DNA from: Octopus bimaculoides
Lineage: Eukaryota
Length of the DNA stretch: 64,000 nucleotides
Assembly: GCF_001194135.2 (NCBI RefSeq)
Contig: NC_068982.1
Coordinates: forward strand, 107,082,064-107,146,063
Direction: 5' to 3'
Shown here: in pieces, positions 1 through 64,000 of the stretch
Position numbering within the stretch: position 1 is the stretch's first letter
How the letters are laid out: the number at the start of each line of letters is the position of its first letter
Notes under the pieces: model-generated
Seen by the model: only the letters and a program-made list of their open reading frames with translations
Databases searched by the model: none
What the model was told of the DNA's origin: nothing
Position numbers and translations under genes: made by a program

Positions 1-31
<31 letters not shown>

Positions 32-205
32 TATATATACCACATATACAATATATATAATACATATATACAAACACATACATATATATGTACATGCTAA
101 CACACACGCATCCATCCATCCATCCATCCATCCATACATACATACATACATACATACATACATACATACAGGCATATATACATATGCATACATGCAAACA
201 TACTT
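1..205. repeat. compound microsatellite (TA)n/(CATC)n/(CATA)n
   Basis: Directly visible tandem repeats. Confidence 0.9.
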
Positions 206-584
206 TTAGGCAAGCACTGTAAAGGAGAGATAAGACTTCGAGCAAGAACAAAAATTTACAATCTAGTTTCGATTTTTGTCATCATTCATATACCGGCGCC
301 CTTGGTCAGTGTGCTAAAAACATGATAGACGGTTTGTGTTCCGTCGTTCTATAATTGACGCTTATGTTTTTCATGTTGAGCACAGAGTTAAAACATTGTG
401 TTTAGTTATAGCTGCGAAAAATAGTCTCCTTTTCCCCTATGGTTTAAGGACAAATGTTTTCAGTTAGTGCTTAGTAACTTCACAGAGATAAGGCACATCT
501 CATAAATGCCTATTTCCTCTACTGAATTGGCATTATAAGTAAAGCACTGAGTATTTATTGATCAATATATGGGATAACTTGAAA

Positions 585-816
585 GGCGGCGAGCTGGCAG
601 AATCGTTAGCATGCCGGGTGAAATGCTTAGCGGTATTTCGTCTACTGTTACGTTCTGAGTTCAAATTCCGCTGAGGTTGACTTTGCCTTTCATCCTTTCG
701 GGGTCGACTATATAAGTACCAGTTACGCACTGGGGTTGATGTAATCGACTTAATCCCTTTGTCTGTCCTTGTTTGTAACCTCTATGTTTATCCCCCTGTG
801 GGCAATAAAGAAATAA
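585..816 (+). mobile_element. tRNA-derived SINE, family A (ggcggcgagctggcagaatcgttag...)
   Basis: A-box-like TGGCAGAATCGTTA and B-box GAGTTCAAATTCC; homologous copies at about 34905, 42150, 51890, 52985 and 60471. Confidence 0.8.
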
Positions 817-1103
817 ATACATGGAATAGCTTAGCGTCTTAATTACGTCATACCTTCTGTCGTTTATATTTCAAAGGACTGACAAAATTGTGAGGAAAAC
901 GAAGAAAAAAGTGTATGAACACCTGCCAATAGCATGAATTTCACAAACAATATAACTGTGTTTAGATTACTAAATAAATATGAAACCTGCTGGTAAATAT
1001 TTGTTGCAGCCCAATAAAAAAAAAAAGAGAAACATTCCTAAAATTACTTATATTAAAAGGTATTTCTATGCTCGATCTTATTCACAGTTGGTTTACACAA
1101 AAT

Positions 1104-1304
1104 ATACTCTTTTACTTGTTTCAGTCATTTGACTGCAGCCATGCTGGAGCACCGCCTTTAGTCGAACAAATCGAGCCCCAGGACTAATTTTTTTGTAATC
1201 TTAGTACTTATTTTATCGGTCACTTTTTGCCGAACCGCTAATTGACGAGAACGTAAACACACCAACATCAGTTGTCAAGCGATGGCGGTGGGGGACAAAC
1301 ACAG

Positions 1305-1347
<43 letters not shown>
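1104..1347 (-). mobile_element. SINE family B, 3' part (head lost in N gap)
   Basis: Nearly identical to 56956-57180 (ttttacttgtttcagtcatttgactgc...ggggacaaacacagacac). Confidence 0.85.
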
Positions 1348-1922
1348 NNNNNNNNNNNNNNNNNNNNNNNNNNNNNNNNNNNNNNNNNNNNNNNNNNNNN
1401 NNNNNNNNNNNNNNNNNNNNNNNNNNNNNNNNNNNNNNNNNNNNNNNNNNNNNNNNNNNNNNNNNNNNNNNNNNNNNNNNNNNNNNNNNNNNNNNNNNNN
1501 NNNNNNNNNNNNNNNNNNNNNNNNNNNNNNNNNNNNNNNNNNNNNNNNNNNNNNNNNNNNNNNNNNNNNNNNNNNNNNNNNNNNNNNNNNNNNNNNNNNN
1601 NNNNNNNNNNNNNNNNNNNNNNNNNNNNNNNNNNNNNNNNNNNNNNNNNNNNNNNNNNNNNNNNNNNNNNNNNNNNNNNNNNNNNNNNNNNNNNNNNNNN
1701 NNNNNNNNNNNNNNNNNNNNNNNNNNNNNNNNNNNNNNNNNNNNNNNNNNNNNNNNNNNNNNNNNNNNNNNNNNNNNNNNNNNNNNNNNNNNNNNNNNNN
1801 NNNNNNNNNNNNNNNNNNNNNNNNNNNNNNNNNNNNNNNNNNNNNNNNNNNNNNNNNNNNNNNNNNNNNNNNNNNNNNNNNNNNNNNNNNNNNNNNNNNN
1901 NNNNNNNNNNNNNNNNNNNNNN
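1348..1922. other. assembly gap (575 N); other gaps at 3951-4060, 7159-7733, 10658-11499, 13698-14272, 22649-22956
   Basis: Runs of N. Confidence 1.
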
Positions 1923-1949
1923 CCTACTTCTCTTTGTTGGGTGGGAACT

Positions 1950-3330
1950 CATCTATGAAAAAACAAAAAACATTTTTAATAATCTTTTCTTCATTCTGAA
2001 CTTTGTAATAGTTAAAATAAGATTTGGGGAAAACTGAATTCGAAATATGGTTTCGATTCTCAGTTGTATATATTTGTAAAAACTAACACTTTCCTCCAAG
2101 CTTAGATTCGAAACCGAATCTAAGGATTCTCGCTCGTCTGAGCCACCACGAAGGAATAGGCGCGAAAGAAATTGTCTTTGTCCTATCAAAAAATGCTAAA
2201 TCATCTCCCTTTGACCTACAACCTCAGCTATGTCAGGCGAAGTTCAAATGGACAGGAACTTACCTATTTAGATACAATCTCTCCTGCAGTATGTCTGTCC
2301 TTCTAACTGTCACGGCTGTTAAAAATACTGTGGTCAGCAAAGGGACAGGCAGAGAGAGAGAATCAGAAAGACAGAGGGTGGAGAAAGGCTTTGGACGAAG
2401 AGACAACTCATGAGATCGTTGACTATGTAGCGGAAGCTTCTCTCTCGGCTATATATTCTTAAATGCGAACGTAGCGGGTAACATCTAGCCTTCGGCCTGC
2501 CTTGGACCCTGCTGTGTCCATCACCCTGATTGGCTCTTATTTGCGTGGCATTTGTCTCTAGTTCTGTTTCGTGCCAGGGTACATACCGACCAATCGTGGC
2601 CTTCTAATAAGGTCACGCGAGAGAGTGTTTTTCTGTTGTTTCTGGAGCCCCCCACTTTTTTTTTTACCTATGAATAAGCCTGTTTTATCCACGCCAGTTG
2701 GTCTCGACTTTAGACCTCTCTGACCACTCAAAACACTAACCAATCAGTTTCCAGCGACGACGTCAACACGACGCCACTACTTACACAAGCCAGAAACCAC
2801 GGTTCCTCTCATCACTGTCTGTGTGGATTGTTTCCACCACGAAAATAACCTGCGAGAATCTTCTGTATTCAAGTAACCGGTCGCAGTATCGTAGCCTCAA
2901 CTTCTTCCCACGACATGTGACACTTCAGCTCTGCTATTCGGCCACAACCTCTTATGTACAGACATTCTATCTACTGTGTAACTCTACTATGAACTGGTAT
3001 TTTCCTATCTTTGTGTTCTGACGCTTATCGTCCAGGTTACAGACTCTTGTTCCATACTCTGTATTTCTCATTCACACACAAACACATATTTATGTATCCA
3101 TACTCTTGTTCACACGACGGCCTGTCATATATATTGTGTTATTATTTATATTGCCGCATTCACGCACACACAGACGCACATTTTACTACGCTAAATAAAC
3201 TTATCCTATATATATCTTTAACGGTTGTGTCTCTCTCTTTCCTCGCTGGTATTTCCTCGCATTTCACATGTGAGCCCTCGCATGTTATATTATTATGTTT
3301 TTGTGTCGACTGTGCGACGCGTTAAAAGGA
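1950..3330. other. unclassified GC-richer, CpG-containing repeat-like segment (possibly LTR- or DIRS-derived)
   Basis: Composition shift and CCAAT-like motifs; no recognisable protein motif. Confidence 0.25.
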
Positions 3331-3331
3331 A

Positions 3332-3492
3332 AAAGAAAACATGGCTAAGACAAATAGTCTAGAAGCCCAATATGTTAAGTGCACATAACATCATTTCCAA
3401 TATATTAAGCGCACATAAACCTGGATAGTAAATAATTATGTGCACTTAACATATTGGGCTTCTAGACTATTTGTCTAAGCCATGTTTTCTTT
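3332..3492. repeat. 57-bp inverted repeat (hairpin) with 47-nt loop
   Basis: Arm 3332-3388 is the reverse complement of 3436-3492 with 1 mismatch. Confidence 0.9.
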
Positions 3493-3901
3493 CCTTTCTC
3501 TTCTTCCCTTTGTTTATATTGTATACTCTTGTTTTTCACTCTGATAAAGATCTGTTGCCTTAATTTGAATCCCCTATGAAGATGAAGAATTTTATTCTCG
3601 CATTTATGTATAGGCTGCATTCTAGTAATCTGATTAGAAACAGCTGTTAGCTTTGTTATGCCTTGCATTGTATCAATAAACAAGCTTTAAAATGTGGTCC
3701 AATCGATGTGCTGGTTAATCTATGTTTTTCTCCATTTTCTAATTATTTGCATTGGCTCTTGATAAACTTTTGTTTATCCTATTGTTACCTGCGCTCGACG
3801 TATATGGTGTCCCCGCACACCATTGCCCGGGGATAACACAGGTAACGGATACTGATAGTATATACGGATATTTTATCCCTTAGTCGGTTACTACAACCGT
3901 T

Positions 3902-3950
<49 letters not shown>

Positions 3951-4060
3951 NNNNNNNNNNNNNNNNNNNNNNNNNNNNNNNNNNNNNNNNNNNNNNNNNN
4001 NNNNNNNNNNNNNNNNNNNNNNNNNNNNNNNNNNNNNNNNNNNNNNNNNNNNNNNNNNNN

Positions 4061-4105
<45 letters not shown>

Positions 4106-4107
<2 letters not shown>

Positions 4108-5040
4108 TTGACGTCGTCAAACACAGCAATTAGAATTTTTGTGGATGACCCTAAGCTTCTGAAGGTCGTCGACTGGGTAGAAGACCGGATAAATCTCCAG
4201 TTACGTATATTCGCCTTTATCCAGTGGTTAGAAAAGCACAACATGCAGCTAAACGAGAAAAACTTTGAATTAATCCGCTTCGGTAAAGAAGCTGCACTTA
4301 AGCTATCATCATCTTTTCCCTCGGATGAAAACCTTGTGGCATCAAATATCACTAGGAACCCCGGAGTAACTGCTGACAACAACTTAAGCTGGAGAGCTCA
4401 GATAAACAACAAAGTAGACATGACCCGTAAAGGGTGCTCCTGGATCTTCAGGATGTTCCGGTCTAGAGACGCTTTTAACATTATCCTTCTATTCTCTAAC
4501 TTCGCCTGTGGTATCTCTACACGAAACAAAACATCATAAAAATTAAAGTATCCCAGAGACCAATTAAAGTACCCCAGAGATCAATCACAAAAAGAAAAAA
4601 AAGATAGACAACACGACAGGTCTTGATTATTGGGATTGGTTCGAGAAGGTCAAACTTTATTCCCTCCAGCGCCGTCGTGATCGCCATATCATTTGTATGA
4701 TGGGGAAAATATTCTAACAGCACTGTCCAAATGATGCTGGCATCAACTTTAAATTTTACCTAAGGCTTGGTCCCCGTGCCCCCTGTCCTCTACAAAATAC
4801 CATGCTCTCTTAGTGTTGTGATGTAACAACATCACAACAGTAAGACAGAACTATTTCACCTCAACTGTCTCTGTTCTCTTTAACATCATGCCAAGGCATA
4901 TAGGGCAAGTAAAAGAGCTCATAAATTTCAAACGGTTCCTGGATAAAAACTTCCAGCAAATTTCAAATAAACCACCTGCATCCGGATATATTGCTGCAAA
5001 CAATACTCGAATAGGCTATGGTACTCAAAGACTGTAATAG
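4106..5040 (+). mobile_element. CR1/L2-like LINE remnant (RT C-terminal region to 3' end)
   Basis: ORF 4108-4539 has FVDDPK (FADDTK-like), LQ..W...NMQLN, RNPGV..DNNLSW, WIFRMFRSRD; later FKRFLDK-like tail motif. Confidence 0.75.
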
Positions 5041-5789
5041 AAATACGCGCGCGCGCGCACACACACACACGCACACACACACACACACACAAACACACAT
5101 GCATATATATACACACAATCGCGCGCGCGTGTGTGTATTGTTATATTTGAGGATGGTCATATTTTTGCCAATTAACCACATGCACTATATACTTGGTCTT
5201 CACTTCAACTTTATTATTGTTATTATTGTTTTAGTGTCGTCTGAAATCTTTCTTCACAGACCCTGTGACCTCTTCAGCGACTCTCCATCCCACGTCTCCC
5301 CTCCTGTTCTCTTTAGTCCATTCTGTCTTTTTGTGGTATTTATCCTTATCTGCACATGCGTTTGCTTCAGTATCTGTGTGTGTGTGTGTGTATGTGTGTG
5401 TGTGTGTGTGTATTTTGTATGTGTGTTTTGTGTGTGTGTATGTGTTTATTTACTATACTGTTTGTACCCATGTTTTTTATTTAGCTATTTTTTATTTGTT
5501 TATTTATTCCTTCATTTATATTTTTCATTCCGTCTTTAGTATATGTATGTATATATGGGTTTATATGTTATACAAATATATTATATTTGTATCAGTGTCT
5601 TTTTTTTTCTTTTCTCATTCTGTCATTAGTCATCAGGTTGCATAGTGCGGTGGCATGAAAGAGTGTGATTATTCCATTTATATTTTCTGTGTGGGCTCAG
5701 TCTGTCTATTATTGTGTGTGGCCTCTGTAATTTGTCTGTCATGTCTATTTTATGTGTGGACAATATTTTTTTTTTTTTTTTAAGTTTCA

Positions 5790-6860
5790 GCTTAGAGCTG
5801 CGGCCATGCTGATGCACCACTGTGTTGCTAACATCTACGTTATTAATCCAGCCTCCATGTTCTAATTGAGCATGTTGATAGAGCACTGACGAGCTTTTCT
5901 CCTCCTTGACCTCCCGCCAGTGTCACCTATCCGCTCACCTATGCTACGTGTTGTTTCCTCAATACGAAGTGTTGTCCTATTTCCGCACGCTCCCTCAGTA
6001 CACCGTATATTATAGACTACATTCCTAATCTTACCCGTGGGTTCATCCTACATACTATACACATCTATCCGTACATGGGAGCCTTTCAAATGAACTTGTT
6101 CTACAGCTCAGAGATTTCTACCTCTTTCTACCCCTTTAATCCGTGGATTCATCTTATCTAAGGTTTTCCTAAAACGATATACTAATTCGCCACCAGGGGT
6201 AGCATCAACGAACGTGATACTCTGCTATTTTTGGTTGTCATAATATGAGTTGGCCTTGGTCTTTTTTATGCTATTCCAGAATTTACTCCTGTATAGCGGG
6301 CAGATCCCATTTGCATTCTAGTGAGGAGGCCTTTACTTAGCCCAAGCTACTTTGTACACTCTGATCTAGTCTCTTTGGCTGTAACCACAGAACTGCATGG
6401 AGAGAATGAAGTGTTGTATGTGTCTCTAATTCCGTATGGTCGCACATGTGGGACACATTTCTCATCATCCTTGCCAAGTCCGCTATTAGGATATTGAAAG
6501 TGATGTTGTCCGCAATACCTACGGTCTTGTGGATCAGGTATTTAGAGGCCATGAGTTTGACATAGAGGGAATAAAAAATCTGGACTTTATTATTCCTAGT
6601 TTCCAGCCAGAGTTCTGTGTCTAAGACCGATTGTCTATATCTAAGGTGCTGGCTAGAGTAGTCTATTCTTACTTTAAAACTCTAGTGGATGAAGTTAGTT
6701 AGTTATTGGATGCTCTTTATGGTGCTAGCTTCGAACTCATAGACACTGTTCTGTAGGGGTGCTTTTGCCACAATGTTGATATCATCCACATAATGGGAGT
6801 ACATAGTTAGGATTATAAAGCTCTCTGTTAATCGTTCTTTGAGTCTCCTAGCCCACCATA
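5790..6860 (-). mobile_element. Penelope-like element remnant (RT YVDD, linker, GIY-YIG)
   Basis: Minus-strand translations YVDDINIV, FNILIADLARMMRNVS, FVDATPGGEL, RNVVYNIRC, IEETTRSIGER; stops and frameshifts present. Confidence 0.75.
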
Positions 6861-6867
6861 CCACGGT

Positions 6868-7018
6868 TACACACACACACACACACACACACACACGTAC
6901 GCATGCATACACACATGCATATGCACGCACACGTACGCACGCTCACGCACGCACGCACACGTACGCACGCACACACATACACACGTGCGTGCGCACATAC
7001 ACACATGTACGCACACAT

Positions 7019-7056
<38 letters not shown>
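6868..7056. repeat. (CA)n/(CACG)n alternating purine-pyrimidine microsatellite
   Basis: Directly visible; source of several spurious CV/HT ORFs. Confidence 0.95.
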
Positions 7057-7058
<2 letters not shown>

Positions 7059-7733
7059 TAAAAATCAGCAGAAATTTCACAAAAACTGTTACTCAGAGTT
7101 TCAAGTTCCTGTTCGCCGGACAGTTTTGTTTAGAATAGAACAGAAATAAGGTTATAAGNNNNNNNNNNNNNNNNNNNNNNNNNNNNNNNNNNNNNNNNNN
7201 NNNNNNNNNNNNNNNNNNNNNNNNNNNNNNNNNNNNNNNNNNNNNNNNNNNNNNNNNNNNNNNNNNNNNNNNNNNNNNNNNNNNNNNNNNNNNNNNNNNN
7301 NNNNNNNNNNNNNNNNNNNNNNNNNNNNNNNNNNNNNNNNNNNNNNNNNNNNNNNNNNNNNNNNNNNNNNNNNNNNNNNNNNNNNNNNNNNNNNNNNNNN
7401 NNNNNNNNNNNNNNNNNNNNNNNNNNNNNNNNNNNNNNNNNNNNNNNNNNNNNNNNNNNNNNNNNNNNNNNNNNNNNNNNNNNNNNNNNNNNNNNNNNNN
7501 NNNNNNNNNNNNNNNNNNNNNNNNNNNNNNNNNNNNNNNNNNNNNNNNNNNNNNNNNNNNNNNNNNNNNNNNNNNNNNNNNNNNNNNNNNNNNNNNNNNN
7601 NNNNNNNNNNNNNNNNNNNNNNNNNNNNNNNNNNNNNNNNNNNNNNNNNNNNNNNNNNNNNNNNNNNNNNNNNNNNNNNNNNNNNNNNNNNNNNNNNNNN
7701 NNNNNNNNNNNNNNNNNNNNNNNNNNNNNNNNN

Positions 7734-7799
<66 letters not shown>

Positions 7800-8235
7800 G
7801 TCTAGTATTTATACGTGGAAAAAGAGAGAGAGGGGAGAAGTTGTAATTTGTTTACTGAGTTCGTTAAATAGACTAGAGATGGTGACAAAGAGATAAAGTG
7901 TTATAATAATAAAGAAATAATGGACGATTGGGGCATGGCTCGTTAGGCGTCTTACATGACTTACACAACACAGAAAAAAATATCGAAACTTATTGCTTTG
8001 CATTTCAGTTCGTTAAGTCTTGAACCATTACCTCTTTCATTGTGAAGTCACCTTTTTTATGACTCGATATTCACCTGTAAACAAAGAAAATAATCACTCC
8101 ATACTTATTTCAGGCACTTCTTTTTATACCAATATCAAAGAACACTCGTTATCCTAGACTACGTTTACTGTTTCCCACGAAAGTTATTGACACACCCCAT
8201 TCCATGACACCAAATCAAAAAAAAATGTGCAGCGG

Positions 8236-8475
8236 CTACAGTGGATGTAGGTGATGCTCTTGCTGCCGAAAAGCGGGGTCATCATGAGCTTCTTGGTGGA
8301 CTTCATTTGCCTGGCCTTCTTGGGTCTGAGAGCCAAGATGCTTCCATTAGGTACTCTGTCTCTTGGTCACTGGATCATAACAATAGATCCAGCTTTCGTT
8401 ACAGGTAACCAGGTAACATAGCAATAGATAGCACAGGTAACATAACAATAGATCCAGCTTTCGTCACGGGTAACA
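8236..8475 (-). mobile_element. mariner transposase fragment (second partial copy) with internal microduplications
   Basis: Homologous to 9045-9205; minus frame reads KARQMKSTKKLMMTP. Confidence 0.75.
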
Positions 8476-8550
8476 AAATTTACTCCTAATTTTCTCCGTT
8501 TACACCAAAATATGCACATGTATATCTGAGTGTCTATATTAGTGATGTTA

Positions 8551-9700
8551 CAACGTGCATTCTAGAAGTTTTGAGACTTTTTCAGGAAAGATATTTATTA
8601 ATTTTAGAAAAGTACAAAACAGTAATATCTCTCAAAGTAGGATCCACTGACTGCAATGCACTTGTCACACTCCAGTCGCTTCCTGAAGGCCCCGTGGAAG
8701 TCTTCCAAAGTGAAGGTGTCTAGGATCTTTGTCTCAGCTTCCTACATTCCCTCAATGTCTTCAAAACAACTGCTGCTGATGTTAGTTATACTTCACCTTG
8801 AGGAACAACTTAAAGTCACAGGGAGCAAGGTCTTCAGTGTAGGGAATGGTGAGGGACAATTTTGATGGTTATATCTGTCAAATAGTTGATTACCAAGAAG
8901 GAATTGAGCACCAGTGCATTGTCCTTGTGCAGGTGCCACCGACCCGAACGGAAGAGCTTTGGTCTTTTGCGACAAAATCTCTTCATGAACTCTTTCAAAA
9001 CCTCCATAGAATATTCTTTCTTGGCTGTCTGGTTAGAGGGAAACCGGTGAATGTAGATGATGCCCTTGCTGCCGAAAGGGGGTAGGGGTCATCATGAGCT
9101 TGCCTGGCCTTCTTGGGTCTGGGAGCGCCAGGATGCTTCCATTGGGCATTCTGTCTCTTAGTCTTTGGATCATAAGAATAGATCAAGCTTTCGTCACAGG
9201 TAACCGGGAACTCAAGTACTCTTGGTTTGGAGGTAATGAGCTCAACCATCTCCCTGCTGTCACCAACGCATCTTTCCTTCTGTTCGTTACTTCGTACTCT
9301 GGGGACAAACTTTGCATAGATTTTGTTTGCGCATGTTCAGATCTTCATGAATAATTCTGTGTACAGTTGCCACACCGACTCATAACTGTATGCTTATTGT
9401 TTTATTGACACACGACTGTCTTCATCCAGAAGATTGTGTATTTTCTCAACCAGCTCTGATGTTCTGACGTCCCTCTCCCTCAAACACCTTTTATCGTCTT
9501 TGACCTCCTCTCTGCCGTCCTTGAATCTCTTGTATCGGCGAAAAACATGCTCGGCTCATACAAGTTAATCCACAAGCAGTCTGGAGCATTTCATTAGTTT
9601 CTGTAGCGCTTTGGCCCTGTTTAACATAGAATTTTATTGTATAGCGAGCTTCTTAATTGTTTTCACGTCCCGACTGAATTCTGCACGGTTACACTTGTAA
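8551..9700 (-). mobile_element. Tc1/mariner (D,D34D-type) DNA transposon remnant
   Basis: Minus frames: TCDESLIYSYDPKTKRQNAQWKHPGAPRPKKARQ, then WHLHKDNA-like second Asp, then a degraded C-terminus. A TIR-like gaagttttgagacttt lies near 8565; the right end is approximate. Confidence 0.85.
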
Positions 9701-9762
9701 ATAACAGCGAAACAAAAATCTATGAAGGGCTCCCTGAAAATCTATTTAAAACCAAAATTCTT

Positions 9763-9814
<52 letters not shown>

Positions 9815-11514
9815 TGTGTATATACTGTTTATCTATTTATATTACCGACGGTACCTACTCTATAAATGCACTAACACCAGGATATAGTTCGTGACAAATT
9901 ATGAATTTTATCTTAGTTTTGGTGCCTTTACAAAGAAGGCATAACCGTTTACAAAAACATAATTGTGTGGAAGACATCAAATATAAGTAATATATATATT
10001 GCTGCGAATACTTACCATCAATCTGGTATTAGTTTATTGAATTCTACTTATAAAATGAATACGGAGAAAATCTACTTTAATCTACGGAACCGAAGAGGGA
10101 CATTTTACGTGCTTGAAATAGCAGCCATATCGCCTTTATATCACATTAAACTGTCTTGTTAAGCGAAGGACACGTTATACATAGTTGTCCTTTATACTCT
10201 TGATGGTTTATGACTGAAATGGCTTTGATTATAGATCTTCTCGATTATGATTGACCTAGCATTAACAAAAGTAACAGCAACAAAGGCACCTCTAATTCGT
10301 TGCTAGACCTAGTAAAAATAGCAACCTTATCTTCCTCAAATCACACCCTACTATCTTAAAAAAGGGCACACTATATAATGTAGTCCTAGACACACAATAT
10401 ACAAAGTAAAAGATAGGATCGTCTTGGCTGAAATATTTTTAATCGTAGGTCTGTTCTTTCAGGACTGACCCAAACTTAAACAACTTAAATTAGATATTAT
10501 CTCCCTTGTTTCATTTAAAGGTGTTAATTTTTGTTACTTTACGATGCAAGGGAGATTACAACGAAAAAAAAAATGTTTCATAAACAATTGTATATTTCCT
10601 TACACAATATACTAATTTAATATATTTTCGCCGGACAAAAAAAAAAAAAAAAAAAAANNNNNNNNNNNNNNNNNNNNNNNNNNNNNNNNNNNNNNNNNNN
10701 NNNNNNNNNNNNNNNNNNNNNNNNNNNNNNNNNNNNNNNNNNNNNNNNNNNNNNNNNNNNNNNNNNNNNNNNNNNNNNNNNNNNNNNNNNNNNNNNNNNN
10801 NNNNNNNNNNNNNNNNNNNNNNNNNNNNNNNNNNNNNNNNNNNNNNNNNNNNNNNNNNNNNNNNNNNNNNNNNNNNNNNNNNNNNNNNNNNNNNNNNNNN
10901 NNNNNNNNNNNNNNNNNNNNNNNNNNNNNNNNNNNNNNNNNNNNNNNNNNNNNNNNNNNNNNNNNNNNNNNNNNNNNNNNNNNNNNNNNNNNNNNNNNNN
11001 NNNNNNNNNNNNNNNNNNNNNNNNNNNNNNNNNNNNNNNNNNNNNNNNNNNNNNNNNNNNNNNNNNNNNNNNNNNNNNNNNNNNNNNNNNNNNNNNNNNN
11101 NNNNNNNNNNNNNNNNNNNNNNNNNNNNNNNNNNNNNNNNNNNNNNNNNNNNNNNNNNNNNNNNNNNNNNNNNNNNNNNNNNNNNNNNNNNNNNNNNNNN
11201 NNNNNNNNNNNNNNNNNNNNNNNNNNNNNNNNNNNNNNNNNNNNNNNNNNNNNNNNNNNNNNNNNNNNNNNNNNNNNNNNNNNNNNNNNNNNNNNNNNNN
11301 NNNNNNNNNNNNNNNNNNNNNNNNNNNNNNNNNNNNNNNNNNNNNNNNNNNNNNNNNNNNNNNNNNNNNNNNNNNNNNNNNNNNNNNNNNNNNNNNNNNN
11401 NNNNNNNNNNNNNNNNNNNNNNNNNNNNNNNNNNNNNNNNNNNNNNNNNNNNNNNNNNNNNNNNNNNNNNNNNNNNNNNNNNNNNNNNNNNNNNNNNNNG
11501 CACTGCTCTCTCAC

Positions 11515-11573
<59 letters not shown>

Positions 11574-11800
11574 CCTTTCTACCAAAGGCACAAGAAGAAG
11601 AAGAAGAAGAAGAAGAAGAAAAAGAAGAAGAAGAAGAAGAAGAAGAAGAAAAAGAAGAAAAAGAAGAAGAAGAAGAAGAAGAAGAAGAAGAAGAAGAAGA
11701 AAAGAGATGATGATGAGGAGAGGGGAGGGGAGGAGATGAAGAAGGAAGAGAAGTAGTAGGGAAAGAAGAGGAAGAAGTAGAAAGAAAAGAAAAATACAGG
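11515..11800. repeat. (AAT)n, then (AAG)n and a purine-rich tract
   Basis: Directly visible; explains the poly-L/I ORF 11511-11846. Confidence 0.95.
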
Positions 11801-11849
11801 AGGGGTGTGACTGTAGATTGTTCATGGAATCTTCTTTAATGGTCAAATG

Positions 11850-12410
11850 ACCTAAAAGTGACCTGTTGTGGCCGTAGCAGTAATGGTTGGAATTGTTCTA
11901 AATTCTTGTAGTAGTTTCATTTCTGGTGGAAGCATTCAAAAAACGTTTATATTTTGCGATAAAACATGCTTCTTTGCTAATGCGCTGATTATAGGTTGCA
12001 TTGTCCCTGAATGTATTGAAGGGAAAAATTCTAAAGTTGGGTTGTTCGTTAGTAGTGCAAATTTCAATGTGCTTGCTTAATCCTATTTTTATGTATTCCC
12101 CTATGTACCGTCATCCTCTGGCGCAGACTGTTTTTAGTTTTACCAATATATTGTTCTCGATACCCTGAGCATGTTAATACATATACTAGGTTTTCCGACG
12201 CACATGTGAAGTTGTTTTTCACTGTAAAACGTTGACCCTGCTTGAAGGAGAATTCTAACCTCTCAAATAGGTTGACACATATACCACAGTTAAGTTTTCC
12301 GCAATTTTTTACTGTCGGCTTTAATGCTGTTGGCGAGTGTAGTTGGGCCTGTGTTCGAAAACTTTTCATTGACTTGGGTTTTCTTTTGTTCTTTATGATG
12401 CATATCCCTT
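11850..12410 (-). mobile_element. Penelope-like element GIY-YIG endonuclease remnant
   Basis: CGKLNCGIC...FTCASENLVYVLTCSG..QYIGKTKNSLRQRMTVHR in ORF 12064-12369; FRIFPF and RISKEACFI downstream. Confidence 0.85.
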
Positions 12411-12790
12411 ACGTTCCTTACATCCATTACATTCTAGAATGAATATCCCTTACAACCTGGCAAAAAGAATTTGTACTATAGTATCTGATACAAGCACCAG
12501 GGACACACAACTACATGAGCTAAAGGATACACTCATCAGCAGGAACTACCCACATCACTAAATGATATAGGCTTTCAATGTGCCCTACAACTCAACATCC
12601 ACGAACTGACACCCAAACTAAAGAAGGATTTACAACCAAAAGCCCTACCATACATATCCACACACAACCTCCTAAACGATGAGGCCTTTGACATCCTCCT
12701 CCAGAACATCCCTTTACTAAAAAGTGACCATAGAATGGATCAAATCCTCGAAATGTACACCATCGCAACTTCAAAATTTCAACTCCACTC
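12411..12790 (+). mobile_element. Penelope-like element RT C-terminal/linker remnant, inverted relative to its neighbour
   Basis: Plus frames HPLHSRMNIPYNLAKRICTIVSD...LHELKDTL..RNYP and LPYISTHN...LQNIPLLKSDHRMDQIL. Confidence 0.8.
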
Positions 12791-14572
12791 CCCATTTCTT
12801 AATTTTTCACTTTTTTCAGAATTTTGTTTTTTTGGCGAAATAAGTAGACAAATACGGAGATTATGATTCTGAAAAAAAAAATGTTTGTAAAATTTCAATT
12901 AAAAAAAAAAAATTACCCAACCTACTCCCCTCCCAAATCTGCGGCCTACAAGCAGGCTATCCACATGTTAGAAATAACAGCCAAATCTCATACAAACTCT
13001 TTTTGGCACATACGTACATACTCTGTATCGAATGCTTTGCTGTATCAGTCTTTGCCTTTCCCTTGGATAACATTGGTGGCATGGAGAGGGTAGGTTGTTA
13101 TGCACGGAGAGGGTAGGTTGGTATGCATGGGTGACTACCGGTCTTCCATAAGCAAATTTGTCCGGACTTTTACCCTTTTCCCCAACTAGATATTAGTAAC
13201 CACACTGGTCTTCTACAAAACTTGCACTACCACACACCCTTCTCATAGATCATTCCCTTGTCCACTGGCATGAAGCTGACCCCACCCCGCAGGATTTGTA
13301 GTTCTGCGAGGTACATGGCAACCTCAATAGTCAGGTGGTATGAAAAAAAACACCTAGTCTATGCTGTAAAGCGGTTGATGTGAAGAAGGGTATCTAGCCA
13401 TAAATAGGAGACCAAAAACAGACATTGGAGCACAGTGCAGTCCTTGGACAAATCGTATCCTATCAAACTGTCCAGCCTATGCCAGCAAGGAACATGGATG
13501 TTAGATGATGATAATGATGATAACTTATTATGTTTTTTTTGTGAAAATGTTCCTGGATATAACAACACAAAAATAACCACTGCAGAGTTAATGGTGATAA
13601 TGATGATAACCCCCCCCCGCTACCCCCCCCGGACAAGAATAAATAGATAAACAGATAGATAAATAAATGGATGAAAAAGTTCAAAATTTAAAATTGGNNN
13701 NNNNNNNNNNNNNNNNNNNNNNNNNNNNNNNNNNNNNNNNNNNNNNNNNNNNNNNNNNNNNNNNNNNNNNNNNNNNNNNNNNNNNNNNNNNNNNNNNNNN
13801 NNNNNNNNNNNNNNNNNNNNNNNNNNNNNNNNNNNNNNNNNNNNNNNNNNNNNNNNNNNNNNNNNNNNNNNNNNNNNNNNNNNNNNNNNNNNNNNNNNNN
13901 NNNNNNNNNNNNNNNNNNNNNNNNNNNNNNNNNNNNNNNNNNNNNNNNNNNNNNNNNNNNNNNNNNNNNNNNNNNNNNNNNNNNNNNNNNNNNNNNNNNN
14001 NNNNNNNNNNNNNNNNNNNNNNNNNNNNNNNNNNNNNNNNNNNNNNNNNNNNNNNNNNNNNNNNNNNNNNNNNNNNNNNNNNNNNNNNNNNNNNNNNNNN
14101 NNNNNNNNNNNNNNNNNNNNNNNNNNNNNNNNNNNNNNNNNNNNNNNNNNNNNNNNNNNNNNNNNNNNNNNNNNNNNNNNNNNNNNNNNNNNNNNNNNNN
14201 NNNNNNNNNNNNNNNNNNNNNNNNNNNNNNNNNNNNNNNNNNNNNNNNNNNNNNNNNNNNNNNNNNNNNNNNAATCGTAATTCCCATAGTCGAAAACGTG
14301 GGTTTCCGTAAAAAAAAATTAAATTAAGTGGGAGGGGTAGGGTACGTCTCCGCTATGTGCGCCCAAATCATAATGTAATTCTTTTGTCAGTGATTATACT
14401 TCTATTTTACTGAAAATAACTTGAAAGATATTTGTGCTATTAAATTCTTGAAAGTGATTCTTTCTCTCACGCTTTTATATTATTTCTACACCAGTTTTCT
14501 CCCTTGAATGTCTCCCGAAGCTTTCTAATTAAACTTACCTCATCTCATTAAAGAGTTCCTTAAGACAGCACA

Positions 14573-14698
14573 ATGGTGGGCGAAGTGAGAGAACGTGATG
14601 CGGCTTTCCGCGGAAATAAAATGATGAAAAATGCTACAGTAGAATCGATGGTTGTTGAAGATAGCAAAGAGCCTGAGAAACCAATCGACCGAGAAAAG
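14573..14698 (+). CDS. SAP18: SAP18 (Sin3A-associated protein 18 kDa) coding exon 1
   Basis: MVGEVRERDAAFRGNKMMKNATVESMVVEDSKEPEKPIDREK, then GT at 14699 (phase 0). KEPEKPIDREK is the SAP18 signature. Confidence 0.93.
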
Positions 14699-15349
14699 GT
14701 ATTTTTAAAAATGTTCATTTAAAAACATAAAATGGTTACTAGCTTTGTAACCTACTTCATTTCCTTTCGATGTTTGTTTGTTTTAGTCCAAATAATAATT
14801 AACTAATTGTACAGTGCTAAGGTGCACTGTAACTCTTTGGAAAAGGTAAAAGAGACAGAGACAACAGAAAATTAAGTGAAGAAATAGAGCAATGATAGAC
14901 AAATGTACATGCTTGCTATACAGGAAAAAATAAATAAATAAAAGGGAACAATCAGAAAGAGGAGTATTATAAAGAATTTCGAGAAGTATGGGATTTTTAT
15001 AGGATACAATGTTCCGTCAGCTAACAACCAACATAGGTAGTTTATTCCATGCTTCGACAATCATGAGCCTTAAAAAACAAAAAAACAATGCACTCCTGCT
15101 CCCATCTCGTTTGTGTTCATATCCGAAGTTCTAATAAGTTGATAATGTTTGAAGCCAAGTCAACAGAAAAAATCTAAAGTAACACACACATATATATATA
15201 TATTCCCCGAGAAATCTAACAAACTTTATTAATAAGGGTTTAATCTTTATTATTTTTATTTTCTGTTATGTATCTATCAGCATATGTAGATGTTATATGT
15301 CAGTATCTCTTTTAATCTAATTACTTTACGAACTAATTTTTTTCTTCAG

Positions 15350-15456
15350 ACGTGCCCCCTTTTATTGCGAGTGTTCTGTAATACAGGTCGTCATCACCCT
15401 CTTAGTGAATATCTTAGAGGACAGACTCCATCGAACGAACTCCAAATATACACATG
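15350..15456 (+). CDS. SAP18: SAP18 coding exon 2
   Basis: ttttttcttcag acceptor with a CTAAT branch-like motif; TCPLLLRVFCNTGRHHPLSEYLRGQTPSNELQIYT+TG; GTAAGC donor (phase 2). Confidence 0.97.
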
Positions 15457-15799
15457 GTAAGCTTTATTGATTCTTTTCCTTAGATTTGAACTGTTTTTAT
15501 AGCGCACTTTCATTTCAGATTTGCAAAATATTTTTCAAGAGATTATCTGCCCCTATTATTAACGTAGAACACTTATGTAAACTAATTGGTTTTTCTTTAA
15601 TGAAATTAAATAACTCAATCACTATATGATTACTTGCATTGCTACAAAGCCACGTATTTGTAGGGAAGTGCTCAATCAATTAAATTACAAATATGAAATA
15701 GAGGAGTGTAATTGTATTAGTCCATCTTATGACTGATAATAATTTTATTGATATCAGAGGAGTGAAAATTAAGTGGACTCTGATTTGAGCATTGACTCA

Positions 15800-17150
15800 T
15801 CATCATTTAACGTCTATTTCCCACGCTAGCATGGATAAGACGATTTGACTGGAGCTGGTAAGCCAGAATGCTGCACCAGGCTCCAGTCTGTTTTGGCTTG
15901 GTTTCTATGACTAGATGCCTTTCCTAATGCCAACCACTCCACAGAGTGTACTGGGTGCCTTTTATGTGTCACCAGCACTGGCTACAACTATGATTTCACT
16001 TAGCTTGATGTGTCTTCTCAAGCACAGTAAATTGTGAAAGGTCTCTGTCACTCGTCATCACTTCCGTGAGATCCATCTGAAGATCATACTCTACTACCTT
16101 GTCTTCCTGACTTCCTGAGTCTACCCCTTTCACAAGTTCCTTCCACAGGGATAGACACTTCTTTATGCAGCTGTCCTCGTCCATACATATCACATGACCA
16201 TACCAGCGCAGGCTGCCTCTTATACCCAATTTTTTTTCTTAAGACACTTACATTCTGTTGTATGTGTACACTGACATTGCACATCCAGCGAAGCATACTA
16301 GCTCCATTTCTTTCAAGCCTTTGCATGTCTTCTGCAATCACGTTTCACTGCCATGCAACATGGCTGTTCACACAGAGGCATCATACAATCTGCCTTTCAC
16401 CCTGAGGGAGAGGCCCTTTGTTACCAACAAAGGTATAAACTCTCTGAACTTTGCCCAGCCTAATCTTATTCTGGCAGCTATGCCCCTCAGAGCAACCACC
16501 TCCACTGTTGACTTGGTCACCTAGGTAACGGAAGCTATCTACTACTTTTCAATATACCCTTGAGCATTTGACAAAGTCTATTTTCTGTACATTTGTAGTG
16601 TTTATTGCCTCAGTGTTCTACTGGCTCAATGTTGAGAGGGCTGAGATGGTGTGTACTCATATCTACATACCTGAAACTAGCAAAGTCATGGTACACACTG
16701 CCAAGTCATACTTAAGGACAGCTAAGCTAACAACTAGTCATTATCTTTGTGCAACTAAAAATTACTTCATCCATTCAGTTGAGACCCTCTATAAATTTCA
16801 AGTAAGACCTGTTAGAATAATGCTCACATTATCTGGAACAGTGCTGTGCTACACAGACACATCTCATGACTGTATCCAAAGCAAAGGCCATGTGACTCAG
16901 CAGCATGTTCCCACCTCTAACTCACAGGCATGTTGTTTTAGCTCTACTTCTATTTATAATACAGTGATCTCTGCACATGCTTTTCACTCAGGCTTATCTA
17001 ACAGAATAGTCTGTCTTGTCATCTCTATAGTATCTCACCTTCTGGCTGCTTCCATTTGCAATCACCATCACACCCATGTTTTCCTGCTGACATAGACTTA
17101 CAGTTGTTTAAACTGAGCACCATTCTAGTTGTACTCACTAAGATGTAATC
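15800..17150 (-). mobile_element. RTE-clade LINE, 3' part with (GAT)n tail
   Basis: QRLERNGASMLRWMCNV and LRWYGHVICMDEDSCIKKC; the 3'UTR is shared with 21830, 31745 and other copies. Confidence 0.85.
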
Positions 17151-17270
17151 TCATGGTGTTTTATTCAGTCCGACTGTGGCATCTCGGGCAAGCATCTTCT
17201 ACTATAGCCCTGAGCTGACCAAATCCTTGTGAGTGAATTTCGTTGACAGAAACTGAATGCAGCCCTTTGT

Positions 17271-17290
<20 letters not shown>
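17150..17290 (+). mobile_element. SINE family B head fragment
   Basis: gggcaagcatcttctactatagccc...ccttgtgagtgaattt matches family B. Confidence 0.65.
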
Positions 17291-17302
<12 letters not shown>

Positions 17303-17501
17303 GTATTTAGTATACACACACATTTACAAAAATATGATTGTATAGCTATTACTATAAAATTGAATACATCCTATACTAATAAATATCTGAAAACCTTTCA
17401 CTCTGGTACCTCACCATTATCATCTCTGTCTTTCCAGCTATTCCTTCCCACCCTTATATTATGTGGGATAGCTATGTATCTCTGCTTGTTCATCTATCAT
17501 G

Positions 17502-17873
17502 TGGAGGCGCAATGGCCCAGTGGTTAGGGCAGCGGACTCGCGGTCATAGGATCGCGGTTTCGATTCCCAGACCGGGCATTGTGAGTGTTTATTGAGCAAA
17601 AACACCTAAAGCTCCACGAGGCTCCGGCAGGGGATGGTGGCGAACCCTGCTGTACTCTTTCACCACAACTTTCTCTCACTCTTACTTCCTATTTCTGTTG
17701 TGCCTGTAATTCAAAGGGTCAGCCTTGTCACACTGAATATCCCCGAGAACTACGTTAAGGGTACACGTGTCTGTGGAGTGCTCAGCCACTTGCACGTTAA
17801 TTTCACGAGTAGGCTGTTCCGTTGATCGGATCAACTGGAACCCTCAAAGTCGTAAGCGACGGAGTGCCAACAA
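17502..17873 (+). mobile_element. tRNA-derived SINE family C, full length, 11-bp TSD
   Basis: tRNA-like head TGGCCCAGTGGTTAG...TTCGATTCC; (CAA)n tail; CATCTATCATG at 17491-17501 and 17874-17884. Confidence 0.9.
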
Positions 17874-18155
17874 CATCTATCATGGCATAAAGCCACCTCC
17901 CTCCTCTCTCAAATACACCCCCACTCAATAAGGAGGGCTTTTCCCCTTTTCTTTTCTTGCAAGTTATATAGTAACCTCCCTAGTGCCAGTGACATTAAGA
18001 ATAGCACCCAGCATACACTGTAAAGTGGTTGGTGGTAGAAAATGCATTCAGCCATAGAAACCATGCAAACCTGAGATTGGAGCTTGACGCAGTCCTGCTG
18101 TTTATCACATCCTATCAAACGATCCAACCTATGCCAAATGCCTAATTTTCTTTAA

Positions 18156-18367
18156 CTCTTTAGCATTTAAACCAGCCACATCTGACCCAAATATTTTACC
18201 TGCTTTACGTTCAAACTGGTCAGATCTTGCCTCTCACACCTACTTCTCAATGTCATTCTAAAAATAATCAATCACATCTTTGAAATCTTGAAGCTGCATG
18301 CTAATTAATTTTGAAACAATGTGAATAAATAAGCATTACATTTGACAGTAATCTGAATGCTAAAAGA
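18156..18367. mobile_element. TTAA-flanked MITE (piggyBac-type)
   Basis: TTAA at 18152-18155 and 18368-18371; imperfect TIR CTCTTTAGCATT / AATGCTAAAAGA. Confidence 0.55.
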
Positions 18368-21300
18368 TTAAATCTCGAAACTCTTTCTAAAACAATCAGA
18401 CCAACATTTTTGTAACTAACTCTCTCACTGGTGGGCGTATTAACTTGGTTAAGCATTTAAAATGAAGAATTGCTGGATAAAACATTAATCTCATAAATAT
18501 ATAAGGCCAGTGGATTCAGTTGTACTCAGAGACAGAAATAAAGTTGGCAGAATTCCACAATGCAGTCACTTGCAAACTCATCCAAAAAGCAGCTGAAAAG
18601 TGCAACATAAAACAGTAAAACCCCACTTATGCAACCAAAGTAACCAACGTAGTTAAAATTGAGGACAGCCACAAACAACTTATCTTGGAAACAGCAAAGA
18701 AAAGCAGAAATCTGGGGAACACTTGTATCCAACATGAAACAGACTGTAAATCAGGCCACATCATCATCATTGTTTTAATGTCCACTTTTCCATACATGCA
18801 TGAGTTAGAGTTTACTGAGGCAGAGATTATCTATGGCCAGATGCCCTTCTTGCTACCAACCTATACCTGTTTTCATGGCCAGATGTTTTCACAGAATATT
18901 GGAAATGAATGATATTTTGCAACATTAACATAAGGACACACATATATTGACACATTGTCCTTCTTTTAGTTTCTGTCAATCAAATTCACTTACAAGAATT
19001 TGGTAGGCTTAGTGCTATAGCAGAAGACTTGCCCAAGGTACCATGGAATGGGTCTGAACCTGAAACCTTGTGCAAACTTCTTCACCTCACAACCACACTG
19101 TGTGAAATAATAAAACCTTAGGTAACATAGACACACTCAGAAGAAGCAACATGAAATGTTAATTGGCAGATTGTCTCTCAAATCACTAATCTTACATTTA
19201 AAATTTGCAACTTACTGAACATTGTATTGATTGGACCTGTCTGTTCATCTGCTCTTTTTAACCAGTATCTATACAACTTTCCCAAATTGCTACAAAGCAT
19301 ACACACTGCTTCATACATGGTTGTCATAACACTGACACCCTCCCTTATGCTTTGGTCACAACTGCACAACTATTTCAATCATGCATTCACCACCCAAAAA
19401 CCTGGTTTCTTTATTTTCACTGTCACCCTTTGAGCTAGTGAGGGACCCTCTACATCGTCGATCGGCCTGTTAAAAATAGTTAAGTCTCATCTTAACCTGT
19501 CATTTATAAAAAATGTAGGTAAAAAATACATTATATGTACTATGCTTGAGAAATAGATATGATGGTCGTGACTGGAATGTCTCTAGAGCTAAATGAGAGC
19601 TGATCTCGAGCTAAACTGTATCAGCAACAATTGTCTCCCTTGCAACCAATACATGTTACAGAATGTCAAATGACACCTGCCATCACAATTAAAATAAGCA
19701 TACCCCCACCTACATATACTTACACAGACACATCACACATGAAGCAAAAGTACTAGGAACTACATTCACATACAAAATATAATAAACAAAGTACTTATAC
19801 ATGGGTCTTAGTTAAACAGACAAGAATACACTGATGGATAACATTAATTATTTCTATTGGGTGATATATGAATAAAAAGAGAACTTTTCTCTCTTAAAAG
19901 CTTAAGCATCAGAATATTAAATTAGCCTAATACAATTATTGACAACATTTATAATGCCACAAAAGTGAACACCTTGAAATTTAAGAACATATTTTCAACA
20001 TAATGGAATGAAAAAGAATTAGAGTATCAATAATACTGATAGCTGTTTTATAGCCATTTATTTGTTCAATGTATGCCATTAATCTATCACTAAATGCCTT
20101 TAAAAATCTCATTAGACTTAAAAAGTAATAGATGTCTCACTGTTTTGTGTTTATATCTTACAAGGTTTCTATTTATGGCTTTTTCATGCTGGAGATGTTG
20201 ATACCTTCATACAGGCCTTCTGAAGTTTGTGAAATTAATGTGGTTGATGATGTTCTATTGGAACATCTGTAAATTAATGTTTGTAGAGAAAACTGTCAGT
20301 GGGAGGACATTCCAGAGTGTTGACTATCTGAGGAGGAAGGATCAGGGAAAATGGTTGAAAATAAGAATTAGTAATAATGATGAACGATTATACATTCTTG
20401 TATATTCTTTCTCTTAAAATCATTGACTTTTTTCAAAGTCAAAACAAATGATTACATGTAGGAAAGTAAGAAGTATAGTCTCAGCAAACTTTACAGTTAT
20501 ATTCCTTAAAATCTTTGAGAAAGTTCCTTAGTTGACTCATTCTTACATGACTATTTTTCTAGTTTATCTCTTGCTCAAAGCATCTTAACTTAAAATACGA
20601 ATGTCATCATCATTTTAATGTGTATGTTTTCATGCTTGTATGGGTAAGGCAGATTTTCTACAGCCAGATGCCCTTCCTGTGGCCAGTCCTCACCTGTTTC
20701 TAAACAAGGTGATATTCCCTGTGGCTGAACACTTGTTTACAACTATCATTTGATGTCAAAGCAAGGATTCCCAAACACACACACACATATGATAGGTTTC
20801 TTTCAGTTTCCATCTATCAAATTCGCTCCAAGACTTTTGCTGGCTTGAGGATTAATGTACACAGCACTTGCCCAAATTGCTGTGCAATTGAGACTGAATC
20901 TAAAATTGTATTGTTGGAGAGCAAACTTTTTAACCACACAAATCTGTCCATTTGCCAGCCAAGTACTCATTTAACAAACCAAGATGAGTTTATTAATTTT
21001 TGAACTATTACATTTATTTTCCTTGTTAACATACTGTTACTGTTGATTCAAAAGTCAAAATCTGCAATTACTATAAACAACTGGTAGGCATATGTATATA
21101 TGCGAATGTGCATATACATAATTGATATGTATTATATGTCCACATATATGTTCTCATTGCCATCATTATTAAATACGTTTTTTTTCTATGCTGCCATGGG
21201 ATGGATTCTTCTGTTCTGCTTCTTGTAGCCTGGCAAGTGTTTCTTACTATAGTAACTGGGTCAGCCAAGCCTTGAGTGGATTTGGTTGGCAGAAACTGAA

Positions 21301-21530
21301 AGATTATTATGTGTGTGCATGCTCATGTATCTATGTTTATATCTGGGTCTAAGAAAGTTTCCTTACTCTGGGGAGTGTTGTTACCACTTCTGTCAAAAGG
21401 TTGTCTTCTATTTCAAATGCTTTCAAAGATGCGTGAAGTAAGAGATCCCTTACTTGAAAAGCAGGTATGGTTTAGTTTCAAGAAGAGCATCTGAATTTAA
21501 AATAGTGCTTCATTATACATTCATGTAACC

Positions 21531-21799
21531 CATAGATTCTCAAAGTGGGTGCTACCGCCCCCTGGTTGGTGCTGGTGTCTAAGGGAGTGGGGAGGATAGA
21601 GAAAAAGGAGGCATTGGGAGGAAGGCAGTGGATTGGGGGTTACTACGAATTTATAATATCATAGTATTGTATACAAATTATATAATATTATATTAAATAT
21701 CAAATGATTCATTGTATATATAAATTAGTAAAATATAAAATATTTATTTATACATAAAAATAGGGGTATTTTGTGGCCCAAAAATTTTGAGAACCTCTG
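21531..21799. mobile_element. hAT (Charlie/Buster-type) MITE with 8-bp TSD
   Basis: Perfect ATGTAACC TSD (21523-21530, 21800-21807) with central TA; TIR CATAGATTCTCAAA vs CAGAGGTTCTCAAA. Confidence 0.85.
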
Positions 21800-21829
21800 A
21801 TGTAACCCTTACTAGCATTGAAAAATGAC

Positions 21830-22150
21830 ATCACCATCATATATTCGTTTTCCATGCTGGCATGGGTTGGACGGTTTGACTGAAAACTGGTAAGCCATGA
21901 AGCTGCACCAGGTTCCAATCTGATTTGGCATCGATGCCCTTCCTAATGCCAACCACTCCAAGAGTGTAGTGGGTATTTTTGTGTGCCACCAGTACAGGTA
22001 CCACTAATGTGACACTGGTATCGGCCACAACTATGATCTCACTTGGTTTGACAGGTCTTCACAAGCACGGTATATCGCCAAAGGTCTCAGTCACCTGTCA
22101 CTGCCTCCATGAGGCCTAATGCTAAAATGGTGCTTTTTACATGTCACTGA
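21830..22150 (-). mobile_element. RTE-tail/SINE-like repeat (family D); further copies near 13400-13500 (+), 18000-18140 (+), 18760-18910 (-), 20600-20760 (-)
   Basis: ccatgctggcatgggttggacggtttgac...gatgcccttcctaatgccaaccactcc is shared with 15800-16060 and 31745-32230. Confidence 0.8.
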
Positions 22151-22956
22151 CATAAAAACAAATGAAAAAATAAAGTATTACTGTATGTATATGTTTGTCA
22201 TATATGAATAGGTCTGTATTCATATAAAGAATGGCAAATTTCTAAACATCAAAGCTCTACCACAGGAATTTACTTAACAACAACAGTAAATCCATTAGAA
22301 CTTAAGTTTAGAAATCTATATATTCACTTGTTCCCAATTATAAATTGAATTTGTAGAATATGAATCAAATTGTTTTTTTCCCTGACTACTGCTTAAAATC
22401 TTTCACACTTATTAAATGGCATAACAGGCAAATTATTTGAAAAATATGAATTATCCATATGACAATATGATTTAAAATTTGATCTAGATCAATCCAGAGG
22501 AAAATGTAATTCTCACCAAGTATGTACACTTACAACTCTGCGACCTGTATCTAGTTTGATAAGTGCCAACGCATGAAACTCTCAGACCTTGGGTCACTCT
22601 GTTGCTTCTGCTAAATATTAATAATAATAATATATATATATATATATANNNNNNNNNNNNNNNNNNNNNNNNNNNNNNNNNNNNNNNNNNNNNNNNNNNN
22701 NNNNNNNNNNNNNNNNNNNNNNNNNNNNNNNNNNNNNNNNNNNNNNNNNNNNNNNNNNNNNNNNNNNNNNNNNNNNNNNNNNNNNNNNNNNNNNNNNNNN
22801 NNNNNNNNNNNNNNNNNNNNNNNNNNNNNNNNNNNNNNNNNNNNNNNNNNNNNNNNNNNNNNNNNNNNNNNNNNNNNNNNNNNNNNNNNNNNNNNNNNNN
22901 NNNNNNNNNNNNNNNNNNNNNNNNNNNNNNNNNNNNNNNNNNNNNNNNNNNNNNNN

Positions 22957-23021
22957 ACACACCACCATCGGTTGTCAAGTGATGTTGGGGAGACAAACAC
23001 AGATACATAACATATACATGC

Positions 23022-23058
<37 letters not shown>

Positions 23059-23222
23059 TACGACGGGCTTCTTTCAGTTTCCATCTACCAAATCCACTCA
23101 CAAGGCTTTGGTATGCCCAAGGCTATAGTAGAAGACACTTGCCCAAGGTGCCACGCAGTGAGACTGAACCCGGAACCATGTGGTTGGTAAGCAAGCTACT
23201 TACCACACAGCCACTCCTGCGC
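22957..23222 (-). mobile_element. SINE family B (head and body)
   Basis: Nearly identical to 57100-57348; ends about 90 bp before the SAP18 exon 3 acceptor. Confidence 0.9.
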
Positions 23223-23311
23223 CTATGTATGACTTTGATACAAAACTGATTTACATTAGTTTTCATTTCTGTCAAAAGCACTGAATGATTTTTTTCTCTC
23301 TTTACTGACAG

Positions 23312-23594
23312 GATGGATGCCACATTGAAGGAACTTACTGGATTAGTGAAGGAGGTGAACTTAGACGCACGCAGAAAGGGGACATACTTTGATTTTGCTA
23401 TGGTTTATCCTGACTTAAGACAACAGGTGTATCGTTTACAAGATATTGGCTCCACACGTTCTGGCCACCGTGGTGCAGATGATAATGTTACTTTGGCTAG
23501 TAAAAAATTCACAATTGGTGACTATCTGGATATAGCAATAACTCCTCCACGCTCAGGACCATTGCCCATCTCACGAAGAGGAAGACCCTACTAG
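23312..23594 (+). CDS. SAP18: SAP18 coding exon 3 (terminal)
   Basis: ttttttctctctttactgacag acceptor; G completes the W codon; MDATLKEL...IGDYLDIAITPP...RGRPY then TAG. Confidence 0.97.
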
Positions 23595-23675
23595 TACTGA
23601 CCAAAACATTGTTTACATGTATATGTTTCTTTTGATAGCTCATTTAATCCAAATCTCATCATTTATTGGTTTCAC

Positions 23676-23681
23676 AATAAA
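23676..23681 (+). terminator. candidate SAP18 polyadenylation signal AATAAA
   Basis: First AATAAA seen after the stop (about 80 nt downstream), with U/GU-rich sequence after it. Confidence 0.5.
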
Positions 23682-24059
23682 ATCACAAAAGTTATTGTTT
23701 GTCTTTCCTTTTTTTCACAGTATTTATTGGTGTAATATTTATGTGAAATTCAATGCTATCTCGCCCACTTCATCATCGTTTTTACATTCTCACAAATCAA
23801 TGAATATTTCTATATTGGAACAAGCATTTTTAGCTTGGATCAGATTATCAGAGTATTTATCACTGAGAAGACTAACTCCGGTTGAAACGCTTACTGGCAA
23901 TCCATTGGCATTCTGAGCAAAGCCTTGTGTTTTTTAACAAGTTTCTTTGAAAAGTTTCTCTGAGACAAAATATTACAGCTGGTGCCATTCCACATTTGTA
24001 TAACATTATAAATGCTATACACACTGGTATTTTACTCATTTTACCATGCTGACATATGA

Positions 24060-25640
24060 TAGAAGCAGTCTAATTGTGATCAATTATCATTTCTTTTGTA
24101 AGGTGTAAGGTTCAGCATCTTAAGATCAACCTTCACTATGTCTTCTGCACTGCAGGTGTCCTCCACAAAGATTACTTATGTACCCAACTGTTTTCTTTTG
24201 TATGCATCAATTATCTGTACCAGTAGTCCTCTTTCTTGAGCACTGCTTCTGAATCTTCTATTGCCCATGTATTCTTCCAGCTCACTTACTTGCACCATCT
24301 CTTTCATGCATGGTATTACATATTCATTGGAGCATACATGCTTCATTTCTTTCCAGCTTTTTCATTCTCTTCACATTCAGTGCCTGTCTTTCTACTGTTC
24401 TGAGCAACACTTTGCATAAGCACTATACAATCTACCTTTCACTTGCAGAGAGAAACGCCTTTGTTGCCAACAGAGGTAATAGATTTCTGAACTTCTTGCC
24501 ATCCCTAAATATGGCTATTATGCTTTTACAATACACAACCCCACTGCTGATTTGATCACCTAGGTAACAGAAGCTGTTAACTACTTCTAGCCAACCTTCT
24601 AACAACTCTTGTTTTTATATCTTTACATCTGTAGTTATTCATTTCTGTCAGCCTACATGAGATCCCCCTGCACCTTTCATACATTCATATTATTACAGTA
24701 AAGAGTTCTCTCTAACTCTTTTACTGCACATCTTATTTTTTGGCTGATTCAGCTGTGAGAACTAAGCTAGTCTTGAAGTCTTTGACAATAAACAGGGGGT
24801 GCTGTAAATTGACCACTGATGGACACCTACTTGATTGATAAATTCTTCACTGAATTTGTTCTTAAACTTTGCATAGCACTCACCCACCATTCATCTACAC
24901 TCGGTTTTCGTAGTGACTGCTAGACTAGGATCATGGTACCCTGCCAAAGACCTTCTCCAGTTCAGTGAACGGTAAGTATAGTGGTTTGCTCTTGGCTAAG
25001 AACTTTTCCTGTTGTTGTCTTACTAAAAAGAGGCATTGGTAATTCATCATCCTGGCACAAATCCAAACTGCATCTCTAAGTTAATTCTCACCCAGATAAG
25101 CTGTGCTTTAATTTTCTCTATCACTCTCATAACTTAAGATTTCACTTTGGTACTTCTTTAATTGCTTTTTCTACTAAAGTATATCTTCTGCTCTTGACAG
25201 TATTTCTATTACATCAGTCATTAGGGATATCATTTCTCCTTACATGACTTGAGTGACTATGAAAGTGATTTGCATGTATTCTACTTGAAGAAATTTTCAA
25301 AATCTCATTGGCTACCCCTGTTAGTCATGTTGCATTTCCTGTCTTCGTATCCGTAATGGCTTTGTCAACTATATACTAATCAACTTCAACAGCTGATCCC
25401 TACTTGAGGCAGTCTGTTTCTCTCCCAGACATTCTCCTCATTCATGCAGCTTCTCAGTGTCAGTGACTGCAAATGCACTATTATCATCACTGACTGCATC
25501 TTGATTCACACTGTTTCACAATTCATAATCCTGAGTCACACAGCCATACATTGGCAAACCTCTTTCAGTTTCTCTCCTTGTAGATATATCTGATATCCAG
25601 CTTCTTTTCTAGCTACCTCATATTATTCTTTGCTCTCCTC
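24060..25640 (-). mobile_element. RTE-clade LINE RT remnant, heavily degraded
   Basis: EMQFGFVPG..ITNASF..RQQQEKFLAKSKPLY.PFTELEKVFGRVP; homologous to 16200-16560. Confidence 0.85.
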
Positions 25641-25975
25641 TTCCATTCTTTCCAGGCCAGATGAAGTAGATCTGTGATCAAAATTATTCCTGTTGTGACC
25701 ATCCTGTCTTATTTTTCTTAGCATAGTGTGGCCTAAACTACATTATCCAGTCTTTTTTTTTAAAGATAGGGCATTGTTATGTGAAGGAGATTTGACTGCT
25801 CTGTTTAGCAGGTTGTATGACTACATAGACTTTCTCATTGGATTGAACCACATTGTGTTTAGTTGCAGGTCAAATTGGAGGAAACACTTAGGATAAAAGG
25901 TGTTCCAATTGTGGCCATCCTGTTTTTTTTTTTTTTGTATCAGACATTTCATGTCTCTGGTCAGATTAAATAGTA

Positions 25976-26244
25976 TCCTCCTTTATTATTAAGAAAGACA
26001 TTCACAATATGTTTTAGATGAGATTAAATAATACAGAACTGATATTTCATTACAAAATATAACATTTTTCAAACAATTATGTTAAAAATGAAAAAAAAAC
26101 AAAAACAAAAAAACAATACAAATTCATATTTTGTTTTAGTTTAAATTACAGAAAAAAATCTTTATTGTGTAGAAATATGCTTCATTGAGTGTGGCTAGCT
26201 TTAAAGGAGTAATAAAGTCATGCAGAGAAGCCCTAAAGAAATTT
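25976..26244 (-). repeat. direct duplicate of 28928-29200 (DNase last codons + 3'UTR)
   Basis: About 270-bp homology; about 85 bp around the stop codon are identical and the A-rich middle has diverged. Confidence 0.95.
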
Positions 26245-28933
26245 TAACATTTTAACATGGCCTACAAAGATGTGACTTGAAGAAGAGTTGGCTGCTTACT
26301 TCTCACATTGAGTGACCATGTAGAGCCTCCTCCCCACATCCCTCTCTGTCTTAGGTAAAGCATTATTAACTGTCTAACAAGGTTGGATAGTTAACTCTTT
26401 AAATGTAAAAATTCTAAATATGCAGAACCAAGATTATTGACCTTTTCATGTGGGGGTCATATGTTTAATTACAGTGGCAGCTATCTTATTGTGTTTTTTT
26501 GGTAAAACTTACAAATCTGTATGTGTGAAAACATTTATTTTAATAATGTTTCAATGCTTTCTCTTTTGGTGGTCTGCAAAAATCAATGTAACACCTGAAA
26601 AGCAGAAGTCTAGAAACAAAACAAAGATCTTTTTTTTTTCTCTAATGTTTTTATTCCATTCAAACCAAATTTTACATGGTTTTCTGTTTTGGTAGAGGTA
26701 CTATTTTTTTTTCTCAATTCTATTTCCATATAGTTTTTTGTGTGTAACATAGAAATTGTTATAAATAAGTAACTTATAAGAACTGCTACATTCATGCACA
26801 AAGATGTTTAGAAATAAGAACAGGATTAACAACACATTTTAACAAAACATTTTGAATATGGAGAGTGTTCTTATGCCTGGTTCAAGCTTTTTGCTTTTTA
26901 TATTAGTAATTGAAGTATTGTTTGTTCATGGAAATTTTTTCATTCAATAAACTAATTCTTTCACTGGTATTGCTACAGATAATATATTTCTAAATCTCCT
27001 CAGACTCTGATGTTTAGCTCACTTGATGTGAAGTAAAGAAGCGATAAAACATTTCTTTGATATGATACTGACTAATTATAGATGCTAGCCTTGATAATCT
27101 GGTACCTCCTCCTGGTAGCTAAATGAACAGGTTGTCTAGTACCTTCTCTACCCAGCTATTTAGCCTTTGTGTAAAGTATGATGGATGGGAATTTCCAAAC
27201 AGCATATACTCAGTATGTGCTAGTTTTACTGTATTTTTGTCTTATATTATCTGCACTTTTTAAACTATTATACACTATCATTTAAACAAACACTTGACAG
27301 TTATTGAAATAAAAGAAAATATTTTCTTAAAGCACAAAATTACTTTAGCGATGAACTAAATACATGTCTTATATGAAATTGATTTGTTTTTTTGTTGTGC
27401 TCTTCTTGTCAAATCTTTACACCACTGGATGGTAATTTAGATGTTCACACTGAACTCAGGAACATGTGGGAGGCTGAATGTGACTCAAGAAAACTGAAAT
27501 TTCAACACAGAATGCACTGTTTCTCAACATTGTTTTAGAGCAAGACTAAATGTATATTCTTACACAAAATTAATAATCTTATTTCAATAAATGCTAATTG
27601 AGAGGATTAAAGGAAACTATAATTATCGAGTTTTCTTTGTATCAAGTTATTCAAAATGATATCTATGTCTTCAAGTTGTGATTCTTTAGCATGATATGCA
27701 ATTTAATTGAGTGATGTGTGTGAGCAGTAAAAGTGAAGGAAACATGGTGGTGTAGTTAAAAAGTACTGGCAGTGGGATGTCTATGGTGAGACAGGCAGTG
27801 AGATGTTAGTAATTGAGATAGTGAATTGTGAAGAGTGCTGGGGAAAACATGAAAAGTTGGTTAAAAGATGGAAAGTGAAAGAGGTATTAAGAAGGTGACA
27901 ATGAATTTGAAGAATTTTGGCAAATAAATCTTATGTGATTTTCTGAAAGTAAAATTTGCACCCTTTAAGAAAAAACTTTAGTAAGAAAGAAAGTGTAAAT
28001 AAACGTCTAAATATGATGGTACATTTGATAAAAATTAAGACTACATATGATCGTCAACCTCTACTATAACCATTATCTTGCAATCTTGGTTGCTTCAACA
28101 TACCTGGCTGACAAACCCCATTCTTTGTAGTTGTGTAGGTAGCAGCAGAAGAGCATCCAGTTGTATAAAGAATTGCTTCAATATACTAAAAATATTGCAA
28201 AATCATTCTACCCATGGTAATGTAGAATGAGTATAAAACAGCAAAAATGTTACTTATTTGTGGCAAACAGAAAATGTAGACATAGGATGAAAATAGATAT
28301 TGAAATGGCATAAGCTGATGGTAAAGGATGTCTAGAACAGAAATAAGCTAAGGAATTTTGAGAAAGATGTAGTGAAGACAAATTTTGCTATTTAAAAATG
28401 TAAATTTTGTCGGCAGTAATGAAAAGAAGGGAGTGGATTATTCATTAAGTCTGATTTTACTTTGAATTATATTTTTTAAAACATTTTAAAGGTTAGTCTT
28501 TGTCAGTTTATTTTCATTTCATCACAACTTTGGTCTGTATTTCAATGAGATTATAAAACTCAGTATGTATGTTTTGGAAACGCTTTAAAAACTCCTTTCC
28601 TAGACATTTATTTGTGACATTTGTGACCTTGAAAATATTTAACACAGTAATCTTATTACTGCAAAAGTGACCTTATGTTTACTCTTTGATGTTTTCCACA
28701 ACCATCTTATGAATGCCTTTCTTTTGCAATTAGAAAGTTAGAATGTGATTTATTTATGAACTGACATTTACATGTTTTACTTCACTCTAGTGCTTATGGC
28801 TGTAATCTTACAAGCAAGTGAAGATATAAGTCTAAGCAATTTTAAGCCTTGGAAGCAGATTTAACTAGAAATTGTTTCATGTCTTGTTTAAATTATTTAA
28901 CTTTTAGTATTTTGCCTAAAATTAATTTCCTCC

Positions 28934-28939
28934 TTTATT
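28934..28939 (-). terminator. candidate DNase polyadenylation signal AATAAA (a proximal one at 29117-29122)
   Basis: tttatt on + at both positions, downstream of the TAA at 29157. Confidence 0.5.
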
Positions 28940-29156
28940 ATTAAGAAAGACATTCACAATATGTTTTAGATGAGATTAAATAATACAGAACTGATATTTT
29001 ATGACAAAATATAACATTTTCAAACAATTATGTTAAAGAAAAATGAGAAAAAAAAGCACTTTCTTCAACAGAATACAAATTCACATTTTGTTTTAGTTTA
29101 AATTACAGAAAAAATCTTTATTGTGTAGAAATATGCTTCATTGAGTGTGGCTAGCT

Positions 29157-29330
29157 TTAAAGGAGTAATAAAGTCATGCAGAGAAGCCCTAAAGAAATTT
29201 CAATGACCAAATTTGAACCTCCATTAGTTGTAGTTACTTCAGGTTGTGGTGTTTTTAAAGTTGAGTTAGGTTTCTCTGTAGTCACTTGAAGTGCAAATTC
29301 TATAGGATAGTGGTCAGTGACCTTTTCAGC
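29157..29330 (-). CDS. DNase I-family gene, terminal exon (DHYP motif + S/T stalk + GPI-type signal)
   Basis: tttcttcttctttttcag acceptor, phase 0; AEKVTDHYPIEFALQVTTEKPNSTLKTPQPEVTTTNGGSNLVIEISLGLLCMTLLLL*. TDHYP corresponds to the SDHYP catalytic His motif. Confidence 0.93.
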   Translation of the reverse strand, partial: AEKVTDHYPIEFALQVTTEKPNSTLKTPQPEVTTTNGGSNLVIEISLGLLCMTLLLL

Positions 29331-31386
29331 CTGAAAAAGAAGAAGAAAGATTTGGAAATATGCAGTATGAAACCATTTTGTAAATTATTGATTAAACATA
29401 AAAGAATTTAGTTAATAATAAAAAAAAAAGATAATTCTAAAATCAAATGATTTAAAACAAGCTTGAAATAATATGAATATTGATTCTTAAATCAGGTATT
29501 TTGATGTGCTTTAATTAGCAACGTAAGCCTTAAGTACTGGAAATAAGGTATGATGTTGAAGCTTTGATTAAATTATCCCAAATTGTTCTATTGCCAACTC
29601 TGTGTACAAGAAAGGGAAAAAAAAAATTTTAAATAGAGTAAACTTCCTTCTTAGATTGAGTGAAAAAAAATTAAACCATGTTTTCCTCAAGAAAGCATTT
29701 GAGTGGTTCCAGCATAAAGATGTATGGATAACAAGAAAATACAGAATTATCTCTCATCTTTTCTGGTAAAAGAGCATTACTTTACCACTATTTTAGAGAG
29801 AAAACTGTCTTATACTTTATAAAACAATCAGAGTTCTGCAGATAACAGATGCAAGGAGTTACTTTTTATTCCAAGTCAACTTTGAATGAACAGTTTTATG
29901 ATTAGAAGTGTTCAGTCATGATTATCCCAGCTTTTTGTGACTACATTGTCCCATATGTGCTTTTAAAATGAGAGTGTGTGATTTAAGGGGGATTTGACTA
30001 CTACTTCTAGTAGGTCAAGGCTCTTTACTATTTGATGGTTAAAAGAATGAAATCAATTCTTTTAATTTCAGAAGAAGAAACAATGCCATGATCTTTGTAG
30101 GCCATGTTAAAATGTTCTTTCATGTGAATATCTTCACTAGAAACAATTATATTAGTATTTGGTGAAGAGATAAAAGCTCAAAATATTGCACAACCTTTAA
30201 TAAAAGTAACTGCATGGAAACATGAGCTGAAAGGGGCTTCGGGGAAGCTGTACTTATAGAAGAGAAATGAGTTGATTGAGATAAGTGCTTAGTGAAGGAT
30301 TGAGGAGTAAAACAGAGTGAGGGTGATAAGAGGAGAAGAAGCAAGAATTGACAATTTAGAGATGAGAAATTGTTTTGGGGATTTGGAAAATCACTGAAGA
30401 ATATAAATAGGTAAGGAAAGTAATTAGTGCAGACTATTCAAGGTGGTATCAGTAAAAAGAAACATTAATTTATATACAATGCCAACAACTCATTACTTCT
30501 AACACACGCATGTTAATGAAAATGTAAATCCATTTTGAGCAATAAATGTTAAGTTCAGAAGTTTTAGATAGAATCACACAAATTATATAAACACCTCCCA
30601 GTTTCAAAGTGCTATTTATTTTTATTTCTATCACAATTAGTGAACATTAGTACAGGTGGTTACAGGTTTCCAATGAGCCAAACGCTGGTTCACTGCATTT
30701 CAAGCTGTGAGTAACAGTTTGGAGCAGACAAATGTTACATGGGATTTCATTTGACATGCATCAGCCTTTCAATTTTTTTTTTGATGATGTTTACATCTTT
30801 TGCTGATATACACATGCAAGCGTGATATTCATGGAATATATAAGCAAGATAGGATCCTCAGGCTCCTCTTGTAAGGTAGGGACTGAGTAAGCATTGATTA
30901 TGATGACCTGTCCAAGGGCTCAAATTAAAATATTCTTAGTGGCAAGTAGATTAAAATGAATAATGATATGAATTCTTGAAAAGTTGTATAATTCACTATA
31001 TAGAACCAATATAATAATCCTAGTTTAGAACAGATATTACACTGTGACCCCTACCATATATTGATTATATTCTGTCCATTTCAAGTTAATTATGGAATGA
31101 ATAAGTTACAAACAAACAGTATTGATTATGATTTACTGCTTCAATTAATGTGTTGAGTTACATTGAGAGGTTTACCATTTTTAGTTAAGTACCTCACTTT
31201 CTAAATTCAAATATTACAGGGTCAATCTTTTTTTTTTGTCCATCCAGGATCAGTAAAAGAAGTGCATGTTTTAAAATAGAATCAAGCCAGTTAATTATAC
31301 CAAACCCCTACAAAGGAATCTTAGGTCTATTTCAAGCAAAAACAATATAATCAATATTTTAAGAAATGTAAAGCTTTATAACTCAC

Positions 31387-31480
31387 CATTTGTGCTGAAA
31401 GTTTATATTCTTTATCAAAATGGAAGACAGAACCAGCATCTTGAACTACATGTTTCAAATTGCTGCCAGTTATAATTGCC
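31387..31480 (-). CDS. DNase I-family gene, penultimate exon
   Basis: ttctttcacag acceptor and GTGAGT donor; 94 nt, phase 2 to 0; AIITGSNLKHVVQDAGSVFHFDKEYKLSAQM aligns with IVVAG..L...VVPGSA.PF.FQ..YGLS. Confidence 0.9.
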
Positions 31481-31559
31481 CTGTGAAAGAATACAGACAT
31501 TGAGTAAGAACAGATTATAAAAGTTGAAGTTACTTGTAAATTAGAAATATCTTGTTTAA

Positions 31560-32260
31560 CCCTTTTGATACCAGCCTGCCTGAAACCACTCTGTAGTACA
31601 AATGTCTTGTTTTCAAAAGTTCTGAATTAAAATCTTCCACCAAACTTAGTCACAATTTATGTTCCTAACACTAGCTTAATAATAACTAAGTTATTTTACT
31701 AAATTCTTTGTTATATTTAAAATTAATTGAAAGAATCACAGAGTATCATCATCATCATTTAATGTCCGTTTTCCATGTTGGCATGGGTTGGACGGTTTGA
31801 TTGAGGTCTGGAGAGCCAGTGGCTGCACCAGGCTCCAATCTGATCTGGCAATGTTTCTACAGCTGGATGCCCTTCCTAATGCCAACCACTCCGAGAGTGT
31901 AGTGGGTGCTTTTTATGTGCCACTGATACAGGAGCCAGTCAGGTGCGCCTGGCATTGATCACGTTCAGATAATGCTTTTTATGTGCCACCAGCACTGGGG
32001 TCAGTCAGGGGGTACTGGCATCGGCCATGTTCAGTTGGTGCTTTTTACGTGCCACTGGCTCAGGAGCCAGTCAAGCGGACCTAGTATTGACTGTGTTTGG
32101 ATGGTACTTTTTATGTGCTACCAGCACGGGAACCCATCACGGTACTGGCCACAGCTATGATATTGGTTCTACTTGACTCAACAGGTCTTCTCAAGCATAT
32201 CATATCACACGATGCATCAGGGGTATTCAGTATCTCAACAAAAATATGGTAACAAAAGGG
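31560..32260. mobile_element. TTAA-flanked piggyBac-type MITE interrupted by a family D insertion (about 31745-32230)
   Basis: TTAA at 31556-31559 and 32261-32264; TIR CCCTTTTGATACCA vs CCCTTTTGTTACCA (13/14). Confidence 0.8.
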
Positions 32261-33064
32261 TTAAGATATATATTAATAGTTGTTGAGAGCTCTGAATTTA
32301 TACCTCCAGATTTGTCTAAAATATCTAATAACAATAGAGATTATGCATCAGTATGTATATATGTGACCAAGAAAAATTTTCCTTTCACTTTCCCTAAATA
32401 AGTCAAAATTTACACATTCCCTAAAGCTGATTGCTTCACTGAAATAATGAAAGTAACTGACATTAGTTTATTAACTTGTTAACCCAACTATCTACTCTGA
32501 AGATATGTAAGTGTAAGACATGGAGAGAGAGAATTGTTCAAGAGGGAGATGAGACCTGGCTGCTCGACCTGACATAGATAGTAGCCAAAATTTTTACAAA
32601 TAGCATTCAGTTACTTCCAAATACACATGACAGTATTGTTACAACTGAAATGCCTTTCATAATAGCTTTGTTTGATTACGACTTATCTGTGTAAACACAG
32701 CAACAACAAAGTAATAAGTTTACATCAAGCCAATTGAGAAACGTCTTTGTCCAGACACTTGACTGACTAGACATAACTTCCAAATTTCTCTCAAATTATA
32801 CCTTATGACCTTAAATTAAATAAGGACACACTTTAAAAATGTAATTCTATACACAGAAACAGAAGGTTTATCTTGCAAGTTTTATGGAACCTTACAAGTA
32901 CCAGTGGCATGAAAAAAGCACCCAGTACACTCTGTAAAGTGATTGATATTAAGAAGAGTATCCAGTTTATATATATATATATATATATATATGCCATGAT
33001 TAATCGTTGACCAAACACCATTCAATTTTTTTTCTCCGTGTTTTTCTCCTTGTTTTCTCCGTAT

Positions 33065-33101
33065 TCTTTCTGTTGAAGAGCATAGCTCGAAACGTTAAAG
33101 A
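33065..33101 (+). ncRNA. degenerate minimal type I hammerhead-ribozyme-like motif in a probable Penelope terminal repeat (about 33020-33195)
   Basis: TCTTT-CTGTTGA-A-GAGC(ATA)GCTC-GAAA-CGTT-AAAGA: stem I 5 bp, stem II 4 bp, palindromic ACGT helix III; core A6>U and a GUU site. Confidence 0.45.
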
Positions 33102-33189
33102 CTTTCTCTATTCCCGAGCGTCAAACTAATACATCCTTTTGTTGTTTACACCACCTGTCCTCATCTGTTGTTTTTTTTCATACATTCTC

Positions 33190-33237
<48 letters not shown>

Positions 33238-34904
33238 ATATGTAACTACATAGAAACATATATGTATGTTCGTGTATTTCATGTTTTTTATTTGTCCTCC
33301 TCCACCATTTGACAGCTGGTGTAGGTTTATTATGTCCCTCTAACTTAGCAGTTCAACAAAAGATACTGATAAAATAAGTACCAGACTTGAAAATAAGGCC
33401 AAGAGTCAATCTGTTCAAATAAATCCTTCAAGACAGTGCCCCAGAATGGCCCAATGATAAATAAGTAAAAGGTAAAAAATAAACCATAAGCTTAAAGGCA
33501 ATAACACACCTTGTACTGTGAACAAAACTAAGAAATATTTTCATAAGAAAAGTGTGCCACATGGGAATAAATTGTTTTTATGTTTAAAAATAAAAGTTAT
33601 TAAAAATTTGTGCTGTGGAGATTTAATGATTTGCTAAAATGGGTAGGTACAATAAAATGTTTTGAAACAGCGGCCTGGTGTAGAGGCATGCAAATTGGCT
33701 AGTTTTCTTTTAGTAGCAATATAGTGAGATAAGGAGACAGTTGAATGGCTCACTATGGTTGAAAGGTCAATAGTTCATATCTCTTGTCATCATTGGCTTC
33801 AAAGACACTTAAATTTCAATGGTCCTTAGCTTTAATGACAATTTACTATTAAATTAAGCAGGAGCTAATATGCATTTAAACCTCTATCTATTAACTATGT
33901 ATTGTTCATGAAGAAGAAGTCTGAGAAATTTCCTTTCCCCAACTTCAGTTATTATTCTATGTGCCATAAAGTTAAGGACAGATAACTCCTTGTAAATAGT
34001 GTAGGCCGCTGAATAATTGAGGAGAGATTTACTAATATACAGAACTGAACTCATATTCTCCACTGAACAAAAGCTTCAGTCTCAACTCTGATAGCAATAG
34101 CAACAAGGATAAGCTCAAAGTTACTATCACACAATATGGTAACAGTAGTGAAATAAATAAAATATGTATCACACTGTAGCTGTGTAGTTAAATGCAACCT
34201 TCTTAATCATACAGCAATGACTGCGCTCTTTAACATGTGATCTACATATAATGACTGGAAGTGCAATCACCAGAACTGAAAATCAAAAAGAGAAAATATG
34301 TACACTGGAGTGGTCTCCACATCTTTTCTTCAGATAAGCTTGAAACCCAAGAATATTCCAGATTTCTAAAAAGAAACTGAAGCTTAGAGCATATAGCATT
34401 AAATGTCCTGCACAGATATATTAGAAGAAAAAATAAACAAGAGCACTCAGAGCGCAAACCTCTGCCAAGGCAACACCAACGTCCTCACAACAATTAGCTA
34501 GAGATGGCTTTTAAAATGAGAATATCCAAAATAAATTCAACTGCTCTCACAAACGAGAATACTAAAAATGAACCCGACAGCTCTCAGAAATTAAGTAAAA
34601 AACAGAAAAAAAAAATCCAGAATCCTTGTCCGGTACCAGATCAATCCAAAAATCAAATCAGTCTGTGCTAGTCACGATGCCAAACATCCCTGAAAGTTTC
34701 ATTTGAATCCATCCAGCAGTTTTTGAGATATCTGCTCCATGGACAAACAAACAAACAAACGTGACTGAAAACAATACCTCCGCCTTAGCGAAGGCAGAAG
34801 TAATAAATAGAGAGAGCACAGCATACAGAAATATAAGCCAAAGATTATCCTAAAGGTTTTTTTAGCAGGAATCATATAATTACCATTAGTCAAAATGGTA
34901 ATTA

Positions 34905-35118
34905 TATGAGCTGGCAGAAACGTTAGCATGCTGGGCAAAATGCTTAGCAGTATTTCATTTGTCTTTATGTTCTGAGTTCAAATTCCGCTGAAGTCGACTT
35001 TGCCTTTCATCCTTTCGGGTTCGATAAATTAAATACCAGTTGCATACTGGAGTTGATCTAATCAACTGGCCCCCCCTCCCCCAAAAATTTTGGGCCTTGT
35101 GCCTAGAGTAGAAAAGAA
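34905..35118 (+). mobile_element. SINE family A
   Basis: Homologous to 585-760. Confidence 0.85.
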
Positions 35119-35162
35119 TTATATGACATGAAATGAAGGAAGATTACAAATTTAGTTAATCT

Positions 35163-35580
35163 TTTAATCTTTTACTTGTTTCAGTCATTATACTGTGGCC
35201 ATGTTGTGGCATTACCTTGAAGTAGTTAAATCAAATGACTTGGCCCCAGTAGGTATTTTTTAAAGCCTGGTACTTATTCTATCAGTCTTTTTTACCAAAC
35301 TGCTAAATTATGAGGGACGTAAATGCACCAACACTGGTTGTCCAGCAGTGTTGAGGGACAAACACAGACACGCACGCGCACACACACACACACACACACA
35401 TGCACGAAACACATAATTATGACGGGCTATTTTTAGTTTCCATCTACCAAATCCACTCACAAGGCTTTGGTCGGCATGACGCTATAGTAGAAGACACTTG
35501 CCTAAGGTGTCACACAGTAGGACTGAACCTAGAACTGTATGGTTGAGAAGCAAACTTTTTGCCTCGCAGCCACGCTTGCA
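35163..35580 (-). mobile_element. SINE family B, full length, diverged
   Basis: Colinear with 56956-57348. Confidence 0.85.
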
Positions 35581-35641
35581 TTTTGAGAAAAAGAAAGTTC
35601 AATAGACCTGAAATTGGGAAAAATTAATTAGTCATACTCAC

Positions 35642-35903
35642 TGGTCATAAGTACAGCTGTTATCCTCAACTGTTGTATCATCAGAGATCAACCACTTGTA
35701 ACTCATATCCTTCACAATCAGTAGATTTTTTTTGCATTCATCATTGCAGTATTGACAATCTGTGTTCAGTGTACCCATGATGACAAAATTTTTCTGACTA
35801 ACTTTCTTCTCTAGCTCATTTATTACTTCAACAAGTGAATCCATTTCCTCCTTTACATTATCTGAATCCACGTGAATACCAATGATTGTCACTTCAGTTA
35901 TAT
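35642..35903 (-). CDS. DNase I-family gene, central exon (His134, GxxN and YD motifs)
   Basis: ttcctatttttcag acceptor and GTGAGT donor; 262 nt, phase 1 to 2; ITEVTIIGIHVDSDNVKEEMDSL...MGTLNTDCQY...WLISDDTT...CTYD aligns with bovine FAIVALH..SDAVAEINSL...MGDFNADCSY...WLIPDSADTT...CAYDR. Confidence 0.95.
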
Positions 35904-36074
35904 CTGAAAAATAGGAAGAAAATCATAACTTAAAGAGAGGGAGAAAGTGTGTGTGTGTCTGTTATTTAATTTCTAATTTACTAACATTTATTCAGTTTGC
36001 ATGCATGTATGTGTGTGTATGTATGGATGCATGCATGCATGCATATATGTATGTATGTATGTATGTATGTATTG

Positions 36075-36900
36075 AATTTCCTGAGGAAGAATTTAGGCAA
36101 GTGTTGGTTGGTTGAAATTAGTCCAGTTTTTTCATTTAAATTTGTGGTTAGAGTAGCAAATATGGCAGAGTAGCTTTACTCTAATAGAGAACTTGCACTA
36201 CTTTGATATGTTCCTAAATGTCTGTACTTTATCTAGCAGTCAATGGGATGCTTGCATTTTCTCCTTTGTATCTGACTTACTTCTATGTTTTGAAAGTGCT
36301 ATGTTGTTTTCCATGTTGGAATGATGAAATGAACTGTTGTGCTAGATGCAGATAACTTTTGAAGTTCTCTAGAGGTCTTGTATAGCTTATTGATATGTTA
36401 CCTATTGACACATCAACATGTCGTATAATGTCTTTGTCTAGGCCTTTATCCTTTAAGAGACAAAGGTTTATATTTCAGCAGTATTTGCTTGTTTGCAAAC
36501 TTTTTATATTGCTGGCTTTTGTGGCACTAGACTTGTTTTTCATGCAGTTTAGCTCATCTTGATGCTGTTTCTGCAGAACAACTAATAGAATTTATTACTG
36601 CTTAAGTAAAGTTTCTCTGATTCAGGAGAGAAAATGCTTTGCAATTCTGGTTTTCCCGTTGATAATGTATTGTGGATTATACCAAATAATATTCCTCTTC
36701 TAAATAGTTTTAGGTTCACAGCTAGAGGATTCCACCACGTACTTGATTGCTCCTGTGTATCAGGTACTTGAGAGTGCTTAACTTTCAGTGGGGAAGGCTT
36801 GTGTAGGATCAGCCACACTTTTTAGAAATGCTGATAGAAGAAAGTTGATGCAGTTGTTTGCCATAAACTCAACGAACAACAAGATTTTATATTAGAATTG
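36075..36900 (-). mobile_element. Penelope-like element remnant (old)
   Basis: KLSTLKYLIHRS (S.IHRA-like) and ISYTRPLENFKKL (YRRP.NL-like); many stops. Confidence 0.5.
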
Positions 36901-37382
36901 AAAATGTGCACTTAGGTACCAAACTAGAAATATCTTAAACCCTTGTTCATACATACACACATACATACAACACACACACACACATATATATATGTAATCC
37001 ATTACAGCACTTACCTAGTGTACCTAATCATTTCAATCACCTGTGAACTAAACCTCCATACTTATATATATATAACTCTAACTCTTCGAAACGCTCAGTT
37101 TTAGAATGGTGGCAGCTGATGAAGGAAATGTTCTCTATGTGGCCTGTGTGTTTTCTGTACTCTGTTTATCATTTTGTCCACATTTTTTTTTTGCAACGTC
37201 CTGTACCCAGATATGCATCTATATATACATGTAGATGTAGGTATGTACATACATGTACGTATATATGCATATACTCATTTATTATTTGTATTATATATAT
37301 ATTTACATATCATGTAAATACATGCCCATTAACTCATGTGAGTTCATCTGCCCCTTGATGGATGTTTTTTCATCCTGTAGGG

Positions 37383-39694
37383 CAGTGATTTTCAAACCAT
37401 GTGCTGCAGCGTACTGGTGCACCTCAAAAAAGTAAGATTATATTTCAAAATATGAAAAATACAAACCAAAATTCACTAGAAAGTTCAAATATAAATGTCA
37501 AAGTGGCAAAAAACTAAATACTAAGTTCTAAACTAGGAATGAGAGGTGGGTGATTGTGTCATTCAATTCATTTAGGCTAATTATGGTATGACAGTGTTAT
37601 CCAATTTTCAATCTGAAATTTCATAAGGATATGAACTAAATTAGCATCAAATTGATGCCTCATGGACATATTCAGAGCATGACTATGCTTCAGTTTATCT
37701 CAGCCATAGCCTCAGCAGTTTCCTTTTAATAATAAATGTGAAAAATAAATTATTGAATTAAAATATACAATGTTGAAATAAATCTTTTAATACATCCTCA
37801 CATATTGCGGCTGTATTTCAATTTATTTCATTCATATAGTGGCATAAATTTTCATCTTTTCAATTAATTTTGAAAGACTTCTCAAAAGAGTCTGATAATA
37901 TGTGATACGCTGCCTCTTTTCACAGCTCACTGGCCACTTGTCTCAGCCTCAGTTTGACTCTGGTAGTAATCTGTGCTCTTTGTGCAAAACAATTCATATT
38001 AACAGACTAAATTACCCATAAAATGGAAAAGTTTAAGATGAAACATAACCGTAACGATTATGAATCTGAAAGTAAACGTTCGCCAAAAGCAAATAAGTGT
38101 AGTGATAATAATGCGAAAGCTCGACCCAGTCATAAAGCAAGAAATAAGCAAGATTCCGCTCTCAAATAATACAATCCACAGGAGAATTATGAATTTATCT
38201 GCTGATATAGAGGAAAATGTATAGAACAAACTTTAGAACTTAGAATTTGCTGTACAGGTTGATGAATCAACTGATATTAGCAACAAAGCACAATTACTTA
38301 CAATTATTTGCTTTATTGATGGTAACCAAATCACAAATCAGTTCTTTTGTTGTGAAGAAATGCCACTCACTACAAGAGGTCAAGATATTTTTGACATTTT
38401 ATTTGCCTACCACGGAAAATGGAATTTATCCTGGAATTCCTGTGTTGGAATATGTTCTGATGGGGCACCATCTGTGATAGGCTTTATGAAAGGTTTTGTA
38501 TCACTCATACAACAGCAAAACCCTAATGTTATATGTACTCTTTGATTCCTACATAGCGGGGTACTAGTTTCAAAAACAATACCAGTTGAGTTAAAGCAAG
38601 TATTAAACCAAGTTGTATTAAAAGTAGGCTGTTGAAGTGTTGCTTATTTGAACAAATTTGTGTTGATCTGGATTCCCAGTACAAGTGCTTACTTTTACAC
38701 ACAAAAGTCAGATGACTCTCAAAAGGCAAGGTGTAGCATTGCATACATGAACTCCAAAAGGAATTGCATGCATTTTTTAAAGAAGAAAAACATGAACACT
38801 TCTTGGAATATCTACAATGTGAATTTTGGGTTTCCAAGCTGGAATATGTAACAGAGATATTTGAACAACTTAATAACATCAACACAAGTATGCAAAATAA
38901 AGATGAAAACATTCTCACTTCGACAGATAAGCTGGTTTCATTTAAAAACTAAGTTGTAATTTGGAAAAATAGAGCTAAAGGTGCTAAGTTTGAAATGCTT
39001 CCCTTAAAACGTAAAAGCTACATAAAAGAAATGACTCCTATTGTATTTGAACATTTGACAAATTCGGAAGAAAAAATAAACTTTTATTTTCCGTCATTGA
39101 ACACAGAAGAATATGATTGGGTTCGAAATCCCTTCATAAAATTCCATCTAATATTGGTCTCAATATATGTGAAGAAGAGGCATTGACATCTATATCCAAT
39201 GATTGTGGACTTAAAATCAAATATGCTGTGCTGAGTTAACTATTGATACATTTTGGATTGCTATTATAGGAGAATACCCCTCAGTAGTAAAAAAACGCTT
39301 TATCCGTTTTGATGCAGTTTTCCACATCATATTTATGTGAGTTGGGATTTTCAACCCTCAGTAACATCAAATCCAAAAAAGAAAGAGGCTTCATTGCATC
39401 GAAGAAGAAATGAGGGTTTGTCTTTCTCAAATACGTCCCAATATTGAATACATTTCCAAAAAACATCAAGTGCATGTTTCTTATTGATAACTTTGCTTCA
39501 TATATTGAATAAAAAGTAAGTATGTGCAATTTTTCTGTATTTTTAACTATCTATTTATTACTTTATTGTTTATGCTATGCTAATATGTATAAAGTCCCTT
39601 TTGAATAAATTTTAGAATTTATGTACAAAGTGAACCAAAATATCTTGACTTCTTGTAAGGTGTGCCATGAGTAAAAAAAGTTTGGCAACCACTG
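37383..39694 (+). mobile_element. hAT DNA transposon (Buster/Charlie/SPIN-type), 2312 bp, defective transposase
   Basis: TIR CAGTGATTTTCAAAC / CAGTGGTTGCCAAAC; TSD CTGTAGGG / CTGTAGGT; KIPLSNNTIHRRI, VDESTD, SDGA, HTKVR.LSKGK and STSYLCELGFS motifs, broken by stops and frameshifts. Confidence 0.93.
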
Positions 39695-40075
39695 CTGTAG
39701 GTTGTTGAAAAACCACAGTACTCACCAAGCAGTTCTGGTGATGTTACAAGTTTAGTCACCGTGCAATGGGTAGTACTCTGTTACATGTTACCAAGAGCAC
39801 TCAAGAGTGACAAAGCATACATACTCATACATACGTACATACATACATACATACATACACACATACACTCTTGTTGAGATGTATAAATGGAAGAAAGACA
39901 ATACATGTAGTAGAGGTTATTGGTTCAGTTGAAGTTCATGGTCAACATCGATTCATCACTGACATTTTTACTACTTGTGACCCATCAAGCAGCAAAAGTA
40001 TTGTTGATGCTATAAGTCAGATTGTGTGTGTGTGTATGTGTGTATGTGCATGTGTGTGTGTTTGTGTGTGCGTGT

Positions 40076-40114
<39 letters not shown>

Positions 40115-40232
40115 AGTATGCACACATGTGTACATGCATGCGTGTGTATGTGTGTGTGTTTGTTTGTGTCATGCAGCAACTTACAAGGAAATGCTAAAAT
40201 CTGTTTTAAAAATCCCAAATTCTAAAACTTAC

Positions 40233-40333
40233 CATCATAGGGCAATGAAAATGTACCAACAAGCGGAGGTCTGCGAAACAAATTTGCTGTTTTCTTAGAA
40301 AGAGTTTGAGTATTGTACTTTATGTGTTTCTTC
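40233..40333 (-). CDS. DNase I-family gene, internal exon
   Basis: ttcttttacttttccag acceptor and GTAAGT donor; 101 nt, phase 2 to 1; KKHIKYNTQTLSKKTANLFRRPPLVGTFSLPYD aligns with SFSREPAVVKFSS. Confidence 0.88.
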
Positions 40334-42149
40334 CTGGAAAAGTAAAAGAATAAACAATTAACTTTCATGCATAAATGTAAATTTTCTATTTTATAGAGGA
40401 GAAGAAATAAAACTGTGCTGTTTATAGCAGCAGATTTATTCATTTTATGCAGAGAAGAAAAGCACATGATAAATACTTTTTCTTTTTTCTTTTTTTTTTC
40501 AAGTTGTTACAAACAAGTAATTATTAATTCAAGCTAATATATTTTTCCTTAATATTGAATGATCTCTAAATTTGTAGATAATCCAGTTTCAACATATTGT
40601 GCATTGTCAGTGCAGACACTAGGATTACAGTCTTATGTCAGTTAAAGTAAAAAAAAAATAAGGGTTTATGTTGTTTCCTTTTCAAAAAGATAGAAAATGA
40701 TGCAAAATGATAACATTGATACCTTTAGATTAGAATAAAATTAAAGTGAATGATAGTTATTTTGCTGATAAAGCTTGGAGAAGTTGATCACATGTTCAAG
40801 TATTTCAGAAAATTTCCATTTAATTATTTTTCCTCTGTTGGCTTCAACCCACAACTTAAGAATTAATCAAAGAAGTCAGAGATTATTTGATTTATGAAGT
40901 GTTGCAGGCTGACCATTTCTATGCCAAAATGTCCAATCTTCTGAAATCTGAAGTTTTTTCACTGTGAAACTTGAGACAGAAGTAAAACTTTAAATACATT
41001 GTTAAACAGAACAGGAGGAGACACATGGGATGGAAAGTTGCTGAAGAGGTTACAGGTGTGTGATGAAAGATTTCCAGATAATGGACATACAATAAGAACA
41101 GCAATAAATAACTGAAGAATGAATATGTAGTGCATGTGTTTATTTGGCGAGAGAAAAATGACCATCCTAAAGTATAACAATATTAAGACATATTTATATA
41201 TCTAAAGCAGATATAATCTTACAATAGAATAAGATTTGAAAACTATAATCCACTCATGGGCATCAAACTACATTTTTGTTTTATTTGTAAAAAATACCTG
41301 CCAGAATATTTTTAAACCTTATTACCTTGATATTGAATGAAAACAGCTCATAAGTGTATAGAAAAGGCTAATTTGCATAATGGTATGAGTTTGTCAACAA
41401 CTAAGATACTACTGATAAATCAAAACATCATGAAAATGTTTTCTAAAATTTGCATACTGAAGTGTATGTATATGTTTAAAACATAAGTGGCCTTATTGTA
41501 GAATGAAGCTCAAGAAATTAAAGTTTCATTTGATGACAAAATAATGGATTTTCAGGGAAAAATGTAGTCTGGCTGATATGAAAATATCTAAATTCTTTTA
41601 TTCAACAACTATCAGCAAAGAAATCAAGAAATGATTTATGGCAATCCTATATTCTAATTGAAATTCTCATCAAAAGTATTCCAATTATTTTGAAGGGTGA
41701 CAATTTATTTGTAAATGAACATTTTTGAAAGGTAGTATAACTTTAATATATATAGGGAAATTATATCTGAGGTAAAAGAAAAAAGGAAAAAAGGACCTGA
41801 AATGAAATTATAGTAAAGTGATTTTTTTAGTGGTTGAAACTATATTTCCTGTTGTAATCTTCAGAATACTGAAATGAATTTAATGTATCAGATTAGCCAG
41901 AAAAGCTGGCATGAGATTGGCATCTTGATATCATTGATGGATTACAACAATCTTTTTAAGCGATTTTTATCTTTCAATATGGGATTACATGGGAATGATA
42001 TTTTAGATACAAACTAGTTACCAGAAACACATAGCTGAGTGTGTGCAAAAGGGGTAATTAATTAAAACATTGAAATAAGAGATGAAACCATCTTTCTATT
42101 ACTGGAATATTTCTAGAATAGATTTTATTTTCCTGCTTATTTAATATTG

Positions 42150-42356
42150 GTTTCACATTTTGGCACAAGGCCAGCAATTTTGAGGAAGGGAGTAAGTTGA
42201 TTACATCAACCCCAGTGCTCAACTGGTACTTATTTTAACGATCCCAAATGATGAAAGGCAAAGTTAACCTTAGTGGCATTTGAACTCAGAACGTAAATAT
42301 GGATGAAATGCTGCTAAGCATTTTGCTTGCTGTGCAAATGATTCTGCCAGCTTGCT
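42150..42356 (-). mobile_element. SINE family A (another partial copy at about 42710-42845)
   Basis: Reverse complement of the 585-760 consensus. Confidence 0.8.
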
Positions 42357-43690
42357 GTCCTATCCTTCCTCTTCTTATTTAATATTAACAGAAAGTATGA
42401 GAAGTTGAGACAATCAAGATACTAAAAAAGCTAATCTTGTTGCTTTATTGTATCTAGTTCTCAGTTCAAATTTCTTACGTCAATTTTGTCTTTAATTCTT
42501 CCATAATTGACAAAATAATTGGTCACAATTATTAAAACTTTTGTCCAGTGGATAGCTAAAAAAAAAAAATCAGTTATTAATTGAAAAAGATAACTAAATA
42601 TATTGAAGGCAAAAAAATTCCATCATTAAATTCTAAAGAAAGTGTAATTAAAAAAGAAATCAAATAAAGGCAATTCAATTTGAAAACTACAATATAATAT
42701 TATTTTCAAATTTAGGCACAAAGCCAGCAATTTTAGTGGGGGAGTAAAATCAATTACTTATTTTTTCAACTCTGAAAGGATGAAAAGCAAAATTGACCTT
42801 GACAGAATTTGAACTCAGAGCATAAAGACTAGCAAAATGTTGAAACTATAATATAATATTCAAATGAGTTTACATTTCACTTTTTTTTTTACATGTCTTA
42901 AAGGAGGCAGGGTAGTGCCTATGACATTTCTCAGTGCCTCTAAGACTAGCAACAGGAAGAGAAGTTATAAAACCAGATTCCTGGCCCAAATGCTTATAAC
43001 AGAAAGCACTCTACTTAAAGCACCCAAGGGCAAGGCATTAAAATTTAATTGAGCAAGGGATTCAGTCTATCCCCCATTGCTCCCTACTGAACCTCAGTCA
43101 TCTCTGGTGACATGTCATTTCACTGGTCTATCAGAGCTCAAACTTGTGAACTCTATTGTGAAAAGCTCTTTAGTTTCTTTTTTTTATTATTATTTTAATT
43201 CAAGTAAATAACAATGAAATACCAAGAAAAGAAAATAGCTAATATCATTAGAAAGTCTATAGTAAAGTTCATTTACTGATAATAAAGAAGAAAAATGCCA
43301 GATAAAGACTGGAAGTGGATAGTTTGAAATGTTATCTATGTAACTATTGAATAAATACTGAAGTAGTTATTTTTCATACATACCACATCTTTGAATAAAG
43401 TTAGTAGATATGAAGCTCTATAGTAAGATGGCTTATATTAGATCAGAATTTCACAGAATATTTACTTATAAAGCAGTTTTAAGCATTTTATTAAAAAAAC
43501 ATCCCTGTTTTCTTTAAAATCTCAAATCCAAACAGTAAAAAATATCACATTAAATAATGATAAAAAGATGAAGTAATAGGCAGAAAGGATAATAGAATAG
43601 CCAGAAAATATGAAGTCAGTTAAGCAGAAAATTCCTGGCAGTATGAATAAGCTACTGTGAATGTTCAAGTAATAGTTATAATGTTACTAT

Positions 43691-44077
43691 TGGAGGCGCA
43701 ATGGCCCAGTGGTTAGGGCAGCGGACTTGCGGTCATAGGATCGTGGTTTCAATTCCCAGATCGGGCGTTGTGAATGTTTATTGAGTGAAAACACCTAAAG
43801 CTCCAGGTGGCTCCAGGAGAGGATGGTGGCGAACCCTGCTGTACTCTTTCACCACAACTTTCTCTCGCTCTTACTTCCAGTTTTCGTTGTGCCTGTAATT
43901 CAAAGGGTCAGCCTTGTCACACTGTGTCATGCTGAATATCCCCAAGAACTACGTTAAGGGTACACATGTCTGTGGAGTGCTCAGCCACTTGCACGTTAAT
44001 TTCACGAGCAGACTGTTCCATTGATCAGATCGACTGGAACCCTTGACGTCGTAAGCGACGGAATGCCAACAAAAAAA
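43691..44077 (+). mobile_element. SINE family C, full length, 12-bp TSD
   Basis: Colinear with 17502-17873; TATAATGTTACT at 43677-43688 and 44078-44089. Confidence 0.9.
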
Positions 44078-44661
44078 TATAATGTTACTGGAGGAAAATC
44101 TCAAAAGTTCAATATTTACTCAAAATTTGATAAATGTCTTACTGACAAATTATTGATGTCACAGAAAAGATGAGATAAAGAAAATTCCAAATGCAGAGAG
44201 AACATTTTTGGTTTACAAACTATCTGTGCAATATTAGATGATTCAATTTTTATATTTTTGAGTCTAAAAATATATTGCCTTCCTAAAAACAACCCCATAC
44301 TATCCCATACCAACCTGATGTTGATTTAAGTACAAAGCAATGAAGTTATAAAGTTGCATTGCCTTATCCAGAATATTAGTTATGTAATACAATCAGGAAA
44401 AATCAGATTATAAAATCAATGTTGGAGACCAAAATAGTAAGAGTTTTCAGTTTTTGATTGAAAAAAAAAATTACATCTGACATGATATTATAGAATAATA
44501 AAAAAAATAAGTATGCTTTCATTTAATAAGTTATGAAATGAAAAAAAGAAATGAAAAGGAAGGCTAATGAATAAAGAACAATGTTTTACAATGTCACATT
44601 CTTTTGTACATGTTAAAGTTATGTGAATCATTTCATCGCTAAGGATAGAAAGTTCCTTGCT

Positions 44662-44683
44662 TGCAGGTGAAATTTCACCTGCA
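44662..44683. promoter_or_regulatory. perfect 22-bp palindrome with two inverted E2-boxes (CAGGTG/CACCTG)
   Basis: TGCAGGTGAAATTTCACCTGCA equals its own reverse complement; function is unproven. Confidence 0.35.
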
Positions 44684-45731
44684 TTTGACATTGAGACTTC
44701 TCACTGACTCAGTACTTAAAAACTTATGAGATAAAAATGGGTGAAACCGTAAGACTAAAAATTAATTAATAAAGAATGACAATCTTTATATCCTACCTAA
44801 CATGGATGTATTGTTAGAATGTTGTAATTCCAGTAGTATTTGCCTTGAGAAATCTCATACAGACATTTAGTGTTAAGAAGCACAGACAAAGATGCTTTGC
44901 ATGAATTTGTAAAATTAAATAATTACTATTATTCTGAGCACAGATGCACCTCTACAGAATCTTATATACTTACAATTTACCTGTAATACTAAGAAGGTTG
45001 TCTGCTCTTATGTTACATGGTGGAAATATTGGACTGTTTGGGCAAATATTTAAAACTAGGAGTAGGTTTCTTGGTGAGTTTAGTCAGTGATTTGTATTGC
45101 TTTCCACTTTTATGATATATCTAAAATTATAGGGAAGGCAAGAATATCTTACAATCCCATTACTCTCTATATATAAATCTGTGGCCTTGTCATTAAATAA
45201 AACAATACTGAGGGGAGGGTGGGCTTGATTTGATCTGAAAATGTCAGTTGAAAGCCATTTCTCTTTTCAAATCCCAGGACACACTTAATACAGATTAACT
45301 AAGAGCCAAGAGATGGGGAGTTTCTACAATGTTTATTTTTTCTTAGATGTGAGTCAATCAAAATCTTTTAGGATATCTAATTTGCCATCTCATGAATATA
45401 AGCTTTCAAAATTATTTAATCAGAGCAGAGTTGTACCCATAACCACTACAGGATTTTTTAGACATGTAAGCTGATGTGGATGATATTCAGATTAAACTGT
45501 TGCAGATGGATGCATGTATAGGATATGTGAGCTTAAATTAGTTCTAAAGAGTTAGTTGTGGGAAAAAGAATTGAAAAAATCAGAATTTGTAGTGAACAAA
45601 GTGTCACATTTGTGGTGTGAAAGACAACTGTAGCAGATAACTTCCCGGAATCTACATCTTCCTATAGGCTATCTCCTTAGTGTTCTCACCTTTTGCACTA
45701 GAAAATTTATGAGTAAACTGTGACTTTATTC

Positions 45732-45830
45732 ACATTATTTACAATTGATGGATATTTGTCCTCATCAGCCAAAACGTTGTGTTAGCAACAAACAAGATGA
45801 GGACAAATATCCGTCAATTGTAAATAATGT
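45732..45830. repeat. 35-bp inverted repeat (hairpin) with 29-nt loop, probably a Penelope-type end
   Basis: 45732-45766 pairs with 45796-45830, 34/35 plus one G-U. Confidence 0.9.
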
Positions 45831-48800
45831 ACATAATTCCACATCTCTTAAATATAGAACTGTAAACTGTGACTTGTAACCTTTTTGTGTCAGACTCGGG
45901 TCAGGGCTGATTGCAGAGGGGAAAGTCCCTCGTTCAGCCTGATCTCAGTTAAGAAAGATATACAACCCCAAATCAGTTCTCCCTCTTTGATTGCTTGGCC
46001 TCTGGTTAAAGAACATCTCTTCAAGTATGGCCTGTCATTTTGCGACACCACAGCTCTTACATTTTCTACTTGTCTACACTCTTTTACTTTTTCTTTCGCC
46101 ATCAGTCCTCATAGCAGTCAACAGAAGATGAACTTAACTACCTGTGGACTGGATAACAAAACTACAAATAACCTGTGTACAACTACAACAATAAAAAGTG
46201 GTCTTCTACGTTGTAACAATGACAATAATGATATAATAAAGGGCCTTTTCAACCAACTAACAATTAATATCTTTCGTCTCTCATTTATTTACAACATATC
46301 TCTGTCACAAAGTATTAATGATGAAGGAGAATGTAATTTGGACAATGGAATCTGTGTGAAACTGGGTAATTCAGAGGAGCAAAGGCTATTGTAGTGGAGA
46401 AAGAAAGAATGGGAGATGGACTAACATGTTTTGGAGCAGTAGTTGTATTGTTTTGGTGAGTGAATTATTACCAATAATCCAGATAGTCTAACTTATTTTA
46501 TTTAAAATTTTCATTATTTATTTATTTATTTGTTTGTTTTTATACAAGGGGTCTGCTCTAGAATGTTTGTGTATATAACAGCTACAACATTCCGCACTGG
46601 GGTAGTAGTAGTCTTATATCAATTACACTTCTACTTTGAAGAGAGCAGGTATCCAACTAGGGCTATAATATTTTCTGGCTTTAATGAGAAAGCCTTTGTT
46701 ATACAGTTTTGGCTTGCAGTTGGGGTGAAACATCAAATTGTAGGGTGTAGTATTCATAGAGTTTTAAACATATTATTAATACTCTTTACTTTTCTTTGTG
46801 GAGGCACATGGCTTAGTCATTAGGGTGTTGGATTCATGATTGTAAGGTTGTAGTTTCAATTGCTCAACTGGGAGATGCATTGTGTTCTTGAGCAAAATGT
46901 TTCATTTCACGTTACTCCAGTTTGCTCAGTGGGCAAAAATGAGTAATCCTGTAATGGACTGGCATCAGAAAACTGGTTCTATGAGTCAGCATGGCCCAGA
47001 AAGGAAGCTAACTTACTTTTCTTAGCATGTCTATTGTTAAGAATCTATTCCTGACATGTGTAATGATTGTTTTGGAGCATTTGAAGAAGACTTGGTTATC
47101 ATATATCCATTAAAAGATGCCTTTAGCATTTCTGTTCATAGAAATAAGGTGGGTAGCTCCAGTGTGAAGCAATTTGATTGTTTGTGAATGTCCCCTGGAT
47201 GTGGAAAATTAAGGAAGTGTGAAGGGTAGTTAGAAGTAACAGCATGCAGGACTTTAATATAGAGAAGGAAGCTTGTGGAGATAAGGTTGAAATACGAGGC
47301 ACACAAGGGTTGCTGATGTTCGTTTATTGAACTCCATGTCATGTCCCATGATGGTGTGATCTGACAGAACACTTTTGATGTAACAGATGCCTGATGGAGA
47401 GGCTATTTGGGTAATTTAGCTTGAAGTATTTTGTGCTAGTCACATTCAAAGCTTTTATTGATAAGAAAAGAAATGATATAACTTAATAAGAAGCCAGCTA
47501 TGTTGATGACTATTGAATAAGGAAAAGGAACTCAAAAGGTTAAAAATATAATCGTCTGTCTCCATGACTTTACATTGTGACAGAATATGACTCATCTGTT
47601 GTTGATAAGCATGTACCCTAATACGCAGAAAAGTGGTTTAAAAGGAACTTGTGTATTAACAGAAAACATCTACAGTTTAAGAATTTTGATAGAGAGTGAC
47701 AGAATTTCTGAAATTCAGACATTACCTATGATTAGATTAAATATTTGTGATTAAAACTGTTTGAATCAATATATTTGCTTATGTGTTTATAACTGTATCA
47801 TGCCCAGCTAAGTAAGCGAAATTCGGATGCAGATGCATGGTTACATGGATATATATACATTATAAACATACACGGTACACATAATAATTACAAGTATACC
47901 AGCAGGAAATCATTCACATACGTTTTTATTTTTATAAACCTCCACAAACGCAACACATACATATAAATGATAGCGCATGAAATTAATGAAATCCACTGTA
48001 TATTTATACACACAATAATAATTATACATAAAAAAAGAATACAAATTCAACAGGAAATGTTTAAAAGGTTACTTAAAAAACTCCCCCCTTTTTTTCTGCT
48101 TGAAAGGACACTTCTTTGGTTAATCTCAAAATTCAACACAACATACTTAAAGTGAAATATAACAGAGGGTCTTAAATCATTTGTCACCACCAACTCTCTC
48201 TCTCTCTCTCTCTCTACATGTTCAAATATGCAATATGATATTTCCTTCTGAAAAGGAGTTCAGTCATATGTCAATTAAGAACACAATATTCAATTTCATT
48301 TTGGAATTAGTGAAAATACATGCTTGGATAATCAAAATTCCGTGCCAACTAATAAATAATTAATGCAGAAATAGGATTTTTACACAAGAAATTGAATTTC
48401 GACTTAATTACTTCGAAGCCATTCTCAGCGTTACTAATAACGCATTTTTTGTTTTGTTTTAAATTCAAAGTTTCAAAAGAATTTTGAGTTCAGATCAATA
48501 ATTTTGGATTACCATTAACCAGCGTGTATGCCTTCATTTCATCGATCCATGCTTTTCCTTGACCATATTTCACATATTTAATAAGTTTGGCTATTTGTTC
48601 AAGGTTCTTGTTGTTGAAGATATTTGCCCAGCAGTAATAAACTACTTGTCAAGAGGAAGCTTCAATGATGTCACTCAATCTCCTAGTAATAACTGTTAAA
48701 ACTTCCAATATTAGCACCCCAAAGTATTACAAAAGTGAAGAACACACTTGATAAAGTCCGAAAAAGATGAAACGGTCACAGATGGAATGTCTTTGGTCAT

Positions 48801-49159
48801 ACGAATGCTTCCTCAAAGTTCGCCTGGTGATAAACAAACAACCTACTACAAATGACCACGAACAGAAAGTAAAGTCTTTACGCTGTCGTTCTATCTACAA
48901 GAAATAATCCCTCGAATCATATCAAATATAAGGAAGTTCCAGATACACTGCCTGAATAAAAGATGGGTTTGTTACAGATGGAATGATTTTGATCACAGGT
49001 CTGCTCAGCAATGTTTGTATAATGCATCCTCGATGTCAATGGAATTAGAATAAAAGAATCAGATTTAAGATTGGGTTAAATGACAACATCAATTTCTATA
49101 CTGCTTGCTGTTGGTCAAGGTTGACTAAGTGTCTGCATCTATATGTGCAAGTATCTTTT

Positions 49160-49520
49160 ATCCATTACTTATTTCATTCACTGGACTGTGGCCATGCTGA
49201 GGCATTGCCTTAAAGGGTTTAGTCGAACAAATTGACCTCAGGGCTTTCATGTTTTAAAACTTGGCACTTATTTTATAGCCTCTTTTGCTGAACCGATAAG
49301 TTATGGGATGTGAACAAACCAGTGCAGGTTATCAAGCAGTGGTAGGGGACAAGCACAAGCACACATAGATATACATATACATGCGTACACAACGGGCTTC
49401 ATTCAGTTTCCGTCTACCAAATCCACTCACAAAGTTTTGGTCGGTCTGAGGCTATAGTGGAAGACACTGTCCCAAGGTACCATGTAGTGGGACTAAACTC
49501 ATGGCCATATAGATGGGAAG
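49160..49520 (-). mobile_element. SINE family B, diverged
   Basis: Colinear with 56956-57348. Confidence 0.8.
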
Positions 49521-50046
49521 CAAGTCTTGCTTTTTTTGTTTTTAAGACTGGCAGTTTCCTATGCACAGTAGTCATTCCTCTCTGCACCACTGATGTTGTA
49601 CAGGGAAAAGGCTCCAGCTTTAGCTGAGTTCCAGTGAAATCGCAGGCATGGCTGTCAGAACAGATATCATAAGGTCAATCCACTGCTCCAGGCAGTCACT
49701 TTTTTATGATCTTGAAAGGATGAGAGGCAAAATTGACCTCAGTGGGATCTGAACTCAAAACGCAAAGATTCAAAACAAATACCGTGTGGTATTCTATCTA
49801 ACTTGTTAACGATTCTTCAAATTCTGCCGCCTTAACTACTTAATGAAAAATAGAAATACATAATTGATCAGCAACGTGGGAAAAAACCCAAGCCATATCA
49901 ATAATTTGATGAATGGATCCACTTGAAGCCAGGTGCTAGAAACCTGTACAATTTTAATGACATTACTGGTGTATTATAAAATACATGCCTCCTTATAATG
50001 AAAAATTACCATATCAATGTCCACTATTATAATTAGTATTATCGGA

Positions 50047-50215
50047 GAAGGCGTAATTGTGTGGTTGAGAAATCCACTTCGTAGCCTCGTGGCTTCAGAT
50101 TCAATCTCATTGTGTGGCACCTTGTGTGAGTGTCTTCTACTATAGCCCCAGTTCGACCAATACCTTGTGAGTGAATTTAGCAGACAGAAACTGTATGGAA
50201 GCTCGTGGGATATGT
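50047..50215 (+). mobile_element. SINE family B head
   Basis: gtggcaccttg..gtgtcttctactatagcc...ccttgtgagtgaattt. Confidence 0.75.
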
Positions 50216-50348
50216 ATGTCATTATTCAGTTTTATTTCAAGATTTCTTGCCAATAAAGAAATAGCCAGTTTCTAACCTAGATCCAAGGCTCCTTCACTGG
50301 AATTTCAACATCAATAATAGGGTGTATGTATGTATGTATGTATGTATG

Positions 50349-50382
<34 letters not shown>

Positions 50383-50720
50383 TGTATGTGTGCAGAGTTG
50401 TATGCTTTGTTTTATGTATGTATTCTCATGCATATAGTTGCATATCTAGACATGCTCACATATACTTAAATGATAGACTTCAGGAAAGTTTTACAGATTT
50501 TTACAGTTCCAGTGATGGCTTGGATCTGTAGTCTTCGAATTAGCTTTCTCCTTTCTGGTTCTGAGAAGTCTAATTTCTCAAGATTTATGCAGTGTGCTAC
50601 ATATCCCAGTGCCCCAATAATTACAGGTATAAACCTGAACTTGTAATCTGGATAAAGTAACTGTAAATTCCTCAAGTGTTCAGCATAGGTGTTCTCTTTT
50701 TCACTGATCTTCAGCTTTGG
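50215..50720 (-). mobile_element. 3' end of a restriction-like-endonuclease (R4/Dong-type) non-LTR element with (TACA)n tail
   Basis: YAEHLRNLQLLY...FIPVIIGALG...LQIQAITGTVKICK; the 3'UTR piece recurs at about 54955-55030. Confidence 0.7.
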
Positions 50721-51398
50721 ATTACTTAATACTTTTTAGTAGAGTACATATTAACTTTTACAATGAAAAGGTTGGCAGTGACTTCGAAATTTCGGCTTGC
50801 TCAAACTGTCTAAAGATATTCGAGATTACTTAATACTGTATGCAGATCAATGAACTCTTAAAGTATTTATTTTAGCACTTCACAATTTTGAGTTCAAATC
50901 CTTATAGGATTTCAAATTGGTCTTACAAATCGTCAACTCAGCAAACTACTATTGTATTTGTATGCGAAGATGAACTAAAGTTTAGTAGGTATTAACATTA
51001 GCTAACAAATGTACACACAAGATTAATTTCTTATTTTTAATCACTTAGTCACGAGGAGCAACGAGTATGGTCCTTTAGATGATGTTCTCAGGTTGTGGAA
51101 CCATCTAATGATGACTCTGTTCAGAAGGCTGTAATATCATTTGATAAAGGAACACGGTACAATGAATTCATAGAATGAGGCTGTAACTTTAAATACCTTT
51201 ACTCTTGGTCTCAAATATATACAAGCTGAATAATAAAGGAAAGAGTTTGATGTGTGGAGGCCATGCTCATCTTCTGTGTATTAACTCATATCTGCTAGCT
51301 GGCGTGTGTTGTACGAGAGCCAGCTAAGTCATGTCTTCACACTCTAGTGTCTCTTCGCGAAACATGAAGAGGTGAGTGTCTGAACCTGACTGTTGCGT

Positions 51399-51412
51399 GC
51401 GCCATCTAGTGG
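51399..51412 (-). promoter_or_regulatory. CTCF consensus core CCACTAGATGGCGC
   Basis: Exact match to the CCACYAGRKGGCRS pattern inside a CpG-richer patch. Confidence 0.5.
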
Positions 51413-51889
51413 CGAGCTGTTTTAAACAGCCTTCGTCAAGGGAGGTAACTGCGCCTACAATCCTTTAATCGCTTATTCATGAAAGGAAACGAGTATGGTT
51501 CTTTAGTTTCTTTAAGATAGCAGTGTAACTAAAGTGTGTGCCGCCCGTGTTTGCCGTTCCATCCAGGCTTCCTAACCGATACAGATTCCTGCAGCAGACT
51601 CAAAATTGTCACCCCATAAAAGGGGATATCTCCACCCCGTCCTTGCAACCTACTTATGTCACTGTTTTAGGGCTACTGAGACTGGAAGGGAGGAAATTAT
51701 TCTCAAACTGAAATCCTGGTCTCCATGCTGGCAACAGAGTGAACTCCACTAAAGGTATCTGAAGACCAAGTGGAAGTGGGTGTTAAACGGAGGGACTGAT
51801 TATGTCTATCACCTAAGAACGCAAACAACAAGAAAAATACAGCAAGGTATCTTCTCGACTGATACTCTAACCATTCTATCCATTCGCTC

Positions 51890-52025
51890 TTCATTTGACT
51901 GGTATTTTCATTTTATTAATCTCGAAAGATGAAAGGCGAATTTGAGCTCGGCAGGGTTTGAACTCAGGCTGGAACAAATAGTGCAAGGCATTTTGTTTTA
52001 GGCTCTAACGACTTCGCCGATTCAC
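51890..52025 (-). mobile_element. SINE family A, diverged
   Basis: gaaagatgaaaggcgaatttgagctcggcagggtttgaactcag is the reverse of the family A core. Confidence 0.7.
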
Positions 52026-52984
52026 TTCTCAGGTTGAAAAGATATTTAGACGAAGAAAAAGGAGAAAGAAAAGGATGTGGAAGAGAAAAAAGAGGAGAAG
52101 GTGAACGAAAAGAAGAAGAGAAGAAAAAGAAGAGAAGAAGAAGAGGGGGAGGGACCAAATCTTTGCAAGTTCTCCCAAACTGATGAAAATTAAGTGAATG
52201 ATGCCTAGACTGAACATTTGTAGGTCAATGACTGCTTTAAAAAAAGTGTGGGTGGAAAGAAAATGCTTGGACCAAGTAGCGGAATTAAAATGTCCAATGT
52301 TAAATTTTCTTTTGAACAAAACAAGCATCATTGGTTTTAAAAGCAATAATTTGAAATAATTATGATCAGCTGATATGTTTTCTTTTTTTTTTTTCTCTCA
52401 AACAACAGTGACAGTGTTGTCAACAACAACCCTAACACTAACAATGATTACAGCAACAAGCAAAACAGTTTAAAAAGAATTTTCTTTATCTGCATGGGTT
52501 ATTCGCACGTGATTGGGTTACTATTTGTTATTTACAATAGCTTTTATTAGGGAGATGTAGTTGAATATTATTCTTATTTACATGTGACAAAATACGAATA
52601 AAGTAGTAAAGAGTATTCAATATGTTTCGTAGAGAAATGCTATTATTATTTTGAAATTTAGTTTTTCTCCATTACTTAAATTTTCACTCTGGGGAAACGT
52701 TCATCAGATGCCATATCTACAGCTTCCTTTTTTGAAATGCTTACGTAATTATCGTTGATATTTCGCATCTTACAGTCGGCTCATTTGTTTACATCTGGTT
52801 GATGAACTAAAGTTGTAAATTGCTGTCGTAGTGTGTCAGGTAGAATTTGTTTTTGTGACAACATTTTGACATTATCTCTATTCGTTTGTTTAAAGTATTA
52901 GTCTGTTTAACTATTATATGATATTTCTGTTTTGTGCAAGTTGCCATAATTATCTAACCATATTTAATATTATATCAGACATGG

Positions 52985-53195
52985 AAGTGGTAGGCCAATA
53001 GAATCGTTACTCCGCGGGACAAAATACTTAGCAGCATTTTTTTTCCGGTTTTACGTCCTGACTTCAAATAGCACTGACGTTGACTTTGCTTTCCACCCTC
53101 TCGGGATCGATAAAATAAGTACCAGTTGAGCTCTGGAGTTGATGTAATCAACTTATCCACTTCCCTCAAATTGCTGGCCTCGTGCCAAAATAAGA
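52985..53195 (+). mobile_element. SINE family A, diverged
   Basis: gaatcgttac...cttagcagcattt...gactttgctttccaccctctcgggatcgataaaataagtaccagttgag. Confidence 0.75.
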
Positions 53196-54612
53196 AACAA
53201 TATTATATCAAACATGGGCAATCTTTTTCGAGCAGTGGGCCGCATGAGATATGGCTCATCATAAGGCGGGTCGCACTCTTGAAAAAATTCAAGGTCATTT
53301 TTCGTTGAAAGTATCTCAGCCATTTTCACTATAGAAGACCAAAAATTTAAGCATTCGGCTTTAGAAATGAAGCAAAGTAAAGTTTTGTCAATTCCAAAAT
53401 AAGACAACGTTACGCAACACGTATAATGCTGTGCGGTACATACGTGTAGTTATAGCCGCTGATTTATCGCAAGAAATTGTTATTAGCGTTGAAAACAGAA
53501 ATTAAACATAAAATCAATAATTTTCATTCGTGTCCTGAGTAGAGATGCCAATTCAAGGCTCTTGAATGTTTGGAAGGTTCTAAATTGACTCTGAAGCATG
53601 TTGAAAATTATACGGATGACTGACAACGGCAAATGTTTGTACCCACAGCGCAACAGGCATTAATAAGTAAGGGAGGTTAGACAGACATTTAATTGTTATT
53701 CTCCTTTGACACCAGCTTCCCCACACCTCTTTGAGTGAGTCAGTGAACGAGAGAGAGAGAGAGAGAGAGAGAAAAGAAACAACATTTTAATAAACGTTAT
53801 TTTCCGTATGAAACATGAAACTCGACATGTCACTCAGAAAGCCAAACGGGCCGCAGTTTTCCTATGACTATTATATACGCTAACCACTTATTCTCAATAA
53901 CTGTATGTCTTAGCCTAATAGCAAAATTTCTGATGAAATTTTCAGCCGTTTGATAAAAAATTTTGGTATTTATCAGATGTAGGCCAGGAAGTGCAGGATG
54001 GAGGAGTTATCGTTCTACTTTGTACTCAATATCTTATAATTTTTATTTAGATTGAAGCTTTTCTTTTCGATCGAAATGTTCTATTTCAATTCTAATTACA
54101 CAACCTCGTTTCTCTATTATAGGCGAATAACTTTTTTTCTTTAATTCATTCAGCTTTTAACGATATTCAGAAGATTTATACTAAATTTATTTCTTCTGGT
54201 GAATTTGTAATCAGCGAAGATTTCAATATTTTTAACTTAATTTTTTCCCCCACAAATCTTTTGGTTCTTTCAGTTAGTGTTCCATAAATTTTCATTAAGC
54301 TTGCATTTTAATTAGCTGAATTGTTAACTTAAATTTATTCTTTTTCTTTTGCATTTCATATATTTCCGGTAATTTGGAAAGTTGCTTACGTCCTTCCAAT
54401 ACAGAAAAAGTACTCAGCATCTTACGTATAAAATACAAACCTTCGAGTTTATTAAATACATATAGTAAACCATTTAAATCCACATAAGAGAAAATATAAA
54501 TAATTGAACTCAAACTATATTTTTATCTATTAATTGTCATAGCTTTCGATCAAGTCATTCCACAATTATCAAATTGCTCCTTTAGTAGAAAGTGGGTTAT
54601 ACATCTTTAGAT

Positions 54613-54915
54613 TGTATACCTGACTTTCTACTATAAAATTAAAGAAATAGACGGAACGCTGAACTCCAGACTAAACAACTTAAACAACATTTATTTACTT
54701 GGTAAAACATATATATCTTTAGTTATACATCTTTAGAGGTGAGAATAACGAGCTGTCGAGTATAAGACCGAAAGATGTAGGGACAACTTTTAAACACACG
54801 TCCATGCTCAATCGCTGGCCAGCGAGAAAGAGAATGAATTGAGCGGGAAACGCTTGCTTGTTTTATTCTACGCATGCGTAAAACTACGCATGCGCAGACG
54901 TTACTACACTCCCTT
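54613..54915 (-). mobile_element. probable LTR (TGT...ACA, about 296 bp) preceded by a polypurine tract
   Basis: Minus strand AAGGGAG|TGTAGTAAC..., internal AATAAA, ends in TATACA; the 3' boundary is uncertain. Confidence 0.45.
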
Positions 54916-55559
54916 GACTAGATATTTGAACAAAAGAAACAGATCATAACACTATGTATGTATGTCATTATTCAGTTTTATTTCAAGATTTCTTGCCAAT
55001 AGAGAAAGAAGCGGTTTCTGTGTGTATGTATGTATTGCATAATTTTATGAAATTTATATTATTTTAAGCTACACATACACACATGCATGCATACATATAC
55101 ATTGAATGTAAGTTTTATTACAATTTTTCTTATATAGAATCTGTGCTGGGCAAAAAGAAAAAAAAACTTAGCGTGATGTTTTCTGTGATTAACCACTCAG
55201 TGTTCAAACTATCAGTCACATATATCTTATGTTTCTCTGAGAAATTCCTCATTGATGAAGGTGTATGTGTAATTAGAAAATGGTTTAGCGCTGCACTTGT
55301 GCATAACGATATTTTTTTCCGCAATTCGTTTGAGATGTTATCTTTGCTTCATAAATAATTGCTTTTTTACGCATCTTCCATTAAAAAGGACAAGTCTTTT
55401 TTGCATTACCAGGTGTATCACCATTGCAAGAATCGCAAAGTACTAAAAATTTCTGCAATCCTGAAGCGATGTAAATCAAGAACTCATTGTAATAATTAAC
55501 ATAAACATTTATTTACATGAAAGAAAATTATCGGGGAACTTTCATCTAATTCTTCCAAA

Positions 55560-55866
55560 TTCTTCAGTTAAAACTGTATTGAAACCTTTTGTAGGGATTT
55601 TTTTTATCACAGCAACTGGTCGCACACCACAAGGTTTAACGGTACCTACTGAAGCAAGCCAGCACGCTGGCAGCATTACCACAGGCAATGACGAGCCTAA
55701 GGCGTTGAGAAAATCAAGCGCCCTCACAGGCATCACCTGACATCTCGGCGAGGCGAGCTGCCAACGTTGACAAGGACTTCGCGGCTAGTGGCTCAGTCCC
55801 TCCGAACGTCTCAAACGCCACAGGCTGGAATTGATAATTCACTGTCAGGTCCCGATACTTCAGGGC
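55560..55866 (-). mobile_element. CRE-like non-LTR element, C-terminal endonuclease remnant
   Basis: ALKYRDLTVNYQFQPVAFETFGG...LSTLAARLAEMSGD.CEGA*FSQRLRLVIACGNAASVLAS; this frame is not in the ORF track. Confidence 0.65.
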
Positions 55867-56955
55867 ATTTTTTTTTCTGACATTAGAACTTTTGGAGAAG
55901 GATATAATATTTGACTAATATTTTATTTCATTGATTCCAGAAGGATGAAAAGCAAAGTCAATCTTAAAGATATTTGAACTCAGAACGTAAAAAAGAAAAA
56001 CTTACCATATTTGATGGCATAAAAGACACCCGGGCATACCGGACGCCCTCCAATACTGAGGTAAAGAGGAGACATAATTTCGCATATAGGACACAGGGTG
56101 AGGTTTTGAAGCATCTTTTTCTTAAAAGAAAAAGGGGACTTCTTATATGTCATCAAATACGATAACTTGAAATTGCAAGGTATTCTGCCAATTCTGCCCA
56201 AATCACCGAATTCATTCTATCCCTCTACTGCTGCAGTTTTCTCCACCATTGTTGCTTTCAAGTTAATAGGTTTCTTAACTTGGCATAAAGACGTAAATTT
56301 ACAGAGCAGGGCGTCTACTTCTGATATACAACAAGTACTTATCTCGGTGGCGTTTGATCACATAACATTTCGTAATCAAAAACTGTGAAATATTAGTTCG
56401 GTACAATGCTGCTTCTTCCTTCTCAGCATAATTGGTACTTATTTTTTCGATCTCTGAGGAATATGAAATTAGAGCATATACGTTGCTAATCAAGGTGCAT
56501 TTCTATTTCTATCATCTACTGTCCTCTCGCTTTAAATTAAAATTTGTAATTCATAACTATTGTTAATCGATGCATATGGTGACGGCTTTATTGGATCAAA
56601 CAGGTGTATTAGCAACTCTGTATTAGAAAGCCTATTAAATGTTAAACACCATAAATAACAAAAGTCTTTATCAACATCTAACGAGATTAATTAAGTAAAA
56701 TTTAAAAGAAACTTTCGTAAAATTGTTTTTATTTATAGTTATTGATAACGAATTATAAAGGGGCTTAACATTAATTCAGCACACGGAATTGTCAGCCAGT
56801 CAAGGCATCATCTGGAAAGTGAACCAGAGAAAATTGAACCGTAGGAGTACTTAAAAACACATGAGAAACACTTTGATGGAGGAGTGTGGTACTGTGACAA
56901 CGGATGGACTTAGGACACTGATCATGGAATGAGATATGTGATGCGTCTTTGCATT

Positions 56956-57348
56956 TTTTACTCTTTTACTTGTTTCAGTCATTTGACTGCGGCCATGCTG
57001 GAGCACCGCCTTTAGTCGAGCAAATCGACCCCAGGACTTATTTTTTGGAAGCCTAGTACTTATTCTATCGGTCTCTTTTGCCGAACCGCTAAGTTACGGG
57101 GACGTAAACACACCACCATCGGTTGTCAAGCGATGTTGTGGGGGACAAACACAGACACACAAACATATACAACACATACATATACATATATACGATAGGC
57201 TTCTTTCAGTTTCCGTCTACCAAATCCACTCACAAGGCTTTGGTCGGCCCGAGGCTATAGTAGAAGACACTTGCCCAAGGTGCCACGCAGTGGGAATGAA
57301 CCCGGAACCATGTGGCTGGTAAGCAAGCTACTTACCACACAGCCACTC
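56956..57348 (-). mobile_element. SINE family B, full length, young-looking
   Basis: tRNA-like head GAGTGGCTGTGTGGTAAGTAG...GGTTCATTCCC, internal (CA/TA)n, tail gtaaaagagtaaaa. Confidence 0.9.
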
Positions 57349-59361
57349 AGTTATCTTCCAGGCATATTGCTTTGAGTTTTCTATTCTAACGCTTTGACGT
57401 TTTTATGGTGAACCTGTATATTTTCCTTTTATAATTGTCCCATTTTATTTATACTTGTATCAAATTTTATATAAAACTGCAGTGAGTCAGGAAAGATCTA
57501 TTTTGTTGTCGTGGCATTGTTCAGGGCTGGATCTGTTTAAATACAAATGGCAGTGATCTGCCTTAGTAGTGAAACGGCAGTTTCAAGTCAGTTGGTGAAC
57601 AGACGGCCTAGAGGTAATATCTCTTTCTTTGAAATGCAACGATTTTTGCGTTCACCACCAATTTCACGGAACTCACTTGAATAATATCAGCTACAACTCT
57701 GCTTCAAAATGTGCGGTACATTCTAGTTCTTATTAACTTACAACAGCTTCTACATAACACTTCTGTGTAAGAAGTAAGTCATGAGATTTTTCCAGTCTCG
57801 CATATACGTGTAGATGATTCGCATAAACCTGCAGTTTAATCATTGTTACTACTTGCCAACATTCGTTTTATTAACATAAAGTTTTCAATGTTTCGTTGTA
57901 AATGAGCTGCCTTCTGACATTCTTTATACGCGCTTATCAAAAGCACACTGGAATAGACTCTCTCACGAATACTCTTCATACATTAAATCACAGAACACTC
58001 GCGCCAAATTAGTGACCACACACTAAAAAAATTAACAGGGAACAGCCAACATTTTTTACCACCCACCGTATTGGATTTTCGGGGTCCTTGTTTCTTTTCA
58101 ATCAACATTTCGAGTTCAATAACTCGTTAAAATCTGCAAGCACTCTATTTTAACTATAAATTAATTTGCATTTTGAGATTTGTTTTAGAAGTGCAAATCT
58201 TATGGCGATTCCATTGTTTTTATCTCAGTACGGTCTTGGAGAAAATAAACCATTAATTAAAATACTTTAATTTGTTTGAAGTATTTTCCACGGAACTAGA
58301 GTGTTCAGTTAGTAAACAAAAGTTGTTTTGTGCCTTGTACGTGATTTTGTCTATTTGCTACGAAATAAAAAAAAAAACTGAACGAACATCTCCTACGTGT
58401 AGTGATTCTATAATTTTTGTCGAGGGTTGTAACTCCAGGTTGGCCTTGATTAAGCGAGTCAATGATCAAAGGCATTTTAGCTATAACCATCGATTTTTTT
58501 TCCAAAATTTGTGTCGCCGCATTATATCAATAATCAATGAGAATAAGGTGAATTTTTAAGTAGTCGACCAGCTTCCTCGTATTGCCACGTAAAAATTTCA
58601 ACGAGCTAACGGGGAACCTGATAAGTTGAGGACTTATCAATGAATTTTATTCATAAGAAATATATTAGAAAGACGGCCATCCCCTCTCAAGAGGTTAAAT
58701 CAATAATAAATGAGTTATACATCTGGTACGTATGTAAATATGCTGCTGAAACTCAATGACCTGAAGTTATTCAAGGATTTTTTTTTTAATGAATGTGTAG
58801 CACATCAAATCTGAGTGTTGTAACATGTCAACAGTCTTTTTTTTCGCAAACTAAATCGTCGACTCGATTACAATTCTTAGAGTTTATTATACATCACATT
58901 CGACGCGCCTGCAAATTCGATTGTGGAAGAGGGTTAGGCCTCAGCAAATTCATTTGCTCATTACGCATTATACGACGACTGGAGCTACATGAGCTAAAGA
59001 AGGTTCCTCTACATGGACACTCGATCTATTAGAACTAGTAGTCAAATATCCTTGAAACTTCTCTCTATCATTATAGAAGGACAATACTGGAAAATGTTCT
59101 TCATACGTAAAAAAAGATAAGATAGTTACAACTAGGACATCTTTGATCACAGATCTGCTCAACTAGAGAATAAACAATAACAGCAATAAAACCTTCAGCG
59201 GTAACTGTACAAATGAACATATTACAATCCTAAAACCAAACATCTCCCTAAAACTGTATTTCTAATCTTTCACTGTTATATGTATACCAGTATAACTACA
59301 GCTCAACCCATAACGATTATAGTAATGTTACATGTCACCTATTTACTTTCACTAGCAAAGT

Positions 59362-59662
59362 TGTTGTTGTTGCCACTCCGTCGCTTACGACGTCGAAGGT
59401 TCCACTTGATCCGATCAACGGAACAGCCTGCTCGTGAAATTAACGTGCAAGTGGCTGAGCACTCCACAGACACGTGTACCCTTAACGTAGTTCTCGGGGA
59501 TATTCAGCGTGACACAATGTGACAAGGCTGGCCCTTTGAAATACAGGTACAACAGAAACAGGAAGAAAGAGTGAGAGAAAGTTGTGGTGAAAGAGTACAG
59601 CAGGGTTCGCCACCATCCTCTGCCGGAGCCTCGTGGAGCTTTAGGTGTTTTCGCTCAATAAA
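59362..59662 (-). mobile_element. SINE family C, 5'-truncated
   Basis: Reverse complement of about 17590-17873; TSD-like CACTAGCAAAGT / CACTGGCAAAGT. Confidence 0.88.
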
Positions 59663-60403
59663 CACTGGCAAAGTAGTATTATACTAATATACACGTGACT
59701 TTTGAAATCTGACAGAGCGGCACGCTGACAGGAAATACCTTAGAGTATTTAGATTTGTCCTTCTACATTATACATTCAAATGCGATTGGATTCGAGTTTG
59801 GTTTTCATCTACTCGAGGTCGTTAAAATAAGTACTAGTAAAAATACTAAGATCGGCTCAATCAACTATAGTCCTCCCCAATAGTGACTCTAGAATTATAC
59901 CAATGTAAGAAATATACTTCCAAGATGTTTCTTATCCCAATGCAGTCTAATATTGATTTTATACAATCTGTAGTCGATACAATAAGAGCTAGTAATGGAT
60001 AAGTAGTTTGATTAAATTTTAAGGTACAAAATAATTTTATCAGAAAACATCATAAATGAACATATGTGACGGATGAAAAAATGTGCTGAATTTAATTTCT
60101 TCAGACGATACCAATCAAAGAATATAAGACACAAAGCGTCAACAGTTATTTTAGGGTTTAATCCATTAAAAACCTAAAACATATTTTGTTAATAAATCTA
60201 TCAAAAGAACTATTTCATGAAGGCGAACTTGTAAAATGGACTGAAAGTAAATAAGACCGCAAAGAAGTACCACTCGACTTGTATCTAAGAATGAGGTAAA
60301 AATATGAAATGGTTGAATGAAAAAAAAAGTATCTACACCATACAAGTCTGTGTGTCTCTTGGAAGGTTAGTTTACACTATTTGTCCACAGAGAAGCGTAT
60401 TAT

Positions 60404-60470
<67 letters not shown>

Positions 60471-60682
60471 CTTTTCCACTCTAAGTACAAGGTCCGAAAT
60501 TTTGGGGGAGGGGGCCAGTCGATTAGATCGCCCCTAGTACGCAACTGCTACTTAATTTATCGACCCCGAAAGGATGAAAGGCAAAGTCGACCTCAGCGGA
60601 ATTTGAGCTCAGGACATAAAGACAGACGAAATATCGTTTGGTATTTCGCCCGGCGTGCTAACGTTTCTGCCAGCTCGCCGCC
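60471..60682 (-). mobile_element. SINE family A
   Basis: Reverse complement of 585-760; source of ORFs 60304-60537 and 60381-60686. Confidence 0.88.
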
Positions 60683-61543
60683 TTAATATACATATATAAA
60701 GAGAGAATGAGGGATGGTATAATACTGGCTTTCACTTCATGCACATCATGTCGGATCCTTGCTAGCGTCGAATTTCGAAATCAAAAGGAGATCCGCAAGT
60801 CTTCGATTGATGTAAATGTCTTAAATACCTACAGGAGATATCAAGTGAAAGCTACATGTTCGGTCTATTTACATGTTGTGAGACGCGCAAATTAACTTAT
60901 TCTACAACATTTATTTGGTCAATGGTGCCTTCAAATCATAACATCGGAGGAAGCGAATGGATTACAGAATTGTTACACATTTCTATATATCATAACATGG
61001 ATTGCACAACAGAGTATGAATTGCATAACATTGTATGAGATATGGAATAAATATATTGTCCGTATACGAAAATAATTGTAATGTCCATTTGACTTCTTTA
61101 CTCATTTGAATTATTACTCTTATATGTGTGTATATATTAACACACACACATACATATACAGGACGAAGCTGAAGACGTGTTTTGTTGGTCTCATTATCTT
61201 TGATGTGGCACACACACACATACGCATACGCGCACGCGCACACACACACACACACACCACTAAAAAAATTAAAGGTTAAACACTGCTTCAACATCACCTA
61301 TTTATTTAATTTCCAAACTATTGGTGAGACAATTATAAAAAGTATCTTTATCATTAACCCTTGTTCATCATGTTAGGAATATAAATAGATGAGATAAGAG
61401 TATGACTAAAAAAAAAAAGAGACTGAAACAAAAGACAAAAAAAAAAAAGAAAAAAGAAGGGGTGGTTCACATATTTTATGAAGTTAACTTTTTTTTCCAA
61501 TGTTGACTAATATCATTGACAAACTGAATTTTGGATAGTTTAC

Positions 61544-61612
61544 CTGTAAAGGAAGCCATATTGTTCTTTATCGTCTCCAAGAGGTTTACTGAGTTTGTAG
61601 CCAAAGTTTTCT
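61544..61612 (-). CDS. DNase I-family gene, most 5' exon found in the window (E78 exon)
   Basis: atcttttatttttcag acceptor and GTAAAC donor; 69 nt, phase 2 to 2; ENFGYKLSKPLGDDKEQYGFLY(R) aligns with TYHYVVSEPLGRNSYKERYLFLFR. Confidence 0.88.
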
Positions 61613-64000
61613 CTGAAAAATAAAAGATATTAATGGATGTCTGTTAGTCGTAGAATAATTTTATAACTGGTTAGGTATTGTAGAATCAATATAAAAATCT
61701 GATAACGGTCAACTCCATTTGAAAATCTACATCGATGGTGTGACACCGAAGGAGCCTGCGCGTGGTTTCTTCTTCTACAAAAAGATAGCAGCTAAGTTCC
61801 TTTAAATCATATCTTAGAGTAAGAAGTACACTTTAAATACCATTATTCTCGATACGCAAAAAAGACGAATGTGTACGAACGGAACACTTTTGATCTTCAG
61901 TATGATCTAAGGTTAAACAACAACAATAACAGCAGTAGCAGCAATCTATGTCCATGACTGGTTCGGTAACACTGTCACTCAGTACAACATAGTGAAACTT
62001 GGTGAGAACGTTCATGTCGTCATTTGATCTGCTGAAATCAGTCACCCAAAATCATACATCATCTTAGAAACCAAGGATACATTGGATAATGCAATCTTAG
62101 ATACATTATGCCTGGAAGAAATAGAAATGGTCATGAATGGAAAGTCAGAAAGACTAAATGAGAGGAGAAACATCTATGTCATGAAAGGCTAATTATATAT
62201 ATATAGTGCGAGGAAGCAAACGATACTGTTATGGAATGAAATTTACACTACTGATTAAGAAGCACAGTGCAAACCTGAAATGAAATTTGCGCTACTGATA
62301 AAGAATCATATTGCAAACTCGAAAGAAAAAAGTCAAGTATTTTGTGTTGACACTAGCTTGTAATCTAACGAGTAAGTTCAACGCTTACATAAACTCGGTA
62401 TGACTGCTGTTACTGAAAAGTAAATATGAATTTAGGGCCTCCGTCGACCAAGGTTAACCATATACTTATCTTGTTTGCATAGGTCTGGGCATGGATTTTT
62501 GAGGAAGATTGGCACTTGCCTAGGCGTACTAAGTTTCACCTCTCCATGTCACCAATATCGTCCAAGGAAAAGTTTGGCGCTTTAGTGCCGATAGAACCTG
62601 ACATAGAGACGTCACAGGCGTTGCTGTAAGAATGCCGGAACAGATACTTCAAGATATCCTGCCAGATGCTCTAACAGTTCTGCCAATCCGATCTTCTTAA
62701 TTGGACATTTTTTTATCGATTCCGAAATGATGAAAGACAATGATGATTTCGGTGAGATTTGAACACAGAACACAGAGATTCGAAATAGATTCTCTTCTCG
62801 GCATTTTAATCAATGCACTACCGACACTGCCTGTTCGCCACCTTTACTGTGAATCTTGCATTCATCAGTGGAACAATAAATAACAATATTATTAACCTTA
62901 AGTCTTTAGGAAGAAAGTTTTAGGATTCGAACTCAGTCTGGTACTAAGTGCACATGCAAGATTAAAACCCCTGATGGAGATTGAAAACCAAACTGATGAA
63001 TATCGAAAATCTTTTATCTAATTTAGGACTATTGAACTCAACTTTATACCAATCAATAATTTATCTAAAATATTATAATCTTATGCAAAATTTAAATTAT
63101 GATGAAATTGATTAAACATCTCATTTTCAGAGATTAAAAAAAAAATAATAACACGCCTTTCTTGAGAAAAAAAAAAATTATAATAATACTCATTAAAGCT
63201 AATGATTGTTTTTCATTATGAATGTAAATGGCTCGTGTTAAACACGTTAACCATTTCTTAAATATGTTCTCCGTGTAGAAGAAAATTTCTCCAGTCGTTT
63301 TTCTAACAAATGTTTTCCGTCAAAGTATTTATTATTCTCTGAATTCGTATGGGATTTGGAAAGTATGGTAAGATTGTCTCTCGCTGAGGAGGTCTAATAA
63401 CATCTAAACACGTCCGGAATTGTCTCTGTAGGACCAATGGTCAGATACACACCTCACTACACGTCTTTATTCAACTTTTAATTGAGATTTCGGAATTGTT
63501 TCACTTGCTTTTCTTCACAAGAGTTAATAATGAAATCTAACGTTTTTTCTTTTTATTATGAGAGTAATTTCAATTAATAAAATCTTTACTTTGCTTACTA
63601 AATGTTAACTACCATTTAATTATGTACTTCATTTAACTGTATACTCCATTTAGTCAATTGTAAATTCCATTGATACTGTTGTTATGAGTTTTATAGGGTT
63701 AACTTGATAGTATTGATCATAGGCAATAGATTTAAATCACACAGTCATTACTATAAAATAGCAACAACCAGAGACTGAAGGCGATAGAATATTAAAGCAC
63801 TATTTACTATAAGTATCTCTTGTAGTTGATGCGTTCCTATATCAGTGGCATTGAATAAATATTTATTCATCTTTAGTACAAGTATGAAAAAGTCAATTGC
63901 TTAAACATTCACAATCAAAGCTATCTGTCAAAGGGTAATCACTTCTCTTGACCTTTCATTGTCGGTGGTCAATTTTGTTTTGTCGGCCGTGTATTCTAGT

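Follow-up and report, generated by a model that had tools for sequence, protein, structure and literature searches.

A conserved octopod gene of the DNase I family with a substituted catalytic aspartate: a candidate GPI-anchored pseudo- or attenuated nuclease

The stretch of Octopus bimaculoides DNA analysed here (64,000 nucleotides, referred to below as the window) carries on its minus strand five exons that are bordered by AG/GT at every internal junction and that join in frame, with phases 2,2,1,2,0, into 232 aa with zero stops. The chain was originally predicted from the letters alone and proved exact, since the spliced codons are 100% identical to residues 85-316 of XP_014772757.1 (P0001), a protein of 316 aa of which the window thus encodes the C-terminal three quarters. 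The gene had been thought hidden, but it is annotated in both RefSeq and UniProt; the RefSeq name 'deoxyribonuclease gamma' comes from best-hit naming and not from orthology. Coding exons 1-2, which encode 84 aa with N7 and position 39 among them, lie outside the window.

The first exon inside the window, coding exon 3 (61544..61612, 69 nt, ending its product in RENFGYKLSKPLGDDKEQYGFLYR), supplies E78 (GAA, 61564-61566), and in the alignment a two-residue deletion takes out the position of Y76. Coding exon 4 (40233..40333, 101 nt, KKHIKYNTQTLSKKTANLFRRPPLVGTFSLPYD) contains R111 and replaced acidic residues of Ca2+ site II. Most of the catalytic region is found in coding exon 5 (35642..35903, 262 nt): H134 (CAC, 35872-35874), an octopod-specific Asp two residues further on at position 136 (35866-35868), the motif GTLNTDC with T168 and N170, a cephalopod-specific CxYCxxxC, a shortened loop of Ca2+ site I, C209 and YD212Q, in which D212 is read from GAC at 35644-35646. 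Within GTLNTDC, the codon ACA (35770-35772) places Thr where the catalytic metal-binding Asp168 is expected. Coding exon 6 (31387..31480, 94 nt) gives (Q)AIITGSNLKHVVQDAGSVFHFDKEYKLSAQM, and the final coding exon of the GPI-type isoform (29157..29330, 174 nt with a TAA stop) encodes T250-D251-H252 (H252 from CAC, 29310-29312), a Ser/Thr/Pro-rich stalk and the C-terminal signal, with an AATAAA for this exon at 29122-29117. The codon positions originally given for E78, H134, T168, D212 and H252 were all exact on re-reading. In the Argonauta hians orthologue the exon lengths (69, 101, 262, 94) and the phases are the same.

The C-terminus has, as was first suggested, the look of a GPI signal. By inspection, the tail TTTNGGSNLVIEISLGLLCMTLLLL, which ends at the stop codon, has small residues in the omega region, a short spacer and, at the very end, a hydrophobic stretch without a cytoplasmic tail; the candidate attachment signal itself, NGGSNLVIEISLGLLCMTLLLL, occupies 29160..29225 on the minus strand, and the AF2 model predicts a helix at residues 298-315. 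Tails of equivalent type are conserved in the orthologues of Argonauta, Sepia and other decapodiforms, and the octopus protein may be GPI-anchored. A second ending is also encoded on the same strand: an alternative 3′ coding exon (28514..28627, VTNVTNKCLGKEFLKRFQNIHTEFYNLIEIQTKVVMK followed by a stop, with AATAAA at 28512-28507) is spliced to a donor (GTAACT at 29237) that lies within the last GPI-type exon, and matches the C-terminus of the O. vulgaris isoform P0004. Its open frame is conserved between O. vulgaris and O. bimaculoides, and the exchange of the GPI signal for a hydrophilic tail predicts a soluble isoform.

Membership of the DNase I family, as originally proposed, is upheld at the level of both sequence and fold. 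A phmmer search against the PDB retrieved DNase1L3 (7kiu) at E=1e-40 and DNase I at about 1e-33, covering residues 26-274, and an exhaustive search returned 1579 relatives with E<=0.001. Among proteins of solved structure DNase1L3 is the closest, and the cephalopod sequences make up a clade of their own among the relatives sampled. The suggested structural superposition gave a concordant result: the AF2 model (pLDDT 89.6, pTM 0.83) matches DNase I and DNase1L3 in Foldseek with a TM of 0.89-0.92 and an rmsd of 1.8-2.1 A, and the ten best Foldseek matches are all one or the other (TMt 0.87-0.92, rmsd 1.8-2.7 A). The cysteines of the essential C173-C209 disulfide pair are present in every orthologue. 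The proposed check with the Pfam domain PF03372 (Exo_endo_phos) fails to recognize the octopod protein, with no match to P0001, P0002 or P0003 even at E<=10, whereas the cutoff of 24.5 is passed by the decapodiform orthologues, at 34-38 bits, and by the canonical paralogue, at 45 bits.

Conservation of the active site was surveyed in 166 domains from the 148 closest of the 1579 relatives, including four octopod sequences (O. bimaculoides, O. sinensis, O. vulgaris and Argonauta) from two octopod families. Outside the octopod group, position 168 is Asp in 157/162 aligned domains and Thr in 0/162; the D168T substitution occurs in 4/4 octopod orthologues and nowhere else in the survey, and the search for relatives with GTLN or GDxN that had been suggested found GD[LM]N in the decapodiform orthologues. 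Glu39, Asp168 and Asp212 are 91-100% conserved over DNase I, 1L1, 1L2 and 1L3, and single mutants of DNase I at any of the three have very low activity (PMC2987838). The alignment of GTLNTDC with GDFNADC is unambiguous, because G167, N170 and C173 are identical to those of three solved DNases in the phmmer alignments. Six assembly gaps in the window might raise the suspicion that errors of sequencing or assembly created the Thr codon, or that the exon chain is a product of chance, yet none of them falls inside 29157-61612 and a chance chain would hardly show DNase similarity at E=1e-40. The ACA codon recurs in the independent Argonauta assembly, as opposed to GAT in decapodiforms, and thus D168T is not an assembly error; the proteins of O. 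sinensis and O. vulgaris have Thr here as well. Such an explanation has next to no probability left, and four independent genomes rule out an artefactual origin of T168.

This substitution does not stand alone. The catalytic and metal-binding set (N7, E39, E78, H134, D168, N170, D212, D251, H252) is incomplete in O. bimaculoides at two positions, D168T and E39Q, the latter shared by three Octopus species (Q39 of O. bimaculoides, encoded outside the window, was read from P0001), while Argonauta still has E39. Position 251 is D in O. bimaculoides, V in O. sinensis and O. vulgaris, and G in Argonauta. The octopod proteins have in addition S250T, have lost Y76, and have Ca2+ loops that are shortened or neutralised (sites as defined in PMC2987838); their DNA-contact surface is further changed by K or Q for R41, N for G12 and the new Asp136. 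Overall, 13/43 family-conserved columns are changed in octopods (nine of them in octopods only) compared with 6 in decapodiforms. The change of YDR to YDQ, originally counted as part of the lesion, has to be set aside, as YDQ also occurs in decapodiform orthologues with a complete catalytic set and in a few further members of the family. The original reading of a dead or attenuated enzyme is nevertheless strengthened by E39Q, S250T, D251V/G, the loss of Y76 and the degraded Ca2+ loops.

The decapodiform orthologues, P0161 (Sepia esculenta, from RNA-seq run SRR20545816; PMC10466719) and P0010/P0156, are 41-44% identical to the octopod protein and share with it CxYCxxxC, YDQ, the stalk and the hydrophobic tail; unlike it, they keep the full catalytic and metal set, including GD[LM]N, QE[IL], SDHYP and Y76. 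Octopods and decapodiforms group together in 196/200 NJ bootstraps, with an octopod stem about 1.5 times longer. Canonical DNase-1 paralogues with the full catalytic set exist in O. bimaculoides (P0278) and Argonauta (P0024). Between Octopus and Argonauta dN/dS is 0.26 (bootstrap 0.16-0.39, over 223 codons), as against 0.16 (0.09-0.26) for the decapodiform pair.

These data bear directly on whether the gene is simply decaying, either as a unitary pseudogene that is still forming or as the annotation of an untranscribed relic. Eroding active-site residues, an accelerated octopod branch and a Pfam domain that is no longer detectable would all fit such a course, as would the failure to find octopod transcript-derived copies in a collection of 15 billion proteins; as the Sepia orthologue is present in 112 RNA-seq assemblies of the same collection, expression of the octopod gene may be low or restricted. 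However, no bootstrap replicate of dN/dS reaches 1. O. bimaculoides and Argonauta both have an intact reading frame with canonical splice sites, and their exons agree in length and phase; O. sinensis and O. vulgaris are represented by full-length products. The fold is predicted with confidence by AF2, and the frame of the alternative 3′ exon is conserved between two species. The original view that this is not a pseudogene therefore holds in four genomes, and decay is improbable.

A more serious contender is a working hydrolase with altered chemistry, metal arrangement or dependence, or substrate, in which T168 is tolerated or offset by Asp136. Here the His134/Glu78 and His252/Asp212 pairs, together with N7 and N170, would cleave a phosphodiester or some other phosphoester. 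Six residues (N7, E78, H134, N170, D212 and H252) do not vary among the four octopod proteins and, like R111, are strictly conserved in spite of about 40% overall divergence; dN/dS is only modestly above the decapodiform value; a new octopod-specific acidic residue lies close to H134; and shifts of substrate are known in the EEP fold, for example in Nocturnin, ANGEL2 and TDP2, which are among the Foldseek matches. Yet the near-universal Asp168 and the very low activity of its mutants in DNase I (PMC2987838) speak against such a hydrolase, as do the degraded loops of the Ca2+ sites and the independent losses of E39 and D251 after D168T; such losses are foreseen when selection for catalysis has ceased, not when the metal site is still needed. 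Altered chemistry is accordingly possible but on the unlikely side.

Three features sit uneasily with complete loss of catalysis: the invariant residues may reflect ongoing catalysis or phosphate binding and not a purely structural role, partial sites remain (E39 in Argonauta, D251 in O. bimaculoides), and Asp136 might serve as a substitute ligand.

The reading that we consider probable is that of an octopod-specific pseudo-nuclease, or a strongly attenuated nuclease, whose metal site has eroded and which is kept under purifying selection. Pseudoenzymes are recognized by homology to active enzymes with loss of essential residues, here D168T and E39Q, and by retained selection, and both are found in the octopod protein. 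With gene structure, family, fold, substitutions, phylogenetic spread and purifying selection established, comparison with relatives suggests a loss of catalysis and, possibly, a binding role. The precursor consists of a signal peptide, a domain with the DNase I fold, the Ser/Thr/Pro stalk and the candidate GPI-type signal, with a soluble form predicted from the alternative last exon. It belongs to a cephalopod-specific orthologue group, whose cuttlefish-type members are complete and presumably active DNases tethered to the membrane. Asp168, an essential residue, and S250 both changed to Thr on the octopod stem. Other metal ligands were then lost independently, by E39Q in Octopus, by D251G in Argonauta and by D251V in O. 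sinensis and O. vulgaris, and DNA-contact and Ca2+-site residues went too. Purifying selection has maintained the reading frame, the overall fold, the disulfide and the paired His, Glu and Asp residues. The Mg2+ site for DNA hydrolysis would no longer be assembled, or only very weakly; the protein would have been kept for a binding role, on the cell surface or in secretions, and the canonical DNase-1 paralogue would digest DNA. A narrower version, in which a membrane DNase has turned into a non-catalytic extracellular receptor or decoy at the cell surface, for nucleic acid or some other ligand that is phosphorylated or polyanionic, with the soluble splice form as competitor, is speculative and, taken by itself, unlikely; the idea of a DNA-binding receptor is specifically weakened by the altered DNA-contact surface (Y76, R41, G12, Asp136).

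Several known systems help to place the pseudo-nuclease reading. Vertebrate DNASE1 and DNASE1L3/DNase gamma (7kiu, 4awn, 1dnk, 2dnj) share with the likewise secretory octopus protein the fold (TM about 0.9), about 30% identity across the domain, the residues N7, E78, H134, N170, D212, H252, R111, Y175 and Y211, and the C173-C209 pair. The octopus protein differs from them in D168T, E39Q, S250T, R213Q and the deleted Y76, in a shorter loop at Ca2+ site I and replaced acidic residues at site II, and in the extra Cys pair of CxYCxxxC, and it lacks the C-terminal basic domain of DNase1L3. Mammalian DNase1L1/DNaseX is a GPI-anchored membrane DNase of macrophages and muscle, so that tethering is not unusual in the family (PMC13649258). 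Its layout, a DNase I-family domain followed by a hydrophobic GPI-type signal, resembles that of the octopus protein with its candidate signal and makes a surface-tethered octopus member plausible, although DNaseX is catalytically active with D168 and E39 kept, and the octopus gene encodes in addition the predicted soluble isoform. Given its place on a separate cephalopod-specific clade, the cephalopod tail was probably acquired independently of DNASE1L1.

A parallel for the proposed loss of catalysis is the fungal pseudonuclease Ssd1 of the RNase II family (PMC8097288), in which the fold remained under selection after the catalytic residues were lost and an active paralogue persists; the regulator Crc of Pseudomonas (PDB 4f1r, 8bvm) illustrates that the EEP fold itself can be reused as a binding module. 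Both are intracellular RNA-binding regulators, whereas the octopus protein is predicted to be extracellular or surface-tethered. Decay of the catalytic site with a retained ORF also occurs in other invertebrate domains (Seison P0007 domain 3, Lytechinus P0009 domain 1, P0011 domain 2, P0111 and P0075), but mostly beside intact domains in one polypeptide and with substitutions at N7, H134, N170 and E39; in octopods the single domain stands alone, and its D168T is unique. Within the limits of the literature search, no published pseudonuclease of the DNase I family was found.

To our knowledge, proteins of the DNase I family are generally taken to be uniformly active secreted or surface nucleases. 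The octopod pattern of a stem D168T, later independent losses of ligands, purifying selection, and an intact paralogue and intact cuttlefish orthologues is the signature of a passage from enzyme to pseudoenzyme. Its importance is moderate, because no long-standing question is opened and a GPI-tethered DNase is already known. If confirmed, it would nevertheless correct the functional annotation, provide a natural pair (active in Sepia, inactive in Octopus) for studying a surface DNase fold without catalysis, and make the DNase I family one more in which dead members are conserved. If a role as receptor or decoy were borne out, the DNase I family would have its first stand-alone pseudo-nuclease, and octopods an innovation of their own in innate immunity or tissue biology.

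The five minus-strand exons at 61612-61544, 40333-40233, 35903-35642, 31480-31387 and 29330-29157 all have canonical AG/GT borders accompanied by polypyrimidine tracts, and when joined they give 232 codons and a stop. The spliced product has the same sequence as residues 85-316 of P0001, an O. bimaculoides protein of 316 residues (XP_014772757.1 / A0A0L8HGK6, "deoxyribonuclease gamma [Octopus bimaculoides]"), so that the gene, described as hidden in the original prediction, is in fact already annotated. The codon coordinates of that prediction were all exact on re-reading, and the intact exon chain that it proposed (phases 2,2,1,2,0) recurs in the Argonauta hians orthologue, a gene of seven exons, with equal phases and equal lengths (69, 101, 262 and 94 nucleotides). 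Residues 1-84 of P0001, which include the signal peptide, N7 and position 39 (bovine DNase I numbering is used for conserved positions), are encoded by two further exons beyond position 64000, upstream on the minus strand. A REP-type motif scan missed the second of the five window exons because the octopod sequence there reads RRPP, and this exon was located via the annotated protein. The O. sinensis and O. vulgaris genes span 103-118 kb.

The window itself is AT-rich eukaryotic DNA that carries microsatellites and interspersed repeats. Its six assembly gaps (runs of N at 1348-1922, 3951-4060, 7159-7733, 10658-11499, 13698-14272 and 22649-22956) all lie downstream of the 3′ end of the gene, and none is inside 29157-61612. 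The introns are rich in interspersed repeat copies, examples being a 308-nt pair in opposite orientation (43768-44075 and 59364-59671, 90% identity) and a three-copy 163-nt family (35411-35573, 49381-49543 and 57184-57346), and microsatellites of the (CA)n and (TA)n types occur often. A frameshift-broken chain of short plus-strand ORFs at about 38020-39200 (e.g. ...GICSDGAPSVIGFMKGFVSLIQQQNPNVI...), in the intron bounded by the exons at 40233 and 35903, resembles a decayed transposase. Neither a Pfam scan of the intronic transposon-like ORFs nor an Rfam scan of the whole window gave a match.

Membership of the DNase I family, as originally proposed, is upheld at two levels. In a phmmer search against PDB sequences, human DNase1L3 (7kiu) matches over the whole domain at 1e-40, and bovine and human DNase I do so at about 1e-33. 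The AlphaFold2 model (69-sequence alignment; mean pLDDT 89.6, pTM 0.83) superposes on the same enzymes: its best ten PDB matches in Foldseek are all DNase1L3 or DNase I (target TM 0.87-0.92, rmsd 1.8-2.7 Å), with other EEP enzymes ranking far below. The Pfam profile PF03372, named in the original prediction, did not match the octopod proteins at E values up to 10; the decapodiform (cuttlefish-type) orthologues score 34-38 bits and the canonical octopod paralogue 45 bits. Therefore, family membership of the octopod proteins rests on the PDB sequence search and the predicted fold.

An exhaustive HMMER search covering 1.84 billion representatives supplied the relatives, and alignment of the 148 closest to a profile with bovine numbering yielded 166 domains. 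The motif GTLNTDC aligns to GDFNA(D/G)C of three solved DNases, with G167, N170 and C173 identical. At column 168, 157 domains have Asp, one has Asn and four have Thr, and the Thr domains are exactly the octopod orthologues, i.e. those of O. bimaculoides, O. sinensis, O. vulgaris and A. hians. With the codon ACA in Argonauta as well as in Octopus (GAT in decapodiforms) and Thr in all four octopod orthologues, the predicted D168T substitution is real, and an artefact is excluded. Across DNase I, 1L1, 1L2 and 1L3, the conservation of Glu39, Asp168 and Asp212 is 91-100%, and a single mutation of any of the three results in very low activity (mutagenesis summarised in PMC2987838).

Other positions of the active site have changed too. 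Specifically, the three Octopus species have Gln in place of E39 (VFLQQIKG), which is still Glu in Argonauta (VFMQEIQG), and S250 is Thr in all four octopod orthologues. Of these four, only that of O. bimaculoides retains D251 in the SDH motif; Val takes its place in O. sinensis and O. vulgaris, two species that also have Phe instead of Y211, and Gly does so in Argonauta. The octopod active site is eroding in a different way in each lineage. The octopod proteins have also lost the Y76 position through a two-residue deletion, carry Lys or Gln for R41 and Asn for G12, and have a Ca2+ site I loop shorter by three residues and a Ca2+ site II whose acidic residues are replaced (site definitions from PMC2987838). 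Of the 43 columns that are conserved at 85% or more in 63 other members of the family, 13 are changed in octopods (nine in octopods only) and six in decapodiforms.

The predicted retention of E78, H134, N170, D212, H252 and the C173/C209 pair holds in every octopod orthologue, and N7 and R111 are likewise kept in all four. The main rival reading, namely that the protein is still an active hydrolase with altered chemistry, is favoured by the strictly conserved His/Glu/Asp pairs, N7 and N170 and by an octopod-specific Asp two residues past H134; we consider this reading rather unlikely. The Asp in question (35866-35868, minus strand; D153 of P0001) lies in HVD in Octopus and HTD in Argonauta, its counterpart being Met in decapodiform orthologues and Ala in DNase I; this Asp might compensate as a ligand or repel DNA by its charge. 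Net charge of the domain did not separate octopod from decapodiform proteins.

The nearest non-octopod relatives are the decapodiform orthologues P0010/P0156 and P0161 (41-44% identity), for which RNA-seq assemblies are the sole source; among the P0161 samples, SRR20545816 comes from a Sepia esculenta library (PMC10466719). Among the 148 relatives, the combination of CxYCxxxC, YDQ and a hydrophobic C-terminal tail is common only to these and the octopod proteins, and the two sets group together in 196 of 200 neighbour-joining bootstrap replicates, the octopod stem being about 1.5 times as long as the decapodiform one. The decapodiform orthologues keep the full catalytic set (GDLN/GDMN, IQEI/IQEL, SDHYP and Y76), and the lesion is therefore octopod-specific. 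The change from YDR to YDQ, originally counted as altered chemistry, was rejected as part of this lesion because the catalytically intact orthologues also have YDQ. The extra cysteine pair after C173 (CQYCNDEC, 35734-35757, minus strand), which among the 148 relatives is confined to the octopod and decapodiform orthologues, may be a clade-specific additional disulfide or metal site. O. bimaculoides (P0278, "deoxyribonuclease-1") and Argonauta (P0024) each have, in addition, a canonical secreted paralogue, which carries the full catalytic set and lacks the hydrophobic tail. Elsewhere, degenerate catalytic domains with N7, E39, H134, N170 or D251 changed are found in invertebrate DNase I-like proteins, mostly tandem-domain ones, such as P0007 (Seison, third domain), P0009 (Lytechinus, first domain), P0011 (second domain), P0111 and P0075; thus catalytic decay recurs in the family.

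Codon alignments combined the window sequence with the Argonauta locus (L001) and with decapodiform transcripts. Between octopods and decapodiforms dS is saturated, and the Octopus-Argonauta pair, where dS of about 0.85 is high but finite, was used for dN/dS. Over 223 codons this pair gives dN 0.223, dS 0.853 and omega 0.26 (bootstrap 95% 0.16-0.39), with none of the replicates reaching omega 1; for two decapodiforms over the same columns omega is 0.16 (bootstrap 95% 0.09-0.26). The octopod gene is under purifying selection, which is perhaps somewhat relaxed. With omega well below 1 and an exon structure conserved in Argonauta, a pseudogene is rejected, in line with the original prediction of an intact gene, and the same two observations make a gene in the course of decay a most improbable reading.

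The C-terminus (...TTEKPNSTLKTPQPEVTTTNGGSNLVIEISLGLLCMTLLLL, then the stop) combines a Ser/Thr/Pro stalk with small residues and ends in a hydrophobic stretch that no cytoplasmic tail follows; AlphaFold2 predicts a helix at residues 298-315. By inspection it has the pattern of a putative GPI signal, of a type conserved in all orthologues; mammalian DNase1L1/DNaseX is a family precedent for GPI anchoring (PMC13649258). An alternative last coding exon at 28627-28514 (minus strand), with acceptor, open frame, stop and an AATAAA directly after the stop, can be reached by splicing from an internal donor, GTAACT, at 29237. The resulting hydrophilic tail (VTNVTNKCLGKEF...VVMK, then the stop) replaces the GPI-type signal and matches the C-terminus of the O. 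vulgaris isoform P0004. A soluble isoform is therefore likely, and judging by these sequence features a tethered form and a soluble form are probably both produced from this gene. Assemblies of 112 RNA-seq samples contain the intact decapodiform orthologue (Sepia esculenta-type transcripts, L004-L013). The protein collection holds no transcript-derived copies of the octopod orthologue, all octopod entries coming from genome annotations, which hints at low or restricted octopod expression.

A literature search on the accessions or octopus 'deoxyribonuclease gamma' found no paper. Already known are the gene, its family, GPI-tethered DNases and pseudonucleases as a category, and other phyla have degenerate domains within DNase I-like proteins of tandem-domain type. 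No earlier report appears to exist of a stand-alone protein of the DNase I family whose metal site is degraded, which is conserved across octopods and which has an intact orthologue in decapodiforms.

Taken together, (i) the essential Asp was lost once on the octopod stem and the loss fixed, (ii) other metal ligands were afterwards lost independently, lineage by lineage, (iii) Ca2+ and DNA-contact positions eroded and (iv) purifying selection acts on the fold, with an intact paralogue alongside. This four-part pattern points to a pseudo-nuclease or strongly attenuated nuclease, which would have been kept in octopods for a non-catalytic role; we regard this as the best explanation and as reasonably probable.

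Follow-up and report, generated by a model that had tools for sequence, protein, structure and literature searches.

A conserved octopod DNase I-family protein with a decayed active site and a predicted GPI-anchor signal

The exon considered here (29330-29157, minus strand) is the terminal exon of an Octopus bimaculoides gene annotated as "deoxyribonuclease gamma". Positions are those of the window, the whole 64,000-nucleotide stretch of DNA that was analysed. The octopod DNase-like gene itself is already annotated: its public protein, XP_014772757.1 (316 aa, a 'PREDICTED' model), was identical to the window gene model in a profile search. The window contains five of the exons, all with canonical splice sites and in matching phase (Table 1). 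Probes with human DNASE1, 1L1 and 1L3 and with the Argonauta ortholog recovered no 5' exons or signal peptide within it; the window matches assembly GCA_001194135.2 without any difference, and there the first two exons lie ~8 kb and ~56 kb past coordinate 64000. The full set of seven coding exons is intact in Octopus as well as in Argonauta, and the phases agree throughout. Exon 3 matches XP_014772757.1 at 100%, its splice phase fits the next exon, and it carries E78 together with the 'DD' that stands in for the R73-Y76 DNA-contact loop (bovine numbering throughout). Exon 4, whose phases join those of exon 3 (AG+G = Arg) and exon 5 (G+AT = Asp), carries R111 and is without the C101-C104 loop, and exon 5 carries H134, T168, N170, C173, D201, C209 and D212. 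The terminal exon opens at a ttcttctttttcag acceptor at 29330 and is closed by its TAA stop. The AATAAA hexamer that follows is not conserved in the congener contig (alignment to L001).

Table 1 Exons, tail segments and neighbouring features in the window
Feature	Position	Strand	Basis or remark
Coding exon 3 of 7 (…ENFGYKLSKPLGDDKEQYGFLY)	61544..61612	-	tblastn; AG acceptor, GTAAAC donor
Coding exon 4 (KKHIKYNTQTLSKKTANLFRRPPLVGTFSLPYD)	40233..40333	-	tblastn with DNASE1L1 and P0001
Coding exon 5 (ITEVTIIGIHVDSDN…IMGTLNTDCQYC…SCTYD)	35642..35903	-	tblastn, E = 1e-10 to 1e-39
Coding exon 6 (AIITGSNLKHVVQDAGSVFHFDKEYKLSAQM)	31387..31480	-	tblastn; splice sites cacag/G and ATG/gtgagt
Start of exon 7, last DNase-fold strand (AEKVTDHYPIEFALQ), with D251 and H252	29286..29330	-	PDB alignments end …EFALQ
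Stalk, 20 residues (VTTEKPNSTLKTPQPEVTTT)	29226..29285	-	Translation
GPI-attachment-signal-like segment	29160..29225	-	Hydropathy and rule check
TAA stop	29157..29159	-	Directly after hydrophobic run; same position in Argonauta
AATAAA hexamer, possible proximal poly(A) signal	29117..29122	-	35 nt past stop
Candidate alternative terminal exon (VTNVTNKCLGKEFLKRFQNIHTEFYNLIEIQTKVVMK, then stop)	28514..28627	-	Matches C-terminus of O. vulgaris CAI9717104.1
Partial duplicate of gene 3' end	25968..26247	-	91% identity to 28920-29203; non-coding

The protein is laid out as a signal peptide (residues 1-22), a DNase I fold (23-274), a stalk (275-294) and a putative GPI signal (295-316). The N-terminus, encoded outside the window in O. 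bimaculoides, reads MPTDNQF-LKCLLLLTIVPL-SYA/TF. Full-length P0170 starts MPTDNQFLKCLLLLTIVPLSYA/TF; it shows an h-region, and small residues occupy positions -3 and -1. Equivalent signal peptides are found in Argonauta, O. sinensis and O. vulgaris. Judged by eye, the N-terminal ER signal peptide that GPI-anchored proteins carry is thus present.

Membership in the DNase I family was assessed from structure and from sequence similarity. AlphaFold2 returned the four-layer alpha-beta sandwich of the DNase I / EEP type with a mean pLDDT of 88.5. The best Foldseek matches were DNase1L3 and DNase I (TM 0.90-0.92, rmsd 1.7-2.1 A; about 1.8 A for 7kiu, 4awn and 2dnj), with TDP2, EEPD1 and CNOT6L also among the neighbours. 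A phmmer search against the PDB gave E = 1e-40 to DNase1L3 (7kiu) and about 1e-33 to DNase I, and 561 library proteins were homologous at E <= 1e-10. Both cysteines of the essential disulfide, C173-C209, align in every octopod copy. Pfam PF03372 gave no match in the octopod proteins P0170 and P0001 even at E <= 1, short of its gathering score; the sister protein P0007 scores 38 bits against this family, where the cutoff is 24.5.

R9, R41, the Y76 loop, R111, Y175 and Y211 are positions that we take to be DNA contacts, on the basis of DNase I-DNA complexes (1DNK, 2DNJ) and mutagenesis. The octopod protein does not keep this set. The minor-groove loop R73-N74-S75-Y76 is replaced by the acidic 'DD', with Y76 deleted, R9 is Q or N, and R41 is K or Q; R111 is kept in 4/4, and Phe takes the place of Y175 in Argonauta and of Y211 in O. 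sinensis and O. vulgaris. The catalytic and metal set, tabulated with roles from PMC8002113 and PMC6832162, is likewise incomplete. The catalytic base D168 and the Mg2+ ligands E39 and D251 (PMC8002113) are all affected: D168 is Thr in all octopod copies, E39 is Gln in Octopus, and D251 reads D/E/V/V/G across octopod species. Of the top 149 family representatives, only one, the Argonauta protein, shares with the window protein a Thr in place of D168. H134, H252, E78, D212, N170 and N7 are retained, and D201 is invariant in all octopod copies (D201 being the Asp of 'DTT' and D212 that of 'YDR'). In the tree, the octopod branch evolves faster.

These residues predict that the octopod domain has little or no DNase activity and binds DNA poorly. 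Since the DNA-cutting and the DNA-gripping residues have both decayed, the protein probably neither works as a DNase nor traps DNA. The initial annotation had suggested that D168T might turn the protein towards capture of extracellular DNA; this idea is weakened, as the contact apparatus is degraded alongside catalysis (R9 to Q, R41 to K, Y76 loop to DD). Retention of the catalytic histidines, E78, D212, N7 and N170 in every octopod copy nevertheless leaves room for residual or altered catalysis.

Beyond the fold, the frame continues into the tail. Positions 29345-29154 of the minus strand translate to LLLFQ/AEKVTDHYPIEFALQVTTEKPNSTLKTPQPEVTTTNGGSNLVIEISLGLLCMTLLLL and a stop. The peptide given in the initial annotation was right, except that it omitted 'QV' between FAL and TTEK and did not state that the gene lies on the minus strand. 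What it pointed out, an N-S-T sequon, an N-G-G-S cluster and a hydrophobic end without a cytoplasmic tail, is all present in the translation. The tail comprises 42 residues past the DNase fold, where PDB alignments stop (...EFALQ). AlphaFold2 resolves a confident domain (23-274), a low-confidence coil (~277-297) and a terminal helix (298-315). The stalk, with 8 Thr, 1 Ser, 3 Pro and one N-S-T sequon, is modelled as coil at a pLDDT of about 47-52; it is predicted to be disordered and is probably O-glycosylated. The candidate omega residue is N295 (or G296), with G/G/S at +1 to +3 in O. bimaculoides, and a spacer, N-L-V-I-E, precedes the 13-residue hydrophobic end ISLGLLCMTLLLL, after which no residues follow. 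Small omega and omega+2 residues in a flexible region, a spacer of ~5-10 residues and a hydrophobic C-terminal stretch with nothing beyond it, as expected of GPI-anchored proteins, were therefore all found. The weak points of the signal are that its hydrophobic end is near the short limit of the range and that its spacer holds a Glu.

The omega site was called with a rule-of-thumb set. The octopus tail passes these rules, which are more stringent than necessary: several fish relatives of the DNase1L1 type fail them in spite of a hydrophobic tail. Under these strict rules, a GPI-like ending was found in 3 of the 560 open frames that run to 42 codons or more in the AT-rich window (~0.5%), the octopus tail included. 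A GPI-anchor signal is the best reading of the octopod tail at the level of sequence. The initial view, of an invertebrate DNase I-fold protein whose C-terminus shows every sequence feature of a GPI-attachment signal, is upheld, and the full-length protein adds the signal peptide.

O. sinensis, O. vulgaris and a fourth species of Octopus share this tail geometry, and so does Argonauta hians. In the four Octopus sequences and Argonauta, 21 residues follow the omega Ser or Asn, the omega triplet being N295-G-G in O. bimaculoides, S-G-G in the other Octopus and S-G-A in Argonauta. An uninterrupted hydrophobic run of 12-13 residues, a polar-interrupted spacer and small residues at omega/+1/+2 (N/S-G-G/A) recur across octopods. 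Between O. bimaculoides and O. vulgaris, 20/20 stalk residues, 19/22 signal residues (N>S, V>I, T>A) and 231/252 domain residues are identical. Over 126 nt, the tail codons differ from the congener contig at 5 sites (96% identical, no indels) and change more slowly than flanking DNA, where the neutral rate is 9.8% (~90% identity; Fisher p = 0.016); tail pN/pS is about 0.5, from 5 substitutions only. The Argonauta protein, at 63% identity, has its tail encoded in the corresponding terminal exon, followed by a homologous 3'UTR, and this tail keeps the length after omega and the polar/hydrophobic pattern, with a stalk that is 9 residues shorter. Spliced mRNAs from a sister lineage (L003, L004) encode a canonical-site DNase that also ends in a stalk and a hydrophobic tail. 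By these measures, the octopod tail is as conserved as the domain. Because the stalk and GPI signal look real and are conserved across octopods, the octopod protein is probably tethered to the cell surface.

Relationships to the vertebrate paralogs were examined with NJ (distance) trees, bootstrapped with 200 replicates. The octopod protein falls in a cephalopod-type clade with 100% bootstrap among molluscan sequences, next to one from a gastropod; in 161/200 replicates (80%) the four human paralogs form a group that excludes the octopod protein. Human DNASE1L1 clusters with the tailed proteins P0074, P0078 and P0104, of which P0078 is a teleost DNase1L1; in the NJ trees the octopod protein lies outside this DNASE1L1 clade and outside its orthogroup. 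The initial annotation had considered the tether probably convergent and had named such a phylogeny as a check. The 100% cephalopod-type clade and the separation of the human paralogs at 80% agree with it, favouring an origin of surface tethering independent of vertebrate DNASE1L1. Invertebrate DNase1 sequences have all been placed outside the vertebrate groups before (PMC9208542). Judging by these trees, the octopod protein is not a DNASE1L1 ortholog.

Two reports, PMC13649258 and PMC9208542, describe DNASE1L1 (DNase X) after Shiokawa et al. 2007 as a GPI-anchored ecto-protein of the outer membrane leaflet. According to this literature no other DNase is membrane-bound, and the anchor was acquired uniquely in vertebrates (PMC13649258, PMC9208542). 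Like the octopod protein, vertebrate DNASE1L1 has a DNase I fold, a signal peptide and a hydrophobic GPI-attachment signal, the last predicted in the octopod. However, DNASE1L1 is an active nuclease with a full catalytic set; in the octopod protein D168 is replaced by T and E39 by Q, D251 varies and the Y76 loop is missing. The octopod protein also interposes a 20-residue Thr/Pro stalk, whereas DNASE1L1 passes almost directly from fold into signal. The best PDB match, 7kiu, is DNASE1L3 (DNase gamma), which shares the fold (32% identity, TM 0.90); it has a basic C-terminal peptide and is secreted and active (PMC9208542). In contrast, the octopod protein ends in a stalk and hydrophobic signal, and residues central to catalysis and DNA contact are missing from it. 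Its public name, 'deoxyribonuclease gamma', is a similarity label and not a statement of orthology, and it overstates both orthology and activity.

The closest relatives of the octopod protein are the sister proteins P0007 and P0171 (43-45% identity, 100% bootstrap), known from spliced transcripts in Logan samples SRR27666079/61 and others and probably derived from another cephalopod or mollusc. They share with octopods the CxYCxxxC and CTYDQ motifs, a signal peptide, a Ser/Thr/Pro stalk and an alignable hydrophobic C-terminus. They keep every catalytic, metal and DNA-contact residue examined save R73 and N74 (T and G) and, unlike the octopod proteins, are recognised by Pfam PF03372. By their sequences, P0007 and P0171 look like active tethered DNases, and the octopod clade like a degenerate derivative. 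More widely, a hydrophobic C-terminal extension occurs in ~13% of the top 149 family representatives. Tailed non-vertebrate relatives include proteins of the sponges Sycon ciliatum (XP_065198361.1) and Geodia barretti (CAI8053063.1), the starfish Patiria miniata (XP_038076017.1), the annelid Owenia fusiformis (CAH1776658.1) and Naegleria lovaniensis (XP_044552486.1). These likewise combine a DNase I domain, a low-complexity Ser/Thr/Pro linker and a hydrophobic end, but they have the canonical D168, and their tails are not alignable to the octopod tail. Some of these tails may be transmembrane anchors and not GPI signals.

Splicing could give the gene a different end. An internal donor (CCTGAA/GTAACT, last exon base 29238) leads to the candidate alternative exon (28627-28514) through the acceptor ttttcaag/GTC, and this splice would remove the omega site and the hydrophobic tail, so that the protein would be mainly soluble and secreted with a hydrophilic 37-residue end; the same outcome would follow if the GPI form were shed, the tail then being a feature of a minor or regulatory isoform. 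Alternative 3' exons that toggle GPI-anchored and soluble forms are known for other proteins. The donor, the acceptor, an open 37-codon hydrophilic frame and an AATAAA at the stop all lie in the window, and O. vulgaris CAI9717104.1 has exactly this ending. In the congener contig, however, the alternative exon is frameshifted with several stops and, at 83% identity, is less similar than neutral sequence, whereas no such damage affects the GPI-tail codons; and the Argonauta locus has no internal donor and no homolog of the exon. CAI9717104.1 also has no signal peptide and therefore looks like a partial or noisy model, while the GPI-type tail ends two other O. vulgaris models and those of O. sinensis and O. 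bimaculoides. The alternative exon is probably not functional; as the main end of the gene it was rejected on its frameshifts in the congener and its absence from Argonauta, and a mainly soluble protein is improbable. A tail arising by accident, from repeat or transposon read-through, a decaying pseudogene or an annotation artefact, is still harder to credit. Its last 14 codons, the stop and the 3'UTR do lie inside a two-copy 286-bp repeat, Leu/Ile-rich peptides arise easily from AT-rich DNA, several catalytic residues are gone and Pfam is blind to the domain. But tail, stop position and 3'UTR are homologous in Argonauta, where no copy of the duplicate was found downstream of the gene; they therefore predate the young duplicate, which must be a copy and not the source, and repeat read-through was rejected on this ground. 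The seven intact exons, the confidently predicted fold, the slower change of the tail relative to flanking DNA and the rarity of such endings in the window also speak against accident, a reading already largely refuted and very improbable. The duplicate itself spans the last 14 codons, stop and 3'UTR, with only 16 open codons. Its use as an alternative terminal exon (exon 6 to tttctttag/G) would give …SAQM-GFSA and a stop, without the DHYP strand, and found no support.

Two further alternatives accept the tail and differ on the anchor or on the domain. The hydrophobic C-terminus might be kept as a short type I membrane anchor without a cytoplasmic tail and without exchange for GPI. The AlphaFold2 helix (298-315) and the 17 mostly hydrophobic residues from L300 to L316 are consistent with this, as are relatives such as P0057 and P0108, in which a hydrophobic segment is followed by basic residues in a transmembrane-like manner. 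A short run, no basic or cytoplasmic residues and a small-residue omega triplet distinguish GPI signals from transmembrane anchors. The octopod tail has only 13 uninterrupted hydrophobic residues, a run too short to span the bilayer as a helix; a conserved Glu/Gln lies inside the segment, the tail carries neither a stop-transfer basic residue nor any cytoplasmic residue, and the conserved small-residue triplet sits at the expected omega distance. A peptide anchor is accordingly unlikely, and a GPI signal remains our preferred reading of the tail. A GPI-anchored protein could also be an active ecto-enzyme, using a modified mechanism on DNA or acting on another phosphodiester or phosphate substrate. 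H134, H252, E78, D212, N170, N7, D201 and C173-C209 are invariant over deep octopod divergence, where a fully dead site would be expected to drift too, and the EEP superfamily includes lipid and sugar-phosphate phosphodiesterases. Against this stand the changes at the catalytic base and at both Mg2+ ligands (roles from PMC8002113), the four side chains found at D251 among octopods, unlike an active metal site, and the deletion and acidification of the substrate-binding loop. We regard an active ecto-enzyme as rather doubtful, though worth keeping in mind.

The explanation that we favour, with reasonable though not full confidence, is an octopod-specific DNase I-family member: a conserved surface-tethered pseudo-DNase or altered-specificity DNase that would descend from an active, similarly tailed ancestor. 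The signal peptide would send the protein into the ER, where GPI transamidase would cut at the small omega residue (N295; Ser in other octopods) and add a preformed GPI lipid. The protein would then reach the outer face of the plasma membrane, and the stalk, probably O-glycosylated, would keep the globular domain a few nanometres off the membrane.

More tentatively, a GPI-tethered DNase fold that neither cuts nor grips DNA may have been kept since before the split of Octopus and Argonauta as a surface recognition or adhesion molecule, and tethering in this family may be ancient and recurrent across animals and even protists. Dead cholinesterase folds gave rise to neuroligin-type adhesion proteins, a parallel for such a repurposed nuclease scaffold. 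If true, recurrent tethering contradicts both a unique bony-vertebrate innovation in DNase1L1 and the standing of DNase X as the sole membrane-bound DNase. An independent cephalopod lineage, together with the tails of sponges, an echinoderm, an annelid and Naegleria, would make the surface DNase fold a recurrent solution. The P0007 type and the octopod T168 type would form a natural, predicted active/inactive pair, with which one could ask what surface DNases do in the immunity of invertebrates or as part of barriers against the uptake of DNA, and why a surface pseudo-DNase is retained.

Translation of the minus strand from 29345 to 29154 gives …LLLFQ|AEKVTDHYPIEFALQVTTEKPNSTLKTPQPEVTTTNGGSNLVIEISLGLLCMTLLLL*. 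This confirmed the tail peptide of the initial annotation in sequence, except that the residues QV had been left out. An AATAAA lies 35 nt past the TAA of this terminal exon. The four upstream exons have AG acceptors, GTRAG donors and phases that agree with one another, and the spliced 232-residue product is 100% identical, over its full length, to the 316-residue O. bimaculoides protein XP_014772757.1 (A0A0L8HGK6), which carries the name 'deoxyribonuclease gamma'. The window itself is identical to the sequence of chromosome CM046602.1 in assembly GCA_001194135.2. Altogether, the DNase gene comprises seven coding exons across ~90.6 kb, with exons 1-2 (signal peptide to ~residue 86) lying roughly 8 kb and 56 kb past the window end. 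The N-terminus of XP_014772757.1, MPTDNQF-LKCLLLLTIVPL-SYA|TFPRIG…, has, as judged by eye, a standard signal-peptide pattern.

Features of the DNase gene and its surroundings in the window.
Feature	Position	Strand	Basis or comment
Coding exon	61612-61544	minus	DNase I-family protein probes of window
Coding exon	40333-40233	minus	DNase I-family protein probes of window
Coding exon	35903-35642	minus	DNase I-family protein probes of window
Coding exon	31480-31387	minus	DNase I-family protein probes of window
Terminal exon	start 29330; TAA at 29159-29157	minus	polypyrimidine-AG acceptor; stop right behind four leucines
Candidate alternative terminal exon	28627-28514	minus	matches CAI9717104.1 end; 37 open codons, hydrophilic
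Last 14 codons, stop and 3'UTR	28920-29203		upstream copy of 286-bp direct repeat; the gene's own 3' end
Copy of this segment	25968-26247		91% identical; 16 open codons only
66-bp tandem repeat	31907-32104		2.5-3 copies, 73-75% identical; exon 6-7 intron
Interspersed repeat family, 300-390 bp	~17501-17880, 43691-44075, 59363-59666		at least 3 window copies, 89-96% identical pairwise, one inverted; more elsewhere in the gene's introns
ORF fragment with GIY-YIG nuclease motif	12091-12291	minus	Pfam PF01541, E = 3.9e-4, 21.1 bits (slightly below 22.6 cutoff); probably a Penelope-like retroelement remnant
Assembly gaps (N runs)	~1340-1900, 3950-4060, 10600-11490, 13700-14280, 22640-22960		microsatellites often at edges; no DNase exon touched

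In the PDB, the octopus protein is similar to DNase I (~1e-33) and, more strongly, to DNase1L3 (7kiu, E = 1e-40), and every alignment ends at …EFALQ. An AlphaFold2 model built from 65 homologs (mean pLDDT 88.5) is confident for residues 23-274, with coil at ~277-297 (pLDDT ~47-52) and a helix at 298-315; by Foldseek, it resembles the same two proteins, at TM 0.90-0.92 and rmsd ~1.8 Å. The 42 C-terminal residues are therefore an appendage to the DNase fold, consisting of a 20-residue Thr/Pro stalk and a 22-residue terminal segment.

The classical elements of a GPI-anchor signal are present in this segment. The region N-terminal of the candidate omega site is flexible, small residues occupy omega, +1 and +2 (N295-G-G, alternatively G296-G-S), and the short spacer behind them, S-N-L-V-I-E, is broken by a polar residue. 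The O. bimaculoides protein then ends in ISLGLLCMTLLLL with no residues beyond. With 13 residues, its uninterrupted hydrophobic run falls short of what a stable transmembrane helix needs, and a basic stop-transfer residue is lacking. In this AT-rich window, a deliberately strict rule set finds GPI-like ends in only 3 of 560 open frames with 42 or more codons. The stalk and GPI-like C-terminus initially described are real and beyond chance.

The strongest support for this putative GPI signal is comparative.

C-terminal tails of the octopod proteins.
Source	Stalk end	Omega region	Spacer	Hydrophobic end
O. bimaculoides	…TTT	NGG	SNLVIEIS	LGLLCMTLLLL
O. sinensis, O. vulgaris	…TTT	SGG	SNLIIEIS	LGLLCMALLLL
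Fourth Octopus species (genomic contigs L001, L002)	…TTT	SGG	SNLIIEIS	LGLLCMTLLLL
Argonauta hians (63% identity overall)	…TKV	SGA	SKLIFQIS	LTVLSLILLML

Past omega, the Argonauta and Octopus tails have equal residue counts and a matching polar/hydrophobic pattern. Between O. bimaculoides and O. vulgaris, 20/20 stalk residues, 19/22 signal residues (N>S, V>I, T>A) and 231/252 domain residues are identical. In comparison with the fourth Octopus species, the tail codons are 96% identical in DNA, whereas intron and downstream DNA are ~90% identical; the tail differs at 5 of 126 nt, where the neutral rate is 9.8% (Fisher p = 0.016), and has zero indels and a pN/pS of ~0.5 that reflects few changes only. 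The Argonauta locus has the identical seven-exon layout, with stalk, tail and stop sharing the matching terminal exon and a recognisably homologous 3'UTR. Sequence features and conservation both fit GPI anchoring well, although it remains a prediction, and the terminal segment is best described as a well-supported but unproven GPI-anchor signal.

The end of the gene and its copy make up a two-copy direct repeat with a spacing of ~2.95 kb; the 5' edge of the repeat cuts into the CDS, where the sequence resembles an acceptor ('tttctttag|G'). A repeat-derived tail was nevertheless rejected, since Argonauta has a homologous tail and UTR but no second copy of the gene's 3' end within 3 kb at the locus. 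The gene end therefore does not derive from the downstream copy, which is instead a young, partial duplicate of it. Alternatively, the transcript might end elsewhere. The O. vulgaris model CAI9717104.1 ends …PEVT-NVTNKCPGSKLLKRFQNIHTEFDNLIEIQTKVVMK, and in the window the donor CCTGAA|GTAACT within the terminal exon (last exon base 29238) could give access to the corresponding exon. This exon follows an AG acceptor, is open in frame and carries AATAAA at its stop, and its use would swap the GPI signal for a hydrophilic end. As the gene's main end it is disfavoured, because the equivalent exon in the fourth Octopus species is frameshifted, contains stops and is just 83% identical, no homologous exon was found at the Argonauta locus, and CAI9717104.1 has no signal peptide. 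In our view, this exon amounts to splicing noise or, at best, supplies a soluble isoform that is minor and lineage-specific. A pseudogene is made very unlikely by exons that are all intact in Octopus and Argonauta and by the confidently predicted fold.

GPI anchoring is established for DNase X (DNASE1L1), an ecto-enzyme of the DNase I family (PMC13649258, PMC9208542). According to the main evolutionary study, whose sequence set includes no octopus DNase1, the anchor was gained by DNase1L1 in bony fishes and is a 'unique property' (PMC9208542). Human DNASE1L1 groups in our NJ trees with the tailed sequences P0074, P0078 (Channa argus DNase1L1) and P0104, whereas the octopod clade falls among molluscan sequences and is excluded by the four human paralogs in 80% of replicates. 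The octopod protein is thus not an ortholog of DNASE1L1, and convergent origin of its predicted tethering signal and the DNASE1L1 anchor, as first proposed, is favoured. Among the top 149 representatives of the family, ~20 have hydrophobic C-terminal extensions, including proteins of Sycon, Geodia, Patiria, Owenia and Naegleria; a literature search found no paper on such non-vertebrate DNase I relatives.

Residues of the active site were compared in bovine numbering, with roles taken from PMC8002113 and PMC6832162; D168 is the catalytic base, and E39 and D251 are Mg2+ ligands. D168 is Thr in all octopod copies; among the 149 representatives this position is Asp in 144 and Asn in 4, with Thr only in the Argonauta protein. 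Every octopod copy also has Asp-Asp in place of the loop R73-N74-S75-Y76, which sets Tyr76 into the DNA minor groove, as well as R9 to Q/N and R41 to K/Q replacements. E39 is Gln in three Octopus species. At D251, the five sequences carry four different residues: only O. bimaculoides has Asp, which is replaced by Glu (L001 species), Val (O. sinensis, O. vulgaris) or Gly (Argonauta) elsewhere. The earlier suggestion that the protein might capture extracellular DNA is weakened, because DNA-gripping elements are lost and acidified together with the catalytic base; judged from these residues, the protein is probably neither an active DNase nor a DNA trap. Since every octopod copy retains H134, H252, E78, D212, N170, N7, D201 and the C173-C209 disulfide unchanged, it may possess altered chemistry instead of a complete loss of activity. 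Both catalytic histidines are invariant while D251 differs in almost every octopod. The octopod branch is the faster-evolving one.

The nearest non-octopod relatives, P0007 and P0171 (43-45% identity), are encoded by uninterrupted ORFs in spliced transcripts and form a four-protein clade with the octopod sequences (100% NJ bootstrap). Their C-termini carry a Ser/Thr/Pro stalk and a hydrophobic tail alignable to the octopod tail, so the tail appears to predate the octopod-specific active-site changes. All catalytic and metal residues are kept in P0007, P0171 and P0019 (a second, untailed Argonauta paralog), and differences are limited to DNA-contact positions (R73 = T and N74 = G in P0007 and P0171; R9 = Q in P0019). 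The sister mRNAs L003 and L004 (Logan SRR27666079, SRR27666061) and the P0171 cluster (111 contigs) represent an abundantly sampled transcript family, which encodes a canonical-site DNase I with signal peptide, stalk and hydrophobic tail. This DNase is likely the active counterpart of the octopod protein.

The gene is already known, being annotated as XP_014772757.1; what is new is that it encodes a predicted tethering signal, that this signal is conserved across octopods and that it is coupled to a decayed active site. No match to the Pfam model PF03372 (Exo_endo_phos) was found in the O. bimaculoides or Argonauta protein, even at E ≤ 1, while the sister P0007, with its canonical site, passes. 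Domain-based annotation pipelines would therefore overlook the octopod T168 proteins.
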